Below are positions 1 through 64,000 of a stretch of DNA of 64,000 nt, one piece after another. How positions within the stretch are numbered: the first letter of the stretch is position 1; each line of letters begins with the position of its first letter. Location of the stretch: NCBI GenBank assembly GCA_963717145.1, contig OY970325.1:672001-736000 (forward strand). Direction: 5' to 3'. Origin of the DNA: an uncultured Armatimonadetes bacterium (GTDB lineage Bacteria > Armatimonadota > UBA5829 > DTJY01). The notes under the pieces are model-generated. The model did not search any database. It worked only from the letters and a program-made list of their open reading frames with translations, and was not told the origin of the DNA. The position numbers were made by a program, and so were the translations under genes.

Positions 1-1845
1 TATCTCGCCGCGAACATCGGACGGCTCTCCAAGGAGACGCGCCTCTTCCGCGACACGTTCTTCGACAGCACGCTCCCATACTGGTTCACGCAGCGGATCG
101 GCGCGCCCGCCAGCACGCTCACCAGCCAGACGATGCTCTGGATCGAGGACGGCACGTTCCACGGCTTCGAGGGATCGGGTCACGGTGGATGCTGCCCGAT
201 GAACTGCACGCACGTCTACGACTACGAGATGGCGCTCGCATATCTCTTCCCCGACCTTGAGCGGAGTATGCGGCACACCGACCTGAAGGTCCAGCAGATG
301 GGCACCGGCGCGGTCCACCATCGAACCGTCCTCCCGCTCAACCTTCCCCGCGGCTCAGGGCCGTTCGTCGATGGGCAGCTCGGCACGATCCTCAAGAGCT
401 ACCGGGAGTACCGCATGTCCGCCGACCGGAAGTGGTTCGACGAGTTTTGGCCGAACATCAAGTTAGGGATGGATTTTGTCATCCGCGACTGGGATCCGAA
501 TGCGGACGGCGTGCTGGTGAACGAGCAATGGAACACCTACGACGCGGCGATGTACGGCCCGAACACGTTCATCGGCACGATGTACCTCGGCGCGCTTCGT
601 GCGTCGGAGGAGATGGCGAGAGTTGCCGGGGACGCCAGTTCCGCGACCCGATATCGCTCGATCTTCGAGACCGGCAGCAAGCGGCTCGACTCGGTGCTCT
701 GGAACGGCGAGTACTACATCCACATCGACACGAAGCCCACCGTTAAGGGGCTGGAGTCCAACTCCAGCCCCAACAGCAAGATAGCGTTGGGGTCGGAGTT
801 GGACTCCGACCCCTTGACGATGTGTGCAGCCGCGCCGGAGTTGGTCTCCTGTGCCAACTCTCAGTCCGCGGCCGGGTTGGGCGCGTGCTGCAGCGCGCCC
901 ACTGCTTCAGCGGTGCAGTTGATCGCCAACGCCGCCAGTAAGGCAGCGTCGGGGTCGGAGTTGCACTCCGACCCCGCCACCGAGGCGTGGATCGCCGAGG
1001 ACTGGCCGAAGGAGAATCCCGGCGCGAACCGACCCTACGGCATCGGCTGCCACTCCGACCAGCTCCTCGGCCAATGGTGGGCGAGCATCCTCGACCTCGG
1101 ATACCTCCTCCCGCAGGACCGCGTGCGGACGACGCTCGACTCGATCATGAAGTACAACTGGCGCTGGGACTTTGCGGACGTGCCCCAGCAGCGCATCTTC
1201 GCCCTGAAGAATGACAAGGGCCTGCTCAACTGCACGTGGCCCAGGGGTGGTCGGCCCGCGCAGATGACTCTCTACTCCGACGAGGCGTGGACCGGCATCG
1301 AGTATGAGGTCGCCGGCCTGCTGCTCTACGAGGGCAAGGTCACAGACGCGTACATGGTGGCCCGCGCGATCACCGACCGGTACAACGGCGTGCCGAATCC
1401 GCCGTTCAAGCGCAACCCGTGGAACGAGATCGAGTGCGGCGAGCACTATGCCCGCGCGATGAGCAGTTGGTCGATGTTGACCGGCGCACAGGGGTTCACC
1501 TATTGCGGCCCGGACGGCGCGATCGGCTTCGACCCTCGCATCAGCCCGGAGAACCACCGCTCGTTCTTCAGCGCGTCCGAGGGGTGGGGGACATTCGCAC
1601 AGAAGCGCACCGCCAGAGGCCAGACGGACACTCTCGAACTTGCTTACGGCAGGCTGACCCTGAACACTCTCGCATTCACCCTCAACCTGGCTGAGGCGCC
1701 CGCGAAGTGGCAGTACAGCGTGAAGATCGGCAGCCGGAGCGTCGGCAGCACCTGCAGACTGATCGACGGCAGGATGACGATCACCCTGAAGCAGCCCGTC
1801 TACCTCGGCGCCGGGCAGAAGCTCACGGTCGAGACGAAGTGGTAG
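1..1845 (+). CDS. GH116 (GBA2-like) glycoside hydrolase, 5'-truncated by the window; carries an in-frame palindromic insert at ~741-975
   Basis: Frame open from base 1 (YLAANIGRL...DSTLPYW); motifs GFEG, NCTHV, DGQLG, NTYD, LWNGEYY, SDQLLGQW, WTGIEY, NPWNEIECGEHYARAMSSW. Confidence 0.9.
   Translation, partial: YLAANIGRLSKETRLFRDTFFDSTLPYWFTQRIGAPASTLTSQTMLWIEDGTFHGFEGSGHGGCCPMNCTHVYDYEMALAYLFPDLERSMRHTDLKVQQMGTGAVHHRTVLPLNLPRGSGPFVDGQLGTILKSYREYRMSADRKWFDEFWPNIKLGMDFVIRDWDPNADGVLVNEQWNTYDAAMYGPNTFIGTMYLGALRASEEMARVAGDASSATRYRSIFETGSKRLDSVLWNGEYYIHIDTKPTVKGLESNSSPNSKIALGSELDSDPLTMCAAAPELVSCANSQSAAGLGACCSAPTASAVQLIANAASKAASGSELHSDPATEAWIAEDWPKENPGANRPYGIGCHSDQLLGQWWASILDLGYLLPQDRVRTTLDSIMKYNWRWDFADVPQQRIFALKNDKGLLNCTWPRGGRPAQMTLYSDEAWTGIEYEVAGLLLYEGKVTDAYMVARAITDRYNGVPNPPFKRNPWNEIECGEHYARAMSSWSMLTGAQGFTYCGPDGAIGFDPRISPENHRSFFSASEGWGTFAQKRTARGQTDTLELAYGRLTLNTLAFTLNLAEAPAKWQYSVKIGSRSVGSTCRLIDGRMTITLKQPVYLGAGQKLTVETKW
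741..975. repeat. Intragenic cluster of GGGG(TC/CT)GGAGT-nnn-ACTCC(GA/AG)CCCC hairpins (REP-like)
   Basis: Three hairpins at 747-771, 789-813 and 951-975; the first two also form a larger inverted pair (741-774 / 786-819). Confidence 0.85.
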
Positions 1846-1914
1846 GGGATGGAGTGCGGCGGCTCGACCCGCTCTTCCCCCGGGCAGGCGTTTTGCACCA
1901 GAGGAGAAACACCA

Positions 1915-2361
1915 ATGGATCATCAGTCGACAGGACGCGTGTGGCCTGTCTCATTGCTCCGGATAGGGATCCTTGCGTCCGGTCTCTGGATACTGCTGCA
2001 TCCCGTACTCTCATTTGCGCTGCCGGAGAAGTACGGATGGTGGCCACTGATCGTGTCCACAGCAGCTGGAATAGAGGTGCTGGTGCTTATACTCATTGGG
2101 CGGCGAAGACTCTGGGCGCAGGGGATGCAGATTGCCATTCCGGAGAGGATTATCGCCGGAGTATTCTTCTGGCTCTGCGCGATTATGATAGTGACGGAAG
2201 CGTACGACGCTGTCATCGTCGGGCCGGAGGCTCGTCGGGTGCAAGACGCGATCTCAGCCATGCAGCACAAGGGGCCGGTCTTGGATCAGCAGCAGAAGCC
2301 GGCTGATTCGAAGGTGGATTGGAGGACAGTGCTTCGGGAGCATGAACCATCCAAGCCCTGA
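1915..2361 (+). CDS. Small hypothetical membrane protein (~3 TM), paralog of 6206-6571
   Basis: GAGGAG RBS before ATG 1915; hydrophobic segments; shares LLRxGI, GWWPL and RRL motifs with 6206-6571. Confidence 0.7.
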   Translation: MDHQSTGRVWPVSLLRIGILASGLWILLHPVLSFALPEKYGWWPLIVSTAAGIEVLVLILIGRRRLWAQGMQIAIPERIIAGVFFWLCAIMIVTEAYDAVIVGPEARRVQDAISAMQHKGPVLDQQQKPADSKVDWRTVLREHEPSKP

Positions 2362-2384
2362 CCAGATCATATGAATAGGTATCT

Positions 2385-3683
2385 CTAGCGGAGAATCATC
2401 CCAGCTAACTCGAGGCGCTGCTGGAGTGTGGGGATGCTGATCGCGCGAGGGGCGACGGATGCCTCGATGCTGAGGGCGGCGGCCTCGCCTGCTGCTTGGC
2501 CCATCACCATGCACTGAGTCATCCAACGCGTCGAGCCCGCCGCCTCGTGGGTCGCGCTGTGACATCGGCCCGCGACGAGGAGGCCGTCCACCGTCTCCGG
2601 CACGAGCGTCCGGTAGGGGATCGAGTAGTGGCCGCCGGCCGGGAAATCGAAGCCCGAGCGCTTGTCCATCCCCGGTCCTTCGGTGTTGTGGATATCGACG
2701 AACGCGCCGCCGAGCCCGATGCTATCCTCGAAGATCGTCTGCGCCCTCAGGTCGTCCTCCGTGAGAACGTATTCGCCGAAGATGCGCCGCGTCTCGCGCA
2801 CGCCGATCTGTGCCGCGGTGTCGATCAGGTAGCTCTTCTCGAAGCCGGGAACGAGCGCCCGCATCGCCCGCACCGCTTCGTGGACCTGCTTGCGACCCTC
2901 GATCGCCGCCCTCGAGAGGTCGAACGCGCTGCTGCCGTCGAGGTGCATGTGCGTGAAGTTGATGCCGACCTGATCGGGGCGCGAGGGAATCCACCAGAAG
3001 CCCATCAGTTGAGACTGCCAGGGCCCCATCAGCCCCGCTTCGACCGCCCGCATGCAGAAATCCTCCAGCTTCGGGTCGTGGTCGTGCATGTATCTCTCGG
3101 TGTAGGGCCAGTATACCCCGCCCACGCGGTACATCAGCGTCACGGGCTGCATGCGGCCATCCCCCGGGCGGCCATGCATCATGCGGCATCCCGCGCGGAA
3201 TGCGACATCGGCGTCGCCGGTGCAGTCGATGACGCGCTTGGCAGTGACGGAGAACGTGCCCGACTTATTGGTGAGGATCAGGCTCGTGACCGCGCCGTCG
3301 GTGAGGGTCGCGTCGGTGACCAGCGTGTAGTAGAGCAGATGGAGCCTGGCCTCCTCAGCCATTCGATCGAGTTGGTATTTGAAGCCTTCGATGTCGACGA
3401 AGAGCCCGCCCGGCCGATAGTCGGCTTCGAAATCCTTGACGGATCGGTCGGCGATCTCCTTCGCGATGCCGCCGACGATTTGAGGCGAGCCGCCTGCGCC
3501 GTTGTAGACGGCGATCTTCTGGTGGAGGCCGATGGTCGACATCCCGCCGAGGCAGTTGAACTGCTCGACCAGAAGTGTCCTCATCCCGGCGCGCGCGGCG
3601 GCGAGCCCGGCGCACACGCCCGCGGGTCCGCCTCCCGCAACGAGGATGTCATATTCGGCGAGATGTTCGACTTGGATGGTCAT
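2385..3683 (-). CDS. FAD-dependent oxidoreductase (FAD_oxidored family)
   Basis: DILVAGGGPAG, IDCTGDAD, VRETRRI, IPYRTLVP, AGRC motifs. Confidence 0.9.
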   Translation of the reverse strand: MTIQVEHLAEYDILVAGGGPAGVCAGLAAARAGMRTLLVEQFNCLGGMSTIGLHQKIAVYNGAGGSPQIVGGIAKEIADRSVKDFEADYRPGGLFVDIEGFKYQLDRMAEEARLHLLYYTLVTDATLTDGAVTSLILTNKSGTFSVTAKRVIDCTGDADVAFRAGCRMMHGRPGDGRMQPVTLMYRVGGVYWPYTERYMHDHDPKLEDFCMRAVEAGLMGPWQSQLMGFWWIPSRPDQVGINFTHMHLDGSSAFDLSRAAIEGRKQVHEAVRAMRALVPGFEKSYLIDTAAQIGVRETRRIFGEYVLTEDDLRAQTIFEDSIGLGGAFVDIHNTEGPGMDKRSGFDFPAGGHYSIPYRTLVPETVDGLLVAGRCHSATHEAAGSTRWMTQCMVMGQAAGEAAALSIEASVAPRAISIPTLQQRLELAGMILR

Positions 3684-3690
3684 GCCTGCC

Positions 3691-3719
3691 ATTTTAGGCC
3701 GATGCGCGCAGCCTGTCAA
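3691..3719 (-). promoter_or_regulatory. Sigma70-type promoter, probably giving a leaderless mRNA
   Basis: TTGACA-17-TAAAAT on minus strand, 7 nt before ATG 3683, no SD. Confidence 0.75.
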
Positions 3720-3731
3720 CACTCGGTCCGA

Positions 3732-3760
3732 TTGACCGAGTGGCGGACGGCTGGTATACT
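3732..3760 (+). promoter_or_regulatory. Sigma70-type promoter, back-to-back with the previous one
   Basis: TTGACC-17-TATACT with a TG extension. Confidence 0.7.
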
Positions 3761-3782
3761 TCCGATAGGGGGGAATGGCACC

Positions 3783-6167
3783 ATGAAGGCACTCATGCTC
3801 GTACTGATCGCGCTCGCACTGTCACCACTCAGCGGCGCGGGGAATATCCTGGTCAACGCCGACTTCGCGAAGGGGATGGAGTCGTGGGAACCGTATGGGA
3901 ACGACAAGGCGATGATCCGCGTCGAGAAGGGCGCGGGACAGGAGGGCGGGACGTGCATCGCGGTGCCGGTCGCCCATGCCAGCATCGCCCAGAACATGGA
4001 CCTCAAGCCGCGCACGTCCTACGAGCTGTCCATCGTCTACCGGCGGTCCGCTCCTTCGACGGGATGCGGATTGGTCTTCTTCTTCAACAAGCCCGGCGGC
4101 ATCAACGCGAGTGCGGGTGTCATCAACATGGAGTATCCCGAGAAGGAAGGGACGCCCGGCAAGTGGGAGGAGTTCCGCGAGATCATCAGCACGCCGGGAG
4201 GAACGCGGCTCGGCAAGGTCGTCCTCAGTGCCCGAGGGACCGGAGAGGTGCTCTTCGCCCGAGTCACGTTGACCGAAGCGCCCGGGAAACTCGCCGATAA
4301 GATCAAGTCCTCCGATTGGAGCGTCCTGTCCCGCACTCGCACGAAGAACCCGATCTACAAGGAGCTTCTCACCGACGAGCCGGGCGGATACCGGATGGTC
4401 GCATGGGGGCACAACCTCAACCGCAAGAATCTCCCGCCGTCGCTCCTCGATAGATACCCGGAGGACAAGTGGCCCGAGGAAGTGGAGAGGATGTACAAGG
4501 AGTCGGGCGCGGTCGGCCTGGGGTACTACAACCTTCCCTGGCAGGGCGACAAGGCGGACGATCTGTATGAGCGTTTCGGGGTGACCTTCGATGTCATGTG
4601 CGAATCGAGCGGTGTCAATGCCGACGCCGTGAAGGCGGGGGGTGAACTGCTCAATCCAATTGCCAGCAGCAAGACTTCCGCCAAGCCGACGGTCTCGCTG
4701 ATCGATCCGATCTACGTCAACACGGCGGTCGATACGCTCAAGACCTTCGGAGAACGCTTCAAGGGGAAGCCGTACGTGTTCGTCTACATCGGCGACGACG
4801 AGCCGAGTATCCCGATGCCGGAGGGGCCGATCGCGACGTGGGGTCCTTTCTGGAAGAAGGCTGCGGATGAGGTCCTGAAGGACTACGGCTTCGGGAAGTA
4901 CGCGATGCCCGCGCGCGACGATCCCGGCTACCAGAATGACGAGAAGAACCGCCCGTTCCGGTGGATCGCCTACAACACCTGGATGGCGGACAAGTACGTG
5001 GCATCCAAGAAGGTCATGTACAACGCCCTGAAGTCCGTCGATCCGAGCGCGCGGTACAATCCCTGCGACTACTGGTTCATGACCGGCTTCACGCCATATG
5101 ATTTCGGCGGGATGGCGGAGTACAGCGACCTCGTGGAGTGCGACCCCTATGCCTCCTCGGCGGAGCGCATCCCCGGCAGAGGGCTCTACAACCACGGCTT
5201 CGGCCCGAAGCTGCTCAGCGATCTTACCGGGAAGCCGGTGCGCTCGATCGTTCAGGCGTTCGACTACGCGGGCTACGAGATGACGCCGGAGGACCTGCGC
5301 GAGTGGGTGAGCCAGAGCATGCGGGCGGGTGCTGATCACATCTCCTACTACCAGATGGACAACCCGCGCTTCAACGACCCCGAGCGCTGGGCCATGATGC
5401 TCCACCTCTCGAAGACGATCACGGCGATGAGCGCCATCAAACGGCCACACGATGCAGATGTGGCGATCTACTACTCCGCTGCGTCCCACCGCGCGGAGGG
5501 CGCCTCTACCAAGGCGAACGAGATCTACACGGCGTACTCCATCCTCGGCGAGCGCGTGGGCTCGTGGTTCGACTTCATCGCCGACGAGTCGCTCGTGATG
5601 GGCGAGAAGCACCTCGACAGGTACAAGGCCGTGTACATTCCGCTGGGAACATACCTGTGGACTGAAGAGGAAGCGGGCTATTTCGAAGCTCGGGTCAGAC
5701 GGGGCGGGACTCTCATCTGCGGCGACCCGACTGCTCTGTCATGGACGGCTGCGGGCAAGGACATCTCATCGTACCGCGAGAGGATCTTCGGCGTGAAGAC
5801 GATCAAGCCGGTGAACCGGACCTCGATGACGATCACCGATACGTGCGGCATCGCGGGGCTCAAGGTCGGGGAGACGCTCCCGATCTACCGCCCGGTCGGC
5901 CGAGAGGGTTGGACCGACGACAACGGCTGGCTGATCGAGACCACCGGCCCGACTGTGAAGGTGATTGCGAAGTTCGACGACGGCAGCCCGGCTATCACGA
6001 TGGCGAAGTACGGGGAGGGCAGGGCGATCTACTTCGCGGCGAACCCGTTCGTTCCCGAGTGCCTCCTCGGCGGCGACCGGTGGGACGGCTTCTTCCGCGC
6101 CCTCCAGCAGCACCTCGGCGCGAAGATCGACCGCCCGATCTGGCACTTCAAGTTCCCCGCACCGTGA
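3783..6167 (+). CDS. Secreted putative glycoside hydrolase: CBM4/9-like N-terminal domain, TIM barrel, GH42-type trimerisation domain
   Basis: Signal peptide MKALMLVLIALAL; NILVNADF; DVAIYYS...DFI...LDRYKAVYIP...GGTLI...YGEGRAIYF. Confidence 0.7.
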   Translation: MKALMLVLIALALSPLSGAGNILVNADFAKGMESWEPYGNDKAMIRVEKGAGQEGGTCIAVPVAHASIAQNMDLKPRTSYELSIVYRRSAPSTGCGLVFFFNKPGGINASAGVINMEYPEKEGTPGKWEEFREIISTPGGTRLGKVVLSARGTGEVLFARVTLTEAPGKLADKIKSSDWSVLSRTRTKNPIYKELLTDEPGGYRMVAWGHNLNRKNLPPSLLDRYPEDKWPEEVERMYKESGAVGLGYYNLPWQGDKADDLYERFGVTFDVMCESSGVNADAVKAGGELLNPIASSKTSAKPTVSLIDPIYVNTAVDTLKTFGERFKGKPYVFVYIGDDEPSIPMPEGPIATWGPFWKKAADEVLKDYGFGKYAMPARDDPGYQNDEKNRPFRWIAYNTWMADKYVASKKVMYNALKSVDPSARYNPCDYWFMTGFTPYDFGGMAEYSDLVECDPYASSAERIPGRGLYNHGFGPKLLSDLTGKPVRSIVQAFDYAGYEMTPEDLREWVSQSMRAGADHISYYQMDNPRFNDPERWAMMLHLSKTITAMSAIKRPHDADVAIYYSAASHRAEGASTKANEIYTAYSILGERVGSWFDFIADESLVMGEKHLDRYKAVYIPLGTYLWTEEEAGYFEARVRRGGTLICGDPTALSWTAAGKDISSYRERIFGVKTIKPVNRTSMTITDTCGIAGLKVGETLPIYRPVGREGWTDDNGWLIETTGPTVKVIAKFDDGSPAITMAKYGEGRAIYFAANPFVPECLLGGDRWDGFFRALQQHLGAKIDRPIWHFKFPAP

Positions 6168-6205
6168 ACGGTCGTCCTGATGCGGGCGCGGCAAGGAGGT
6201 TCGCG

Positions 6206-6571
6206 ATGGATGGGCAGGAAACAGGCCGCAAACAACCTGGGTCATGGGTAAGCACAAACGTGACCCTGCTCAGGGTGGGCATCGTTCTCGCTCTGGCTCA
6301 TATTGGACTGCATGACCTCAAACGTCATTTGGGCCCGCTGCCGCGAGAGTTCGGGTGGTGGCCGCTGGTCTTGGTGACCGTGCTGGGTGTGGCGGCGGTT
6401 TCCCTCATTGTCGTCGGGTGGCGAAGACTGCGGGCACGGGATATCCAGATCAGCCGCATGGAGAAAGCACTTGTGGTGGTCGTGCTTGCGGTCAGCACGA
6501 TGATGGTTGTGGGAGACTTGGCAATGACATTCTGGTGCCGTCATATGCTCAACAAGATGGGACCGCCCTGA
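6206..6571 (+). CDS. Small hypothetical membrane protein, paralog of 1915-2361
   Basis: AAGGAGG RBS; three hydrophobic segments; LPREFGWWPL. Confidence 0.7.
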   Translation: MDGQETGRKQPGSWVSTNVTLLRVGIVLALAHIGLHDLKRHLGPLPREFGWWPLVLVTVLGVAAVSLIVVGWRRLRARDIQISRMEKALVVVVLAVSTMMVVGDLAMTFWCRHMLNKMGPP

Positions 6572-6578
6572 TTCCCGG

Positions 6579-6724
6579 CGACAACGGATGGCTGGTCGAG
6601 ACCGACCGGCCCAGAGTGCCTTCTCGGCGGCGACGAGTGGGACGGCTTCTTCCGCGCGCTCCAGCAGTACCTCGGGGCGAAGGTCGACCGCCCGATCTGG
6701 CACTTCAAGTTCCCCGCACCGTAA
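6579..6724 (+). pseudogene. Diverged, internally deleted duplicate of the 3' end of gene 3783-6167
   Basis: 6611-6724 matches 6054-6167 at 105/114 nt; 6579-6613 matches ~5918-5950. Confidence 0.85.
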
Positions 6725-7400
6725 GAACGCGCGCATCAGGAATGAAGTCGCAGAAGTAGAAGCGTTCGTCTCGCAGGACGACCTCGCCCTTAGTATGGAG
6801 GATCGGCCGGCGGAAGATCGGGCCGTCGTATACAAAGGAGTGGAACTCCCCATTCTCCCCGCACGGATCTGCGGTAGGCGGGAGGTCCCGCAGAAGCTCC
6901 TCGTCGAGCGTCCTGCCGGCGAATGACCCGTCGATCGCCTGGGAGTCCACGCACGAGATGGCGGCCTTGAATCCCAGGCGGATGAACTCCCTCGCGAGTT
7001 CGGTGGTGTCCTTCTTCCAGAGCGGGAAGATGCCCTGCATTCCGACCTTCGCCAGGTTTTCCTCCCGATACTTCCGCAGGTCCTCGAGGAAGATGTCGCC
7101 GAACACCACCGCAGAGACCCCCGACTCGGAGTAGCGGGTCAATACCTCGCGCATCCTGGCCTCATAGTCATCGTTCGAGCAGCCGGGGCTGATGGGTACC
7201 TGCTCCAGCGGGAGGCCGATGGACTCCGCCTGCTCCTCCAGGAGCGCCCGCCGGACGCCGTGCATGCTGATGCGGTCGTACTCCGTCGTCACTGTTGTGA
7301 GGAGGGCTGCTATCTCGATATCCGCGTTCTTCCGAATCTCGTGGAGGGCGAAGGCGCTGTCCTTGCCCCCGCTCCAGGCGAATAAGACCTTTTGGGGCAT
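6705..7400 (-). CDS. Dph6/diphthine-ammonia ligase-related PP-loop ATP pyrophosphatase
   Basis: WSGGKDS, FGDIFLEDL, DPCGENGEFHSFVYDGPIF; upstream TTGACA-17-TAACAT at 7441-7469. Confidence 0.9.
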   Translation of the reverse strand: MPQKVLFAWSGGKDSAFALHEIRKNADIEIAALLTTVTTEYDRISMHGVRRALLEEQAESIGLPLEQVPISPGCSNDDYEARMREVLTRYSESGVSAVVFGDIFLEDLRKYREENLAKVGMQGIFPLWKKDTTELAREFIRLGFKAAISCVDSQAIDGSFAGRTLDEELLRDLPPTADPCGENGEFHSFVYDGPIFRRPILHTKGEVVLRDERFYFCDFIPDARVLTVRGT

Positions 7401-7739
7401 GAGTGTTTCTCCCTGCGTTTTCACGTGGGTGCTTACTGCAATGTTACCGGTGCAAGCGCTCAGTGTCAAGTCCGATGTAGAGTCGTAAGAGTCCATGACA
7501 GCCGGTGGGTTGTTCTATCAACGACCGTGAACTCCTGCGTAGAGTCTGCTGGTTGATCAGCCTGGGTCTTGTCAGCGAATATGAAGGGTAACGAGTCAAT
7601 ACCGGCATCATTGCCGGGTGTGCCTCGCGAGAATGCACGGAACAATGCCTGTGGCAGAACCTGCCTGAAGCGACATCCATCTTGGGCACGTGTAATGCGA
7701 TGGGTGTCTGCCTCATCCAGGAGGGGGTTATCCAAGGTG

Positions 7740-9071
7740 ATGAGTTCTCGTACGGCATTCGTGTTCCTCATCGGCATCTGTGTGCTCGTCATATCCGCCC
7801 TGGTCAGTGGCTGTGGTGGCGGGGGGAGAATCTCCAGCCCGTTGGTGCGGCTTCCCTCCGGTGGTTCCCTTGGCGTGAGGTCCGTCAACCTCAATAACTA
7901 CAACAATTGGAGAGAGCCCAATCCGCGGAGCGCCGACTACGCCGAAAAGGTGCAGTGTCTGGCCAAGCGGGACCGCATCTGCATGACGGAAAGATACAGC
8001 TACGACTCCAAGCTGACTCCCGACAGACTGCGGCAGCTGAACCCTCGCGCCAGGATCTATAGAGTCTTCGACCTCATCTGTAAGAACAACTGGGATTCGG
8101 ATTGGAGAGGGGGCGCTCCGATCGGCGACCAGTTCCTCCAGACACCGATTCCGTACCAGGAGATAGTTGATAACGACTGGTGGCTACGCGACGGAAATGG
8201 CGAGATTGTCAAGGAGAACGAACGCACCTGGTTCCTGGACGTGGGCAAGCCCGGCCTCAAGGAGATGTTGCTGGAGAAGATGCTCTCGAGGCTCGAGGGA
8301 AAAGGCTTCGACGGCGTGGTCTTGGACTATCATGGGGCAGACAAACATCTGTACAACACGTATGCCACCCAGATGGGCCCAGCGCCCGAGGCCTATAGCA
8401 GCGAGGAAGAGTGGTTCGCCAAGGCGGTCAAGCCGATGCTCGAATACGTCATAAACGGCGTGCGCAGTCGAGGTTACGAATTGATAGTCAACTGCGCCGG
8501 CCAGCACTACAATCTGGACCCTCGGGTTCAGTGGTTGCGCGGCCGGATCGACGGGTCGATATATGAGGTGTGGGCGTTGCAAGACGATACCGACTGGATG
8601 GACCCGGACGGCGTCGAGTTGCGAATCAACAGCTTCCTGGACGATCCACTGGAGGCTTGGACGGCCGATTTCGGTTTGCGGGGTCCGGGATGCACCACCG
8701 AACCCGGACCGGATCCTGAGTATAACAGGAAGTTCACGGTTGCTCTGGCGATGTACTACATCTCACTTCCGCAGTCGCCCGCGCTCCGTGCAAAGCGATT
8801 CTATGGGCATTACAAGAACATGCAGGTGGAATGGGAGCCGCTGTGGGATTTCAGCATTGGTGATCCTGCGGAACTGCCCAAGAAGAAGTCGGACAGCTAT
8901 TTCTGGAGCAGGCGATACACTGCGGGACTTGTGCTCCTCAACTATGAAGCCGGTGAGTCCATCACGTTTGCACTCGACCGCAGCTATCGGACCCCGACAG
9001 GACAGGTCGTGTCCGGCAGCGTAACCATAGGCCCTCACTCCGCCATGATCCTGGCAGTGAATGGCGACTAG
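7740..9071 (+). CDS. Putative lipoprotein with TIM-barrel glycoside-hydrolase-like domain (GHL15-like)
   Basis: Lipobox-like VSG-C; WWLRDGNG, GFDGVVLD, WSRRYTAGLVLLN; exact start uncertain. Confidence 0.6.
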   Translation: MSSRTAFVFLIGICVLVISALVSGCGGGGRISSPLVRLPSGGSLGVRSVNLNNYNNWREPNPRSADYAEKVQCLAKRDRICMTERYSYDSKLTPDRLRQLNPRARIYRVFDLICKNNWDSDWRGGAPIGDQFLQTPIPYQEIVDNDWWLRDGNGEIVKENERTWFLDVGKPGLKEMLLEKMLSRLEGKGFDGVVLDYHGADKHLYNTYATQMGPAPEAYSSEEEWFAKAVKPMLEYVINGVRSRGYELIVNCAGQHYNLDPRVQWLRGRIDGSIYEVWALQDDTDWMDPDGVELRINSFLDDPLEAWTADFGLRGPGCTTEPGPDPEYNRKFTVALAMYYISLPQSPALRAKRFYGHYKNMQVEWEPLWDFSIGDPAELPKKKSDSYFWSRRYTAGLVLLNYEAGESITFALDRSYRTPTGQVVSGSVTIGPHSAMILAVNGD

Positions 9072-9155
9072 CCTGGATCATTCATGTCATTCTTCACTTC
9101 TCTCAGAATGACAGAGTGCGTGCATCTTGAGCGCACCATGAATAATCCCGGCCAG
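9068..9155. repeat. MITE-like element filling the gap between convergent genes
   Basis: CTAGCCTGGATCATTCATG ... CATGAATAATCCCGGCCAG imperfect terminal IRs around a TGTCATTCT...AGAATGACA core. Confidence 0.65.
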
Positions 9156-11339
9156 CTACGGATGCCTGAAGCTGAGTTTCGTGAGCGAGTGCGCCGGGAA
9201 GGCGTGGGTCATCCCTCCCGGCTTCGACTTCGCGACAGTCTTCTTGATCTTCACGACATCCGGGTTGCCCGGACTGTTGGCGTCGAGGTAGCTCTTCGAT
9301 GTGAGCGTCTCGATGACGGTCCGTGAGCCGGCCTCGAAGCCGTGGAGCGCGACCTCAGCGGTGATCGCCTCTGACGGATGGCGGTTGGTCACGAGCACGC
9401 ACAGTGCCTTTCCCGAGTCGTCAAGAAGAGCGACCGCGTCGAGATATGGAGCATCCGTCACGGCCGGAACTCCGGGCAGTTCCTCGATGTCGTACATCGG
9501 CGTGGTGATGCTCAGATGGACGGGCAGGCGTCCGTGCTGAGTCGCGTACATCTTCCGCGCTAGAAACACCGGCTGCTCGCAGACCACCTGCCTCCACTTC
9601 GCGAGCCCTCCGCCGTGATTTACCAGCGCGGAGTGCGTGATGATCTCGACCATGCCGTTCGTTCTGACCGAGGCGTTCACGATTCCGGCGTAGAATAGCG
9701 CCTCGGACAGGTTGACGTTGTTGGGCAGGCCGCCCTTGTTGGTGAAGATCTGCAGCTCGGTGATGGCGATCTTCGGGTCAGGGTTGCCCACATCCGACAT
9801 CTGCTTGCCCATCGCGCGGAGGTGACCTTCGTACCAGTGGGTGTAGGCCAGGAGCGACCTCAGCGCGGTGTCGGGAGGAGTCTCCTCGGGGATCGCGTCT
9901 CCGATCAGCGTGTGGATCGAGAGCGAGCGCACATCCTTCCCGTTCTTCTTGAGGACTGGGACATTCCAGTCGAGGAACTCCCTGCCTAGGGCGATGAACT
10001 CGATGCTCGGATCGACCGCGCGCATGGCGTCGCAGAAGAGGGTGTATCGGTTGGCATACTCATCCGCCGTGCAGTGGCCGATCTGCCAGTCGCCCCAAAG
10101 CTCGTTGCCGACCTCCCAGTACTTCACGCCATACGGCTCGGGATGGCCGTTCTTCGCACGGAGCTTGCCGTATTCGGTGTCCGCCGAGCCGTTGCAGTAC
10201 TCGACCCACTGAGCGGCCTCTTCGGGGGTGCCGTTTCCTGCGTTGATGCAGATCAGCGGATCGCAGCCGGTGATCTCGCAGAAGGCGAGCCACTCGTCCG
10301 TCCCCACGTGGTTCGGCTCATCGCCTCCCCATGCGGGATTCCTGCTCATCGGGCGGCCGAACGGATCGACCCTCACCCCCGACCCCTCTCCCTCAGAAGG
10401 GCGAGGGGAGTCCGCGCCGGACCACTCCCCTCGCCCTTCTGAGGGAGAGGGGTCGGGGGTGAGGGTCCGGGTGGTGTCAATGCCGTCCTTCCAGTGGTAG
10501 CCCGATACGAAGTTCCCGCCGGGGAACCTGAGCATGGTGATCTTCGAGTCCTTGACCAGGCGGACGATTTCCGGGTCGAAGCCCTCCATGTGGTCCGCGG
10601 GGAAGAGGAGACACTGGTCGAGCAGGAGCGTACCGGGTTTCCCCGCGCCGATGGTGAAGAGCAGCGTCTGAAACTTCTCAACGTACCTGGTGTCGATCTC
10701 GAAAAACGACTTGAACTGCTGCCATTCGCTTCCGATGCCGTCGATCTGAATCCCAGCGATCGCATTGCCCTCGGTGGTACGGATGGCGAGGTAGAGTCCG
10801 CCGATCGTTCCCTTCGCCCAGAAGCTGACCTCGTACTTGCCGGTTCGATGAGTCGGCAGAGTGATCGGCTGGAGGATGCCCACCCACGAACTCTCGAGGC
10901 TGCGGATCTCGATCTTCTGCGCCTGATCGGAGTTCACGCGATCGTCGGACGGAGAATAAGTGACGTCACCCTTACCCCATCGTCCCCAGAAGCACGCGAC
11001 GCCGGCCTTGAAGCTGTCGAGAAGGCCGTGTTCGTTCCGCCCGAGCCGCCTCTCGACGCCGGCGTCTTCCTCCCAACTGAAGTACTTCGCCGGCTCGAAG
11101 CCCGTGTTGTCGAGGAGCTGAGCCCACGCGCCTCCGTAGACGTTGCTGCCGAGGTGCTCGGTGAACTCGCCGAACAGGTATGGCGAGATCGGCTTCTCGG
11201 CCTTCTGCGCAACGTTGATCTCTATGCGGGCGTTCTGCCCCGCGACGAACTCGACGATCGGCTTCGACTGCGATGCGCGCATAGTTGTGCCTCCAAGCAG
11301 GAATGATGTCAAGACAAGGAATGCGAGTCTGCGGATCAA
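9156..11339 (-). CDS. GH51 alpha-L-arabinofuranosidase, secreted; in-frame palindrome insert
   Basis: ISPYLFGEFTEHLG, LRFPGGNF, WVEYCNG, YWEVGNE; TTG start chosen from SD plus signal peptide. Confidence 0.9.
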   Translation of the reverse strand: MIRRLAFLVLTSFLLGGTTMRASQSKPIVEFVAGQNARIEINVAQKAEKPISPYLFGEFTEHLGSNVYGGAWAQLLDNTGFEPAKYFSWEEDAGVERRLGRNEHGLLDSFKAGVACFWGRWGKGDVTYSPSDDRVNSDQAQKIEIRSLESSWVGILQPITLPTHRTGKYEVSFWAKGTIGGLYLAIRTTEGNAIAGIQIDGIGSEWQQFKSFFEIDTRYVEKFQTLLFTIGAGKPGTLLLDQCLLFPADHMEGFDPEIVRLVKDSKITMLRFPGGNFVSGYHWKDGIDTTRTLTPDPSPSEGRGEWSGADSPRPSEGEGSGVRVDPFGRPMSRNPAWGGDEPNHVGTDEWLAFCEITGCDPLICINAGNGTPEEAAQWVEYCNGSADTEYGKLRAKNGHPEPYGVKYWEVGNELWGDWQIGHCTADEYANRYTLFCDAMRAVDPSIEFIALGREFLDWNVPVLKKNGKDVRSLSIHTLIGDAIPEETPPDTALRSLLAYTHWYEGHLRAMGKQMSDVGNPDPKIAITELQIFTNKGGLPNNVNLSEALFYAGIVNASVRTNGMVEIITHSALVNHGGGLAKWRQVVCEQPVFLARKMYATQHGRLPVHLSITTPMYDIEELPGVPAVTDAPYLDAVALLDDSGKALCVLVTNRHPSEAITAEVALHGFEAGSRTVIETLTSKSYLDANSPGNPDVVKIKKTVAKSKPGGMTHAFPAHSLTKLSFRHP
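10368..10467. repeat. Perfect 44-bp-arm palindrome inside the GH51 gene
   Basis: GACCCTCACCCCCGACCCCTCTCCCTCAGAAGGGCGAGGGGAGT, 12-nt loop, exact reverse complement. Confidence 0.95.
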
Positions 11340-11408
11340 GGGTCCACCTTTCGGGCTATGGCTATGCAAGGGTTCAACGCCGGCCCGCCGTCTCCCTCCG
11401 CCCGTCCC

Positions 11409-11437
11409 CCATGAACCATCAACCATCAACCATTCCC
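11409..11437. repeat. Heptamer (AACCATC)n tract
   Basis: CCATGAACCATCAACCATCAACCATTCCC; near-identical tract at 12805-12833 and full palindromic form at 54036-54139. Confidence 0.7.
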
Positions 11438-11439
11438 CA

Positions 11440-12740
11440 TCATCCCCGTCCCCAGGCTACAAACATGAGCACGGCGGCGGCGCCCATCACCGCGAATGTG
11501 AACCAGCCGACGACCTTCGTCCATGGCCCGTTCAAGTATTCGCCCATGACCGATCGGTTGCCGCTCACGAGGAGCAGGATCAGAATCAGCGGCACGGCGA
11601 CGACCCCATTGATGACCGCTGTGTAGACGAGCGCCTTGATCGGGTCGATGTGGAGGAAGTTGATGGCCATCCCCGTCAGCACCGAAATGATCATGACCGC
11701 GTAGAACTGCGGCGCATCACTCAACTTCCTCGAGAGGCCCTCCCGCCACCCGAAGGTCTCGGAGAGCGCATATGACGCCGACCCCGCGAAGATCGGGACC
11801 GCCATCAGCCCGAGACCGATGATACCCAGCGCGAGATCCCCTCCGCGATCTTGCCGGCGTTGGCGAATCCATGGACGAGCGGCTCGAGTGCCTTTGCGGC
11901 ATCTGCGGCGGTAGCGACGTCGGTGATGCCCGCCTGATGGAGCGACCCGGCGGCGGTTACGATGATGAACCACGCGGCGATCTGAGAGAATGCCATGCCC
12001 GACCACGTATCGATCCGCATCTCACGGATCTCACGGCGCTCATCGTCATGGGATATCTCGCCTCGGAGGAGGCCCCTGTCCCTCGGCACGTGGCCTTTCT
12101 CGATCTCCTCCTCGACCTCCTGTGACGCCTGCCAGAAGAATAGATATGGCGAGATCGTCGTACCGAGCACGGCGACCATCAGCATCAGGAACTCGAAGGT
12201 GAAGGTGATCCGTGGGACGAATGTCGCGCGTAGAACCTCGACCCAGTTGTGCGATACGATGAAGCCGGTCAGAACGTAGGCGATCAGTGAGAGGGTCATC
12301 CACTTCAGGAAGCGCGCGTATGCTCGGTATGACACGAAGAGCTGCATAAGCACGGAGAACAGCGCGAAGATAGCTGTCAGGGAGAGGTACGGCAATGGGA
12401 TGAGGAGCTGAGTCGCCGCCGCCATCGCGCCTAGGTCCGTGCCGAGATTGATCGTGTTCGCCACCAGGAGCAAGCCGACGACGCCATATAGGATCGGCCT
12501 GGGGTAATGCTCGCGAACGACGCCCGCGATCCCCCTGCCGCTGACCATCCCGATCCGCGCGCAGATCTCCTGGACCGCCGCCATCATCGGCAGCATCAGC
12601 AGGATCATCCAAAGCTGGCCGTATCCGAATCGCGCGCCTGTCTGAGAGTAGGTCGCAATCCCCGAGGGGTCGTCATCCGCCGCCCCGGTGACTACTCCAG
12701 GGCCGATAATGCCGAAGAACCGTTTGACTTGCCGCCACAT
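11440..12740 (-). CDS. NRAMP-family divalent metal transporter; single frameshift at ~11835, likely a sequencing error
   Basis: GPGVVTGAADDDPSGIATYS, GTTISPYLFFWQ; C-terminal part continues in ORF 11440-12006 (ALGIIGLG). Confidence 0.85.
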
Positions 12741-12781
12741 ACAAGGGTTGTACCCGTTCTGAGCGCGAGGACAGCAAGCGA

Positions 12782-13693
12782 CTATGCGCGGCTCCGCTCA
12801 TTGACCGTCAACCATGAACCATCAACCATTCCCTTCGGTGCTTCCATGCGGCACGTCTTGAGCGGGTTCACGACCTGGCATATCCGCAGATCGGCGAATG
12901 CGCTCATCCACATCGCCGCCTCCGCGCGCTTGAGGCCGAACCGCTTCTCAAGGAGGGTCAACATCTTCACGGTCGCATTGTGGGCGGCGACATCGAGGTC
13001 GGCATCGGACGCGATTGTGGCGATCACCTCATCGTTCTCGACTATCGGCGTGGGCAGTGAGACACCCTTGAGCACGCCGACCTCCAGCTCGACCGTGCCA
13101 TCGCACTCGACGCCGGTCGTGCAGATCTCGCCGTCGCCCATGAGGGCATGGAGGTCGCCCATAGAGAGGAGTCCACCGTCGACGAACACGGGCAGATAGA
13201 CCGTCGAGCCGGCGGTGATGAGCTTGCAGTCCATGTTTCCGCCATGCTCTCCGGGCTTCCCGGTGGGAACGGGCGCTCCCCTGGGCGCGGTGCCGATGAC
13301 GCCGATCATGGGGTTGATCGGGACTTGCAGCTTGTCCGAGAAGACGACCTGCCCGTCACGGATCGGGAGGATTCGGGTCTCGGCCTTACGTATCAGGTCG
13401 CGCAGCTCGCCCATCCCCGGCGACACGACCATCACCCCGGTCTCGGCGACGGTGATGTCACGGATGCGCACGGCCAGGATGTCACCCTTGACGGCGCCCT
13501 CGATGTAGATCGGCCCGGTCGCCGGATTGACGGTCCCCCAGAACTGCGGCCCGTACTTGTCGCGCTCGGACTTGATCCCGCAGTTGAAGCAGTCCCGGAG
13601 ATCGACGGTGAACCGCTCCCCGGCCCTCACCCGGGCGACCGGCCTATCTGATTTCGACAGCTTGTAGATCGGTGATTGGCAGGGAATGTGCAT
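12782..13693 (-). CDS. Acetamidase/formamidase family protein
   Basis: NPATGPIYIEGA, PMIGVIGTAP, HGGNMD, GDLHALMGDGEI. Confidence 0.9.
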   Translation of the reverse strand: MHIPCQSPIYKLSKSDRPVARVRAGERFTVDLRDCFNCGIKSERDKYGPQFWGTVNPATGPIYIEGAVKGDILAVRIRDITVAETGVMVVSPGMGELRDLIRKAETRILPIRDGQVVFSDKLQVPINPMIGVIGTAPRGAPVPTGKPGEHGGNMDCKLITAGSTVYLPVFVDGGLLSMGDLHALMGDGEICTTGVECDGTVELEVGVLKGVSLPTPIVENDEVIATIASDADLDVAAHNATVKMLTLLEKRFGLKRAEAAMWMSAFADLRICQVVNPLKTCRMEAPKGMVDGSWLTVNERSRA

Positions 13694-13729
13694 TGTCCCC
13701 AACTCCCCCTCGACTTTCCTTCATGCAGA

Positions 13730-14674
13730 TCACTTGCCGTACTGGTAGGTGTACTCCCTCTTCTCCTGCATCTTCAGTTCCTGACGGCCTTCATCAGGAA
13801 TGTCCATAGCCATGGTGATCGTCCGATCGTTCGTCTCGGAGTAGATGAGCATCGTCTTCGGATCTATGACTCTCTCTCCACCGCCGGTAATCTTGACATC
13901 GACTATCTTCGGGGACTTCCCGGGGGCCGCTGACTCCGCAAGGCTGTCCATCACCGCCTGCATGAACTTCTGCGTGCCCTCAGCATCGGTCGTGTAGGAG
14001 AACGTGATGCGCACACAGTCCGCCTTGCCGGTCAGAACCCTCTCGGCGATCTTGGTCGTGGTATCGTAGACGATGGTGCCGAGCGGCAACTCGGCGGTCT
14101 GATCCTCCACCCAGGTGTCACCGATCTTCGCGGTCCGTCCGACAAATGATGCTATCCTCCCGTTCCATTCCGTGATCTCCTTGGCGATGGCAGCCTCTTT
14201 CATCCCGGGAAGAGCAGCGGCGAACTTCTCGTACTGCTCCGGAGGCATAGCTGACTTCAGTTCCTCTGTGAGTGCCTTGAATACCTCATCGAAGCCCTTG
14301 ACAGTGAGCATCTCCCCAAAGGAATCCAGATCAGACGTCACGACCACCTTCATCAGCCGGTCGACGATCGGGTTCGAGGGAAACTTCTCGCCGTTCCGTG
14401 TCAGGTCGACGGAGATTGGCGTCTGGATGAGCTTGTAGCCCTTTGCTGTCTTTCTGACGCCGATCTTGACCTTGGCGACACCGACATCGGTCTGAGTGTC
14501 CGACGGCCCCGTGCTCTTGATTTTCGTTGTCTTGAGCGTGATCGTGTGGGACGATGGCGTTGGCGGATTGAAGGTGAACGTGACCGAATCATCTTGGCTG
14601 CACGCCGGGACTCCCGGCATGATCGTCAACAGAGCGGCCGCAACCAAGCTGCAGACCATTGATCTCTTGTGCAT
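13730..14674 (-). CDS. Secreted hypothetical protein
   Basis: Signal-peptide-like N-terminus, GC3-rich codon usage, lies in an operon-like run of minus-strand genes. Confidence 0.7.
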   Translation of the reverse strand: MHKRSMVCSLVAAALLTIMPGVPACSQDDSVTFTFNPPTPSSHTITLKTTKIKSTGPSDTQTDVGVAKVKIGVRKTAKGYKLIQTPISVDLTRNGEKFPSNPIVDRLMKVVVTSDLDSFGEMLTVKGFDEVFKALTEELKSAMPPEQYEKFAAALPGMKEAAIAKEITEWNGRIASFVGRTAKIGDTWVEDQTAELPLGTIVYDTTTKIAERVLTGKADCVRITFSYTTDAEGTQKFMQAVMDSLAESAAPGKSPKIVDVKITGGGERVIDPKTMLIYSETNDRTITMAMDIPDEGRQELKMQEKREYTYQYGK

Positions 14675-14694
14675 TTCCTTGAGCCCTCCTAAGG

Positions 14695-16423
14695 TTAGTC
14701 TTCTTCCAACCGCAGGTACCACGTGCGATAGAGCACAAGGCACGCGACGAGGACGATGGCCGCCGCATAGATCGCCTCGGTGAAGCGGTGGAGCACGAGG
14801 TAGATCGGGCACATCCACATCGCCGCGAGGCACGGGATGCCGATCACGACATTCCCGAGGTCGCGCTTGATCGTGGACGGCTTCGATGACTTGCACCCCT
14901 TGGAGACGCATCCCCAGAACCCCGCGGGCCGGACCGAGGTGTAGAACTTGGCGAGCGTCTTCTCATCCGTCGCCTCCGTCGTGTAGGTCACGATGATCGT
15001 AATGACCAGGACGATCAACACGATCGCCGGGAACGTCACGAAGAGCGCCAGTCCTGAGAGCGCCGGGACGAACGCCTGGATCAGCGAGAGCACCATCCCC
15101 GAGATCGCGCCCGCCGCGTAGCCCCATCCGTTCATCCGCCACCAGTACCAGCGCAGGACGTTCGGCATCAGCACCCCCGCGCCGAGCGTGCCCATGATCC
15201 ACGTGAACATCTGGTTGATCGAGGTCGCGAAGAAGCCGATGCTGATCCCCATCACGATTAGCAGCGCCGACGATACGTAGCTCGCACGAATGAGCGTCTT
15301 CTGAGAGGCGTCCGGGTTGATGTACTTATGATAGATGTCCTTTACTATGTAGCTCGCCCCGCCGTTGACGGTCGAGTTGAAGGTCGCCAGGAAGCCGGAG
15401 AGGAGCGCCGCGATCGCGAACCCCCTCAGCCCCGCCGGGAGCATCTGCTGGATAACCGACGGCAGCACTTTCTCGTGGTCCCTTGATGAGGACCGAGCGC
15501 CATTATGCCAAGGACTGCCAGTGCCATCGCCATCGGCCAGCGCACGGTGTGTATCACTCCCCACAGCGCCCCGAGCTTCGAGGCGTCCTTCGGGTTCTTC
15601 GCCGCCAGGAACCGCTGGAAGTCGTAGAGCTGCTCCGGCCCTGAGAGCGAGAGGAGCAGTCCCTTCATCACCCAGATGATCAGCAGCGCCCCGAAGAGCT
15701 GGTACGTGGGGTCGGCCAGTTCGGTGAGCTTCCACTCCGGGACGAGGCTGCCCCAGTTCGAGGGGACCTTCGCTGCCAACTGAGCCGCCGAGACGTGGGT
15801 GAATCCGAGGTATGCGATGACAATGGCCCCGATGCTCAGCACCGACGGTCTGGAAGATCTCGACCATCACCACCCCGTGGAAGCCGCCCATGACGACGTA
15901 GATCCCCGTGATGCCGATGATCAACGCGGCGCACACGTGCTCGCTGAACGGGAGGTAGACCGAGCCGAACTTTCCCATCCCGACCGCTCCGTAGGCGAGG
16001 AACGCGGTGATCGTGAGGACGGCGTAGATCGTGTAGGAGGCGCGGGCTGCTTCCCCTGCCTTGCCGCTCCCGAAGCGGGTCTCCATCCACTCGCTCCCGG
16101 TCATGACGCCCGAGCGTCGAATCCACTTGCCCATGTACGCCATGTAGAAGACGGGGATGATGAACCCCCAGATCCATTGCACCCACATCCCCTTCAGGCC
16201 GATGGTGTACGAACAGGCTGACGATCCACATCGTGCCGGTGATGTCGAAGTACGATGAGCTGCCGGACATCGCGAGCGCCCACCACGGAAGCTGACGCTC
16301 TCCGAGGAAGTAGCTCCCGATGTTCTTCGCGGCCCGGCGCTTCATCCACATGCCGAGCGTGATGACGACCGCGAGGTATGCGACGATGATCGTGATGTCG
16401 ATGGTGCTCAGCCGAATGTCCAT
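14695..16423 (-). CDS. Sodium:solute symporter (SSS); three frameshifts (~16210, ~15843, ~15482)
   Basis: YFLGERQLPWW, QRFLAAKN, LPAGLRG, WYWWRMNGWG spread over three reading frames. Confidence 0.85.
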
Positions 16424-16508
16424 GCTTGTCTCCATGACGAGTGATGGGTAACCAACCAAATCAGAGTTCCATCAACAACGCTCGGCTTCCTGCCGAATCA
16501 CGGTGCGA

Positions 16509-16955
16509 TTACAGAGCGAGTACTTCAGCCGGGGTCAGAGGGGTGATCTCAGGGAAGCGGGTGAAGTCGGCCGTATTCAGCGTGAGGATATGCGTGATCC
16601 CGTGGGAGAGCATGAGGGCCACGAGACGCGCATCGTGCGCCTGCCTTCCGAGCACCTTGTGCTCAGTCATAATCTGCAGCCATTGGGACGCTGTGTCCGA
16701 CGTGTCGGGGAGAAATGCGAACGCCGAGAAGATCCACGATGTCGACAGGGAGGTAGATTCGGCGGAAAGGCCCATACCGTTCACGTCGCGCGGACGAGTG
16801 GAAACAACCCAGTACTCGGCGAGCACCTGCATGCAGACACAGGGATCGTGATCTGAGCCATGAAGGAGATCAAGCGCTGCCACACATTCAGCATGCCGAG
16901 AGTCGGTATCGTCACGGACTCTCAGGAAGATGTTGGTGTCAATCAGGACCCTCAC
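16509..16955 (-). CDS. vapC: PIN-domain toxin
   Basis: VLIDTNIF, QVLAEY, HDARLVA, ILTLNTADF. Confidence 0.9.
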   Translation of the reverse strand: MRVLIDTNIFLRVRDDTDSRHAECVAALDLLHGSDHDPCVCMQVLAEYWVVSTRPRDVNGMGLSAESTSLSTSWIFSAFAFLPDTSDTASQWLQIMTEHKVLGRQAHDARLVALMLSHGITHILTLNTADFTRFPEITPLTPAEVLAL

Positions 16956-17191
16956 CGCCGTTCCTCGTAGAGGTTCTCGCGGCGCAGGGACTCATCAGAG
17001 ATCGACAGCCCCTTGATCGGGTCTGCCTTGAACTCCTCCCACGCCTTGCGGGCCATCTCTCGGTCCCACCGGGCTTCCTCCTTGGCAAGGTAAGAAGTCA
17101 CCACTTCCACTTCTTCCCCTGCCTGAAGGTCCACCGGTTCGTCCGGGACAAAGGTCTTGCCGTCATAGTGCGCGCGTATTCTGATGGCCAT
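16952..17191 (-). CDS. Antitoxin, DUF104/AF2212-like
   Basis: IRAHYDGKTFVPDEPVDL; SLRRENLYE tail; 4-nt overlap with vapC. Confidence 0.8.
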   Translation of the reverse strand: MAIRIRAHYDGKTFVPDEPVDLQAGEEVEVVTSYLAKEEARWDREMARKAWEEFKADPIKGLSISDESLRRENLYEERR

Positions 17192-17209
17192 CGATTTCAC
17201 CTCCGCGGG

Positions 17210-17773
17210 CTACTGGCTCTGCAGACGCTCAAGAACCGGATGGGCCACGTCGTAGATCGCGTCCATGTACTCGACAAGGCGCTCGGCAATGTACCCGACA
17301 TCGTCCCGATCTATCGCTTTCTTCTCGCCGTCCATGACGAGGTGGTGCTGCTTTAGGTCCGCCTCATCGACCTCCAGGGTCTCATACACGCCACTCTCTC
17401 GCAGTGCAGCGCTGATCTCCCTCTGGAGTTGCTTAAGATCGCCCGGCTTCACGCCCCGTCCGCCCTCTACGTCAAAAGCTATCAGAGCTTTGCCCTCGAG
17501 ATCGCCGTATGCCTCATTGGCGAACTCCTTGCCGTCTCTAGATACCTGGAAATGCAGAGTCCAGTTGTCCAGGCAGACCTGAATCGAGAAGTCATAGAAA
17601 TACACGGCAGCGGCGCGCCGTACACTCCATCCGTGGCTGCTCAGTAGTGGCCGCAACTCATCCCATACCCTCTTCTGCCAGGTGGATCTTGGCAGCAGGC
17701 CAAAACTCGGATCTCGGGGGAACGTCTCGGGAAAGCGCAGTTTCCCACTGACTGCTTCTGTTGTGCTAGTCAT
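17210..17773 (-). CDS. Hypothetical protein
   Basis: 187-aa ORF with GGAG SD and an upstream TATAAT; no family recognised. Confidence 0.6.
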   Translation of the reverse strand: MTSTTEAVSGKLRFPETFPRDPSFGLLPRSTWQKRVWDELRPLLSSHGWSVRRAAAVYFYDFSIQVCLDNWTLHFQVSRDGKEFANEAYGDLEGKALIAFDVEGGRGVKPGDLKQLQREISAALRESGVYETLEVDEADLKQHHLVMDGEKKAIDRDDVGYIAERLVEYMDAIYDVAHPVLERLQSQ

Positions 17774-17855
17774 TCATTCATCTCCACTCTTGCCTGCCGT
17801 GACATCAGCCGGCACAACCATTATACCACATGACGCAAAGTGAGCGTCGAAACCC

Positions 17856-19217
17856 CGAATTGCTTCACGAACGATGTTACCGAAACGGAAACGTTGCCTC
17901 AGATAAGAATGTTACCGAAACTGAGGCATGGAGAAGATGACAACTGCATCCGTAAGAGAAGTCGTGAGGCGCAAACGCAAAGAATATGGCAAAGCCACCA
18001 AATCGGAGAAGAAGCTGGTATTGAGTGAAGTCCAGGGATTGACCGGTTACCACAGGAAGTCGCTGGTGAGGCTGTTCGCGAAAGGAGTTCCACCAGCGAG
18101 GAGTCCAGTGAGACGCGCAAGGAAGTCGAAATACGAGCCGATAGCCCACAAGCTGAAGACACTCTGGGCTGCGAGTTTCTACGCGTGCGGTAAGCGTCTG
18201 CAGCCGTTTCTGACTGAGTTTCTACCCATACTGGAGTCATTCGGGGAGATAACGGTTACACCAGAAGAAGAGAGGCTGCTTAACTCGATCAGCGCGTCGA
18301 GCATCGACAGGTTGATGAAGAAGGAGCGGTCTGCCCTATCGCTAACAGGGAGGACCTTAACAAAGCCGGGGACACTGCTTCGGTCTCAGATCCCGGTGAG
18401 GACGTTTGCCGACTGGGATGAAGCTGAGCCTGGGTTCTTCGAGATGGACTTGGTGGGTCATTGCGGAGGTGACGGGAGCGGAGAGTTCCTGTATACTTTG
18501 ACTATGACTGATGTAGCGACCGGATGGGTAGCGCTTGATGGAATGAAAGGCCGAGGGGAGCACGGAACCGTGCTTGCGGTGCAGTCCGCGTCCAAGAGCG
18601 CACCGTTTGCAGTCAGAGGCATAGATACCGACAACGGCGGCGAGTTCATCAACCATCACATGAACAAGTACTGTCGAGCGCACAGGATCACGTTTACGCG
18701 CAGTCGGCCTTACAAGAAGAACGATCAATGTCATGTAGAGCAGAAGAACTGGAGCGTAGTCCGGCAGTTTATAGGTTACCGGCGATTCGAGACGGACGAG
18801 CAGCTTGCGGTACTAAAGGCGATATATCCGCTGATCGTGGCGTATCACAACTTCTGTCAGCCCATGATGCGTCTTAAAGAAAAGGAGCGGATTGGGAGTA
18901 AAGTGATCAAACGCTATGAGCCTGCGATGACGCCGTACCGCAAGCTGATAAGTGTTGAAGGATGGCTTGACGATGAAGCAAAGGATCGCCTCGATAAAGA
19001 ACGTAGAGCGACGAACCCGGTGGAGCTACTAAGACGCATCCACAGGCTATCATCAAAGCTTGACAGGATGCCGAATAAAGACAGATCGAAAGCGAGCAAG
19101 GCGCGGCCCTGAGCGGCGATCAAGAGCCGATCTGACATACTTGAACACACTACTTGGTAACATTATCAATGACGCAACGAATGGCGTTTCGGTAACAAAG
19201 TTAAATGAGGCAACACG
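17856..19217 (+). mobile_element. Complete insertion sequence (rve/DDE, ISNCY/IS1202/IS481-like), 1362 bp
   Basis: ~63-bp imperfect TIRs, each with two TTGCnTCA-N7/8-TGTTACC boxes; 5-bp direct repeat AACCC at 17851-17855 and 19218-19222; lower GC. Confidence 0.85.
17928..19112 (+). CDS. Transposase (integrase core, DDE)
   Basis: EMDLVGHCG, DTDNGGEF, SRPYKKNDQCHVEQKN. Confidence 0.92.
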   Translation: MEKMTTASVREVVRRKRKEYGKATKSEKKLVLSEVQGLTGYHRKSLVRLFAKGVPPARSPVRRARKSKYEPIAHKLKTLWAASFYACGKRLQPFLTEFLPILESFGEITVTPEEERLLNSISASSIDRLMKKERSALSLTGRTLTKPGTLLRSQIPVRTFADWDEAEPGFFEMDLVGHCGGDGSGEFLYTLTMTDVATGWVALDGMKGRGEHGTVLAVQSASKSAPFAVRGIDTDNGGEFINHHMNKYCRAHRITFTRSRPYKKNDQCHVEQKNWSVVRQFIGYRRFETDEQLAVLKAIYPLIVAYHNFCQPMMRLKEKERIGSKVIKRYEPAMTPYRKLISVEGWLDDEAKDRLDKERRATNPVELLRRIHRLSSKLDRMPNKDRSKASKARP

Positions 19218-19257
19218 AACCCCACATCCCTCGGGTATTACGTGCTACAATAGACGC

Positions 19258-20082
19258 ATGGCCGTCATCAATGAAGTCCAGGCGAAGTCGATCCTGGGGA
19301 AGTCGGGCATCTCGGACTACTGCGTCAACTGCTACACCGGGTGCCTGCACAACTGCATCTACTGCTACGCACGGTTCATGAAGCGGTTCTCCGGCCACGA
19401 AGAGCCATGGGGCACGTTCCTCGATGCCAAGGTGAACGCGCCGGAGGTCCTCGCCAGGGAGGTGAAACGCAAGCCGCCCGGTCACGTCTTCGTCAGCTCG
19501 GTCTGCGACGCCTATCAGCCGCTCGAGATGCGATACCGGCTCACCCGCGAGTGCGTCAGGATCCTGGTCGACGCCGGTTTCCATCCCGCCATCCTCACGA
19601 AGAGCAAGCTGGTCACCCGCGATTTCGATATCCTGGAGGGGCACGAGAACTGCAACGTCGCCTGCACGTTGACGACCATGGATGAGCAACTCCGGTTTCG
19701 GATCGAGTCGGGCGCGTCTCCCACCCGGGAGCGGATCGCGGCTCTGGAGGAGGCGTGCTCGCGCGGGATCAGGGCCTCTGCGTTCCTCGGGCCGTTCATG
19801 CCGGGACTCTCCGACACCGATGAGGCGCTCGACGCGCTCGTCTCGGCGGTGGCGCATCTGCCGCTGACCCATCTCCATGCCGACAAGTTGAACTCGAGGC
19901 CCGGCGTATGGGATGCGGTTGTGCCGTTCATCAAACGGCAGCATCCCGGGCTGTTCGACCTCTACCGGACGCTGTTCTTCGACGAGGATGAGTACCGGGC
20001 CTATTGCGCCGATCTCGGTCACCGGCTGAGGAAGATCGCCGAGGCGCACCATATCTCCGATCGCCTGCAACCGGTGTTCTGA
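19258..20082 (+). CDS. Radical SAM protein, spore-photoproduct-lyase-like family
   Basis: NCYTGCLHNCIYCYA, DAYQPLE, ILTKS; TGcTACAAT 6 nt upstream (leaderless). Confidence 0.88.
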   Translation: MAVINEVQAKSILGKSGISDYCVNCYTGCLHNCIYCYARFMKRFSGHEEPWGTFLDAKVNAPEVLAREVKRKPPGHVFVSSVCDAYQPLEMRYRLTRECVRILVDAGFHPAILTKSKLVTRDFDILEGHENCNVACTLTTMDEQLRFRIESGASPTRERIAALEEACSRGIRASAFLGPFMPGLSDTDEALDALVSAVAHLPLTHLHADKLNSRPGVWDAVVPFIKRQHPGLFDLYRTLFFDEDEYRAYCADLGHRLRKIAEAHHISDRLQPVF

Positions 20083-20120
20083 CAGGTAATACTCACGACG
20101 ACCACGATCACTCCGCAAAG

Positions 20121-20149
20121 TGTCATTCTTCACTTCGTTCAGAATGACA
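20121..20149. repeat. Collapsed TGTCATTCT...AGAATGACA hairpin
   Basis: 27/29 identical to 9085-9113. Confidence 0.75.
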
Positions 20150-20244
20150 TGGATGACGGTGTTCCAGTGCGCGCGAATTCCCTCATTTCGGAAGGATATG
20201 GGCCGTATGGAGGCTAACTGGTGATGCGAGGGGGATGATCCACA

Positions 20245-21641
20245 ATGAGCGACAGGGAGTTCACAAGACGCGAGTTTCTGGCAGGCATGGGGCGGCCGCC
20301 CTTTCGATTCCTCTGATGAGCAACATCGCATTCGGGGCGGAGGAGCGTCCGAATTTCGTCTTCATCCTCACGGATGATCAGCGGTTCGACGCGATGAGTT
20401 GCGCGGGCCACCCGTTCCTCCAGACGCCGAATATCGACCGGATCGCCAAAGAAGGCGCGATCTTCAGGAACGCGTTCGTCACCATCGCCCTCTGCGCTCC
20501 GAGCCGCGGATGCTTCCTTACCGGGAAGTATGCGCATTCGCATGGCGTCATGAACAACGGCACTCCGTTCGACGACAGCCAGCCGACGTTCCCATCGGTT
20601 CTGCAGAAGGCCGGATACGAGACCGCGTTCGTCGGCAAGTGGCACATGGGCGGCCAGGAAGGGCCTCGCAAGGGCTTCAACCACTGGTTCAGCTTCAAGG
20701 GACAGGGCGCGTATTACAATCCCACGATAAACGACAACGGCGAGGTCAGGCGCGTCGCAACCTATATGACAGACCTCCTGACGAATCATGCGGTGGACTG
20801 GCTCAGGAAGCCTCGGAATGCACCGTTCTGCCTGTGTCTTGCGCACAAGGCAGTTCACGGCCCATTCGAGCCCGCTGTCCGCCACCGAAAGCTCTACTCC
20901 GACGTGAAGATAGATCGTCCCGCGAGCATGACCGACACCCTCGAGGGCAAACCGGCGTGGGTGAAGCTAGGGATGGAACCGGGCCATGACTCCAAGGGCG
21001 CTCTCAAGGATCCCGCCAAGTTCGACGAGTTGGTCCAGGATTACTGCCGGACCCTCGTCGCGGTCGATGAGGGAGTCGGCCGCGTGCTCGATACACTGGA
21101 GGAGATGGGCCAGCTCGACAACACTGTGATCGTCTTCGCCGGCGATAATGGGTACTTCCTGGGAGAGCACAACCGCGTCGACAAGCGCGCGATGTACGAG
21201 GAGTCGATCCGCATTCCGTTCGTCATGCGTTATCCCAGGGCGGTCAAGCCCGGCACGGAGATCGAGGGCATGGTGCTCGGCATCGACCTCTGCCCGACGT
21301 TCCTCGCCTTGGCGGGAGTTGCGATACCTGAGGGCGTTCAGGGCAGGTCATTACGCCCGCTGCTCCGGGGGAAGACTCGCGGCTGGCGTGAGGACTGGCT
21401 CTACGAGTACTTCTGGGAGAAGGGATTCCCGAGGACCCCGACGATCACCGGCGTGCGCACCGAGCGGTGGATGTATGCCGAATACCCGGAGGTCGATGAC
21501 ATCTCAGAGCTGTATGACCTGAAGAACGATCCGACTCAGCTCCACAATCTGATCGGCGACCCGAAGCGCGCCGACGTCTTGAAGGACATGCAAGCTCGCC
21601 TCGCGCGTCTCAAGCAGGAAACATCTTACCCTGCCACATAG
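20245..21641 (+). CDS. Sulfatase with Tat signal peptide; frameshift at ~20291
   Basis: MSDREFTRREFLAGMG in one frame; RPNFVFILTDDQR, CAPSR and GKWH in the next. Confidence 0.9.
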
Positions 21642-21644
21642 CAG

Positions 21645-21828
21645 GAACACAGAGACACAGAAGGAACACAGAAGCACGGAAAGGACTCTTGATGAGGAAG
21701 CCAGGAATGCAGGAAGGGAACGGAAGGCCTAGGTTTCCAGGTGCTCCGTTCATGGCTTCCTGAATTCCTGGTGTCCTGATAAGAATCCCTTTCCGTGTTT
21801 CCGACTCCTTCCGTGCTTCTGTGTTCTA
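21645..21828. repeat. Composite palindromic element with CACAGA and CAGGAA tandem subunits
   Basis: GAACACAGAAGCACGGAA...TTCCGTGCTTCTGTGTTC outer IR; inner AGGAAGCCAGGAA / TTCCTGGTGTCCT. Confidence 0.8.
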
Positions 21829-21846
21829 TTCTGAACGGAGGATAGT

Positions 21847-22419
21847 ATGAACATCAAAGGAACACAGACCGAGAAGAACCTGCTCACCGCATTTGCCGGG
21901 GAGTCGCAGGCCCGCAACAGGTACTCTTTCTTTGCCAGCCAGGCAGCGAAGGATGGCTACGTGCAGATCGCCGCAATCTTCACCGAGACCGCCGACAACG
22001 AGAAGGAGCATGCCAAGCGCTTCTTCAGCTTCCTTGAGGGCGGCCCATGCGAGATCGTGGGTGTCTTCCCGGCCGGCAAGATCGGCACGACCGCGGAGAA
22101 CCTCCTCGCCGCGGCCGAAGGTGAGGCGGAGGAGTGGGGCAGCATCTACCCCGATTTCGCCAAGATCGCCCGCGACGAGAACCTCGCGGCCGTTGCCGTC
22201 GCTTTCGAGAAGATCGCGTCGGTCGAAAAGCATCACGAGGAGAGGTACCGCGCGCTGCTGAAGAACGTCGAGGACGCCAAGGTCTTCAAGAAGGATTCGA
22301 CGATGACCTGGAAGTGCAGGAACTGCGGCTACATCCATCAGGGCGCGGATGCCCCGTCGATGTGTCCGGCATGCATCCACCCGCAGGCGCACTTCGAGCT
22401 TCTGGCCGACAACTTTTGA
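21847..22419 (+). CDS. rbr: Rubrerythrin
   Basis: AFAGESQARNRY, EKEHA, EKHHE, WKCRNCGY, CPAC.HP. Confidence 0.97.
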   Translation: MNIKGTQTEKNLLTAFAGESQARNRYSFFASQAAKDGYVQIAAIFTETADNEKEHAKRFFSFLEGGPCEIVGVFPAGKIGTTAENLLAAAEGEAEEWGSIYPDFAKIARDENLAAVAVAFEKIASVEKHHEERYRALLKNVEDAKVFKKDSTMTWKCRNCGYIHQGADAPSMCPACIHPQAHFELLADNF

Positions 22420-22435
22420 GCCGATCAAGCACCCG

Positions 22436-22513
22436 GGCTGTCATTCTGAGCTTGGCGAAGAATCTGGCCTCCCAGGCCGGGCCAGATTCTTCGCCAAGCT
22501 CAGAATGACAGCC
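22436..22513. repeat. Perfect 34-bp-arm palindrome (GTCATTCTGAG...CGAAGAATCT family)
   Basis: Arms 22436-22469 and 22480-22513. Confidence 0.9.
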
Positions 22514-22565
22514 ACTGATTGTATGTGTTGGGGCGGGAGTTGCACTCCTGCTCCGGAGGAAACCC

Positions 22566-23654
22566 ATGAACTTCCGAGAGCGGACACTGGCGATCTTCGC
22601 CCACCAACCCGTCGACAACGTCGTCTATCAGCCGCGGATCGAGCACTGGTACGGCGTCAACAGGGCTCAAGGCACACTCCCCGAGCGCTACCGGGAGATG
22701 TCGCTGCTCGATGTCTATGATGACCTCGGATGCTCGATCCGAAGCTACCCCTGGTTCAACGGCTGCCTCGGATGCAAGGACGACCCGACCGTGAAGTATG
22801 AGGCCGAGCAGCATGGGAACAAGCACATTTCCCGCTGGACCTGCCCGGTAGGAAGCGTGGAGACGCACTCCAGTTCGACCGGCCTGGCGTCTCACACCGA
22901 CAAGTTCCCGGTCGAGACTCCGGACGACGCGCGGGTGATGGAGTACATCATGCGTGGTCGCACCTGGTTCTTCAACAAGGAACTCTACTCGCAGAACGAT
23001 GCGCTGATCGGTGACCGCGCCGCTCCGATGGCGTTCATCCCGCGCATCAACATGCAGCGCATGCTCATCGAGATCATGGGTGTCGAGGGGACGATCTACG
23101 CGCTCCACGACGACCGGGCGATGGTCGAGCATCTCATCGACGTGATCAACGAGACCGACGAGCAGATGCTCCAAGTCGTGCTCGACAGCCCTGTGCCGAT
23201 CATCAACTTCGGTGACAACGTGGACCACCACTTCCTTCCGCCGAACCTCTTCGAGCGCTATGTGCTGCCGGAATATCAGCGCCGTGCGGACCTCTTCCGC
23301 GCGCGCGGGAAGTTCACGCACGCCCATTGGGATGGCAGCATCAAGCTCCTGCTTCCGTATTGCCAACAGACTCGGCTCGACGGCATCGAGGCGCTGACCC
23401 CGATCCCGCAAGGCGACGTCACGCTCCAGGAGATGAAGGCGGCGCTGGGGGATATGGTGATGTTGGACGGCGTCCCGATGACGAGCTTCCTTCCGAGCGA
23501 ACCGCTGGAGGAACTGGAGCGGACGGCGCGCGACTGCATCGAGATGTTTTCGCCGAACTTGGTCCTGGGCGTCTCGGATGAGCCGTCGCCGGTGTGCGAC
23601 ATCGAGCGCGTCCGCCTTGTGGCGGAGATCCTCAAGGAGTATGAGCCGGCATGA
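22566..23654 (+). CDS. URO-D / MtaA-CmuA-like family protein
   Basis: FGDN, HWDG, GIEALTP.P.GD, LVLGVSDE. Confidence 0.75.
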   Translation: MNFRERTLAIFAHQPVDNVVYQPRIEHWYGVNRAQGTLPERYREMSLLDVYDDLGCSIRSYPWFNGCLGCKDDPTVKYEAEQHGNKHISRWTCPVGSVETHSSSTGLASHTDKFPVETPDDARVMEYIMRGRTWFFNKELYSQNDALIGDRAAPMAFIPRINMQRMLIEIMGVEGTIYALHDDRAMVEHLIDVINETDEQMLQVVLDSPVPIINFGDNVDHHFLPPNLFERYVLPEYQRRADLFRARGKFTHAHWDGSIKLLLPYCQQTRLDGIEALTPIPQGDVTLQEMKAALGDMVMLDGVPMTSFLPSEPLEELERTARDCIEMFSPNLVLGVSDEPSPVCDIERVRLVAEILKEYEPA

Positions 23655-24673
23655 GTGATCTGCCCGACAAGACTGGCTCACGGTTTCTGATCTACCGGTC
23701 TGAGGACGGCTCAGTCGGTATGCGAGTTCGACTGGAAGGCGAGACCGTCTGGCTGACCCAGAATCAGATGGCTGAGCTGTTCCAGACCACGAAACAGAAT
23801 GTGAGTCTCCACATTCGGAACATCTTCGCCGAGGGTGAACTGGACGCGAGGGCAACTGTCAAGCAATACTTGACAGTTCAAATGGAGGGAAGTCGGGAGA
23901 TCGAGCGCGCCTTGGATCATTACAACCTCGATGTGATCATCTCGGTCGGATACCGGGTGAGATCGCACCGAGGTACTCAGTTCCGTATATGGGCCACACA
24001 GCGGCTTCGCGAGTTGCTGACCAAAGGATTCACCCTCGACGATGAAAAGCTCAAGCAAGCCGGTGGCGGCGCTTACTTCGACGAGCTTCTCGCCCGGATC
24101 CGGGACATCCGATCGTCGGAGAAAGTCTTCTGGCGAAAGGTGCTCGAAATATACGCGACCAGCATGGATTATGACCCGCGTACTGAGATGTCCCAGCGGT
24201 TCTTCGCGACTGTCCAGAACAAGATCCACTGGGCGGCACACGGACACACCGCCGCAGAGATCGTATCCTCACGCGCCGACGCATCGGCGCCGAACATGGG
24301 GCTCACCTCCTGGGCCGGCGGCAAACCTCGCAAGGCGGACGCCGAGATCGCGAAGAACTACCTCGACCACGAGGAGTTGGATGCCTTGAACCGGATTGTA
24401 ACCGTATACCTGGAGTTTGCTGAGCTTCAAGCGCTGAATCGGAGCCCGATGTACATGCGCGACTGGCTCACCAAGCTGGACGACTTCCTCCGAATGAGCG
24501 GGCGGGAGGTGCTTGCGCATCTCGGACGGGTAACGCACGAGGAGGCGCTTTCCAAGGCCCATGCGGAGTTCGAGCGGTATCGCGCACAGCACTTGAACGA
24601 TGTCTCTCCGGTCGAAGAGCACTTCCTGGAGGCCATTGAGGAGTTGAAGCAGTTGGAGGCGAAGAAGCCATGA
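23651..24673 (+). CDS. RhuM-family DNA-binding protein
   Basis: ETVWLTQNQMAELFQ, YNLDVIISVGYRVRSHRGTQFRIWAT, RIRDIRSSEK. Confidence 0.93.
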   Translation: MSDLPDKTGSRFLIYRSEDGSVGMRVRLEGETVWLTQNQMAELFQTTKQNVSLHIRNIFAEGELDARATVKQYLTVQMEGSREIERALDHYNLDVIISVGYRVRSHRGTQFRIWATQRLRELLTKGFTLDDEKLKQAGGGAYFDELLARIRDIRSSEKVFWRKVLEIYATSMDYDPRTEMSQRFFATVQNKIHWAAHGHTAAEIVSSRADASAPNMGLTSWAGGKPRKADAEIAKNYLDHEELDALNRIVTVYLEFAELQALNRSPMYMRDWLTKLDDFLRMSGREVLAHLGRVTHEEALSKAHAEFERYRAQHLNDVSPVEEHFLEAIEELKQLEAKKP

Positions 24674-24694
24674 CAGTGGATAGGAGTATTTGAG

Positions 24695-25201
24695 ATGAGA
24701 CTTCAGAACAAAGAACAATCAGGTATGGTTTTCGATCGGATACTGGCAGAGGCGAGGGGCTTCGGGCTGGAGATTGCGGATCAGGACTTCGGACGTCCGT
24801 GGGGCGGATTCCTCAGGTTCGCGGAGGATTCGCTTCCGGCGTTCTTCGAGGCGTATTGGAAGGGTGCGGACACCGGGAAGCATGCGGGCCGGCGCGATCC
24901 GAAGGTCCTCATCGTCGCGCCCGCTCAGCGACTCTCGCTCCAGTTGCACCATAGGCGGTCGGAGCTTTGGCGGATACTCGACGGGCCCGTTATGGTGATC
25001 CACGGCCCGGACAAGGATCATCTGGAGGCCGACATCATGTACCCCGGCGAGACGATCAGCATCCCGTGCGGGCACATGCATCGGCTCGCGGGCGCTCTCG
25101 ACTCGTGGGGCAGGGTGGCCGAGATCTGGCAGCACGAGGATCCGAGCAACCTCTCAGACGAGTCTGATATCGTCCGGGTGCAGGATGATTACGCCCGGTA
25201 G
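24695..25201 (+). CDS. Cupin, mannose-6-phosphate isomerase type II-like
   Basis: RPWGGF, RLSLQLHHRRSELW, HRL, DIVRVQDDYAR. Confidence 0.85.
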   Translation: MRLQNKEQSGMVFDRILAEARGFGLEIADQDFGRPWGGFLRFAEDSLPAFFEAYWKGADTGKHAGRRDPKVLIVAPAQRLSLQLHHRRSELWRILDGPVMVIHGPDKDHLEADIMYPGETISIPCGHMHRLAGALDSWGRVAEIWQHEDPSNLSDESDIVRVQDDYAR

Positions 25202-25278
25202 AACACAGAGGCACAGAAGGACACGGAAAAAGCGGGAGGCTTCTTATCAGGAAACCAGGAAGATAGGAAGCCAGGAAT
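25199..25278. repeat. Left half of the CACAGA/CAGGAA composite element
   Basis: TAGAACACAGAGGCACAGAAGGACACGG...TTCTTATCAGGAAACCAGGAAGATAGGAAGCCAGGAA. Confidence 0.7.
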
Positions 25279-25286
25279 GGGGATTG

Positions 25287-28170
25287 ATGGCGTGTCGGAT
25301 CGTGATTGTGGCCGTTCTCCTGATGATATCGATACCCGGGTGCGCGATGTCCGCATCCCTTGACATGGAGCGGGAAGTCCTTCATGTGGGGCACGATGGC
25401 CTGGCACTGACAGTCTCGCTCAGGAGTCCGCGTTTTGAGTTCGACGAGTCGGTCGTCGGAGGGACGCCGCCCCTGCGTACCAGTGGGGATCTGACTGAAG
25501 AGCGGGAAGCTCGCGGCCGTCTATCCGACTATCACGGTCGGTGACTCCGTGCTGGAGGTCCGCCTGCTCCTCGAATGGTCGGCGGAGGAGAACGTCCTGC
25601 ACAAGTGGGCCGAGTACCGTCTCATTGGCGGCTGTCCGAGGCTTCTCAAAGAGGTTACCCTGGACGAGGTTGTCACGTCCGGGCAGATCGACCTGAGTCC
25701 GAGCGACCCCCAGAGCCATCCCGCGTTTCTCGATGGATTCTTCGCCGGCATCGAGTTTCCGGTGGCGTCCACTCGGCTGGAGAATGGCCGTCTGATCCTC
25801 GCTCATCGCCCGGGTCTGATGGTGAAGCCAGGAACTTGGCATCAGACTCGGAAGGCCGTCTTCGGCGTCGCCCCGAAGGGCGAGGAGAGGCGCGCATTCG
25901 AGCGTTACATCGCCGCCAATCGTCCCGGTCCGAAGGGATTCCACGTCAACTACAACAGTTGGTGGACCTCCCCCGTGCCGTACAAGGAATCGGACATCCT
26001 CGGCATCGAGGCCATCTTCAAGGAGAAGCTCTACAAACCCCATGGTGTCTCCTTCGATACGTTCTGCATCGACATGGGCTGGTCCGACGTGAAGAGCGTC
26101 TGGGAGATTGACAAGGGGCTCTTCCCCGATGGTTTCACCAAGATCCAACGCGCGGCAGAGCGGATGAAGGCCAACCTCGGGCTCTGGATCTCCCCGTGCA
26201 GTGCGTATCCCGGTGCGGTCGACAACGAGCAGGCGGCTCGGGATGGCTATGAGACCTTCGTTGACGGGCCACGATACGCGTGTCTCGCCGGGGAGCGCTA
26301 TCGTGCGCGGCTGACGGACTGCCTCGTCCGGATGGTCACGGAGAACGGGGTGCGGCACATCAAGTTCGACGGCTACCGGCCCCAGTGCACAGAAGCCGGT
26401 CACGGTCACGAGCCGGGCGCACTCGGGTGCGAGGCGGTCGCTCAGGGGATGATCTCCGTATTCGAGGCCGTTCGCAGGGCCGCCCCCGACACCTGGATGG
26501 AGACGACGTGCTTCGGCTGGAACCCGAGTCCCTGGTGGCTCTTCTACGCCGACTCGGTGATCGGGACTTACGGCGACGACGCTCCATACGGGCGGGTTCC
26601 GTCGCCGGTCTACCGTGAGAGCTACACGACCGCCCGCGACTACTTCAACCTCCAGGGCGCGGACTTGCTGCCGATCCCGGATGTTGCGCAGGAGGTGCTC
26701 GGCGTCGTCCATCAGACGGGGGACGACCTGCTGAACGACGCGGTGATGACGATCATGCGGGGGCACATGTTCCTGCCGGCGTACATCAATCCCGCGTACA
26801 TGAGCGATCGGCGGTGGAAATCGCTGGCCGACCTCCTGAAGTGGGCGCGCGCAAACGCTCCGCTGCTCCAGGAGACCGAGCCGCTGCTGCCGGAATCATG
26901 GCTTCAGGGAAAGACGCCCAGGTTCACCAACGATTCGCCGATGCCGCGTGAGCCCTACGGATATGCGCATTGGGGTGACGGCAAAGGCCTGGTTGCGCTC
27001 CGGAATCCGTGGATCACGCCACAGACGTTCAAGCTCAAACTCGGCGCTCTTGCGAAGGACTCATCCGCAGTCAGCATCTATCCTGAGCCACGACTCTATA
27101 TGCGAGATCTCCGCTCCGGCGATACCATCGACGTTCCACTTGCGCCGTATGAGACGGTCGTCCTCTCGATCGGCCGAAACGCGACTGAAGGTCTGCCGGA
27201 TGCCTCGAAGGTCGAGCGGCGCATCAAGTCGGATGTCACGGAGCGCGCCCTGACACGGGTCAAGCTCGATGGCGCGGGTGAGGCGTTCGGGCCGGATTGG
27301 ACCGATCCGATGGCAGGCGCGGAGTCGGGGACTTCGCTCTCACTGGAGGCGGATGTCACTGTCGAGGCTCCTGACGCCGACCTGCTCGTGCTCCTGGAAG
27401 GGACTTCCTCACAGAACGCGCCGTACTGTCGCCTCCTGGTAGATGGCAAGGAGCGTCCGATGACCATGAGCGGCTCCGACGCTGGATGGGCGGCGACGGG
27501 TCTGCCGAAACCGGAGCACTGGCTGTTCCTGACGGCTCCTCTGCGGTCAGGCAAGAACCGCATCAAGCTCGATCTGCTGGCCGGCGATGAATGCCAGAAG
27601 CTCTCGGCATTCATCTGGGCGAAGATGCCCGGGAAACCGGGACAGCCATTGCCCGCGCCTGAGATGGTCTCCCGGGACGCTGTTCCTCTGCTCGAACCGA
27701 TCGAGACACGGACGATACCGATCACGAGCAAGGCGGTGAAGAGCACGATCGACCGGATCGACGGCATCTACCTCGACTGGCTCGAGCCGCTGTCGGTCTC
27801 GCAGGGGTGGGGGACGCTTCAGAGGAACAAGAGTGTCTGGGAGAAGCCGCTCGTCATCGCAGGGACACGCTACCTCAGGGGGCTCGGCACGCACGCGCCC
27901 TCGCGGATTACCTACGCCCTCGACGGAAAGTATCGGCGATTCCAGGCCTCGGTTGGCGCGGACTCTGCCACCAGCCCGACAGTCAGCTTCGAGGTCTGGG
28001 TCGATGGGGAGAAGCGCTGGGAGTCTGGCTTGATGAAACGCGAGGATGCCGCGCGTCCGGTGGACTTAGACATCACCGGCGCGAAGGTCCTCGAACTGAT
28101 CGTAGGCGACGGCGGGAACGGCATCAATGCTGACCACGCCGATTGGGCCGACGCTCGTCTGATGCGGTAG
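25287..28170 (+). CDS. Secreted GH36/GH27-like glycosidase with C-terminal NPCBM/NEW2 domain; frameshift at ~25497
   Basis: YNSWW, IDMGW, LGLWISP, HIKFDG; QGWG...GLGTHA...DHADWADARL; signal peptide lies in the upstream frame. Confidence 0.75.
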
Positions 28171-28177
28171 AGGACCG

Positions 28178-29665
28178 TCACTTCGGACAGAGGCAAGCCT
28201 CGATCCGCGCGTGGCACTTCGGGCAGGTCGGCACTCCTCGCGCGGGCTGCCAGTCGTTGCCGGCGTTCGGGCCGAGGATCACGAACTCCGCGCTGTACTT
28301 CCTGCCGCCGATGGTGACATGCGCCTTCACGATGTTCGAGTCGGTGGGATTCTCGGCGGTCACCTCGTATGCGACCTCCTCCTCCGACGGCCTCAGAGGG
28401 TCCGACACCCAGCCCGCGGGGACTTCCAACTGCATGTCGGCGGTCACCCGATGGCCGGAGCGCTCAGCAGTGACGCTTAGCACCTTTGGGAAGCCCGGAC
28501 GGATTACCGGCTCGCCATGGTAGTGCAGAGTGATCTCGATGTCGTCGTCCACGGTTGCCGTCGCCGACTCCATGTCGCGAGTCCAAAGCTCCCTTGCCTC
28601 GTGATTCGCTGTCAAGAGTGGTACAGTAGCAACTGGTACTCTTGTACCAAAGGCTACAGTCGCAAGCTTCGATCGGGCATCGAGAACCGTTCTCCCGAGC
28701 AGCACGGTCTGATCGGTCAACTCGCCGACCGTCTTCGGCGCGTCGAGGTTCTGCGTGAACTTGTGGAGCACGATGCCCTCGCCGATCGGGTCGCGCCACT
28801 CAGAGGGGATGATCTTCGTCCCGCCGAGGATTCCGAGGAGAGAGCCAAGCGTCGCGCCGGTGCAGTCGGTGTCGTATCCGCAGTTGACAGCTTTGCACAA
28901 CTTATCGCCGTAATCCTGTCCATAGAGCCAGCCGATGATCGTGAAACCGTGGTTCTGCGGCGCGTGGCACGGATGATTGTGACCGAATCGGGTGATGATC
29001 CGGCTTCGGGCGTCTTCCCACGAGACTTTGTTCTCATGACACCAGACGGCGGATGTGACCGCTCGATGTATGTGCGACCAGACCGGGATCATGCCGAGCC
29101 CGATGCGGATCAGGGTTATCGGGTCGCTGATGACGAAGGCGGCGCTCTCCAGTGCCGCCCAGAACATCTCGCCCCAGACGCCTTCGCCGCCCGCGTGATC
29201 GAGGACGGCATCCTTCCACGCCATGACAGCCGCGAGTTGTGGATCGCCGGGAGCGATGCAGGCCCATATCTCGCTGCGGATCGGTGAGCCCATCTGGTCG
29301 ATGAAATCGTTCTCGAAGCACCCGCTAATGGGCGGCCGAAGCCCGCGCTGGAGGTTTCGCTGGCAGAACCCGTACTCGTCCCATGGATACGGCGCAAGGT
29401 GTTTCATCCAGTAGTCGGCGAAGTCATTGAGGCCGGGGTTGATGCCGCGCTCCTGGAGCATCTTCAGCCAGACGAGTTGGAGGTCGAGGTCGTCGTTCGG
29501 CGCTGACTCGGAGGGCATCGGATCGTAGTACTTGAGGGTCAGTATCTCCTTGCGGCCCTCGGTCGGAGCGCCGAGCGTGCCTCCGATGTTCTTGCCGAGC
29601 CAGCATGCGTAGACCTTGTCGCGGTACTCGGCCTCGCTCAGTATGATCGGTCGGTTCAGCTTCAT
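28178..29665 (-). CDS. ADP-ribosylglycohydrolase family protein
   Basis: WLGKNIGGTLGAP.EG, NDDLD, GYDTDCTGAT. Confidence 0.9.
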   Translation of the reverse strand: MKLNRPIILSEAEYRDKVYACWLGKNIGGTLGAPTEGRKEILTLKYYDPMPSESAPNDDLDLQLVWLKMLQERGINPGLNDFADYWMKHLAPYPWDEYGFCQRNLQRGLRPPISGCFENDFIDQMGSPIRSEIWACIAPGDPQLAAVMAWKDAVLDHAGGEGVWGEMFWAALESAAFVISDPITLIRIGLGMIPVWSHIHRAVTSAVWCHENKVSWEDARSRIITRFGHNHPCHAPQNHGFTIIGWLYGQDYGDKLCKAVNCGYDTDCTGATLGSLLGILGGTKIIPSEWRDPIGEGIVLHKFTQNLDAPKTVGELTDQTVLLGRTVLDARSKLATVAFGTRVPVATVPLLTANHEARELWTRDMESATATVDDDIEITLHYHGEPVIRPGFPKVLSVTAERSGHRVTADMQLEVPAGWVSDPLRPSEEEVAYEVTAENPTDSNIVKAHVTIGGRKYSAEFVILGPNAGNDWQPARGVPTCPKCHARIEACLCPK

Positions 29666-29679
29666 GATCGACTCCTTTG

Positions 29680-29864
29680 GAACACAGATGGAACAGATGA
29701 TGCACAGATGGCACGGATGGGATTCTTATCGGGAAGCCAGAAATTCGGAAAACCACGAGAGGGATTGTGGAACTCCACTATGCCATTCATGGATTCCTGC
29801 CCTCCCGGTTTCCTGATATGTTTTTTCCGTGTCATCCTCTGCAATCTGTGTTATCTGTGTTCTA
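29680..29864. repeat. Composite CACAGA/CAGGAA palindromic element
   Basis: GAACACAGAT...TTCTTATCGGGAAGCCAG...TTTCCTGATA...ATCTGTGTTCTA. Confidence 0.8.
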
Positions 29865-30917
29865 CATGAACTTCTCCCCCGTGACTTCCTCGTAGATCGC
29901 GAGGACGTTTACGAGCGGCGTGTCCGGCTGGATGCAGTGCGCGGGCGCGAAGAAGTACCCGCCGCCCTTGCCGATCACGTCGATCCGGTGGCGCGCCTCG
30001 GCCCGGCACTGCTCGACAGTCCCGTGCGGGAGCGTCTGCTGGGTGCTGATCATCCCGCAGTAGGTGAGCTTGTCGCCGTGGAGGCGCTTCAACTCCTCCG
30101 GGTCCATGCCCACCGGCTCCGGCTGAACTGCGTCGAGGATATCGAGACCCATCTCGATCAGGCGCGGCTGAAGGAGTCGAGACGACCCGCAGCAGTGCAT
30201 CATCGTTTTCGTTCCGAACTCGTGGCCGAGGTCGATGAACCGCTGGATTCGCGGGCGGAAGAACTCGTCGAAGGTCTCCGGGCTCATCGTGGGCCCCTTC
30301 TGCGAGCCCAGGTCTTCTCCCAGGCAGAGGATGTCGATCTTGCCCTGACCGGCCTCCAGTGACCGCCTGCACCATTCGTAGTAGAAGTCCACGCGCCGGT
30401 CGATGATCGCGATGCCGACCGGGTCCTCGGTGATGATGTCGATGAGCACCTGCTCCATCCCTCGACCGCGACCGACGCCGTTGATGATGTCCGGGATGCC
30501 GGCGCTCCCCAGGCAGACCGCATAGTCCTTCACCGCCTCGATCTGCTCGGGAATGACCGAGTAGTCGTAGTTATCCGCGTCCGGCCAGTCGTAGGACTCC
30601 ACATCCTCCATAGTATAGAGGCGCGCGAGAGTGAGATCCCAAGCCTCAGCATATGTACCTCCGGCGTTGTTCTGGACCATCTTGTACCCGACTCCGAAGT
30701 CGTCACAGAAGTCTGCGCCGTTCAGTGGCTTTGGAGGCGGCTTCAGGCTGGCGGGGCCGATATGGCGGAAATCTACCTGGAATGCGTCGGTGTAGCTTCT
30801 CTCGCCGAAATGGGCGCACAGTGCTTGATGGATCTCCGGCGTGACATAGATCGTGATCGGCGGTCGGTCCGGCTGGACGTGGTTCACCGCCATCAGGACT
30901 CGTTCCTTGGGTGTCAT
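29862..30917 (-). CDS. URO-D family protein
   Basis: MTPKERV...PDRPP, RGME, EDLGSQ, HCCG, STQQTLP.GT, FAPAHCIQPDTP. Confidence 0.88.
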   Translation of the reverse strand: MTPKERVLMAVNHVQPDRPPITIYVTPEIHQALCAHFGERSYTDAFQVDFRHIGPASLKPPPKPLNGADFCDDFGVGYKMVQNNAGGTYAEAWDLTLARLYTMEDVESYDWPDADNYDYSVIPEQIEAVKDYAVCLGSAGIPDIINGVGRGRGMEQVLIDIITEDPVGIAIIDRRVDFYYEWCRRSLEAGQGKIDILCLGEDLGSQKGPTMSPETFDEFFRPRIQRFIDLGHEFGTKTMMHCCGSSRLLQPRLIEMGLDILDAVQPEPVGMDPEELKRLHGDKLTYCGMISTQQTLPHGTVEQCRAEARHRIDVIGKGGGYFFAPAHCIQPDTPLVNVLAIYEEVTGEKFM

Positions 30918-30924
30918 GTCAGTC

Positions 30925-30991
30925 TCCTGTAGGGGCGTGCCTAGTGCCGCCCGATTGGTCGCCGGGCGGCGCTAGGCACACCCCTACAGGA
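30925..30991. repeat. GTAG-type REP doublet
   Basis: TCCTGTAGGGGCGTGCCTAGTGCCGCCCG / CGGGCGGCGCTAGGCACACCCCTACAGGA. Confidence 0.85.
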
Positions 30992-31025
30992 TTATACTGC
31001 ACGAGAGGACATACGTCCAATGCCC

Positions 31026-32492
31026 GTAACAGTTCACGCTTGGGGATAACGAGTTTGATCAGGCAGGGAAGAGGACAGACTTGCCTGCGAGCAGTTGCCT
31101 GCATGATTCGAGCATGTCCAGACCCCTGACGTGCCATGTGCCAAACAGACTCATGAGCGTCATCTTTGTCTCGGAACCCTTCGCGCTTCGTGTGCCTCCG
31201 CATACCTTGCGGGCGATCACACACGGCCTCAGCGCTCGTTCTGCGCCATTGTTGTCCGACGGTACTTCCGGGTACTCTACGAACATGAACAACTCGTGCA
31301 AGCGATCTATGAATCTCTTTGCCAGCGTCTGCTGTGGAGCATCTGAGCCGACATACGGACCTGAGAGCGCCTCTACCTCTTCCTCGAAGAGTACTCGCTT
31401 CCACTTGCGAACCTCCGCCTTCTTGCTCCGGAACTCCTTTGCCCGATCGTAAACACCCTTCACCGCATCCGCCCATGCGATGACGCCCGTGTCGTCCGCG
31501 TTCCTCTCCTTCAGTTTGTGCAGATCCCTGGCCAGATGTGCCCAGCATATCTGGCGGTCTGCAACTACCGGGTTGTATCCGGCATAGCAATCCGTTACCA
31601 CTACCCCTTCGTAGTCGCCGCCTATCGTTTCCTTCGGGATCTCTCCACTCCGACTCCGCCGGTAGATGAAGTATCGCACGTTCTTAGTGGAGAAGGTCCA
31701 GATGTATCCGTTCAGCCCATCCTCTCTCCAGCCCGTCTCGTCTGCGTTTATGTATGGGCTTCCACGTACAAGCGAGAGTAGCCGCTCTTTCTCTTTTTTG
31801 CCACAGTCTGCCACCGTGTGCAATATCTCGCTTATCTCTCCCACAGAGAGCTGAAGACCATACAGAGCCTTCAGCAATCCCTGTATCGTCCGCTTTGTCA
31901 TGCGACCTACCGTCGAAAGATACGATATCAGGCTCATCAGGTTCACGCCTACCCGATGCTTGCCTACAACCTGGCCGGAAAGGTCAACCTTCGGCACATG
32001 ACTCTTGCCACAGTATCCGCATCTTCTGGCGATGAACCTGTGCTCGACTACGTCCACAGGCACGATGGGGATGTCGATGACTTGGCGGAGTCTCTTTACC
32101 GTGCCCCCTGTGAGCGCTCGGCCGCAGTCCGGACACTTCGAGTGCGCGTGCTCGACTACACGGGTGGGTGTCTCCCGCCTGCGCACGAACGACTTCTTGC
32201 GCTTCTTTCGTTCAGCTGCCCGGCGCTCTTTGCGGTTCGGCTTCACCCAGTCAGGCACGGATGGGGAACTGCCATCACCGCCGGAAAGCCTGGCGCGAAG
32301 GTCTTCGTTCTCCTTCTCCAGGTCGCCGATACGCGCCACGAGTTGGGGAACTAGACCTTCCAACTGGCTGACCCTGGCCTCAAGCTCCTCGTATGTCGGC
32401 TTGGATTGCTCGCTCACACTCCTTGGTTCGAGACGCTCCCAGCAGGTTCCTTCTTCTTACAGACAAAATAATCCCTAAGCCTGAACTGTTAC
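31026..32492 (-). mobile_element. IS66-family element, single-ORF (ISBst12-group-like)
   Basis: GTAA termini; TIR GTAACAGTTCA(C/G)GCTT(G/A)GGGAT; no tnpA/tnpB. Confidence 0.9.
31059..32417 (-). CDS. IS66 transposase TnpC
   Basis: Coiled coil, CPDCG zinc finger, ADETGW, TDCYAGY, CWAHLARD, DNNGAERALR. Confidence 0.93.
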   Translation of the reverse strand: MSEQSKPTYEELEARVSQLEGLVPQLVARIGDLEKENEDLRARLSGGDGSSPSVPDWVKPNRKERRAAERKKRKKSFVRRRETPTRVVEHAHSKCPDCGRALTGGTVKRLRQVIDIPIVPVDVVEHRFIARRCGYCGKSHVPKVDLSGQVVGKHRVGVNLMSLISYLSTVGRMTKRTIQGLLKALYGLQLSVGEISEILHTVADCGKKEKERLLSLVRGSPYINADETGWREDGLNGYIWTFSTKNVRYFIYRRSRSGEIPKETIGGDYEGVVVTDCYAGYNPVVADRQICWAHLARDLHKLKERNADDTGVIAWADAVKGVYDRAKEFRSKKAEVRKWKRVLFEEEVEALSGPYVGSDAPQQTLAKRFIDRLHELFMFVEYPEVPSDNNGAERALRPCVIARKVCGGTRSAKGSETKMTLMSLFGTWHVRGLDMLESCRQLLAGKSVLFPA

Positions 32493-32552
32493 GTCAACGC
32501 CCACAGGCAGGGTAGGGGGCTATCCGCACGGAATACCACCCTGGGTGAGGAT

Positions 32553-33542
32553 ATGAAACGTCCGGTTGTGGCGGTTACAATGGGTGATCCGGCGGGGATC
32601 GGGCCGGAGGTCGTGCTCGGTGCCTTGAAGAGCGCCGAGGTCTATGAGCGCACGGTCCCGGTCGTGATAGGGAGCATCGAAGTACTGCGGAGACAGACAG
32701 GCGTCTCTGGGATCGAGCTGGTATCCGTCGATAGTCCTGAGAACGCTGAGGGGCAGTGTGGCCGCATGGATGTGCTCGATGTGCCGACGCCCGGAGTGGA
32801 GTCGATCGTTCCGGGGAAGGTCCAGGCGGCGGCGGGAGTAGCGGCCGATGCGTACATCCGCAAGGCGTGCGACCTCGCCCTCGAAGGTCGCATCGACGCC
32901 ATCTCGACCGCACCGATCAGCAAGGAGAATCTCCGAGCCGCCGGAATCCGAGGCATCGGGCACACCGAAGTGCTTGCCGAATACCTGCATTCCCCCGATC
33001 CGCTCACGCTTTTCATCACCGAGAACATGCGTATCTTCTTCCTCTCACGGCATCTCTCGCTTCGGCAGGCGATTGACTACATCACCGAGGAGCGGATGAT
33101 CATCATGATCCGCCGGGTCGATGCGTCGATGCGGGACTTAGGCTTCCAGTCGCCGAGTATCGCTGTCGCCGCGCTCAATCCCCATGCGAGCGACGGCGGG
33201 CAGTTCGGGGACGAGGAAGTGACGATCATCATCCCCGCGATCGAGAAGGCGCGAGGCGAGGGGATCGATGTCATCGGCCCGATCGGCGCGGACTCGGTCT
33301 TTCACCAGGCTCTCGAGGGGCGGTTCGACTGCGTGATCTCGCTCTACCACGATCAGGGCCACATCGCTGCCAAGACCCGCGATTTCTTCCGCACGGTGAC
33401 CGCGACCCTCGGGCTGCCGATCCTGCGCACATCGGTCGATCACGGCACGGGCTTCGACATCGCGTGGCAGGGGAGGGCGAACCCGGTCAGCATGGAGGCG
33501 GCGATCCTGGCGGCGGCGGAGATGCTGGGGCACGGGGCGTAG
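32553..33542 (+). CDS. pdxA: PdxA-family dehydrogenase, possibly catabolic PdxA2
   Basis: TMGDPAGIGPE, GHTE, LNPHA, YHDQGH, RTSVDHGT. Confidence 0.93.
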   Translation: MKRPVVAVTMGDPAGIGPEVVLGALKSAEVYERTVPVVIGSIEVLRRQTGVSGIELVSVDSPENAEGQCGRMDVLDVPTPGVESIVPGKVQAAAGVAADAYIRKACDLALEGRIDAISTAPISKENLRAAGIRGIGHTEVLAEYLHSPDPLTLFITENMRIFFLSRHLSLRQAIDYITEERMIIMIRRVDASMRDLGFQSPSIAVAALNPHASDGGQFGDEEVTIIIPAIEKARGEGIDVIGPIGADSVFHQALEGRFDCVISLYHDQGHIAAKTRDFFRTVTATLGLPILRTSVDHGTGFDIAWQGRANPVSMEAAILAAAEMLGHGA

Positions 33543-33608
33543 GGGCGAAGCATTGGCTGCCGAGTGCGGAACAGCTTGGGCAACCGGAAGCCAATGCTTC
33601 GCCCCTAC
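33539..33608. repeat. GTAG-type REP doublet supplying the stop codons of both flanking genes
   Basis: GTAGGGGCGAAGCATTGGCT ... AGCCAATGCTTCGCCCCTAC. Confidence 0.9.
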
Positions 33609-34912
33609 ACGATGGCCTTGAACGCTTCCATCCGCTCGCAGTAGGCGCCCTGTGCCATCGGGGCGTCGAGCAGGGGGTCCTCGCTTTCCTCCATCCATTC
33701 CCGCAGCTTTCGGATGAGGTCATCTCGGATGGTCGCATGCTCCGGAGTATCGGCGAGATTGTGCTGCTCGTCCGGGTCATCGTCCAGATCGAAGAACTCG
33801 ATCGGCGGATGGTACATCACAGGGTAGGGGACATCGAGCGCCTTCGAGACCTCCACATAGGACTTCGCGTTGTTGCAGTAATCAGGCGAAGTTTCCTGCC
33901 AGGGTGCATTCTCGAAGTTGGCGATCAGCTTCCACCGCTCCGTGCGGATGGCCCTCATCGGGTCATAGTAGGTGTGATACGTCTTCTCCGCGAAGACGGC
34001 CTCGCGCGGGACGTAGTATTCCTCGGCGAGCAGCCCCTTGAAGCTGCGACCGTGCAGGTTCGAAGGAAGCGGCATCCCCGCGAGGTCGAGCAGGGTGGGG
34101 AGCACATCCACGTTCGATATCATCTCCCGGCGCGTGACTCCTCCCTGAGCGCCCGGGACGCGGATGATGAACGGCACCTCGATCCCGGGGTCGTAGAGGG
34201 TCATCTTGGCGTGAGGGAAGGCGATCCCGTGGTCCGCCGTGAAGACGACGATCGTGTTCCCGGCGACATTCGAGGAGTCGATCGCATCGACGATTCGCCC
34301 GAACGCCTCGTCGGCCGATGACACGGATGCCTCGAGTTCCGACAGGTCCTCGCGGATCTCCGGTATGTCGGGCAGCCAGGGTGGAACGGTCAAACTCCGA
34401 GGGTCCTGCGCCTCGACATCGGGGTGGTGGAACGGTCTATGCGGCTCACTGAAGCATACCTCCGCGAACAGGGGGCGAGATGAGTTTCCTCGTTGGGCCA
34501 TGAACTCCACGAAGCCATCCGCGACCTCGGCGCACCTGCCGGTCCTGTGGATCTGATCGTGCCCGCACCGCTCGGCGTGCCGGGCCTCGTGCTGAGAGCC
34601 GAAGAGGTGTGTATCGTAGCCTCCACCGCCGAGGATCTGGGCGAGATGCCGCTCCTCCGGGTGCAGGTCGTTTGCGAACCCGCCATGCGTGAGGCCGACG
34701 ACCCCGTTGGCATGGGGGAATCGCCCGGTCCATAACGCGGCGCGCGACGGACTGCACTGCGGTGCGGTGCAGAATGAGTTGGCGAACCGGATTCCTGTTC
34801 CGGCGAACCGGTCGATATTCGGCGAGCGAACGTCCTGCGCCCCGTAGCATTGCAGGTGTTGCCCCAGATCGTGGCAGATCACAACGACGATGCTCGGCTT
34901 CTCGGATAGCAT
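33605..34912 (-). CDS. Sulfatase (N-sulfoglucosamine sulfohydrolase-like)
   Basis: HDLG, CSPSR, ADHG, KMTLYDPG. Confidence 0.9.
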   Translation of the reverse strand: MLSEKPSIVVVICHDLGQHLQCYGAQDVRSPNIDRFAGTGIRFANSFCTAPQCSPSRAALWTGRFPHANGVVGLTHGGFANDLHPEERHLAQILGGGGYDTHLFGSQHEARHAERCGHDQIHRTGRCAEVADGFVEFMAQRGNSSRPLFAEVCFSEPHRPFHHPDVEAQDPRSLTVPPWLPDIPEIREDLSELEASVSSADEAFGRIVDAIDSSNVAGNTIVVFTADHGIAFPHAKMTLYDPGIEVPFIIRVPGAQGGVTRREMISNVDVLPTLLDLAGMPLPSNLHGRSFKGLLAEEYYVPREAVFAEKTYHTYYDPMRAIRTERWKLIANFENAPWQETSPDYCNNAKSYVEVSKALDVPYPVMYHPPIEFFDLDDDPDEQHNLADTPEHATIRDDLIRKLREWMEESEDPLLDAPMAQGAYCERMEAFKAIV

Positions 34913-34929
34913 AATGTTCCTTTCCTGCA

Positions 34930-34996
34930 GTGTAGTGGCCGTGCCTCAGTGCCGGCCAGTGACTTGTAGGCCGGCACTGAGGCACGGCCACTACAC
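34930..34996. repeat. GTAG-type REP doublet, copy 1
   Basis: TGTAGTGGCCGTGCCTCAGTGCCGGCC plus perfect inverse, 11-nt loop. Confidence 0.9.
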
Positions 34997-34997
34997 C

Positions 34998-35171
34998 TCA
35001 TAGATGCACGCGATGGATGATCAGCGAGTAGATCACATAGAACCAGCCGAGGAGCACATGCAGAAACGTCCATAGTATGGATTGCGTATGCCCCCACGAG
35101 ATCAGGCCGGCGATGATGCTCCCTGAGCCGACTCCGACTGCTGCGGTAGTCCTTGAATGGTTGTCAGACAT
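34998..35171 (-). CDS. Small 2-TM membrane protein (57 aa)
   Basis: GAGGTG SD; ISW...SILW...H...GWFYVIY pattern. Confidence 0.7.
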   Translation of the reverse strand: MSDNHSRTTAAVGVGSGSIIAGLISWGHTQSILWTFLHVLLGWFYVIYSLIIHRVHL

Positions 35172-35192
35172 GCTTATCACCTCTTTGGAGTA

Positions 35193-35259
35193 TGTAGTGG
35201 CCGTGCCTCAGTGCCGGCCACCGGGATGGCATGGCCGGCACTGAGGCACGGCCACTACA
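35193..35259. repeat. GTAG-type REP doublet, copy 2
   Basis: Arms identical to copy 1, different loop. Confidence 0.9.
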
Positions 35260-35261
35260 AT

Positions 35262-37508
35262 TCACTTTGGGAGCTTGGCCGTTATTCTCTCAAGCGTCGA
35301 TACGTTCCTCAGCAGCCTGCCGTCGACGTACAGACTATACCCCTTCTTGATGCCTTCATAGCGCCGTCCATCGGGCCGATCATCCCAGACGATGCTGAGC
35401 ATGTGTCCCTTGTACGGCACGCGGTCGAGCCGGAAGTGGTCCCATGGCACTCCAGCGACCGGGTACAACTCGATCACATCGTCGCTCCTCGGGACGAGGC
35501 CGCCGATGAGGGTGACGATCAGGTCGTTGTAGGTCGAGTGGAAGTAGTCCGGACAGCCGTACATCTGCCCGTCGTCTGCGTTGCCCTCCTCGCGGATGTT
35601 CGGCTGCTTCCACGTGCCCTTGTCCTCATAGTGAAGGCTCGTGTATGAGTCGAGCAGTTCCCAGACCTTCCGCGGCGTGACTGCCGGGCTCATGTAAGTC
35701 CGGATACCCTGAGCGAGGGCCTGGGCGACGAGGCTCTCCGCATGTGGCCACGTCGGGCCGTTCCAGTTGCAGAGGGTGACCTTCGGCGTGTACATCGGAC
35801 ACTTCATCGTGCAGGTGGTCACCGGGTAAGTCCCCCAGAACTCCGATGGGTCTAGGAGCGATTCGAACGCCCGCACGGAGCGCTTGTCGGCGGCCCCGAA
35901 GGTGAACGGGTAGATGCCGACCACCTCCTTGACCATCGCCTTCTCGTCCGTGCCGGTCTTGATCGAATAGAAGTACCCCGTGTGCGAGTCCCACATCAGG
36001 GTGTTGATCGCTTCCTTGATCTTGTCGGCCAACGCATCGAACTGGGACGCCTTGCCCGGATCTCCGAGCGCGCGATACGCCTCGGCGACCGCACGGGCGT
36101 TAGCATAGTAGTATGCCGTGTAGTCGGGGCGATAAAGGTTGGTCTCCTTCGAGCGGTCGTAGTTGTCGAACGCGAACCATGCGGGCTGCCATTCCATGCC
36201 GGTCGCCCAGTGGTTCGGCGGGTTGAGCAGGTAGTCCCTCAGCGGCCGGTCGGTGGCAAGCTTGCCGGGGAATGCACATTCAGTGTCCTCCGCCCACGCC
36301 GGAAGGAGCTTCGCCAACTCCCTCCTGTCGGGGTGAACGAGGTACGCGTTCCAGAGAGTCTGCGCGATCCAGTGGGTGTACCCGCCGAACCGGCGTCCGT
36401 TTGGTTCGCGGCGCTTCCCGAGGATCTCCGCCTGGCCGAATGCATACCGGCCGTCCCTGAGCCACCGCACCTCATCCATGATGTGCGGCGCGCTGTAGGT
36501 GATATGCCGCGTGTATCCCCCGCGCTTGCCCTCGAAGAAGCCGGGAACGCCGTCCTCCTCCTGGTAGTTCACGCGGACGAGCAGCCACCGATAGTACCAG
36601 CAGCGAGTCCACTTCTCGTCGGGGCAGTCGAAGTACGGGATCTCGTCCGCGAGCCACTTCTCGATCTCGGCGCGCTTCTTGTGGATGCGCGTCCTGAGCG
36701 CCTCGTCGAACCGGTCAGCGCCCATCATCGCTCGGAACGGATATCGCGGCAGTTCGTTCGGATCGAGCGCCAGGAAGCCGATCCTCTTCGCCATCTCCCG
36801 GACCGACTTCGGCGTCCGGGAGAGAGGCGCGGGCTGATCCGCAGGGACCTCGATCGGGGCATCGAGGCCGAATGATCCCGCGAGTGCCTTGGCCTCGTCG
36901 GCGCTGAGGGCCGTGTTCCAGACCATCACATCGCCGAGCGATCCCCTGAAGTGCTCGCCGACGCTCCATCCGCCGATGGTCCAGTTGTCGGGATCCTTCG
37001 GGAACGGCTGGACGGGGGAGTTCGCGACCTCTTTCCCGTTGAGATAGAGCCGCGCATGCGACCGATCATCCAAGGTGATGGCGATGTGGAACCACTGGTC
37101 CTCGGGCAGCCATAGGGTGGGTATCCAGTCGCGGCCCCAGGATGCGAGCTTGGCGGAGTAGACGGAAACGACTAGGCCGCCCGCGTCAGCCGACCCGATC
37201 ACCTGCCCAAGCGCCTCGCTGGCGGTCTTGACTCGCGCGGAAAGAGTGAAATCCCTGCGGAACTTCATCTTCTCCGGAGCGCCGACCGCGATCTGAGTGC
37301 TGCCGTCGAACGCGAGTCCCTCGGAGGTCCACTTTCCGCCGGAGAGCCTTCCGTCGGCCTTGGATGTCGAGTAGTCGTGGACGATACTCCCCTTGCTGTC
37401 GTCCATCTTGTACCAGAGCACGAGGTTGTCCGGCTGAGGGATGGCGGTCGCGCTCAATGATGACATTATCGACAGGATGGCGCTGATGACGAGGATGATC
37501 GTTCGCAC
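35262..37508 (-). CDS. Secreted LamG-domain + GH63/MGH1-like (alpha/alpha)6 glycoside hydrolase
   Basis: LVLWYKMDD, WFHIAIT, FRGSLGDVMVWNTALS; YYRW, E.RWL, WNGPTWP, DYFHSTY. Confidence 0.8.
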   Translation of the reverse strand: MRTIILVISAILSIMSSLSATAIPQPDNLVLWYKMDDSKGSIVHDYSTSKADGRLSGGKWTSEGLAFDGSTQIAVGAPEKMKFRRDFTLSARVKTASEALGQVIGSADAGGLVVSVYSAKLASWGRDWIPTLWLPEDQWFHIAITLDDRSHARLYLNGKEVANSPVQPFPKDPDNWTIGGWSVGEHFRGSLGDVMVWNTALSADEAKALAGSFGLDAPIEVPADQPAPLSRTPKSVREMAKRIGFLALDPNELPRYPFRAMMGADRFDEALRTRIHKKRAEIEKWLADEIPYFDCPDEKWTRCWYYRWLLVRVNYQEEDGVPGFFEGKRGGYTRHITYSAPHIMDEVRWLRDGRYAFGQAEILGKRREPNGRRFGGYTHWIAQTLWNAYLVHPDRRELAKLLPAWAEDTECAFPGKLATDRPLRDYLLNPPNHWATGMEWQPAWFAFDNYDRSKETNLYRPDYTAYYYANARAVAEAYRALGDPGKASQFDALADKIKEAINTLMWDSHTGYFYSIKTGTDEKAMVKEVVGIYPFTFGAADKRSVRAFESLLDPSEFWGTYPVTTCTMKCPMYTPKVTLCNWNGPTWPHAESLVAQALAQGIRTYMSPAVTPRKVWELLDSYTSLHYEDKGTWKQPNIREEGNADDGQMYGCPDYFHSTYNDLIVTLIGGLVPRSDDVIELYPVAGVPWDHFRLDRVPYKGHMLSIVWDDRPDGRRYEGIKKGYSLYVDGRLLRNVSTLERITAKLPK

Positions 37509-37512
37509 GGAC

Positions 37513-37600
37513 AAACCCCCTCGGCCCGGAGGCCGGTCCCCCTTCGTAAGGGGGACATCTGTGCTGGCCCGGAGGCCGGTCCCCCTTCGTAAGGGGGACA
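37513..37600. repeat. Tandem GGCCGGTCCCCCTTCGTAAGGGGGACA hairpin units
   Basis: Two 35-bp units; same unit at 49370-49404. Confidence 0.85.
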
Positions 37601-37651
37601 GCTTTGGTGCAAGGTTAGTGGAGTGGGGGCGAAAATCCTCTTGAGGGAGGC

Positions 37652-37688
37652 AAACAGAAAGGCCCGGGAGTTTCCTCTCGGGCCTCTG
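37652..37688 (-). terminator. Rho-independent terminator of rpsF-ssb-rpsR
   Basis: AGGCCCGAGAG/CTCCCGGGCCT stem followed by TTCTGTTT on minus strand. Confidence 0.7.
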
Positions 37689-37708
37689 ATGCGATAGAAT
37701 CCGCTGCC

Positions 37709-38014
37709 CTAGTCGGCAGTCGTGAACGGCAGCAGTGCGATCTCACGGGCGCGCTTGATCGCATGCATAATGATCCGCTGGTGCTTGGCACAGTTGCCGG
37801 TCGCTCTTCGCGGCATGATCTTGCCGCGATCGGACACGAATCTGCGCAACTTGGCCGTGTTCTTGTAGTCTATGGAATCGATCTTGTCCGCACAGAACGC
37901 GCACACTCTGCGTCGCGGCCTGCGGAACTTTCCACCGGGACCACCACGGTCACGGTCGCCACCGCCACCAGGACCACTTCTTCCACCGGGTCTTCCTCCG
38001 CTGGTTGGTCTCAT
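37709..38014 (-). CDS. rpsR: 30S ribosomal protein S18 (Zn-binding type) with Gly/Arg-rich N-terminal extension
   Basis: [25 protein letters not shown]. Confidence 0.97.
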
Positions 38015-38045
38015 TTTCTATATCCTCCTGAAACGGTAAGGAGAT

Positions 38046-38480
38046 CTACTCCTCGGCAAACGGGTCTTCCAACTCCTGATCGGCGCCGACCGCAGCCGGC
38101 TCAGCGAGTTCGGCCGGTGCAGAGCCTTCCTCGCCATACTCCGGAACCGATTCGATGCGCTCCTTCGGCTTGTCGAGGCCCCTCAGGTTTTCCGCTATGA
38201 CTTCGGTGACGTATCGGCGAGTCCCGTCTTGGGCGACCCACGAGCGGACCTGCATCCGTCCGTCCACAGCGACCAGCCGACCCTTGGTCAGATAGGTCGA
38301 GGCAAACTCGGCAGTCTGCTTGAACGTCACAATCGGTATGAAGTCCGCTTCTTTCTCGCCCTGAGCATTGGGCCGCCGATCCACAGCGATTCGGAACGTA
38401 CAGACGGCCGTGCCGCTTGGCGAGTATTTCATCTCTGGATCGGAGGCGAGCCTTCCGATCAGTACTACTCTGTTCAACAT
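38046..38480 (-). CDS. ssb: Single-stranded DNA-binding protein
   Basis: MLNRVVLIGRL, ADFI, KGRLVAVDGR, C-terminal DPF. Confidence 0.97.
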   Translation of the reverse strand: MLNRVVLIGRLASDPEMKYSPSGTAVCTFRIAVDRRPNAQGEKEADFIPIVTFKQTAEFASTYLTKGRLVAVDGRMQVRSWVAQDGTRRYVTEVIAENLRGLDKPKERIESVPEYGEEGSAPAELAEPAAVGADQELEDPFAEE

Positions 38481-38532
38481 TCCATGTCCCTCCTGGCCTG
38501 CAGAAGTATGATTCCTTACCTGATTTATACTG

Positions 38533-38826
38533 CTATGGCTCGTCCGTGCGGACGATCAAATGGCGCATCACATCTTCGCCGATCTTCATGGTCCTGTCGA
38601 GTTCGTCTTTGACTGCCGGCTCGCCGCTGAAGTTCATAAGGACATAGATGCCTTCTCGCTGTCCCTTGACTTCGTAAGCCAGCCATCGCTTTTCCCATCG
38701 GTTGACGGACTCGACAGTACCGCCATGACCCTCTACCACTGCCTTGTATTTCTCGGTGATAGGGGTGATCTGCTCATCCGTGAGGTCCGGATGGACGATG
38801 TACAGCGCCTCGTATGGCCGTACCAT
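38533..38826 (-). CDS. rpsF: 30S ribosomal protein S6
   Basis: YEALYIVHPDL, W...LAYEV, rpsF-ssb-rpsR synteny. Confidence 0.97.
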   Translation of the reverse strand: MVRPYEALYIVHPDLTDEQITPITEKYKAVVEGHGGTVESVNRWEKRWLAYEVKGQREGIYVLMNFSGEPAVKDELDRTMKIGEDVMRHLIVRTDEP

Positions 38827-38895
38827 GGATTCACCTCCCCTCGGACTAATGGCCCTGAATCTAGTTCAGGGCAGGAAGGACGTCGGGTGCGGGCA
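38827..38895 (-). promoter_or_regulatory. Probable S6:S18 autoregulatory leader RNA
   Basis: TCCTTCCT-GCCCTGAA-ctaga-TTCAGGGC-cattagtCCGAGGGGAGG; pyrimidine tract can pair with the SD and CCG precedes it. Confidence 0.6.
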
Positions 38896-39037
38896 TACTG
38901 GCCCTGATCCTGGTGGATCCCCGACGCACTAGCCTCCACGGCATGCGCCGTGGACTTATTGTCGCGACAGTCTACCACGTTCGGCCGGAGTATGCAAGTC
39001 CGTTGCGTCAAGCGCGGCTACTCCGGTATAATGAGCG

Positions 39038-40244
39038 GTGAGGAAGGCGGTGTTTTTCGCTGATCAGATTCATCATCGGCATGCTGGTACTGATATCCAC
39101 GGAGGCAGCTATCATGGCAGATTCAACTACTGTGAAACCCGAGGGCAGGGCGATATGGGTCGTCCGCTGGGACGTCACCAACTGCGAGCAGATCAAGAAT
39201 GCGGTGGCTCTCGCGAAGAAGAACAACTTCAACACGCTCGTCGTTCAGGTTCGAGGTCGAGGGGACGCATTCTACAACTCGCACTTCGAACCGAGAGCCG
39301 AGGCCCTGACCGATCCGGACTTCGATCCGCTTCAGTGCTACATCGACGAGGGCCACAAGGCCGGGCTGAGGATCGAGGCTTGGATGAACACCCATTACAC
39401 CTGGGGGTCGGAGGAGCTTCCCAAGTCGCCGGACCACATCGTCAACAAGCATCCCGAGTGGCTGATGCACACCCGCGACAACGCAGTCACCCTGACCGCC
39501 GGCGGACAGTCCGAGGGAGCTTATACATGTCCGAGCAACCCCGAGGTCAAGGAGCACGTGCGCAACTGCTTCCTCGATGTCGCCAAGAACTACGACGTTG
39601 ACGGCATCCACTTCGATTTCGTCCGCTATCCGAGCGTGGACTACTGCTTCTGCGATGGATGCCTCAGCCGCTTCAAGGAGCGGATGGACAAGGTGACGGC
39701 CTCTGACAAGATCGAGACACTGGAGGCGATGAAGGACCGGCTGGCATATACGCAGGCGTTCCCACAGGAGTACGATCAGTTCCGCCGCGACCAGATATCC
39801 GACCTCGTGGGACAGATCTACCGTGGGGCGCACCTCATCAAGCCGGGGATCTCCGTCTCCGCATCGGTTTTCCCGAGCTACGATGACGCGTACAATCACC
39901 GATTCCAGGACTGGAAGTTCTGGCTGAGGCTCGGGATCGTCGATGAGCTGTTCCCGATGATCTATGCGCAGGACACGGAAACGTTCGTGAAGAACTGCGA
40001 GGATGCCGTGAAGTCGGCGAACGGTCGCCAGGTCTGGGCGGGAATCGGCTCATGGCGCATACCTGTGGAGAGCGCGATTGAGAAGATCGAGAAGGCCCGG
40101 GAACTCGGCGTCCAGGGCATATGCCTGTTCTCCTACGGCGCGGCGACCAAGGATGGTACGGACGATACATACCTCGCGGAGATCAAGAAGGCCGTATTCC
40201 AGGTGCCGGCCTCGATCCCCGAGATCACGTGGTTGAAGAAATGA
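39038..40244 (+). CDS. GHL10 (DUF187) glycoside hydrolase; likely 1-nt frameshift in the signal peptide
   Basis: RAIWV, QVRGRGDAFY, FDPL, YDVDGIHFDFVRYP; GTG 39038 follows TATAAT; ORF-track start is 39081. Confidence 0.88.
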
Positions 40245-41347
40245 CACTCGGAGTCGCAAAACCTGAGGAAGTCGGCCTGGACGCCGAGCGCCTGAAACGA
40301 GCCGAGCAGATAGTCATTGGCGGCGTCGAGAGGGATGAGTACACCGCCGGCGTCTACCTTGTCGCGCGACATGGAAGGATCGCCGCTCAGGGCCCATTCG
40401 GTCGTTTGGGCGAACCCGGCGCACCCGAGGCGAAGATCGACTCGATCTTCGACATGGCGTCGATGACGAAGCCGGTCTCGACCGCCACGTCGCTCATGAT
40501 GCTGGTCGAGCAGGGCAGGCTGCACCTCAATCAGCCGGTGACGGACTTCTTCCCCGACCGCAAGATGCCGCATCTCTCCGAGGTTACGATCAAGCAGCTT
40601 CTCACGCACACCTCCGGTCTCCCGGCATGGTGCGATCTCTTCTCGAAGGAGGGAACGCGCGAGTCGGCGATCGAGCAGCTCCTGCAGATCCCGTTGGAGA
40701 AGCCACCGGGCACGCACTACGCCTACAGTTGCATGGGGTACATCACGCTCGGCCTGGTGATCGAGGGGATCACAGGCATGCCGCTCGAGGTGTTCGCCGC
40801 CGAGAACGTCTTCAAGCCGCTGGGGATGGCAGAGTCGGGCTACAACCCATCGAAGGACTTGTGCGGGCGGATCGCGCCGACCTCGCACAGTCGCGGAAGG
40901 GATTACTGCCTCAAGGGGGAGGTCCATGACGAGAATGCCCATGCGATGGACGGGAACGCGGGCAACGCGGGGCTCTTCTCGACTGCGCCGGATATCGCGA
41001 TCTACGCGCAGATGATGCTCAACGGCGGGGAGTATGACGGTGTGCGCCTCCTGAGCCCGCTCAGTGTTCGACTGATGATCTCGAATCGGATCGATCCCTC
41101 GATCGGCGGTCACGGCCTGGGGTACTTCACTCGGCCGAACGAGATGACTCCTGCTGCCGACCTCTTCTCTGCACGTGCGGCGGGACACACGGGGTTCACT
41201 GGGACGTCGTTCCTGCTCGACCCGGAATACGACATCTTCGTGATCCTGCTGACGAACCGCGTCTACAAGAAGCGCGAAGCCCCGGATTTCCTCCGTCGCC
41301 GACGCCTCTTCCACAACGCCGTCGCAGCTTCGATAGTGGGGGAGTAG
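40241..41347 (+). CDS. Serine hydrolase, beta-lactamase class C-like
   Basis: FDMASMTK, LLTHTSGL, YS, GEVHDENA, GHTGFTG. Confidence 0.9.
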   Translation: MTLGVAKPEEVGLDAERLKRAEQIVIGGVERDEYTAGVYLVARHGRIAAQGPFGRLGEPGAPEAKIDSIFDMASMTKPVSTATSLMMLVEQGRLHLNQPVTDFFPDRKMPHLSEVTIKQLLTHTSGLPAWCDLFSKEGTRESAIEQLLQIPLEKPPGTHYAYSCMGYITLGLVIEGITGMPLEVFAAENVFKPLGMAESGYNPSKDLCGRIAPTSHSRGRDYCLKGEVHDENAHAMDGNAGNAGLFSTAPDIAIYAQMMLNGGEYDGVRLLSPLSVRLMISNRIDPSIGGHGLGYFTRPNEMTPAADLFSARAAGHTGFTGTSFLLDPEYDIFVILLTNRVYKKREAPDFLRRRRLFHNAVAASIVGE

Positions 41348-41445
<98 letters not shown>

Positions 41446-41447
41446 CC

Positions 41448-42548
41448 CTACATGATCTGCATCGGCATGACGACGTAGAGGTAGTCGTCCTTGCCGACCT
41501 GCTTGATGACGCCGGCGTTGAGGGGGCCGCTGAGCTCCATGGCGATCCCCTCGGTATCGACGACGCTCAGGTACTCCACGAGGTACTTCGCGTTGAAGGC
41601 GATCTCGATGTCCTCGCCCTCCTTCACGATGTCCAGCTCGTCGTATGCCTTGCCGACATCGCCGCTCTCGGCGGTGACGGTCATGCGGTCGCCCTCGGTG
41701 CGCAGGATGATGCGGTTCGCATTCTCCCTGGCGACGATTGATGCCCTGCGGACCGTCGAAAGCAGCGACTCGGCGGGCATCGTGAGCTTTTTTTCGGACG
41801 ACTGAGGGATGATGCGGTCGTAGTTCGGGAACTGGCCCTCGATCAACCTCGATACGACCGAGGTGCCGTTGATCTGGAACTTGATCTGGTTCTCCGCAAT
41901 CGAGATGTTCACGCCGGTGTCCTCGTCCTCGAGCATCCGGCCGACCTCGCCGAGCGCCCGGCCGGGTACGATCGCGGTGGCTTCGCCCGTGGCGTTTGCC
42001 ACCTCGGAATCGCGGAGTGCGAGCCGGTGTCCGTCGCTTCCGACGAGACGAACCCCATCGCCATTGAGGACCAGCAGTATGCCGGTCAATATCGCCCTCG
42101 ACTCGTCCGGTGAGACGCAGAAGATCGTCTGCTTGATCATGTCCTTGAGGACCGATTGCGAGATCTCGAAGCTGTGTTCGTCCGGCACGTCGGGAAGGGC
42201 GGGGAACTCCTCCGGCGGGAGGCCGAGGATCGTGTAGTCGGACTTCTCGCATTTGACGTTCACGGCGTTCTGCTCGTTGACAGACAGGATCACGTCCGAC
42301 TCGGGCAGCGTCGCCAGGAACTCGCCGAGCACCCTGGCGGGCACAGTGAGAGCACCCTCCTCGTCGATGGTGGCGGGGATACTGCATTCGATCCCCATCT
42401 CCAGGTCGAACGACATCAACCGCAGATGGTCATCCTCGGTCTTGATGAGGACGTTGTTCAGAATCGGCAGTGCACTCCGTCCGGCGACTGCCCTGCTGAC
42501 AGTCTGGACGCCCTCGTGCAGGTCCTTCCTCGAGCATATGGCTTTCAT
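41448..42548 (-). CDS. dnaN: DNA polymerase III beta clamp
   Basis: LPILNNVLI, SDGHRLA, SRLIEGQFPNY, IAFNAKYL, VVMPM. Confidence 0.97.
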   Translation of the reverse strand: MKAICSRKDLHEGVQTVSRAVAGRSALPILNNVLIKTEDDHLRLMSFDLEMGIECSIPATIDEEGALTVPARVLGEFLATLPESDVILSVNEQNAVNVKCEKSDYTILGLPPEEFPALPDVPDEHSFEISQSVLKDMIKQTIFCVSPDESRAILTGILLVLNGDGVRLVGSDGHRLALRDSEVANATGEATAIVPGRALGEVGRMLEDEDTGVNISIAENQIKFQINGTSVVSRLIEGQFPNYDRIIPQSSEKKLTMPAESLLSTVRRASIVARENANRIILRTEGDRMTVTAESGDVGKAYDELDIVKEGEDIEIAFNAKYLVEYLSVVDTEGIAMELSGPLNAGVIKQVGKDDYLYVVMPMQIM

Positions 42549-42675
42549 GCAGCGACCCTCCCTGAGCATTTCGGAATGTGTTGGTGAACGACTCGTAATA
42601 CATGCGCCTGCCTGGTCCCAGGCGTGGCCGAGACAGTATAGCACAGGGAGGGAAGTGCAATCAATATTTGAATGA

Positions 42676-42704
42676 TTGCCAGCAGCATGCTTCAGCGCTA
42701 TAAT
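42676..42704 (+). promoter_or_regulatory. Sigma70-type leaderless promoter
   Basis: TTGCCA-17-TATAAT-7-ATG. Confidence 0.7.
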
Positions 42705-42711
42705 CTACCAC

Positions 42712-43350
42712 ATGGAGAGTCTGGTCCTCACGGTTGACCCCGCTGTTCCTGATCCTGAGGTCATTCAAACGGCGGTGGAGGCGATTCGGCGGGGCGAACT
42801 GGTCTCGTTCCCGACGGAGACAGTCTATGGTCTCGCGGCCGATGCGTTCAACGATGATGCCGTCGCACGCGTCTACGAGGTAAAAGGCCGGCCTGCGAAC
42901 AACCCGCTGCCAGTGCAGGTGGCTTCTGCGGACGACATCAGACAAGTGGCGATCGATATCCCGGATGTGGCATGGGAGCTGATCCGCCGGTTCATGCCCG
43001 GCCCGCTCACCATCGTCTTGCGCGCATCGCCCGGTCTGCCCGACATGGTGACTGCAGGGACTGGGACCGTTGGCGTCCGAATCCCCGATCACCCCGTCGC
43101 GCTCGCGTTGATCCGGGCAGCCGGAACCGCTATCGTCGCCCCGAGCGCGAATCCATCCGGCGAACCGCCTCCCCCAAGCGCCGAGGAGGTACTCGCGTAT
43201 CTCGATGGCCGGATCGAGTACATCCTCGACGCCGGCCCGACACTGCTCAAGATCGCTTCGACGGTCGTCGATCTGACCTGCACGCCTCCGCGAATCCTCC
43301 GGCACGGCGCAATCAGCGAAGAAGACCTCGCTCCGTTCCTCAAGCGCTGA
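42712..43350 (+). CDS. tsaC: L-threonylcarbamoyladenylate synthase (YrdC domain only)
   Basis: FPTETVYGL, KGRP..NPL, PGPLT, APSAN.SG. Confidence 0.95.
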   Translation: MESLVLTVDPAVPDPEVIQTAVEAIRRGELVSFPTETVYGLAADAFNDDAVARVYEVKGRPANNPLPVQVASADDIRQVAIDIPDVAWELIRRFMPGPLTIVLRASPGLPDMVTAGTGTVGVRIPDHPVALALIRAAGTAIVAPSANPSGEPPPPSAEEVLAYLDGRIEYILDAGPTLLKIASTVVDLTCTPPRILRHGAISEEDLAPFLKR

Positions 43351-43440
43351 TCGACCTACCGCCTGTGTTTAGCGATTTATCGCTTCGGGAATGCACAGAT
43401 GATGGAGTCCGGCTCCATACTCCCAAACACGGAGAGGATC

Positions 43441-44589
43441 ATGCCCGATCCACGATTGCCGATCACCAGCGACGAAGGCTTCTACGAAATGCGCTTCGAG
43501 TCTATCGGTGGACTCGGAAGCAACCTCGCGAGCCAGATGCTCGCCGAGGGTCTCGTGCTCAATATGGGCTTCAACGGCGCGAACTTCTCCTCTTACGGCT
43601 CTGAGAAGAAGGGATCGCCGGTCACCTCGTTCATTCGCATCTGCGAGTGCGACAGGGACGTCCGGAGCAGCAGCCCGGTCGAGCGCCCCCACCTGCTCGC
43701 CATCTTCCATGAGCAACTGATCAGCATTCGGGGGATGACCGAGGGTCTGTACCCGGAGAGTGCGGTCGTGGTGAACACGTCGAGCGATCCGGCGACCATG
43801 CGAGAGATCATCGAACTGCCAAGCGGGTCGGTCGTGACCCTCGACGCCATGAAGATCGCGATCGAGGAGAAGTCGAGAATCAACACTGCGATGCTCGGTG
43901 CGATCGTTCGGGCGTCCGGCTTCATCGACCGGGACGCGATTCGGAAGGTCATCTCGGACACGTTCTCCACGAAGTATCCCGCGCTCGTCGAACCGAACCT
44001 GCGGACGTTCGACCGGGGTTTCGATGAGTCGCAGGTCCAGAGCTTCGAGCCGGATGGTCGATACGAGTTCAAGCCGTATCAGCGGCTGATCCCGAAGCTC
44101 GGGTATCGGAACCAACCGATGGGCGGCACGATCACGAACCCCGGGAACACCGTCCTGAAGGACCTCAGCTCGGCGCGGCATGGATACTACCCGCTGTATC
44201 ACCGCGATCGGTGCATCGACTGCGGGCTCTGCGACATGACCTGCCCGGACTACGTGTTCGTGTGGGAGATGGGCGTCGACAAGCAGGGGAAGCCCGCTCC
44301 CGTCCTGCGCGGTCCGAACCTCCAGTACTGCAAGGGCTGCCTCAGGTGTGTCGAGATATGCCCTGTCGATGCGCTGACGAAGGAAGAGGAGACGGGCCTT
44401 CATACCCAGCCGTCGGACGTGCAGCTTATCGGCCCGATCGAGGCTATCGCGGACATGAGCCAGGCGGATGTCGAGCCGGCCGGGCGCTCCTTCGATGAGG
44501 AGAAGGCGGCGGAGTACGTGACCGCGGGCGATGATACTCATACCTGCGAGGTCGATGCCGGCGAAATCAGGACTAGGAGCGATAGATGA
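43441..44589 (+). CDS. 2-oxoacid:ferredoxin oxidoreductase, gamma+delta fusion
   Basis: RFESIGGLG, YGSEKKGSP, CIDCGLCDMTCP, YCKGCLRCVEICP. Confidence 0.92.
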   Translation: MPDPRLPITSDEGFYEMRFESIGGLGSNLASQMLAEGLVLNMGFNGANFSSYGSEKKGSPVTSFIRICECDRDVRSSSPVERPHLLAIFHEQLISIRGMTEGLYPESAVVVNTSSDPATMREIIELPSGSVVTLDAMKIAIEEKSRINTAMLGAIVRASGFIDRDAIRKVISDTFSTKYPALVEPNLRTFDRGFDESQVQSFEPDGRYEFKPYQRLIPKLGYRNQPMGGTITNPGNTVLKDLSSARHGYYPLYHRDRCIDCGLCDMTCPDYVFVWEMGVDKQGKPAPVLRGPNLQYCKGCLRCVEICPVDALTKEEETGLHTQPSDVQLIGPIEAIADMSQADVEPAGRSFDEEKAAEYVTAGDDTHTCEVDAGEIRTRSDR

Positions 44590-46955
44590 CACAGACAACT
44601 GCCAAGCCGTCACAAGAAGCAAAGCAGATAACCGATTTCCGGAAGGGCAACGAGATGGCGGCCATCGCCGGGAAGCACATCAACTTCCATGTTATGGGCT
44701 ACTACCCGATCACGCCCTCGACCGAGATCGCCGAGGAACTCGACGAGATGTACGCCGAGGGCCTGCACGACATTCGGATGATCCCCGCTGACGGGGAACA
44801 TGGCGCCGCCGGGATATGCTACGGCGCCTCGCTCGGCGGAGGGCGAGTGCTGAACGCTACGAGCGCGAACGGCCTCTTGTACTCGATCGAGCAGCTTCCG
44901 GTGCAGTCCGGCACGCGCTTTCCGATGGTGCTGAACGTCGTTACCCGCTCAGTGAGCGGCCCGCTCGACATCAGGGGCGACCATTCGGACATCATGATGG
45001 CGCTGAACTGCGGCTGGATCATCCTGATGGCGCGGGATCCCCAGGCTGTGTACGATATGAACATCGTGGCGGTCAAGATCGGCGAGCACCCCGATGTCCG
45101 GCTACCGGTCATCGTCGCCAGCGACGGGTTCTTCACGAGCCACCAGAAACGGCGTGTGAAGTACTTCGAGGAGTGCAAGGTTGTACAAGAATTCCTCGGC
45201 ACATTGTACATACATATAACTCCGCTCGATCCTGAGTACCCCGTCACAATCGGGCCGTACATGAACGATCCCGACATGATCAACAACAAGTATCAGCTCC
45301 ACCTTGCGATGGAGGCGGCCGCGGGAGTGATCCCCCAGGTCTTCGAGGAGTATGGCAGGCTAAGCGGCAGGCGCTATCCCGCTGTCGATGCTTACAGGAT
45401 GGAGGACGCCGAGGCGGCCCTCTTCCTTGTGAACTCCGCGGCTGACACGGCGAAGGATGCCGCCGACCGCCTGAGGTCCGAGGGGCACAAAGTCGGCGTG
45501 GTCAGCCCGAATGTGATCCGCCCATTCCCGGCGGAGGAGATACGGTCGGCCTGCAGGAATGTGAAGGCCCTCCTGATCGCCGACCGAGCGGACTCTTACG
45601 GCGCATCGGGCGGCAACATGTCGCTCGAGGTCCGGGCGGCCTTGAAGCAGGACCCGGCGAACCGGACTCTCTGCGCGTCACGGATCTATGGGCTCGGCGG
45701 TAAGGACTTCTACGTTGAGGACGCCGAGGAGATGCTCCATACGGCGCTCAAGGTGGCTAAGGAGGGCAAGGTCGAGATGCCGTTCGACTACTTCGGCGTG
45801 AACCCCGGCGATCCCGACGTGAAACTGGAGTACGAGCAGCCGCCGATCAGCCTGGAGGAGTCCTCCCCCGGGATCAATAGCGTGCACGCGGAGAGCGCCC
45901 GGCCCTCACCCCCGACCCCTCTCCCAGAGGGCGAGGGGAGTCCCCCCTCGCCCTCTGGGAGAGGGGTCGGGGGTGAGGGCCGGGCGCTCTCCGGCAAGGC
46001 GACCGTCGGCACGACGCGTCAGTTGGCAATGATGCCCCAGCGGATCGCTCCCGGTCACGGCGCGTGCCCTGGATGTGGGATCTTCCCGAGCGTCGATCAG
46101 TTCCTCAAGGGGATCGAAGGTCACGTAGTACTGCTCTTCCACACCGGCTGTGGGATGGTGGTCACCACGGGCTACCCGTTCAGCTCGCATCGAGTCACCT
46201 ACATCCACAACCTGTTTCAGAACGGCGCCGCGACTCTCTCCGGCCTGGTCGAAGTGTTTCGTGAGATGAAGCGGCGCGGTGACCTTCCGAAGGACCGCGA
46301 CATCACGTTTGTCATGGTGACGGGCGATGGAGGCATGGACATCGGCCTCGGACCGACGGTCGGCGCGGCATTGAGGGGTCATCCCATGATCGTCCTCGAG
46401 TACAACAACGAGGGCTACATGAACACCGGCAACCAGCTCAGCTACTCGACTCCGCTCGGCCATGCCACTTCCACGAGTCACGTCGGCCCGAAGCAGACCG
46501 GCAAGTGGTTCCACGAGAAGGACATGGCGCAGATCATGGCGGCCTCCGGTGCGCCTTATGTGTTCACGAGCGTCGAGGGCCTGGCGACGGACCTCGTGAA
46601 GAAGGGCGCGAAATCCCAGTGGCATACGAAGCAGGGACACTTCGTCTACGGACGCGTGCTGAGTGTCTGCACCTTGAGCTGGCGCAGCGACGAGAATCTC
46701 GGGACGAAGGTCGTAAAAGCGGCGGTCGACTCCTGCGCATGGCCGGCGTTCGAGATCGAGAACGGCATCACGACTATCAACTACGATCCGGAGGAGAAGG
46801 GCAAGCGCATCCCGCTCGGCGACTGGCTCGGCATGATGGGCAAGACGAAGCACCTGCTCAAGCCGGAGAACGCCGAGGTGCTGGCGGAGTTGGAGCGCGA
46901 GACCGAGCGCCGCTGGCGTCGTCTGAAGGCGATGCACGAGCATCCCCTCTTGTAG
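44586..46955 (+). CDS. 2-oxoacid (pyruvate):ferredoxin oxidoreductase, alpha+beta fusion; in-frame palindrome in the linker
   Basis: YPITPSTE, DGFFTSH, YGLGG; GHGACPGCG, GDGG, NNEGYMNTG. Confidence 0.93.
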   Translation: MTQTTAKPSQEAKQITDFRKGNEMAAIAGKHINFHVMGYYPITPSTEIAEELDEMYAEGLHDIRMIPADGEHGAAGICYGASLGGGRVLNATSANGLLYSIEQLPVQSGTRFPMVLNVVTRSVSGPLDIRGDHSDIMMALNCGWIILMARDPQAVYDMNIVAVKIGEHPDVRLPVIVASDGFFTSHQKRRVKYFEECKVVQEFLGTLYIHITPLDPEYPVTIGPYMNDPDMINNKYQLHLAMEAAAGVIPQVFEEYGRLSGRRYPAVDAYRMEDAEAALFLVNSAADTAKDAADRLRSEGHKVGVVSPNVIRPFPAEEIRSACRNVKALLIADRADSYGASGGNMSLEVRAALKQDPANRTLCASRIYGLGGKDFYVEDAEEMLHTALKVAKEGKVEMPFDYFGVNPGDPDVKLEYEQPPISLEESSPGINSVHAESARPSPPTPLPEGEGSPPSPSGRGVGGEGRALSGKATVGTTRQLAMMPQRIAPGHGACPGCGIFPSVDQFLKGIEGHVVLLFHTGCGMVVTTGYPFSSHRVTYIHNLFQNGAATLSGLVEVFREMKRRGDLPKDRDITFVMVTGDGGMDIGLGPTVGAALRGHPMIVLEYNNEGYMNTGNQLSYSTPLGHATSTSHVGPKQTGKWFHEKDMAQIMAASGAPYVFTSVEGLATDLVKKGAKSQWHTKQGHFVYGRVLSVCTLSWRSDENLGTKVVKAAVDSCAWPAFEIENGITTINYDPEEKGKRIPLGDWLGMMGKTKHLLKPENAEVLAELERETERRWRRLKAMHEHPLL
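45889..45993. repeat. Perfect 50-bp-arm palindrome (105 bp, 35 codons) inside the PFOR gene
   Basis: Core CCCTCACCCCCGACCCCTCTCCC...AGGGCGAGGGG shared with 10368-10467. Confidence 0.95.
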
Positions 46956-46982
46956 GGGCAGTAGGGGCCATCCTTCTCCACT

Positions 46983-47097
46983 ACCGTCAGTCCTGAGTGC
47001 GCCGATGAATGACGGCGTGTATCGAAGGACGGCTCAGTGCCGCAAGGCCGTCCTTCGATACACGCCGTCATTCATCGGCGCACTCAGGACTGACGGT
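46983..47097. repeat. Perfect 51-bp-arm palindrome (GTCAnnCTGAG...CGAAG family)
   Basis: Arms 46983-47033 and 47047-47097. Confidence 0.92.
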
Positions 47098-47121
47098 GGG
47101 TCGGCAGTGAGGGGATAGCAC

Positions 47122-48159
47122 TCAGGAGCGGAGGGCGAAGAACATGCCCTCCAGCGCGAGTTGGGCGGTGATGTTGCCCTCCAGGTAGCGCCGGGTCGCC
47201 ATGATCGAGTTGATCCCCGATCGGAGGCGGCCTGTCGAATACGCGCCCGCATGAGCACGCAGCGACTCCTCGAAATCGACGTTGGTGAGCACTGCCCGGC
47301 CGCCGAGCACCTTGATCTGGAGCAGATCGGCATACCACGATTGGATGTAGTCTAGCAACACCTGGAGACGGCGCACGGTCGTCTGACCTTCCCCTTCCTC
47401 ACTCTTGCTTGGTTTGGCGATCTTGCGGAGGGTCTCCGCCGCCTTCAGAGCCGCGATCGCGGGCGAGTCTGCCCACCACTGGAGTACCTCCAATGCCGCG
47501 CGACGGTCCTCGAGCATATCCGGGTCGGACGCCATGCTGATCGCGCGACCGATTGCGCCCTCCGACGACGAGGCGACGATCCGTGCCTGATCATCCGAGA
47601 GGTCGAACCTCGAGCGCAGGACTTCCTCGACCTCGGTTGTGGCGCTAGCACGGAACCGAACCAGCCGGCATCGAGAACGGATCGTTGGCAGCAGGGACGA
47701 GGGATTGCGTGAGAGCAGGATCATCACCGCATAGTCGGGCGGCTCCTCGAGCACCTTGAGGATGCTGTTCTCGGCAGCGGCGTTGAGCGTGTCCGCCTGC
47801 TCGATGATGCACGCGCGCCGCTTACCGTGTACCGGCGCGTAGACCAGGTTCGCGATCATGTCGCCCATCTGCTTGATGAGCGTCTGGTTCTTCTCCGGCT
47901 GGATGAGCTGCACATCGAGGTCCGTGCCGGCTTCGATGCGTATGCATGACAGACAGTTGCCGCAGGAGTCGCCCTCCGGAGTGGGATCATCGCAGTTCAA
48001 GGCAGCGGCAAAGGCCAGCGCGGTGGATGTCTTGCCGACGCTTTTCGGCCCGGCAAACAGGTATGCGTGCGCGAGCCCCGTCGAGCCGGACTGCTTGTGA
48101 AGCGAGGACTGCAGGGCACGGACTGCCACGTCCTGCCCGTGAATGTCGGAAAACTTCAT
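47122..48159 (-). CDS. holB: DNA polymerase III delta' subunit
   Basis: HAYLFAGPKSVGK, CGNCLSC, LKVLEEPP, LLPTIRSRC. Confidence 0.95.
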   Translation of the reverse strand: MKFSDIHGQDVAVRALQSSLHKQSGSTGLAHAYLFAGPKSVGKTSTALAFAAALNCDDPTPEGDSCGNCLSCIRIEAGTDLDVQLIQPEKNQTLIKQMGDMIANLVYAPVHGKRRACIIEQADTLNAAAENSILKVLEEPPDYAVMILLSRNPSSLLPTIRSRCRLVRFRASATTEVEEVLRSRFDLSDDQARIVASSSEGAIGRAISMASDPDMLEDRRAALEVLQWWADSPAIAALKAAETLRKIAKPSKSEEGEGQTTVRRLQVLLDYIQSWYADLLQIKVLGGRAVLTNVDFEESLRAHAGAYSTGRLRSGINSIMATRRYLEGNITAQLALEGMFFALRS

Positions 48160-48161
48160 GC

Positions 48162-48491
48162 CTAGAACCGCTCGAACCTCTCCACGTCAACGACGAAGAT
48201 GACCGCGCCACCGACCAGGACCTTGACCGGGCTGGGCATGAACACGCCGATCGGCCCGGCATCGGGCGGGACGAAATTGGCGTACTGCTCTCTGGTCTTG
48301 CAGCTATCCTTGATGACGTTGATCAGCTCATCGAGTCGCTTGGCCTCGACACCGATCAGGAACGTGACGTTTCCGTCCCTCAGAAAGCCGCCGGTACTGG
48401 CGAGTTTGGTGAACTTGAAGTTGTTCCGAAGCAGCGTTTCCGCGATCCTGTTCTTGTCGCGATCGTGGATGATGGTCATGACCAGTTTCAT
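48162..48491 (-). CDS. darA: Cyclic-di-AMP receptor, PII-like (DarA/PstA/YaaQ)
   Basis: TKLASTGGFLRDGN.T.LIG, VGGAVIFV; lies between tmk and holB. Confidence 0.93.
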   Translation of the reverse strand: MKLVMTIIHDRDKNRIAETLLRNNFKFTKLASTGGFLRDGNVTFLIGVEAKRLDELINVIKDSCKTREQYANFVPPDAGPIGVFMPSPVKVLVGGAVIFVVDVERFERF

Positions 48492-48514
48492 GCGTTACCC
48501 CCGGATTCTGTAGC

Positions 48515-48667
48515 TGCCCGTAGGGGAGGCCTTCAACGGCCTCCCGTGACGCGGGCGTTGCCCGTAGGGGAGGCCTTCAACGGCCTCCCGTGACGCGGGC
48601 GCTGCCCGTAGGGGAGGCCTTCAACGGCCTCCCGTGATGCGGGCGGGAATAGAGGCACCGCCCCTAC
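48515..48667. repeat. Three tandem 44-bp GTAG-REP units plus one inverted unit (BIME-like)
   Basis: TGCCCGTAGGGGAGGCCTTCAACGGCCTCCCGTGA at 48515, 48559 and 48603; CGCCCCTAC at the end. Confidence 0.9.
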
Positions 48668-49278
48668 GGAGATAGCCTCTTCTCGACGATGCTCAATATG
48701 CGTCGGTGGATCGATTCGATATCCTCGGATGCGTCGAGGACGACGATCCGCTCCGGATGAAGTCGGGCCTCCTCCAGGAAGCCCTGTCGGACCCGCTCAT
48801 GATATTCTACGGCCTTGCGCTCCATCCTGTTCCAATCCTTCTGGCGCGTCAGGCCCGTCTCGATGTCGATGTCAAGCAGGAAAGTAACGTCCGGCTCGAT
48901 GCCGCCGGTCGCGAATGAGTTAAGGCGGTGAATCAGATCGAGATCGAGCCCGCTCCCGTATCCCTGATAGGCGACCGTCGAGTCTGCGAACCGGTCGCTG
49001 ATGACCGTGAACCCGTCGGCCAGGTGCGGGCGAATGATGAACTCGGCGTGCTGAGCGCGGGCCGCCTCGTAGAGCAGAACCTCGGTTCGGTCCGCGACCG
49101 AGTGATCGGCGCTGTCCAGGAGTATCTTGCGAATCTCCTCGCCGACCGGATCACCGCCCGGCTCTCTTGTGAGCTTGACCGTGATCCCTCGCTGAACGAG
49201 TGCGTCGGCGAGCAGTTGGGCCTGGGTCGATTTCCCGCATCCCTCCGGCCCCTCGAATGTGATGAAACACGATGGCAA
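48664..49278 (-). CDS. tmk: Thymidylate kinase
   Basis: FITFEGPEGCGKSTQ, TREPGG, DRF.DST.AYQG. Confidence 0.97.
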   Translation of the reverse strand: MPSCFITFEGPEGCGKSTQAQLLADALVQRGITVKLTREPGGDPVGEEIRKILLDSADHSVADRTEVLLYEAARAQHAEFIIRPHLADGFTVISDRFADSTVAYQGYGSGLDLDLIHRLNSFATGGIEPDVTFLLDIDIETGLTRQKDWNRMERKAVEYHERVRQGFLEEARLHPERIVVLDASEDIESIHRRILSIVEKRLSP

Positions 49279-49285
49279 GACGACG

Positions 49286-49404
49286 AAACCCCCTCGATAT
49301 CTGCGCCCCTCCTTACGAAGGAGGGGCCGGCCAGCAGGCCGGGGGAGGTTCGCATGCGGAAACCCCCTCGGCCCAGAGGCCGGTCCCCCTTCGTAAGGGG
49401 GACA
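49286..49404. repeat. CCCCCTTCGTAAGGGGG-family palindromic element
   Basis: Inverted pair CCCCTCCTTACGAAGGAGGGG / CCCCCTTCGTAAGGGGG; matches 37513-37600. Confidence 0.85.
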
Positions 49405-49417
49405 CTCTCGCTGCGGT

Positions 49418-50950
49418 CTATGGTTTCGACACGCGCACGTGGCGATACGGCTCCGTGCCGATGCTCTCGGACACCAGTTTGTTCTCAGCTATCAGTTGAT
49501 GCTGAAGCCTGCGGACGTAGCTCGTCTGAGCCATCAACTCCACGTACTGTTCCTCGCCGTCCAGAATCCTCTCAATAGCCTCTTCCGCCTCGCGGAGCCC
49601 CACGTCCTCCTCCTGGAAGTCCGAGACCCTGAATATGGATTTGACGACGTTTGCGATCTGCGTATAGGTGTTGCTCTTGATCACATAGACGGGCGTGTCG
49701 CCCAGGGACGCCTCTCTCAGCTTCGTCGGCTCCTTGCGCGAGTGAGCCTTGAGCGTGAGAACGACATCCGCGTTGCTCGAATCCTTGGTGATATACGCCG
49801 GCACTCTCAGCTCGCGTATGGCCCGTTCGAGCCGGTTTCTGCTGACCCCGTACGGGAAAATGCGAACCGTCTGAGGCAGCGGCTTGCCGGCGGTGACCGC
49901 CTGCGCGACCATGCTGATCTCCTCCATCGGGCGAGTCGTGATGTCCGCTTCCTGCACGACCTCGACCTCGCCCTCCGGGTTCCGCACGCGGATCTCAGGC
50001 CTCGGCGGCGTCCCCCTCAGCAGCTTGTCCACGACCATGGCGACGTCGTGGTGGATCGCCAGCTTGTCGACCTCCATGATCTCGATGACCACGTCGAACG
50101 TCGGAGGCGCTTTGCGTTCGAGCACGGTCTTCTGTGTGCCGCGACGCTTGGCCTCCTCGTCGCTCAGGGTGACCGCCTGAATCCCGCCCACGAGGTCCGA
50201 GAGGGTCGGGTTCATCAGCAGGTTCTCGAGCGAGTTGCCGTGCGCGGTGCCGATCAGCTGGACGCCGCGCTCGGCGATGGTCCGAGCGGCGAACGCCTCC
50301 TCTTCGGTGCCGATCTCGTCGATGACGATGACCTCTGGCATGTGGTTCTCGACCGCCTCGATCATCACCGCGTGCTGCTGTTCGGGCGTGGCAACCTGCA
50401 TCCGGCGCGCGTGGCCGATGGCGGGGTGGGGGATATCGCCGTCGCCCGCGATCTCGTTCGACGTGTCCACGATCACGACGCGCTTCTTGAACTCGTCGCT
50501 GAGGACTCGGGCGACCTCGCGGAGCTTTGTGGTCTTGCCGACTCCCGGTCGGCCGAGCATGAGGATGCTCTTCCCGCTCTCCACCACGTCGCGGATGATG
50601 TCGATCGTGCCGTAGACCGCGCGCCCGATGCGGCAGGTGAGGCCGACGACTCTGCCCTGACGGTTGCGGATGGCCGAGATGCGGTGGAGGGTGCGCTCGA
50701 TGCCGGCGCGGTTGTCCTTGCCGAACTCGCCGACGCGCGCGACCACGTAGTCCAAGTCTTCGGGGGTGATCTCGATATCGCAGAGCCCCAGCACTCTCGT
50801 CGGGAATCGCGCCTCCGCCTGTCTGCCGAGGTCCATCACGATCTCGAGCAGGTCCTCGAGATCGGGCTGCTTCTCGAGGCACTCGCGAATCGGCGGCGGC
50901 AATACTTCGAGCAACTGATCCAGGTTGTCGGTGATCTTTTCCTGTCGCAT
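49418..50950 (-). CDS. Ycf45/SpoIIIAA-like AAA ATPase with C-terminal R3H domain
   Basis: GRPGVGKTT, DTSNEIAGDGD, IDEIG, RRLQH. Confidence 0.92.
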   Translation of the reverse strand: MRQEKITDNLDQLLEVLPPPIRECLEKQPDLEDLLEIVMDLGRQAEARFPTRVLGLCDIEITPEDLDYVVARVGEFGKDNRAGIERTLHRISAIRNRQGRVVGLTCRIGRAVYGTIDIIRDVVESGKSILMLGRPGVGKTTKLREVARVLSDEFKKRVVIVDTSNEIAGDGDIPHPAIGHARRMQVATPEQQHAVMIEAVENHMPEVIVIDEIGTEEEAFAARTIAERGVQLIGTAHGNSLENLLMNPTLSDLVGGIQAVTLSDEEAKRRGTQKTVLERKAPPTFDVVIEIMEVDKLAIHHDVAMVVDKLLRGTPPRPEIRVRNPEGEVEVVQEADITTRPMEEISMVAQAVTAGKPLPQTVRIFPYGVSRNRLERAIRELRVPAYITKDSSNADVVLTLKAHSRKEPTKLREASLGDTPVYVIKSNTYTQIANVVKSIFRVSDFQEEDVGLREAEEAIERILDGEEQYVELMAQTSYVRRLQHQLIAENKLVSESIGTEPYRHVRVSKP

Positions 50951-51206
50951 AGGCGTTTCTCGGTACTATTCTACCACATAGTACGCGAGACTATGTTTCA
51001 GGTTGACGAGCAAAATTCCTTCCGGGGTCAGGAGACAAGGGGCAGCCGATTGGACTATGGTTGGGGTTTTGGACCGGAGAGGCGGCACCAGACCTGGCCA
51101 CGGTCGTTCAGTTTGCCGCCGTGCAACGACTTCGAGCAGCTCGATGAGAGTGCTACCTCTTGGTGTGTTGCTCGTCGCTGAGTTTCCAAGAAGGGTAATC
51201 AACAGA

Positions 51207-51244
51207 TACAATCAGCGGACACCTCCCGGTGTCCGCTGATTGTA
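51207..51244. terminator. 17-bp perfect stem downstream of the pilin-like genes
   Basis: TACAATCAGCGGACACC-tccc-GGTGTCCGCTGATTGTA. Confidence 0.6.
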
Positions 51245-51278
51245 ACGTTACGTTTCACTGAAGGTGAAGACGAATGAC

Positions 51279-51995
51279 CTATAGATTGGGCTTCGGCCCC
51301 TCAAGGCGTAGCCACACCTGACCATTCCTGGCTCCACCCCAATGCCTGTCGTTGTACTGTGACAGAGTCATGTTGCTGACATGGCCGTCGATCCACAGGA
51401 TTTCGCCAACGTCGTTATGCCTGATCGCGAACTGGCGGCATGTTTGGGTGCCGTCATATTCCTCCGGAAGCGCTGCGAATAGTGTGCCACCGGTATTGCC
51501 CGTCCATCTCGTTTCCGCGATTCGGATAGTAGACGATGGGTACTTGACCTTGGTAACAGACACCACATCGGCCTTGCCGTCTGCGCAGTCCTGGGCGCTC
51601 ATCGCGCCGCCGCACCAGATGTTCATGCCGTAGGACCTTTCACCCATGGTCCCCTCTTCTTCCTTCCGTGCGGCGCCGCACTCGAAGAGCTTGCCAAGGT
51701 TACTGCCGGTCATCTTACCGCCGGAGATCTGCTTGAGATACGGATCAAGCAACTCAGGCCACATATGGCCGGTCCATCCGAACGGCATGCCGTACGGCAC
51801 GATGACGTCGCCCCACGCGGACTGGTACAGCTCGGACGCGACGCCGAGCTGCTTGAGGTTGTTAGCGCACGCGGTCTGAAGTGCCTTGCCTCTTACTTTG
51901 GCGAAGACGGGGAAAAGGATGGCCGCGAGTATCAAGATGATTGCGATAACAACCAGTAGCTCAATGAGAGTGAAACCTCTCTGTCTGCGAATCAT
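51279..51995 (-). CDS. Prepilin-type N-methylation protein with H-X9-DG C-terminal motif (DUF1559-like)
   Basis: RGFTLIELLVVIAII, C.NNLKQL, RHNDVGEILWIDGHV. Confidence 0.9.
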   Translation of the reverse strand: MIRRQRGFTLIELLVVIAIILILAAILFPVFAKVRGKALQTACANNLKQLGVASELYQSAWGDVIVPYGMPFGWTGHMWPELLDPYLKQISGGKMTGSNLGKLFECGAARKEEEGTMGERSYGMNIWCGGAMSAQDCADGKADVVSVTKVKYPSSTIRIAETRWTGNTGGTLFAALPEEYDGTQTCRQFAIRHNDVGEILWIDGHVSNMTLSQYNDRHWGGARNGQVWLRLEGPKPNL

Positions 51996-52094
51996 ATTGT
52001 GTATCCCTCCTGTCATCCCAATTCGGATTGGGTTCTTAGGGCGCGTCGCCTGTGCTCCGCTCCCACAACTGGCAAATTGCTTGGAATACTCAGG

Positions 52095-52964
52095 TTACAT
52101 CCCATACTTGGACTTAACAGTGTCCCAAAGTCGGTTGTCCCAGGCTGCTCCTGTCATCTTGTTCTTCACGCCCACGCCGGCTCTCACCAACTCACGGGGG
52201 TTGACGGCTCTGGTGTGGCCGTCGCAGTAAGCCACGTTGACCTTGTCGCTGTGACGCGGACTGATGCTGTAGCTGTTCTGCATGATCGGAGTCTGGTTTG
52301 GCTGAGCGTCAGTAAGCAGCGTGTTGTTGCACGGCGGGTATGCCCAGATGGACCTGTTCTCGACGAGCAAGATGGTATCCGAGGTGCTCTCGAGTCTGGA
52401 CACTCTCGTCGCGCCGGCGCTGAACCTCTGAGCTAGGAACGGGTTGGTCGTGGAACTATTGGCGGTCGCCCACGGCAGTCCGAGGTACAGGAAGTTGTAG
52501 CCATAGCTATGCCAGTCCTTCACTGCCCACGTTGCTTTCCACTTCAAGTCGCGATCCGGACAGTTGAAGACGCCCCCCATCATGCCAAGGTAGCCGGGGG
52601 AGTACCTGCCGGGCCCGTCGGTATCGACGAGCGAGCCTCTCGACACATACGGATCGACTCGCTCGACCCATGTTGCCCCATAGAACGCCAGTGGCGCCCC
52701 ACTCTGGAAGTCGATGTTCGCGAAGGGTGTCATGCCGCTACCAGAGGTCCCCGGCGCTCTCGTGCAAGGGAACTTGTCATCGAAATCTCCCGCGTAGCTG
52801 ATGATCGCCTTTGCGATCTGACTCATGTTCGCCGCGCAACTGGCGGCGCGAGCCTTCGCCCGGGCGGCTGCGAATATGGGGAAGAGAATTGCAGCCAGGA
52901 TAGCGATGATTGCGATGACCACTAGTAGTTCGATCAGGGTGAATCCTTTTCTCTCTCTAATCAT
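52095..52964 (-). CDS. Prepilin-type N-methylation protein with H-X9-DG motif (DUF1559-like)
   Basis: KGFTLIELLVVIAIIAILAAILFP, SYGYN, RHSDKVNVAYCDGH. Confidence 0.9.
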   Translation of the reverse strand: MIRERKGFTLIELLVVIAIIAILAAILFPIFAAARAKARAASCAANMSQIAKAIISYAGDFDDKFPCTRAPGTSGSGMTPFANIDFQSGAPLAFYGATWVERVDPYVSRGSLVDTDGPGRYSPGYLGMMGGVFNCPDRDLKWKATWAVKDWHSYGYNFLYLGLPWATANSSTTNPFLAQRFSAGATRVSRLESTSDTILLVENRSIWAYPPCNNTLLTDAQPNQTPIMQNSYSISPRHSDKVNVAYCDGHTRAVNPRELVRAGVGVKNKMTGAAWDNRLWDTVKSKYGM

Positions 52965-53085
52965 AAGTCACCTCCTCCTTCAAGGTGTGAAACCACGGCG
53001 ATGCTTGAAGCGGAACATCAGCCGTCTTTGATGATGGATCTCTTTCGCTCCAATGACAATAACGGATATCGCCGGGCAAAGGTTA

Positions 53086-53140
53086 CGCCCCCTGGGGGGA
53101 AAATTCGAATTTCGAATTTCGAGTTTTCACACCTGGGGGC
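53086..53140. repeat. (TTTCGAA)n tract within a G/C-rich stem
   Basis: CGCCCCC...AAAATTCGAATTTCGAATTTCGAGTTTT...GGGGGCG. Confidence 0.6.
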
Positions 53141-53250
53141 GCCCGTTGATCTTTGCAGGCCAAGTCAGCCACGCCCAATCTAGCATACGCAAATGGTTTT
53201 GTCAAGGGCGTTTTTGCCCGTGTTCCGACCGCTTGCAGAATGGTTTACCA

Positions 53251-53992
53251 TCAAGCAGGCTGCCGCTCAAGCCCATGAATCAGCAGCGCAGTGGCTGCTA
53301 TCGTTGCTGTCTCGGTCCTGAGTATCCTTGTCCCCAATGATATCGGTTCGCCGCCTGCTTCGATAGCGGCGTTTACCTCGGCCGACGTAAGTCCACCTTC
53401 CGGTCCGACAATCAACGCGACATCGGTTATATGTCTTTGACGATGCAGAAGCGACAAGAGTTCCGCACCCCGTTGCTCTTCCCACGCAATAAGGATGGTG
53501 TTTTGCCCTCTGACCAGCGAGAGTGCTTCGGACATCGAGCGCACTACCTCGACAACAGGCACGCGGACCCGGCCTGATTGCTCGGCGGCCTCCATAACGA
53601 TCGAGCGCCAGCGCTCCAGTTTCGGGTGAGTCCCGTCCCCTGGGATCTTCGGCACCGACCGCTCGGTGGCGGTGATGAGGAACTCGGCGGCCCCAGCTCG
53701 GTACATTTCTGAAGGATCATCTCCAGTTTGTCACCCTTGGGGATTCCCTGGATGATCGTAAGCCTCGTCGATGGCTCGGTATCGGGCGCGCGGGACTCCA
53801 CTATTCGTGCCGCGAAACCGCCGGATCCACTTGACTCGAGCACCGCTGAGAACTCGGCCCCGAGCCGTCGAACACGGCGACCTCATCTCCGGGCCGCATG
53901 CGCAGCACATTCCGAAGCTGGCTCTGCTGCTCAGTGGAGAAACGTACCTTCCCGTCTGCGATTCGAGGGGACGGAACATAGAATCTGTGCAT
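53251..53992 (-). CDS. rsmE: 16S rRNA m3U1498 methyltransferase; two frameshifts (~53859, ~53692)
   Basis: MHRFY, VLRM..GD, K.DKLE.ILQKCTELG, EAAEQS.R, VGPEGG, LG.RILR.ETA across three frames. Confidence 0.92.
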
Positions 53993-54035
53993 GGCTTACT
54001 ACTGAAGGACGGGCGCAGGGCAGGGCGACTTACCT

Positions 54036-54139
54036 GATGGGGAATGGTTGATGGCTGATGGTTGATGGGATGCGGGTAATCGGCGATGCGATGATCTCCC
54101 TATCCCCCATAGACCATAAACCATTAACCATCCCCCATC
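54036..54139. repeat. Palindromic heptamer element (GATGGTT)n...(AACCATC)n
   Basis: GATGGGGAATGGTTGATGGCTGATGGTTGATGG ... CCATAGACCATAAACCATTAACCATCCCCCATC. Confidence 0.8.
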
Positions 54140-54247
54140 GGAGGGTCGCCCTGCCGCAGACGCCAGTAGTCAGGGTGCTGCCCTGTCAAACTGTAAACGA
54201 TTACACGTCCGAAATAGGCGTTAGACAGCGGAGGGCTTCACTCCTCC
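54140..54247. ncRNA. Candidate structured RNA of unrecognised family
   Basis: Nested pairings GGAGG/CCTCC, GCCCT/AGGGC, CCGC/GCGG, ACGCC/GGCGT closing two small hairpins. Confidence 0.4.
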
Positions 54248-54319
54248 ATCCAAAGGGATTGTCGCATTCTTTTTTTTCGGGATCGCCGGGACGGTCGGTG
54301 GATCAGTGAGGTCCGTCGA

Positions 54320-54700
54320 TCATGCTGCGGCGCGGAGGCCGAGAGCAGCCAGGATTGCCAATACGTCGCTCATGCTGAATGGCTTGACAAGGCACGCAAA
54401 GGCGCCCAGGTTCATTGCTGCTTCGACGAGGGAATCGCGGGGATATCCGGTGATTATCACCACGGGGATCGTGGGCTGAAGTTGGCGCATCGATTCGAAT
54501 ATCTGCACGCCGTCTATGCCGGGGAGCTTGAGGTCGAGGAACACGACCTGAGGGCCCTGCTGCAGTCGTTCGATGGCGTCAGCAGCATCCTTGGCGGTAA
54601 GGGCCTGGTAGCCGTGACGAGCCAGCGCCTCTGCGAAGAGGCTCAGAATCTGGGGCTCATCGTCAACGATCAGAATGCAGTTCTCAGCCAATGAAGTCAC
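54320..54700 (-). CDS. Single-domain response regulator
   Basis: ILIVDDE, FLDLKLPGIDG, IITG, KPF. Confidence 0.9.
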   Translation of the reverse strand: MTSLAENCILIVDDEPQILSLFAEALARHGYQALTAKDAADAIERLQQGPQVVFLDLKLPGIDGVQIFESMRQLQPTIPVVIITGYPRDSLVEAAMNLGAFACLVKPFSMSDVLAILAALGLRAAA

Positions 54701-54777
54701 TCCGAGTCGAAGGCGGCCTGATCGGGTCTTTCGACTCCCAATTGGATTATCGGCTGAAGATGCGTGATGCAGTAGAC

Positions 54778-56076
54778 TCAGATGATGGTGGAAATCTGGC
54801 GGTTGATCGCATTGAGGAGAGCAGCGGCGGTTGCCCTGTAGCGGTCCTGCTTGGCGATGGCGCTGCCGACGAGCTTGATCTCGGTCTGAGGGGTGATCAG
54901 CACGGTCTGGACTACGACGACTTCGTCTCCGAGGCCGTTATTGATCGGGTTCACGCTGTCCACGATCACGCCGTAACCCGCGGGGAGGAACTTGCAGACC
55001 GCGCCGGCGATTGCGTCGGCTACGATCCTGAGGGAGTTGTTGCCGAGCGCGAACCCGCCCGCTTCGTGCGATTCGACGATCTCACCTTGGGAAAGGCGAA
55101 CCTGGACGTGGGCGACGGAGCCGCTCTCCCATGCGAAGTTCAACGACTGGACGTTCAGCCTGGTCCCCTTCGGCGGCCTTGGAAGCTGCTGGGCCTCGGG
55201 CTCGGCGGCGGGAGCGGCCTCGACGGTCGCGCCTCCATCTGCGGCAACGGGCACTGCCTGGTCGCTCTTCGCCCGCGTGCATGCCTTGCTTGCGAGATTG
55301 ATGAGGTTATCGAGCGTGGCGGCGTAGTGCATGTCTTCGCGCTCTTTGGTCCGTTTCCCGCCGAATACGCCGAAAGCCGCGGTCACCGGCTCGGGAAGGT
55401 CGGGATTGGTCGTCGTCCGAAGATCGTCCTCGAGCAGCGCAGCCAGTTCCAGCGCCTCTTCTCGATTGCGCAGGGTTGCGACAACGAACTCGTCCCCGGC
55501 ATAGCGGCAGAGCAGGTCGAGGTTCTCGTCCATACGCGCTTGAAGCACGCTCGTCACGTGCTGCAGCACTTTGTCCCCGATGATATGGCCGTACTGCTTG
55601 TTGAAATGACCGAAATTGTCGAGGTCCACGAAGATCAGCGTGATCTCACAACCGCTCTTGAGCGCGGTCATTCCCCAGTCGCGCAGTGTATCGGCCCTGG
55701 GGAGCCTGGTCAGCGGGTCGAGCGACTTCCCGAGTTCGGGGAGCAGCAGGTTCGGGGTGACGGTTCCCAGCAGACGGCCGTCCTGCATCACCAGGAGCCG
55801 GCTCGCGCCGGTCTTGGCCATCAGGTCGGCTGCGTTCGAGATCGTCAGATCCGGGGGCACGGTGACGAATTCGCGGTCCATGATGTGCTCGATGGGGATG
55901 TCATTGTCCTTGCCGAGGAGGTCCTTGTAGTCCACGACGCCCACCACGCGGTCTCCATCGACGACGGGCAGTCCGCCCACGTTATGGTTCTTCATGAGTA
56001 GAATCGCCGTTTTGATTCGATTCGCGGGTCCGACTGAGATGCCGTCGCCGGTCATTACGTCGCGAACTGTGCTCAT
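54778..56076 (-). CDS. CBS-pair + GGDEF (AGDEF) protein with an extra C-terminal domain
   Basis: VRDVMT, GGLPVVD; LDPLTRL, DLDNF, GHIIGD, RYAGDEF. Confidence 0.88.
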   Translation of the reverse strand: MSTVRDVMTGDGISVGPANRIKTAILLMKNHNVGGLPVVDGDRVVGVVDYKDLLGKDNDIPIEHIMDREFVTVPPDLTISNAADLMAKTGASRLLVMQDGRLLGTVTPNLLLPELGKSLDPLTRLPRADTLRDWGMTALKSGCEITLIFVDLDNFGHFNKQYGHIIGDKVLQHVTSVLQARMDENLDLLCRYAGDEFVVATLRNREEALELAALLEDDLRTTTNPDLPEPVTAAFGVFGGKRTKEREDMHYAATLDNLINLASKACTRAKSDQAVPVAADGGATVEAAPAAEPEAQQLPRPPKGTRLNVQSLNFAWESGSVAHVQVRLSQGEIVESHEAGGFALGNNSLRIVADAIAGAVCKFLPAGYGVIVDSVNPINNGLGDEVVVVQTVLITPQTEIKLVGSAIAKQDRYRATAAALLNAINRQISTII

Positions 56077-56243
56077 GGGCGTGGGAACGACCTTTCCAAG
56101 ACGTGTTGTGGTACCTGGCAGTAGTATATCACGCTCGGGAGGAATTGTGTACCCGCACAAATGCCGGATTTTGGGAGTGGTGGGTGAAATGGAGTGGCGG
56201 AGGAATCGAGCGACCGTTCGTAGAATACTACAAAAAGAAGAGC

Positions 56244-56699
56244 ATGAGCGACCAGATGTTTCATGCGCTTTGCATAGAAAGCATTGGAGGTAATCGAATC
56301 AAACTAAGAATCAACGAAAGCTCTGACGGCCAGTGGACGACCGGCCATCTGGTCAGCGATCAGGGAATTCACAGCGCCAAACTTGCAGGCACTATGGACG
56401 AGCATACCGTCGGCCAGCTTCGGGAGCTGTCCGACGTTGTCTTCGATGAGGATAGCTTCTCGATCGGCGACAACTTCGTCATAGACCTCAGCGAGGTTAC
56501 GGAGATCGATCATGTCGGTGTCGCGGCCCTGATCGGCATCCTGGTCGGGCTGTCGGCGAAGGCCGGGAGCCTGGCGCTGATACTTCCTCCGGAGCATCCG
56601 GTGCGACATGCGCTCCAGGTCACCGGTCTCGAGCGGGCCTTCGACCTGTTCGAGACCCGGGACGCAGCTTACGAACGGGTAGCCGTGCAGAGCAGGTGA
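56244..56699 (+). CDS. STAS-domain (anti-sigma-factor antagonist-like) protein
   Basis: IDLSEVTEID..GVAAL, LQVTGL...F. Confidence 0.8.
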   Translation: MSDQMFHALCIESIGGNRIKLRINESSDGQWTTGHLVSDQGIHSAKLAGTMDEHTVGQLRELSDVVFDEDSFSIGDNFVIDLSEVTEIDHVGVAALIGILVGLSAKAGSLALILPPEHPVRHALQVTGLERAFDLFETRDAAYERVAVQSR

Positions 56700-56705
56700 C
56701 GTCGG

Positions 56706-56734
56706 TTGAGCCGAGGCCGAGGATGTGGTATAAT
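56706..56734 (+). promoter_or_regulatory. tRNA promoter
   Basis: TTGAGC-17-TATAAT with a TG extension. Confidence 0.7.
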
Positions 56735-56751
56735 TCCGTGGTCATCTTCGT

Positions 56752-56827
56752 GGGCCCGTAGCTCAGTCGGCAGAGCAACGCCCTTTTAAGGCGTGGGTCG
56801 TGCGTTCGAATCGCACCGGGCTCACCA
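56752..56827 (+). tRNA. tRNA-Lys(UUU)
   Basis: 76-nt cloverleaf; anticodon stem ACGCC/GGCGT with loop CTTTTAA; TTCGAAT T-loop; encoded CCA. Confidence 0.96.
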
Positions 56828-56833
56828 CACGGC

Positions 56834-56860
56834 CGAGTACGAGTACGAGTACGAGTACGA
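56834..56860. repeat. (CGAGTA)4 microsatellite
   Basis: CGAGTACGAGTACGAGTACGAGTACGA directly after the tRNA. Confidence 0.8.
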
Positions 56861-56958
56861 ACCCCTCATCCCGAACCCCCATTTGCTTTTGCGACAATGT
56901 GTGCGATACCATGCCATCGGCCCATTCCGATGGGCGAATCCACACCAGGAGGTGTTGC

Positions 56959-58233
56959 ATGGAAGAGAGGGACATCAACCTCAGCTTGTGGCGCGATCTC
57001 GGGCTCGACCTCGACCGCCACTGCGAACTGATGAACCTGCTGCGCGAGGTCTATCCGGCCATCTACATGTCGCAGCAGAACCGCCCGCCCGCGATGGCGT
57101 ACTTCGATGCCGTGATCTCAGAGATCCACGGTGACCGAGTGCGCGAGTTGCTCGAGCACAAGAAGAGCGGCGGGAAGGTGATCGGCACGTTCTGCGTCTA
57201 TGTGCCGGACGAACTGATCCTGGCGGCCGGAGCGATTCCGGTCGGACTCTGTGGTGGCGCGGAGTTCAGCATTCCGGACGCGGAGGCCGATCTGCCGAGA
57301 AACCTCTGCCCGCTGATCAAGTCGTTCTACGGCTTCAAGGTCGGCAAGCTCTGCCCGTACTTCGAGACCTGCGACCTGCTCGTCGGCGAGACGACCTGCG
57401 ACGGCAAGAAGAAGGTCTGGGAGTGCCTCAATGAGATGACTCCGGTGCACGTGATGGAGCTTCCTCACACGAAGGGCCTGAAGCAACGGGAGATGTGGCT
57501 CGATGAGGTGAAGACGCTGAAGTCGCGGCTGGAGGGACTCTGCGGCACGACGATCACCGAGGAGAAGCTCTCCGATGCGATCCGACTGATGAACGAGAAG
57601 CGGAAGGCGCTCGCGCGGTTGTATGATCTCCGCAAGAGGCCGAACCCGCCGATCAGCGGGAAGGATGCGCTGCTGGTGAGCCAGATCGCCTTCTACGATG
57701 ACGTCGAGCGGTTCACCAGGTCGGTCAACACGCTGGCGGATCAGTGCGAGGCGCGCATTGAGTCCGGTGAGGGCATGGGCGATGCACCGAGGCTTCTCGT
57801 GAGCGGCTGCCCGATGGCGGTCCCGAACTGGAAACTGCATCACATTGCGGAGACCAGCGGCGCGGTCATCGTCGCCGAGGAAAGCTGCACGGGGACTCGC
57901 TACTTCGAGAACTTCGTGGACGAGACCCCGACGACCATGGACGGCATGATGAATGTGCTGGCGGATCGATACATCGCCACGAACTGCGCATGCTTCACGC
58001 CGAACGAGGGTCGAATCGACGACGTCATCCGCATGGTGGACGAATACAACGCAGACGGCGTGATCCATTACTCGCTGCAGTTCTGTCACACGTACAACAT
58101 CGAGGCCGGTCGGGTCGAGAAGGCGCTCAAGGAGCGTGGAATCCCCGTGCTGCGGATCGAGACGGACTACAGCATGGAGGATGTCGGTCAGTTGCAGACG
58201 CGCATCGAGGCGCTCCTCGAGCAGATAGGGTGA
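56959..58233 (+). CDS. Double-cubane-cluster protein (DCCP) / 2-hydroxyacyl-CoA dehydratase family
   Basis: W.DLGLDL..H, NRP..M.YFD, FCVYVP, LPRNLCPLIKS, GETTCDGKKK, ESCTG.RY, CACF.PN, QFC. Confidence 0.88.
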   Translation: MEERDINLSLWRDLGLDLDRHCELMNLLREVYPAIYMSQQNRPPAMAYFDAVISEIHGDRVRELLEHKKSGGKVIGTFCVYVPDELILAAGAIPVGLCGGAEFSIPDAEADLPRNLCPLIKSFYGFKVGKLCPYFETCDLLVGETTCDGKKKVWECLNEMTPVHVMELPHTKGLKQREMWLDEVKTLKSRLEGLCGTTITEEKLSDAIRLMNEKRKALARLYDLRKRPNPPISGKDALLVSQIAFYDDVERFTRSVNTLADQCEARIESGEGMGDAPRLLVSGCPMAVPNWKLHHIAETSGAVIVAEESCTGTRYFENFVDETPTTMDGMMNVLADRYIATNCACFTPNEGRIDDVIRMVDEYNADGVIHYSLQFCHTYNIEAGRVEKALKERGIPVLRIETDYSMEDVGQLQTRIEALLEQIG

Positions 58234-58274
58234 ACGTGAGCGGAGTGTAGTCGGCGGTCTGCCGACTGGGTAAA

Positions 58275-58354
58275 CCGGGTGTGGGAGTATGGGCGTGTGG
58301 GCGTATGGGGGTTCTTCTCCCATTCTCCCATACCCCCATACTCCCACACTCCGG
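58275..58354. repeat. Palindromic octamer element (GTRTGGGM)n...(CCCAYAC)n
   Basis: GTGTGGGAGTATGGGCGTGTGGGCGTATGGG ... CCCATTCTCCCATACCCCCATACTCCCACAC. Confidence 0.8.
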
Positions 58355-58377
58355 CTCCGCTCTGCAGGGGTTGAACA

Positions 58378-59118
58378 ATGATTGCCGGAATAGATATCGG
58401 TTCGCGAACAACAAAGCTCGTAGTGCTGGACGACGCAGCGCCTGTGGAGTGGAAACTCGTGGCGACCGGAGTGGATCCGATCCAGGCTGCGCGGACACTC
58501 ATTGACGGGCGGGTGTTCGATGCCGTCGCCGCGACGGGATACGGGCGGCATTTCGCACGAACGGAACTCGGCTTCCAAGTGTTGACCGAGGTGAAGGCGT
58601 GCGCGGTCGGCGCCCATCATGTGATGCCCGAGTGCCGCACTGTGATCGACATCGGTGGCCAGGACTGCAAGGTCGTCGCCCTGGACGGTGAGGGCGGGTT
58701 CAGCGATTTCCAGATGAACGACAAGTGCGCCGCCGGGACCGGGCGGTTCCTGGAGGTCATGGCGCAGACGCTCGGTTTCGGGCTCGATGAGTTTGGAGAG
58801 GTCGCGCTCCAGGCGGATGAGGCGGTTCGTATCAACTCGATGTGCACCGTCTTCGCCGAGTCGGAGGTCACGTCACTCATCGCGCGTGGTGAGGACCCTC
58901 GGCGGATCTCGCGCGGACTGCATCAGGCAGTCGTGGACCGTGTGGCGTCGATGGCGAGGAGCGTCGGAGTGGGCGAGGGCGGGGTGCTCCTCGTCGGCGG
59001 TGTGGCATTGAACCCATGCGTGCGCCCGCTCCTTGAGGCGCGGCTTGGAGTGCCGGTCATCGTCCCGGAGCACGCGCAGTTCGTCGTTGCTCTCGGCGCG
59101 GCCCTATCTGTATCGTGA
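58378..59118 (+). CDS. ATP-dependent activase/reductase (HgdC/DCCP-R, ASKHA family)
   Basis: GIDIGSRTTK, ATGYGR, DIGGQD, MNDKCAAGTGRFLE, CTVFAESE. Confidence 0.93.
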   Translation: MIAGIDIGSRTTKLVVLDDAAPVEWKLVATGVDPIQAARTLIDGRVFDAVAATGYGRHFARTELGFQVLTEVKACAVGAHHVMPECRTVIDIGGQDCKVVALDGEGGFSDFQMNDKCAAGTGRFLEVMAQTLGFGLDEFGEVALQADEAVRINSMCTVFAESEVTSLIARGEDPRRISRGLHQAVVDRVASMARSVGVGEGGVLLVGGVALNPCVRPLLEARLGVPVIVPEHAQFVVALGAALSVS

Positions 59119-59156
59119 TGTAACTTTCTGGCGTCCTGGGTGTCAGATAGATAGCC

Positions 59157-59534
59157 ATGGATGAGTACGAAGCAAAACAACTCAAGCGCGGAGCACTCTT
59201 GTCGTTGCCATTTGTCACCCTGTGGCTGGCAATGGCCGGTGTGGCATACCACTATCCACTCTATGCAAGGCTCGCCTTGGGGGCAGCGGTTGGCTGTTCG
59301 CTGAGCGTAATACTGGGGTGCATGTTCAGTCGGCGGTTTGAAGGTGTTCGGATCAGGGACCTGCTCCCTATGTATGCAGTTCTGGTGGTCTTTGGCCTGC
59401 TGTTCCTGTGGGGGATCCGGGATGGCATACGTGAACATGATCCAGAAGGTATTGGGCTCACGCTACTCATCTGCCTGCCAATGTTCATTTCCTACGCGGT
59501 CGCGATAATAACAAACCGGCGTCGGAAGCATTGA
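59157..59534 (+). CDS. Small 4-TM hypothetical membrane protein
   Basis: Four hydrophobic stretches and a basic tail; lower GC3. Confidence 0.6.
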   Translation: MDEYEAKQLKRGALLSLPFVTLWLAMAGVAYHYPLYARLALGAAVGCSLSVILGCMFSRRFEGVRIRDLLPMYAVLVVFGLLFLWGIRDGIREHDPEGIGLTLLICLPMFISYAVAIITNRRRKH

Positions 59535-59704
59535 TCGAACCCATGGACGGCCCGAGTCCCTCCTTCTCCACGATCTGCGTCTGCGACTGCGCGCTTTTCG
59601 CATTTGGGCTTGCCTGGATTGAGGGAATATAGTACAATATAGTCAACCCGACCGGCGCATCGGCGCTGGGGGGATCGATACAACTCAAAGAGGAGGTGTA
59701 ACGA

Positions 59705-60064
59705 TTGTCACCGATGACAGTTGCAGGGACTCCGGTTGACATCAAGCTCTCGAAGTCGCCGAGTGGCGGCTGGGTCGCGAAGGGACGCATCTACGATGGC
59801 GTTCTTCCCGGCGGAGAGGAAGTCGATGTCTCGGGGGCCAGCCGCAAAGAGGCGGAATCCCAATGCAGGGACAGGCTTGAGCGGCTGATTCACGCGCGTA
59901 CCCACGGAACCGAACAGGTTCCGACGCCGCTGAATCTTCAGAAAGAGGGGATGGCTGCCAGTCAGCCGTCCCCTCTTTCGCATATATCTGCCCGACGGCT
60001 ACTTGTCTGCATCCTTGCGAGATGCGAATACCTTCGGTGGGGGTGGGCCACTGGGGAGCCGTGA
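59705..60064 (+). CDS. Small hypothetical protein; 3' end doubtful
   Basis: Strong GAGGAGG SD; ORF runs through a terminator and into the convergent gene. Confidence 0.45.
   Translation: MSPMTVAGTPVDIKLSKSPSGGWVAKGRIYDGVLPGGEEVDVSGASRKEAESQCRDRLERLIHARTHGTEQVPTPLNLQKEGMAASQPSPLSHISARRLLVCILARCEYLRWGWATGEP
59941..59979. terminator. Bidirectional terminator-like hairpin
   Basis: GAAAGAGGGGATGGCTG-ccagt-CAGCCGTCCCCTCTTTC. Confidence 0.65.
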
Positions 60065-60757
60065 ACGTGTCCGTTGTATATCGTACTCGGCCTTCTCAGT
60101 CGTGGAAATAGCGAATAGAACCTGTCTGCCGTCTGACCACCAACTGATTTGAGTGTACCAGTCCTCCGGTACTATGGATTCTCGTGGCCCGTACTGCAGC
60201 GAGCCGAACCGCGATTCGCCTATGTCAAGATAAGACACGCGAATGATAGGTTCAAGAACGTAGTTCGCCGGTGACGCGAGAATGGCTGCGGCCGTGTGCT
60301 GCACGAACGATTGCACCTCAGAGAGCTTCTTCTCATCGCGAGGAGGCGCAGTCACCAGCACAGAAAAGACATGTGAGTCCTGGATCTGTATCCGGTATCC
60401 GGACTTGGTGCGATAGTCCAAGAGGAGGTAATCGCTCCCATCGTGCAGATCGGTGAGAGGCACAATCTTCCGCTTAAGATCGGGTTCAGTTGGCTGGCAG
60501 TCGTGACGAATTGCCCTCCCGAGCATCTTCCGCATGTCTGCAATCTCGACCTCCACGGACCCTGTGTACCTCTTGACCTTGATGGTCCTGGCGTTCGGCC
60601 AGCAGGCATGCTCAAACAGCTTGTGAGATTCCGAACGTTCTGCCTTTCGCATGTCGAGACTGCTCGGCTGTATGCATCCGCTCGCTTGGGAGAGCACCTG
60701 TGCTGGCACAAGACATCCGAGCACACTGAGCGTAACCAAGATTGCAGTGATCTTCAT
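59999..60757 (-). CDS. Secreted hypothetical protein
   Basis: GGAG SD; signal peptide MKITAILVTLSVLG; lower GC. Confidence 0.55.
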   Translation of the reverse strand: MKITAILVTLSVLGCLVPAQVLSQASGCIQPSSLDMRKAERSESHKLFEHACWPNARTIKVKRYTGSVEVEIADMRKMLGRAIRHDCQPTEPDLKRKIVPLTDLHDGSDYLLLDYRTKSGYRIQIQDSHVFSVLVTAPPRDEKKLSEVQSFVQHTAAAILASPANYVLEPIIRVSYLDIGESRFGSLQYGPRESIVPEDWYTQISWWSDGRQVLFAISTTEKAEYDIQRTRSRLPSGPPPPKVFASRKDADK

Positions 60758-60937
60758 GGTTGATATCTCCCCTTTCTGAATCACATTATGTCACGCGTTG
60801 CTCTATTATTGCAAGAGCAAGTTTTGCTCAGACGCGTGGTCGATCTCCCCCACTCGCGTTTGACACCGCCCGGCCCCCGGTGCTAGGATTGTGCAGCCTC
60901 AGTAAGCGGAGGCTCACGCATCACACAGGAGTCTATC

Positions 60938-63694
60938 ATGACCCGCAGGTTCTGGCCGATTGTCGGCGTCATTGCTTTTTTTCTGCTCATCTTCGGCAGC
61001 TCGATCACCCGGTTCTACACCGATTGGCTCTGGTTCGGTGAAGTCGGCTACACGTCCGTGTTCTGGACGACGCTCAAGACGAAGCTGGCGCTCGGGCTGA
61101 TCGGCGGCGTAGCGTTCTTCGTGGTGCTGTTCACCAACCTCTGGCTCGCACGAAGGCTTGCCCCGCCGGCGACGCAGCAGTACCACGCGAATGTGATCCG
61201 CGCTCGGGTGGGCTCGATCGCCAGGAAGGGCCTGACGTTCGTGATCTTCGGGTCCGCACTGGCAGCCAGTGTCCTCGCCGGCCTGGAAGCCTCCTCCCAC
61301 TGGGTCAGCTATCAGATGTTCACTCACGCGAGCCAGTTTCCCGCCGTCGATCCGATCTTCGGCAATAACATCGGCTTCTACGTGTTCCAACTCGGCTTCC
61401 TGCGCTACATCTATGGATGGCTCATGTTCACCATCGTGGTGACCGCGCTGGCGACGGCCGCCGTTCACTACCTGGATCAAGCGATCGAAGTCCTGGCGGG
61501 GATGCCGACCTTCGCCCCGCATGTCAAGGCGCACCTCTCCGTCCTGTTCGCGTTGGCCCTTTTCGTGAAGGCGTGGGGCTACAGGCTCGATGCCTTCAAC
61601 CTGCTCTACTCTCAGAACGGAGTGGTCTTCGGCGCGGGATACACAGATGTGCACGCACGGCTGCTGGCCTTCCAGGTACTCTCAGTTATCGCGGTCATCG
61701 CGGGGATTCTGGCGCTCTTCAACATCTACCGTCGCGGGGTGACTCTCCCGGCGACGGCTCTCGTCATTCTCGTCGGGGGCTCGTTCGTGATGGGAGTCTT
61801 GTATCCGGCGGGAGTGCAGTTCGCGAAGGTGAAGCCCGACGAGATCCGCCTTGAATCGCAGTACATCAAAAATGACATCGAGGCGACGCGCAGGGCGTTC
61901 GACATCGACCGCATCGAGTCGAAGGATTTCCCCGCGCTGACGAACCTGACCGCCAGGGACATCGAGAATAACCGCGCCACGATCAACAGTATTAGGCTGT
62001 GGGACTATCGGCCTCTGACACAGACTTACGGCCAGCTTCAGGAGCTGTGGCAGGCATACAACATCGCCAACGTCGACGTCGATCGCTACACCATCAACGG
62101 CGAACTCCGGCAGGTGACGCTCGCCGCGCGCGAACTCTCCAGCGAGCAGTTGGGGCGCGTCACGGAGCCGACGTGGCAGAACCAGCGCCTTCAGTTCACG
62201 CATGGCTACGGCGCTGTCATGAGCCCGGTCAATCGTGTCGCCGGCGAAGGTCTCCCGGATTTCTTCCTCAGTGGAATTCCTTCGGTATCGCCGGTCGGCA
62301 TCAAGGTGGACAGTCCCCAGATCTACTACGGTGAGATCGCCAGCGATTATGTGATCGTGAACACGAAGCAAGACGAGTTCGACTATCCTCATGCTGGCGA
62401 CCCGAAGTACACGCGATATTCCGGCAAGGGCGGCATCCAACTGGACTCCTACATCAAGAAGCTCGCCTTCTCGATGAGGTTCTCCGATGTCAACATGATC
62501 CTGCCGAACCCGATCACCGCCAAGAGCCGGATGATGTTCCGCCGCCAGATTACCGAGCGAGTGCAAACGATCTTCCCGTTCCTCGTGTACGATCCTGACC
62601 CCTATCTGGTCATATCTGAAGGGAAGATGTACTGGATGCTCGATGCTTATACCGTATCGAGCAGGTATCCGTACTCCCAGCCGTATGTGATCGACAACCT
62701 TCCGCGCAACTACATCAGGAATGCCGTCAAGGTAGTGATAGATGCGTACGACGGAACCGTCGATTTCTACACGGCCGATGACAAGGACCCGGTCTTGAAG
62801 ACCTATGCGAGCATCTTCCCAGGCGTCTTCAAGCCGCTCAAGGACATGCCGGCCGATCTGAAGGCGCACATCAGGTATCCTGAACTGCTCTTCAGAGTGC
62901 AATCCAATGTGCTTCTCACCTACCACATGGAGGACCCGAGGGAGTTCTACGCGAAAAACGATCGATGGGACATCCCGAACGAGATCGTCGAGACCTCTGG
63001 CGAACAGCAGCCCATCGAACCTTACTATGTCGTGATGAAGCTGCCGGGCGAAAAAGAAGAAGAGTTCATGATGATGCTGCCTTTCACACCCGCCAACAAG
63101 GACAACATGGTGGCATGGATGGCGGCGAAGTGCGGGCCGAACGAATATGGGCGTATGGTCCTTTATCACTTCCCGAAGGACAAGTGGACCTCCGGGCCGG
63201 CGCAAATCGAGTCCAGGATCAATCAGGATCCTCTGATCTCGCAGCAGTTGAGTCTATGGAACCAGCGCGGATCGCAGGTCAACCGCGGCAATCTGTTGGT
63301 GATCCCGATAGAGAAGTCGCTCATCTACGTCGAGCCGCTCTATCTCGAATCAGAGACGAGCAAGATCCCGGAACTCAAGCGGGTGATCGTCGCATATGGC
63401 GACAAGATCTCGATGGAGGAAACACTGGACGGCGCGCTGGGTCGCATATTCGGCGAGGGCATATCGACCGACTCCCGGGAGCGTCCTGCTGCCGTCGGTG
63501 GGAAACCGGCGGTCGCGGAGGTGCCGGGCGTCACACAGAAGCCGGATGTGGGCAAGCTGACGGATCAGGCGATCAGCGAATATCAGCGCGCCAAGGAACT
63601 TCAGCGGAAGGGCGACTGGGCGGGCTATGGGCAGGAACTGAATAAGCTCGAAGGCACTCTGAACCGCCTGCGCGCCGAGATCGGAAAGCAGTAA
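60938..63694 (+). CDS. UPF0182 family membrane protein
   Basis: YTDWLWF.EVGY, GAGYTD, IRLWD, DVDRY, THGYG, NYIRN.VK, IRYP, GNLLVIP, YVEP.Y. Confidence 0.95.
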   Translation: MTRRFWPIVGVIAFFLLIFGSSITRFYTDWLWFGEVGYTSVFWTTLKTKLALGLIGGVAFFVVLFTNLWLARRLAPPATQQYHANVIRARVGSIARKGLTFVIFGSALAASVLAGLEASSHWVSYQMFTHASQFPAVDPIFGNNIGFYVFQLGFLRYIYGWLMFTIVVTALATAAVHYLDQAIEVLAGMPTFAPHVKAHLSVLFALALFVKAWGYRLDAFNLLYSQNGVVFGAGYTDVHARLLAFQVLSVIAVIAGILALFNIYRRGVTLPATALVILVGGSFVMGVLYPAGVQFAKVKPDEIRLESQYIKNDIEATRRAFDIDRIESKDFPALTNLTARDIENNRATINSIRLWDYRPLTQTYGQLQELWQAYNIANVDVDRYTINGELRQVTLAARELSSEQLGRVTEPTWQNQRLQFTHGYGAVMSPVNRVAGEGLPDFFLSGIPSVSPVGIKVDSPQIYYGEIASDYVIVNTKQDEFDYPHAGDPKYTRYSGKGGIQLDSYIKKLAFSMRFSDVNMILPNPITAKSRMMFRRQITERVQTIFPFLVYDPDPYLVISEGKMYWMLDAYTVSSRYPYSQPYVIDNLPRNYIRNAVKVVIDAYDGTVDFYTADDKDPVLKTYASIFPGVFKPLKDMPADLKAHIRYPELLFRVQSNVLLTYHMEDPREFYAKNDRWDIPNEIVETSGEQQPIEPYYVVMKLPGEKEEEFMMMLPFTPANKDNMVAWMAAKCGPNEYGRMVLYHFPKDKWTSGPAQIESRINQDPLISQQLSLWNQRGSQVNRGNLLVIPIEKSLIYVEPLYLESETSKIPELKRVIVAYGDKISMEETLDGALGRIFGEGISTDSRERPAAVGGKPAVAEVPGVTQKPDVGKLTDQAISEYQRAKELQRKGDWAGYGQELNKLEGTLNRLRAEIGKQ

Positions 63695-63720
63695 GTAGTT
63701 GCATAGCCGGGGTGATGGAC

Positions 63721-63903
63721 ATGCGTACAGAGAAGATCACTGAGTTCCTGGTTGTGCTGGTGTTCGCGCTCGTCACCGGTGCGTGCGCTATCCTGGCGAT
63801 TCTCTCCCTTGAGGGCGTTCTGCGCGCAGTTGCGATCTTCATCCTGCTGATCGGGGCGCTTGCGGCATGGCAGTTCCTGCGCAAGCGGTTCGGGCGGGTG
63901 TAG
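63721..63903 (+). CDS. Small 2-TM hypothetical protein
   Basis: Two hydrophobic helices and a basic C-terminus. Confidence 0.55.
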   Translation: MRTEKITEFLVVLVFALVTGACAILAILSLEGVLRAVAIFILLIGALAAWQFLRKRFGRV

Positions 63904-64000
63904 ACTGCACCATCACTGGTCGCCGGCGGTCAGCAACCCTTCGAGCGTCTTCACGAGTTCCGATGAGTCGCCGGAGAGTATCCATCCCCTGTCAGGCTTC

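What the first reader, a model, noticed from the sequence alone, without database searches (positions are those of the whole stretch)
741..975. A second repeat family adds ~78 aa in frame to GH116 and shows compensatory base changes
Seen: hairpins GGGGCTGGAGT-cca-ACTCCAGCCCC, GGGGTCGGAGT-tgg-ACTCCGACCCC and GGGGTCGGAGT-tgc-ACTCCGACCCC. The CT/AG versus TC/GA swap is compensatory. A degenerate copy lies at ~837-849 and a related intergenic one at ~22533-22551. The peptide (GSELDSDP...GSELHSDP) interrupts the segment between LWNGEYY and YG.GC.SDQ. Inference: REP-like accretion inside a gene, with selection on hairpin structure rather than on the peptide.
Basis: partly seen in the sequence, partly recalled or inferred. 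Interest (0 to 1): 0.7.

Follow-up and report, generated by a model that had tools for sequence, protein, structure and literature searches.

The report
REP hairpins inserted inside GH116 gene
Copies of a small mobile DNA hairpin (a REP element, whose own transposase gene lies elsewhere in the genome) sit in frame in a loop of a sugar-cleaving enzyme gene and lengthen the protein by about 76 residues, which is a clear example of a behaviour already described for such repeats.

Summary
Three perfect 25-nt palindromes lie at window 747-771, 789-813 and 951-975, with a decayed copy at 831-855 and an intergenic copy at 22530-22554. They bound an in-frame block of 228 nt (76 codons). Eight orthologues aligned from related genomes lack it, as do 52 of 53 metagenome loci.

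The hairpin belongs to a genome-wide REP family: a YGTT tag, a variable 6-bp stem, and the core GGAGT-TGN-ACTCC. The core occurs 289 times against 4 in a control. The outer stem covaries across 41 stem types. One RAYT gene passes NCBIfam's REP-transposase cut-off and is flanked on both sides by these hairpins.

By an ORF-and-codon criterion of my own, 22 of 128 REP clusters lie inside open frames, including UvrC, Mfd and a DinG-like helicase.

The nearest metagenome relative carries an unrelated palindrome at exactly the same codon position.

Intragenic REPs are already in print (PMC3733652), and this scan noted them before in this genome, at other loci. I class this as a new member of a known kind, of moderate interest.

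The parts
1..1845 (+). C-terminal 614 codons of a GH116-family glycoside hydrolase gene. The whole open frame is genome 670408-673842 and carries a likely signal peptide.
   Evidence: Pfam DUF608/GH116 catalytic region scores 167.9 bits. The full frame was read. Orthologues are 77-81% identical. The best solved relative is 8ic6, E 5.9e-86.
742..987 (+). Lineage-specific segment of 82 codons with no counterpart in the nearest relative. The REP-bounded block within it is 748-975 (76 codons).
   Evidence: blastn against L066 breaks at window 741|988. MAFFT shows a 74-column gap in 8 orthologues. Search pieces cover 1-~250 and ~327-614 and are adjacent in the subjects.
747..774 (-). REP copy 1: a 25-nt perfect hairpin with outer stem GGGGCT and loop CCA (TGG on the tag strand), followed by AAC, which is the tag GTT on the minus strand.
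786..813 (+). REP copy 2: GTT tag plus a 25-nt perfect hairpin with outer stem GGGGTC and loop TGG.
831..855 (+). Decayed REP copy. The core GGAGTTGGTCTCC has 1 mismatch, and 3 of 6 outer pairs remain Watson-Crick. It is in register with copies 1 and 2 (42-nt steps).
814..950 (+). Inner segment, unique in the genome and of unknown origin. It is Ala/Ser-rich when translated and includes the decayed copy.
   Evidence: blastn-short finds only the self hit. TRF finds no period.
948..975 (+). REP copy 3: decayed tag GTC plus a 25-nt perfect hairpin with outer stem GGGGTC and loop TGC. Together with 5 bases upstream it is a 31-nt direct repeat of copy 2 at 93.5% identity.
22527..22554 (+). Intergenic REP copy: GTT tag plus a hairpin with mismatches in the outer stem. 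It lies just upstream of a gene start at 22566.

Best explanation
Members of a REP/REPIN family of short mobile hairpins have inserted into the codons for a variable loop of a GH116 glycoside hydrolase. They are tolerated there as an in-frame extension of 76 residues.

The unit is a 5' YGTT tag followed by an 11-bp stem and a 3-nt loop. The inner 5 bp (GGAGT/ACTCC) and the loop (TGN) are fixed. The outer 6 bp are free to vary as long as they pair.

The family most likely spreads as single-stranded DNA hairpins that are recognised and cut by the genome's single flanked RAYT, a Y1 HUH transposase at genome 4878206-4878748, outside the window. The spreading mechanism is inferred by analogy with studied RAYTs and with IS200/IS605.

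Most units contain no stop codon in any of the six frames. Any insertion whose length is a multiple of three can therefore survive in a permissive loop. Such insertions are selected against in genes but not eliminated.

Shown here: the anatomy, the copy number, the covariation, the RAYT association, the absence of the insert from orthologues, and continued purifying selection on the gene. Inferred: the mechanism of mobility, the order of events inside the insert, and that the loop is translated and harmless.
For: (1) The core GGAGT-N3-ACTCC occurs 289 times in the genome against 4 in a first-order Markov control. In 192 copies all 6 next-outward pairs are Watson-Crick, and there are 41 distinct outer stems.

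(2) Over all 289 unfiltered cores, outer positions 1-6 pair in 229-257 copies, against shuffled means of 77-197 that never reach the observed values. Pairing collapses at positions 7-9, to 53-100 of 289.

(3) In 221 oriented copies, GTT precedes the hairpin in 216-217. GTT plus an 11-bp stem plus a TG-loop gives 223 hits, against 0-1 for five control tag and loop combinations.

(4) Of 128 clusters, 52 are inverted '+-' doublets, the REPIN layout.

(5) A 181-aa ORF matches NCBIfam NF047646 'REP-associated tyrosine transposase' at 96.2 bits (cut-off 80). It contains an HLH and a YIHDNP motif. Of the 8 Y1_Tnp-like loci, it is the only one with these hairpins within 5 kb, and it has them on both sides. 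It is single-copy. Homologous RAYTs in 7 of 9 relatives' loci examined are flanked by hairpins of their own.

(6) The insert is absent from the eight closest orthologues aligned from related genomes (74-column gap) and from five more distant GH116 genes. In 52 of 53 metagenome loci the match span is 603 nt or less, against 813 here.

(7) Branch-specific changes, polarised with 5 outgroups, are 21 nonsynonymous and 27 synonymous on this genome's branch, against 26 and 21 on the sister branch (777 codon columns). The gene has not relaxed.

(8) 174 of 227 REP units are stop-free in all six frames, against 1234 of 5000 random 31-mers.

(9) 22 of 128 clusters lie in spanning ORFs with a positive codon score on both sides, against 280 of 600 random intervals. 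Of the 19 such ORFs other than GH116, 16 have Pfam domains. The UvrC and GT4 inserts are absent from relatives' orthologues.

(10) In the solved homologue 8ic6 the matching stretch is a 9-residue connection: query 242 aligns to chain 622 and query 345 to chain 632.
Against: No experiment or expression data shows that the insert is translated, or that the enzyme still works.

Only three intact copies and one decayed copy (about 100 nt) are recognisable. The inner 137 nt matches nothing, so calling the whole block REP accretion is not shown.

The AlphaFold model was poor (mean pLDDT 61.7; insert below 50), so it says nothing about the loop's position.

REP copies are related by descent, so the covariation counts overstate the number of independent events.

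The RAYT is below Pfam's Y1_Tnp cut-off (20.2 against 23 bits).

G006 has 32 copies of the REP pattern, but no homologue of this RAYT was found in its draft assembly at E<=1e-5.

The intragenic census rests on a codon score of my own making, not on a gene caller.
Confidence: 0.85

Rival explanations
1. The gene is dead. The insertion inactivated GH116 and the frame is still open only because REP sequence rarely contains stop codons.
For: REP units are mostly stop-free in all frames. A 45%-identical paralogue exists at genome 2967228-2968907. There are no expression data.
Against: The 246-nt segment is open in only 1 of 6 frames, and that frame is the gene's own. Branch-specific nonsynonymous and synonymous counts (21 and 27) are no worse than on the sister branch (26 and 21), which is the pattern of purifying selection. 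Every column that is invariant across the 12 aligned orthologues is by definition also kept in this protein. Single-copy repair genes such as UvrC carry the same kind of insert.
Confidence: 0.08
2. The hairpins stay perfect because of how they are copied, for example one arm templating the other or wholesale replacement by new copies, and not because selection removes unpaired variants.
For: 192 of 289 copies are perfectly paired over the outer stem. Most doublets carry identical stems, as expected from copy-and-paste of whole units.
Against: There are 41 different outer stems with the same core, and pairing stops exactly at position 6. Where pairs are imperfect, G.T or T.G on the tag strand outnumber A.C or C.A by 20 to 4 (copies are not independent). 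That asymmetry is expected if one folded strand is under constraint. The two readings are not exclusive.
Confidence: 0.25
3. The repeat is a protein-level motif (GSELxSDP) selected for what it does in the enzyme, and the DNA palindrome is a by-product.
For: All three intact copies in GH116 are read in the same phase. The copies are 42 nt, or 14 codons, apart.
Against: The same DNA element occurs in other genes in all three phases and both orientations, giving unrelated peptides such as GDGVQLHP, GGRSTTPAP and GMELDSIP. 106 of the 128 clusters are not inside spanning ORFs at all. Orthologues lack the motif.
Confidence: 0.02
4. The loop is a preferred landing site: a pre-existing palindromic insert or a local DNA feature attracts further palindromic elements. 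On this reading the present block is a nest of successive insertions and not one event.
For: The nearest relative, L066, has flanks 90% and 86% identical. At the same boundary it holds a different 114-nt insert that folds as an almost uninterrupted long hairpin (-113 kcal/mol), from a family that is also abundant in this genome. The two inserts share no similarity. The three intact copies have two stem types and mixed orientation.
Against: There is only one relative with an insert. A permissive loop would give the same picture without any targeting. The inner 137 nt shows no trace of the other family.
Confidence: 0.3

Closest known systems
REP/REPIN elements with REP-associated tyrosine transposases (RAYTs), as in E. 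coli REP/BIME and Pseudomonas fluorescens REPINs (Bertels & Rainey 2011, PMC3116915: search listing and abstract only)
   Same: A short GC-rich hairpin repeat with hundreds of copies, mostly as inverted doublets. A single-copy Y1 HUH transposase gene is flanked by the repeat. Most clusters (106 of 128) lie outside spanning ORFs.
   Different: The conserved 5' tag is YGTT, not GTAG. The outer half of the stem is free to vary, with 41 types. By the criterion used here, about one cluster in six is intragenic.
Intragenic GTAG- and CGTC-tagged REPs (Di Nocera, De Gregorio & Rocco 2013, PMC3733652; passages read)
   Same: REPs lie inside known genes, often as dimers or clusters, and many are in replication and repair genes. 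That paper reports clusters encoding 43 to 82 amino acids. Here the insert is 76 aa, and UvrC, Mfd and a DinG-like helicase are also hit.
   Different: The tag and stem architecture differ and the host lineage is another one. The CGTC families lack a dedicated transposase according to that paper, whereas this family has a flanked RAYT.
Rickettsia palindromic elements (RPEs), as summarised in the MITE review PMC10969869 (passage read)
   Same: Palindromic repeats inserted in frame into unrelated genes, adding a peptide without destroying the host protein.
   Different: [quoted passage not shown] Here the unit is 28 nt, it is read in all phases, and a candidate transposase is at hand.
IS200/IS605 family (Y1 HUH transposases acting on single-stranded hairpin ends; recalled, plus the abstract of PMC6006769 seen)
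   Same: The protein fold family (weak Pfam Y1_Tnp match) and the presumed recognition of ssDNA hairpins next to a short conserved tag.
   Different: The transposase is not carried inside the mobile unit. The repeats are non-autonomous and the gene is single-copy.

Membership tests
REP/REPIN-RAYT system | Short imperfect or perfect palindrome present in high copy number | tested here: met
   289 cores against 4 in the control. 192 have a perfect 11-bp stem.
REP/REPIN-RAYT system | Copies commonly arranged as inverted doublets (REPINs) | tested here: met
   52 '+-' and 10 '-+' doublets among 128 clusters.
REP/REPIN-RAYT system | A RAYT gene flanked by the same repeats (REPtron) | tested here: met
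   Hairpins lie on both sides of the ORF at genome 4878206-4878748. None of the 7 other Y1_Tnp-like loci has one within 5 kb.
REP/REPIN-RAYT system | The transposase belongs to the RAYT family, with an HUH motif and a catalytic Tyr | tested here: met
   NCBIfam NF047646 equivalog scores 96.2 bits against a cut-off of 80. HLH and YIHDNP are present in the sequence; reading these as the HUH and catalytic-Tyr motifs is from recall.
REP/REPIN-RAYT system | RAYT present as a single copy | tested here: met
   1 match in the own genome at E<=1e-5.
REP/REPIN-RAYT system | The RAYT binds and cleaves the REP hairpin, and the repeats are mobile | not testable with these tools
   Needs biochemistry or population sequencing.
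GTAG-tagged REP super-family (Di Nocera 2013) | The tetranucleotide GTAG at one end of the palindrome | tested here: not met
   The position-by-position counts show YGTT (C 121, T 83; then G 217, T 216, T 217 of 221).
CGTC-tagged REP super-family (Di Nocera 2013) | A CGTC tag, stems of 8-9 bp, loops of 4-5 nt, and no dedicated transposase (as described in the passages) | tested here: not met
   The tag is YGTT, the stem 11 bp and the loop 3 nt, and a flanked RAYT is present.
Rickettsia palindromic elements | [quoted passage not shown] | tested here: not met
   The unit is 28 nt, and it gives different peptides in the three phases.
GH116 glycoside hydrolase (host gene) | Match to the GH116 catalytic-region profile and to solved GH116 structures | tested here: met
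   Pfam PF04685 scores 167.9 bits. 8ic6 gives E 5.9e-86 and 5bvu 2e-19. Catalytic residues were not mapped.

The most novel reading that the evidence does not exclude
The GH116 loop is not merely permissive but a recurrent landing site. Two unrelated palindromic repeat families have colonised exactly the same codon boundary in sister lineages, and the block seen here is a nest of successive hairpin insertions. That would imply hairpin-into-hairpin or structure-directed targeting by RAYT-type machinery. It would also make REP arrays a steady source of in-frame length variation, in 14-codon steps, in surface loops of enzymes and repair proteins of this lineage.
Probability: 0.2. Interest if true: 0.6.

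Novelty: new member of a known kind. Interest (0 to 1): 0.4.

Why it matters
The locus shows plainly that a non-autonomous hairpin repeat can add dozens of residues to working proteins. The affected genes include single-copy DNA-repair genes, and the repeat's DNA or RNA structure, not the encoded peptide, is what is conserved.

The family has a clean architecture: a YGTT tag, a fixed inner stem and loop, and a free but always paired outer stem. It also has one flanked RAYT. That makes it a tidy system for asking what a RAYT reads in its substrate.

For annotation, the practical point is that odd low-complexity loops in this genome's proteins are repeat-derived.

Intragenic REPs are already in print (PMC3733652), and this scan had already noted them at other loci of this genome. 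The finding therefore extends a known phenomenon and does not open a new one.

Tried and rejected
- Tandem Repeats Finder on 650-1100 found nothing. The 42-nt register of copies 1-3 is therefore my reading of coordinates, not a scored array.
- blastn-short of the inner 814-950 against the genome gave only the self hit.
- Local alignment of this insert with the L066 insert scored no better than shuffles: 16-18 against a mean of 16-17.
- The AlphaFold2 model of the 614-aa part with a 12-row alignment was poor (mean pLDDT 61.7, pTM 0.59, residues 242-351 below 50). I drew nothing from it and made no fold search.
- Orientation of singleton REPs against GC-skew replichores gave 26 '+' to 11 '-' in one arm and 5 to 7 in the other. 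The skew extremes (4.76 and 1.10 Mb) give very unequal arms, so this is inconclusive.
- Comparison of filled and empty sites between G006 and this genome could not define a target sequence, because the intergenic flanks have diverged.
- The look-up of sequencing runs listed no RNA holder, and no run held more than 0.19 of the words.
- Read laying on four coded metagenome runs at 85% likeness: two contigs in X2 and one in X3, about 89-90% alike, run from the gene into 747-775 or 747-810. Joints at 775>825 (7 letters between), 810>874 and 858>974 appear in X2 and X3. I take this only as a weak hint that relatives hold REPs at this site with different array lengths, because such joints often come from repeats or from other organisms.
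- The genome-contig scan with the RAYT returned only homologues of 66% identity or less; none matched over most of the protein at more than 47%. Most were Bacteroidota, and no name for this genome's lineage emerged.
- Rfam gave only sub-threshold miRNA-precursor-like matches to the long hairpin at 739-822.
- No terminator-like site lies in the insert.
- A literature search for Armatimonadetes together with 'repetitive extragenic palindromic' returned 0 papers.
- One search failed on a mistyped region reference and was not repeated. One search failed on a frame error and was corrected.
Full report
**What is there**

Window 1-1845 (+) is the 3' part of a long open frame (genome 670408-673842). 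The frame has a likely signal peptide and matches the GH116 catalytic-region profile at 167.9 bits.

The pattern is found 3 times in the window and never in 100 shuffles. A decayed copy lies at 831-855: its core has 1 mismatch and 3 of its 6 outer pairs are still Watson-Crick. An intergenic copy lies at 22530-22554, between a stop at 22419 and a start at 22566. All three intact copies are read in one phase, as G-x-E-[S/L]-x-S-x-P.

**It is an insertion**

I searched 41 genomes (the window's own and 40 relatives), and 33 have a GH116 match. In the best orthologues (77-81% identical) the query aligns in two pieces, about 1-250 and 327-614, and the pieces abut in the subject; the gap is 6 nt in G006 and 9 nt in G001.

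MAFFT of 13 relatives' proteins shows a 74-column gap in the eight closest, and a still shorter loop in the other five. Among 53 metagenome loci the matched span is 603 nt or less in 52, against 813 nt here. The twelve loci I translated contain no GGAGT-N3-ACTCC core.

In the closest solved homologue (8ic6, E 5.9e-86), query residue 242 pairs with chain residue 622 and query 345 with chain 632. The equivalent stretch there is a 9-residue connection. The block bounded by the first and last hairpin is 748-975, or 76 codons.

**It is a genome-wide REP family**

In the 5.37-Mb single-contig genome the core GGAGT-N3-ACTCC occurs 289 times, against 4 in a Markov control. The six positions outward are all Watson-Crick in 192 copies and 5 of 6 in 28 more, and there are 41 different outer stems.

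Over all 289 unfiltered cores, outer positions 1-6 pair in 229-257 copies, whereas shuffled partners give means of 77-197 and never reach the observed values. At positions 7-9 pairing falls to 53-100 of 289. The stem is therefore exactly 11 bp, and its outer half covaries.

Oriented by the loop (TGN), 216-217 of 221 copies are preceded by GTT, usually YGTT. GTT plus an 11-bp stem plus a TG-loop gives 223 hits, against 0-1 for five control combinations. The tag is neither GTAG nor CGTC.

Of 128 clusters, 52 are inverted '+-' doublets, 10 are '-+' doublets, and 51 are singletons. The GH116 set reads '-', '+', (decayed '+'), '+'.

Copies 1 and 2 could also pair with each other into one long hairpin, which is the RNA minimum-free-energy fold (-158.4 kcal/mol, z -9.65). 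However, their stems differ (CT against TC). Each small hairpin is perfect while the long one is mismatched, so whatever keeps the pairing acts on the single unit.

Where outer pairs are imperfect, G.T or T.G on the tag strand outnumber A.C or C.A by 20 to 4. The copies are not independent, but this hints that the tag strand is the one that folds.

**The transposase**

Eight loci match Pfam Y1_Tnp. Only one has these hairpins within 5 kb, and it has arrays of them on both sides. Its 181-aa product is below Pfam's cut-off (20.2 against 23 bits). It nevertheless passes NCBIfam's equivalog model 'REP-associated tyrosine transposase' at 96.2 bits against a cut-off of 80, and it carries HLH and YIHDNP motifs.

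The gene is single-copy here. Homologues of 43-54% identity occur in 18 of the 40 relatives searched. In 7 of the 9 homologue loci I inspected they are flanked by hairpins of their own; one (L050) has the same layout of an 11-bp stem and a TGN loop but another core.

The REP pattern itself is found 218 times in this genome, 32 times in G006, 5 in G007, 3 in G001 and once in G031. It is absent from the other 36 genomes searched.

**Intragenic copies are common here**

Using stop-to-stop frames that extend at least 60 codons beyond a cluster on both sides, and a codon log-odds score trained on long ORFs, 22 of 128 clusters lie inside 20 open frames. The same criterion accepts 280 of 600 random intervals. 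That is depletion, not exclusion.

Of the 19 frames other than GH116, 16 have Pfam domains. They include UvrC, Mfd/TRCF, a DinG-like helicase, a PFL-like glycyl-radical enzyme (two doublets), an ABC ATPase, a GT4 glycosyltransferase (four copies), a sulfatase, GH2 enzymes, a melibiase-type enzyme, a DUF2961 protein and a Mu-type portal. The elements sit in all three phases and both orientations and give unrelated peptides.

The UvrC insert (about residues 294-333) is unmatched in all 12 relatives, and where both halves matched (G001, G004, G006, G014) the flanking pieces abut or nearly abut. The GT4 insert is unmatched in its 83%-identical orthologue.

REP units are stop-free in all six frames in 174 of 227 cases, against 1234 of 5000 random 31-mers. 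This explains why they can be read through.

**Is the gene alive?**

The 246-nt lineage-specific segment is open only in the gene's own frame. I polarised changes with five outgroups over 777 codon columns. This genome's branch has 21 nonsynonymous and 27 synonymous changes, and the sister branch has 26 and 21. There is no sign of relaxed constraint. No expression data could be had.

**The neighbour with another palindrome**

Metagenome locus L066 is the nearest relative, with flanks 90% and 86% identical in DNA. At the same boundary (window 741|988, L066 1794|1909) it carries a 114-nt insert that folds as an almost uninterrupted long hairpin (-113 kcal/mol). Its arms belong to a GGGGAGGG-TTGGGGAGGGG-type family that is also abundant in this genome. 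The two inserts share no similarity.

Either the loop is simply permissive, or it is a preferred landing site. One relative cannot decide this.

**What remains unexplained**

The inner 137 nt (814-950) is unique in the genome. Apart from the decayed copy it shows no REP signature.

Copies 2 and 3 are direct repeats. They share 5 upstream bases, and over that 31-nt stretch they are 93.5% identical. The only other GGGGTC stems in the genome lie in the sulfatase gene.

**Comparison with what is known**

Di Nocera et al. 2013 (PMC3733652; passages read) describe REPs inside genes of several species. Many are in replication and repair genes, and some clusters encode 43-82 residues. A 2024 review (PMC10969869; passage read) summarises in-frame Rickettsia palindromic elements.

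This locus works like those. By its flanked RAYT it is a member of the REP/RAYT kind, but it belongs to neither the GTAG nor the CGTC super-family.

Earlier notes of this scan, which call the genome Armatimonadota (I did not verify this), had already reported in-frame REPs in its DinG-like helicase, iorA and hemA genes. My census independently recovered the DinG case.

**Verdict**

This is a new member of a known kind, and its interest is moderate.

Noticed in passing
window 22441-22511: A long perfect palindrome (arms of about 30 nt starting GTCATTCTGAGC) lies between the stop at 22419 and the REP at 22530. It belongs to a different repeat family. The same GTCATTCTGAGC motif sits next to a REPIN in G006 (L058).
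   Followed up: no
genome 607431-608405 (L030): One open frame joins an RNase H-like domain (aa 24-148) to a UPF0047 domain (aa 212-324) through a REP doublet at aa 159-181. This may be a REP-bridged gene fusion, or a read-through of two genes.
   Followed up: no
genome 4045018-4047826 (L041, L042): Two overlapping open frames on the same strand together look like one GH2 beta-mannosidase-type gene. Each carries a REP doublet, so this may be a frameshifted gene.
   Followed up: no
genome 3599220-3599248 and L065:2001-2185: A Mu-type portal gene has a REP at the same site in this genome and in G006, which belongs to another genus. G006 has one further copy there. The intragenic REP is therefore either old or recurrent.
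   Followed up: partly
genome about 3975830-3975990: At the locus where G006 has a GGAGT-core REPIN, this genome has a doublet with the same GTT tag and TGC loop but with the core GGATT/AATCC. This is a both-sided change in the otherwise fixed inner stem, and only 3 such copies exist genome-wide.
   Followed up: partly
genome-wide, e.g. hits to L058:1152-1332, L062:3956-4005, L064:4075-4119: The genome holds several other abundant repeat families: one of about 180 nt with roughly 40 or more copies, and two of about 45-50 nt with dozens of copies each.
   Followed up: no
whole genome: Cumulative GC skew has its minimum at 4.76 Mb and its maximum at 1.10 Mb. The two arms are therefore about 1.7 and 3.7 Mb, which is unusually unequal for a closed chromosome.
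   Followed up: no
window 1-1845: The closest solved homologue is an exo-beta-D-arabinofuranosidase or arabinanase (8ic6, E 5.9e-86), far ahead of the GH116 beta-glucosidases (about 2e-19). The enzyme's substrate may therefore not be a glucoside.
   Followed up: no
genome 1279732-1282380 (L032): A PFL-like glycyl-radical enzyme carries two separate REP doublets with the rare GGTTCT stem. One of them lies inside the PFL-like domain.
   Followed up: no

Follow-up and report, generated by a model that had tools for sequence, protein, structure and literature searches.

Introduction

Palindromic repeats that lie in frame within genes are already known, so the bare observation of such inserts is not new. 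The Rickettsia palindromic elements (RPEs), as presented in two accounts, occur in frame in unrelated housekeeping enzymes, are absent from the orthologues, lie within genes in about half of their copies and have no resident transposase gene (PMC10969869, PMC3733652). REP dimers that lie within genes and add 20-30 aa were described by Di Nocera et al. 2013 (PMC3733652), who also remark that two Xanthomonas species have different REPs at roughly one position in recB and that REPs occur within other palindromes. REPINs are inverted doublets of ~100 bp with conserved arms and a variable spacer, which have been described as almost exclusively extragenic (10.1101/2021.07.10.451892), and REPIN/RAYT systems have a GTAG/CGTC tag and a cognate flanking RAYT gene.

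The BoxC/PIT/TMECO repeats were described as intrastrand triplex motifs (TMs) by Holder et al. 2015 (PMC4666352). According to that account, E. coli MG1655 has 23 copies that are always intergenic, inverted pairs occur at 5 E. coli sites, the repeats are patchy among relatives and linked to local instability, and earlier work had found PIT elements to act neither as promoters nor as terminators and to be without effect in vivo. By the same account, BoxC has been of unknown origin, with no known mobiliser, since the 1990s, and the paper itself names none. In the passages cited, the Vsr-like DUF559/YcjD proteins figure as putative nucleases or as mismatch-repair proteins and are not connected with flanking repeats (PMC1189080, PMC12907096, PMC12817139). 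A Caulobacter member has been proposed as a mismatch-repair nuclease (PMC12907096), and some lineages of E. coli lack ycjD (PMC12817139).

Here we describe two palindromes in a 64-kb stretch of DNA (the window) that forms part of a single 5.37-Mb contig. We refer to the genome under study as G000 and to related genomes as G001, G006, G009 and G102. Three genes of the window have their closest named homologues in Armatimonadota, so the genome probably belongs to this phylum.

Results

Two perfect palindromes with triplex-motif arms

The window contains perfect palindromes within a GH51 gene and a PFOR gene (Table 1). As a first-pass annotation of the sequence had claimed, both are inverted repeats with fully complementary arms (10368-10411 with 10424-10467 in GH51, and 45889-45938 with 45944-45993 in PFOR), and both reading frames stay open through the core peptides that it quoted, TLTPDPSPSEGRGEWSGADSPRPSEGEGSGVRV in GH51 and PSPPTPLPEGEGSPPSPSGRGVGGEG in PFOR. 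Both arms of the GH51 palindrome equal the G000 consensus arm. The PFOR palindrome is a short-hairpin variant common to three other copies, and its copy-specific arm extension starts with a CGGA leader. Such a leader is found no more than 12 nt outside 23 of 44 arms, at loose spacing, against a background of 6.2%. RNA folding gave stem energies of -112 and -136 kcal/mol for the two palindromes; the z-scores were -12.0 for GH51 and -15.7 for PFOR, and none of 200 shuffles was as stable.

Each arm consists of a C-rich tail and a short hairpin, and its other strand reads as a three-block triplex motif. All four arms match the three 9-nt blocks of BoxC/PIT/TMECO (CCCTCNCCC, GGGNGAGGG and GGGNGAGGG; the C-rich block is followed by a loop of 3-6 nt and then by the two G-rich blocks), the consensus as given in PMC4666352 having served as the standard for the motif in the GH51 palindrome. 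The inverted counterpart of this motif occupies 10370-10407 of the minus strand. The second loop is 3 nt long in TMECO (PMC4666352) and 5 nt (GTCGG) in the window arms, and for this reason the strict TMECO pattern failed on them; it found 16 arms of a sister subfamily elsewhere in G000. The motif is nearly mirror symmetric (a backwards control gave 27/22 matches at 1 mismatch). The arm ends, CCCTCACC, carry neither a GTAG nor a CGTC tag. Judged by its sequence, the element, a head-to-head pair of arms with a variable spacer and a length of ~100 bp, is a dimer of the BoxC/PIT/TM arm, in a variant with a 5-nt second loop.

Table 1. Positions of the host genes, inserts and repeat features within the window
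Feature	Coordinates	Strand	Details
GH51 alpha-L-arabinofuranosidase-like gene	9156..11282	-	708 aa from the start preferred by the coding model; longest ORF 9156-11429
GH51 insert	10356..10478	-	41 codons replacing 5 (GPVDK in G001); net +36 aa
Perfect palindrome, BoxC/TM-type head-to-head dimer	10368..10467	.	44-bp arms, 12-nt loop; inside GH51
TM motif	10428..10465	+	C-rich stem, 6-nt loop, G-rich stem, 5-nt loop (GTCGG), G-rich stem
Pyruvate/2-oxoacid:ferredoxin oxidoreductase (PFOR) alpha-beta fusion	44586..46955	+	789 aa
PFOR insert	45885..45995	+	37 codons replacing 9 (IEDPETGKV in G001); net +28 aa
Perfect palindrome, BoxC/TM dimer	45889..45993	.	50-bp arms, 5-nt loop; inside PFOR
Copy-specific 14-bp arm extension outside the core, PFOR palindrome	45889..45902	+	mirrored at 45980-45993

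The inserts in GH51 and PFOR

We examined 120 GH51 homologues. The spacer that holds the insert could be parsed in 110 of them, and it is 13 residues long in 108, 11 in one and 44 in P0123, compared with 49 in G000. A metagenome scan for closer GH51 genes yielded 29 loci, and the 24 that could be parsed all lack the insert (best 68%). At the 5' junction, a conserved Gly that is kept in 118 of the 120 homologues has become Asp; these junction comparisons use homologues at 75-89% identity, no close strain with an empty site having been found. For PFOR, none of 100 full-length homologues has the insert (51-59 residues versus 86 in G000, by alignment count). The first-pass annotation would have been refuted had all orthologues carried equivalent peptides not encoded by a palindrome; nearly all of the GH51 homologues and all 100 PFOR homologues are without one. 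Because the PFOR homologues without the insert are already fused, we rejected the palindrome as the cause of the alpha-beta fusion.

The AlphaFold model of GH51 (98 rows) has a mean pLDDT of 91.5, and its sole disordered segment is the insert (pLDDT < 50). The catalytic Glu motifs, GNE and ITE, are both intact. Nine residues past the insert is a Trp that the PDB alignment pairs with Trp99 of the Thermobacillus enzyme. Trp99 is described as part of the mobile beta2-alpha2 loop, which closes over the active site (PMC4939007), and this correspondence puts the insert in the lid loop of the catalytic barrel and not in an inert linker. The modelled position of the GH51 insert is thus within the beta2-alpha2 lid loop, where it is predicted to be disordered in a fold predicted to be intact. 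In the PFOR model the insert is likewise disordered (pLDDT < 50 over 443-465) and sits where a beta-hairpin of the alpha-beta linker turns. The earlier suggestion that the element could add Pro/Gly loops to proteins is in keeping with these models, both inserts being Pro/Gly-rich and predicted to be disordered.

A lineage-specific repeat family, half of it within genes

The 23-nt core has 28 + 23 matches in G000 at up to 3 mismatches, with 21 inverted pairs. Counted as dimers of the window subfamily, there are 22 copies, 11 intergenic and 11 in frame within genes, as assigned by our own hexamer-model gene calls. The intragenic hosts include alr, hemA, ligD, a radical SAM protein and a kdsB fusion. 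One of these host genes is interrupted by an in-frame TAG, and a second contains a frameshift.

The 11 intragenic dimers are entered in all three frames (5/5/1). Palindrome length is divisible by 3 in only five of the 11, so that the tally of lengths modulo three proposed by the first-pass annotation brought out no preference for multiples of three. In the consensus G-rich arm, TGA codons close two of the three frames and leave one open; the spacer length must therefore set this arm into the one open frame.

Long palindromes are numerous in G000: 941 have arms of at least 22 bp, and 123 of these lie inside called genes. The intragenic share of the TM family (both subfamilies, 14/29) exceeds that of the other long palindromes (109/912; Fisher p 3e-6), and two other palindrome families are intragenic in 12 of 24 cases. 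Only ~41% of the frames through intergenic TM-family copies are open, and over 18 families the intragenic share tracks the open frames (Spearman 0.49, p 0.04).

The motif has 27+22 matches in G000 versus 0-7 per genome in three other genomes of the same family. Across the phylum the distribution is patchy, with an exact pattern match in 48 of 201 genomes and 1 to 120 matches in each. The view of these repeats as a mobile palindrome family, inserted in frame and RPE-like in behaviour, is borne out by a lineage-specific set of 22 dimers, half of them intragenic.

We then compared the element with the described systems. Intragenic copies make up half of the G000 dimers, unlike the intergenic MG1655 copies and the extragenic REPINs, and the G000 copies are mostly perfect dimers, unlike BoxC/PIT/TMECO as described (PMC4666352). 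The tag and the cognate flanking RAYT gene of REPIN/RAYT systems are both missing here. RPEs are ~150 bp long, compared with ~100 bp here, and their host is unlike the free-living, large-genome host studied here. Each RPE family encodes one conserved peptide (PMC10969869), whereas the window element is read in three frames. In its defining tags (no CGTC terminus) the element is unlike the RPEs, and with its BoxC/PIT/TM arms and its use of three frames we do not class it as one. As far as its sequence tells, the element works like RPEs and intragenic REP dimers and is a member of neither group.

Identical arms and the fate of the transcript

With one truncated copy set aside, 17 of 21 dimers have two identical arms, against a mean of 4.8 when arms are shuffled between copies (p 5e-5), a count that is unaffected by the arm cut, which clipped short variants and so inflated the distance between copies. 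Where copies differ from the consensus, 9 of 13 depart equally on both arms, and pairing reaches at least 5 bp beyond the core in 10 of 21 copies, compared with 2.4% for flanks of different copies. The arm homogenisation suspected in the first-pass annotation, by which copies differ and their arms match, is thus visible in most of the subfamily. Such homogenisation has been described as a result of template switching between inverted repeats (PMC8604942). A dimer built from one arm at insertion would be expected to give the same pattern of identical arms, and either process suffices to explain why junction codons are replaced.

Perfect arms could also arise as an artefact of assembly or polishing. 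In favour of this, contigs of relatives (four DNA runs, roughly 90-95% identity) stop short of the PFOR palindrome; with no bridging piece among those listed, they speak neither for nor against an insert there. Against this, the 22 copies have different loops, private variants on both arms and open frames, and the independent assemblies G001, G006 and G102 hold equally good palindromes of their own variants; we regard an artefact as extremely improbable. The contig ends near the PFOR palindrome hint that short-read assemblies undercount such inserts.

Another explanation is that the hairpins are kept for a function in RNA or DNA (RNase III processing, ribosome pausing, or triplex or cruciform formation) or are removed from the mRNA, the peptide being secondary. 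The great stability of the stems would fit, as would the presence of RNase III in G000 and the persistence of perfect arms despite the presence of sbcD. This explanation is nonetheless very unlikely in our judgement: hairpin lengths are not biased to multiples of three, junction codons are replaced, the sites are mostly empty in homologues, the PIT elements reported on in PMC4666352 were without promoter, terminator or in vivo effect, and template switching, as described, yields perfect arms without selection (PMC8604942). Removal at the RNA level, which the first-pass annotation had put forward as a possibility, is not supported. The GH51 palindrome is 100 nt long, so skipping it shifts the frame, and because the host junction codons are replaced, excision would not restore the sequence of the homologues. 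Rfam gave no match at either palindrome and one tRNA only in the whole window. With no Rfam match, and with removal restoring neither frame nor sequence, a self-splicing intron or structured RNA family was rejected.

DUF559/YcjD nucleases as candidate mobilisers

The gene associated with the window motif in relatives encodes a PD-(D/E)XK nuclease, as opposed to the RAYT of REPINs; the genes bracketed by the motif belong to the same Pfam family as the DUF559/YcjD Vsr-like nucleases. We tuned a generic flank pattern on 20 DUF559 genes, namely 17 strong matches from 10 genomes chosen as motif-rich, two genes from G000 and E. coli ycjD, five weak matches being left out. In this tuning set, a C-tail hairpin was found within 250 nt at 17 of 20 genes and a BoxC-like arm at 5 of 20, compared with 1/66 and 0/66 control windows. 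Applied unchanged to a held-out set of seven same-family genes, the pattern found a C-tail hairpin within 250 nt at all seven and a BoxC-like one at six, compared with 0/28 controls. One DUF559 locus (L074 of G102) has full dimers on both sides. At another, L180 of G009, an arm shares the 5-nt loop and the TCCGG end with the window arms. In E. coli, a strict TMECO lies ~165 nt downstream of the ycjD stop codon. The MG1655 ycjD is annotated as DUF559; a PF04480 search of the E. coli control genome gave no match, and that strain may be one of those that lack the gene.

The motif variants also appear to be matched to lineage. The insert in the hemA gene of G006 matches the flank of G006's own DUF559 gene best (score 88, versus at most 56). 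G000 has two DUF559 genes, which are flanked by other hairpins and match the window inserts worst (scores 17-26), so the cognate gene seems to have been lost or to be unassembled. The first-pass annotation had advised looking for a copy that flanks a nuclease or transposase gene, and in G000 this search came up empty: no copy of the subfamily brackets a nuclease, and the seven Y1 loci and two DUF559 genes have other flanks. The window element thus resembles an unpublished family of DUF559-bracketing repeat modules, in that its motif flanks DUF559 in relatives, and differs in that the cognate gene is missing from G000. In a plasmid search with a DUF559 cassette, nine records matched through the repeats only, and in no case did the match reach 80% query coverage.

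Alternatively, a RAYT-type Y1 transposase or host recombination (gene conversion) might move the repeats, with DUF559 genes merely collecting them. G000 has seven Y1_Tnp matches and no cognate DUF559 gene, and the dimer architecture is that described for REPINs (10.1101/2021.07.10.451892). However, we rejected a RAYT as the mobiliser because the motif is found in the 330-nt flanks of none of the seven Y1_Tnp loci, most of which are flanked by their own GTAG-type repeats. The untagged arms and the lineage-matched variants at DUF559 genes also count against this alternative, which we take to be distinctly unlikely. We take a DUF559 (Vsr-like) nuclease to be the likely candidate mover of BoxC-type repeats. 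The mismatch-repair role proposed for the Caulobacter protein (PMC12907096) and the poor match of the two G000 genes count against it. In the open literature searched, we found no link between DUF559/YcjD and these repeats.

Repeated occupation of the same sites in relatives

At 6 of the 11 intragenic sites, a relative holds another, or a decayed, repeat-derived insert at the same place, the palindromes of the protein-only relatives P0123, P0243 and P0244 being inferred from their peptides. The six sites are those in GH51 (P0123), hemA (G006, and P0243 with P0244), DUF6785, the radical SAM gene and two unnamed genes; G001 is the relative with an insert at the last four, and it is occupied at four of the eight sites that its orthologues span. 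The five sites without reuse are those in PFOR, alr (0/4), ligD (0/2, distant) and the kdsB fusion (0/4), and one that coincides with the stop codon of the orthologues.

We next considered whether the shared sites are older than the repeats that now fill them. In a GH51 tree from which the insert had been removed beforehand, G000 and P0123 are sisters (support 100/99). The P0123 protein shares the junction Asp with G000 and carries a different TM-like peptide, as would be expected if a single insertion in an ancestor had later been replaced; an insert was thus probably in place at the GH51 site in the ancestor shared with P0123. The earlier description of the element as active or recent accordingly holds for the sequence of the present copies and does not hold for every site, that in GH51 being probably older. 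For hemA, the sequences of G000, P0243 and P0244 group together in one clade (100/98), and each of the three has an insert of its own. No insert is present in 97 of 102 parsed hemA sequences (23 unparsed).

At one site, G001 has a GTAG-REP dimer, and the end of that REP persists in G000 beside a TM dimer; homology-based conversion cannot explain this site. Fourfold sites differ between G000 and G001 by 48% and 58%, and the G000 copies are near the consensus. At such divergence, copies that are still close to the consensus at sites occupied in both genomes must be the product of rewriting. A general 9-mer test for nesting within other repeats was null (8/22 versus 39.6%), and a sharper nesting test, devised after the null one, gave 4/22 versus 0.35%. 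Taken together, comparison of these sequences suggests that protein slots are overwritten in place by successive repeats. Beyond the remarks in PMC3733652, we found no account of in-place repeat succession in the open literature searched.

The same pattern could result from independent random insertions under a strong filter, in which the few permissive loops are hit again in each lineage with neither targeting nor overwriting. The hemA slot, filled in G006 and in the G000 clade and empty in G001 and three other close homologues, would fit this reading. The sites are loops or linkers, and the correlation of intragenic share with open frames over the 18 families points in the same direction. 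Random insertion does not, on the other hand, account well for the derived junction residue shared by the sister GH51 proteins or for the remnant of an older GTAG-REP beside a TM dimer, and the occupation of half of the sites that could be compared with G001 would demand very few permissive sites in ~4,300 genes. We consider repeated random hits unlikely.

Discussion

The explanation that we favour, and hold to be somewhat more likely than not, is that the inserts are non-autonomous, selfish, REPIN-like BoxC/TM dimers, moved by a DUF559 nuclease, translated as neutral disordered loops and able to overwrite the slots that they enter. The arm is a TM-like motif, and the dimer forms a long perfect hairpin, present in 22 copies of which 11 lie in frame in genes. 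A DUF559/YcjD (Vsr-like PD-(D/E)XK) nuclease would cut extruded hairpins, and repair would copy the dimer to a new site or over an older hairpin; the cognate gene of G000 may since have been lost, or may be missing from the assembly. Polymerase template switching could then equalise the arms and extend them over the host flanks, a mechanism consistent with the observed arm pattern. With arms extended in this way, junction codons are replaced and not cleanly split. Selection would retain an insert only where it lies in a surface loop or linker, leaves the frame restored and is read without either of the two TGA codons of the G-rich arm. A loop that once held a hairpin would become a slot to be overwritten by later repeats, such that each related species shows, at the same codons, the repeat that is current in its own genome.

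A broader version of this proposal, which we offer tentatively as a possibility that may well prove wrong, is that BoxC/TM repeats and DUF559/YcjD together make up a replicator of the REPIN/RAYT kind, in which the enzyme is a PD-(D/E)XK nuclease and its targets are extruded hairpins, whatever their family. Loops of proteins that once took up a hairpin would then be heritable slots in which 30-40 residues are rewritten repeatedly by the active repeat of each lineage, even in the lid loop of a catalytic barrel, and the same process could fuse neighbouring genes.

The proposed pairing of BoxC with DUF559/YcjD is directly testable, as laboratory E. coli has both. If slot reuse is true, low-complexity Pro/Gly loops in enzymes can stem from repeat succession rather than from selection on the protein, and the reused slots would show where enzymes, among them GH51, alanine racemase and HemA, tolerate insertions.

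Palindrome and REP families in the window and source genome

Across the source genome (G000) there are 941 long palindromes, grouped into 26 families with at least four members; 123 of the 941 are intragenic. The window holds at least seven palindrome or REP families besides those already described. A tRNA gene is its sole Rfam match. One hairpin family of the window, with a C-tail and CCCCCTTCGTAAGGGGG, also flanks both sides of a DUF559 gene elsewhere in the genome. Each of six Y1/RAYT-like genes has its own repeat family on its flanks.

Coordinates of repeats, genes and compared regions
Feature	Sequence	Position
tRNA gene	window	56752-56824
C-tail + CCCCCTTCGTAAGGGGG hairpins	window	37501-37600, 49348-49404
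Other palindrome/REP copy, within a called gene	window	741-819
Other palindrome/REP copies	window	22436-22513, 33539-33608, 34930-34996, 35193-35259, 46983-47097, 48513-48645, 58279-58349
Relatives' sequences (runs X1-X3)	window	45805-46202
DUF559 gene	G000 C1	5226639-5226962
Y1/RAYT-like genes	G000 C1	242007, 827258, 3783917, 4479024, 5159789, 1557731
DUF6785 host gene (L052, L168)	G000 C1	1932560-1934692
trmFO (L056)	G000 C1	2575897-2577156
1305-aa gene (L061)	G000 C1	3509538-3513455
TM dimer at gene junction (L059)	G000 C1	3140244-3140345
fabI-ycjD region	E. coli MG1655 (L096)	2205-2430

TM arms and dimers in and between genes

Single TM arms also lie within genes of G000: two in frame in trmFO, another two in frame in a 1305-aa gene, and others in a nucleoside hydrolase gene and a flavoenzyme gene. 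A single-frame alignment of the DUF6785 host gene spans 722 residues but is interrupted behind codon 199 by an in-frame TAG, which could represent a nonsense mutation, an error or readthrough. In the fabI-ycjD region of E. coli MG1655, a strict BoxC/TMECO copy is accompanied by a degenerate arm that overlaps the ycjD stop codon, making up a decayed inverted pair.

At the PFOR palindrome, the contigs of related strains end shortly before the element and restart beyond it, which may reflect an assembly break at hairpins.

The L059 TM dimer is situated at the exact point where a heparinase/alginate-lyase-like gene stops in its orthologues, and links that gene in frame with a protein encoded by a separate gene in genome G007. 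This locus may be a palindrome-bridged gene fusion; its upstream gene carries a frameshift as well, near 3141770.
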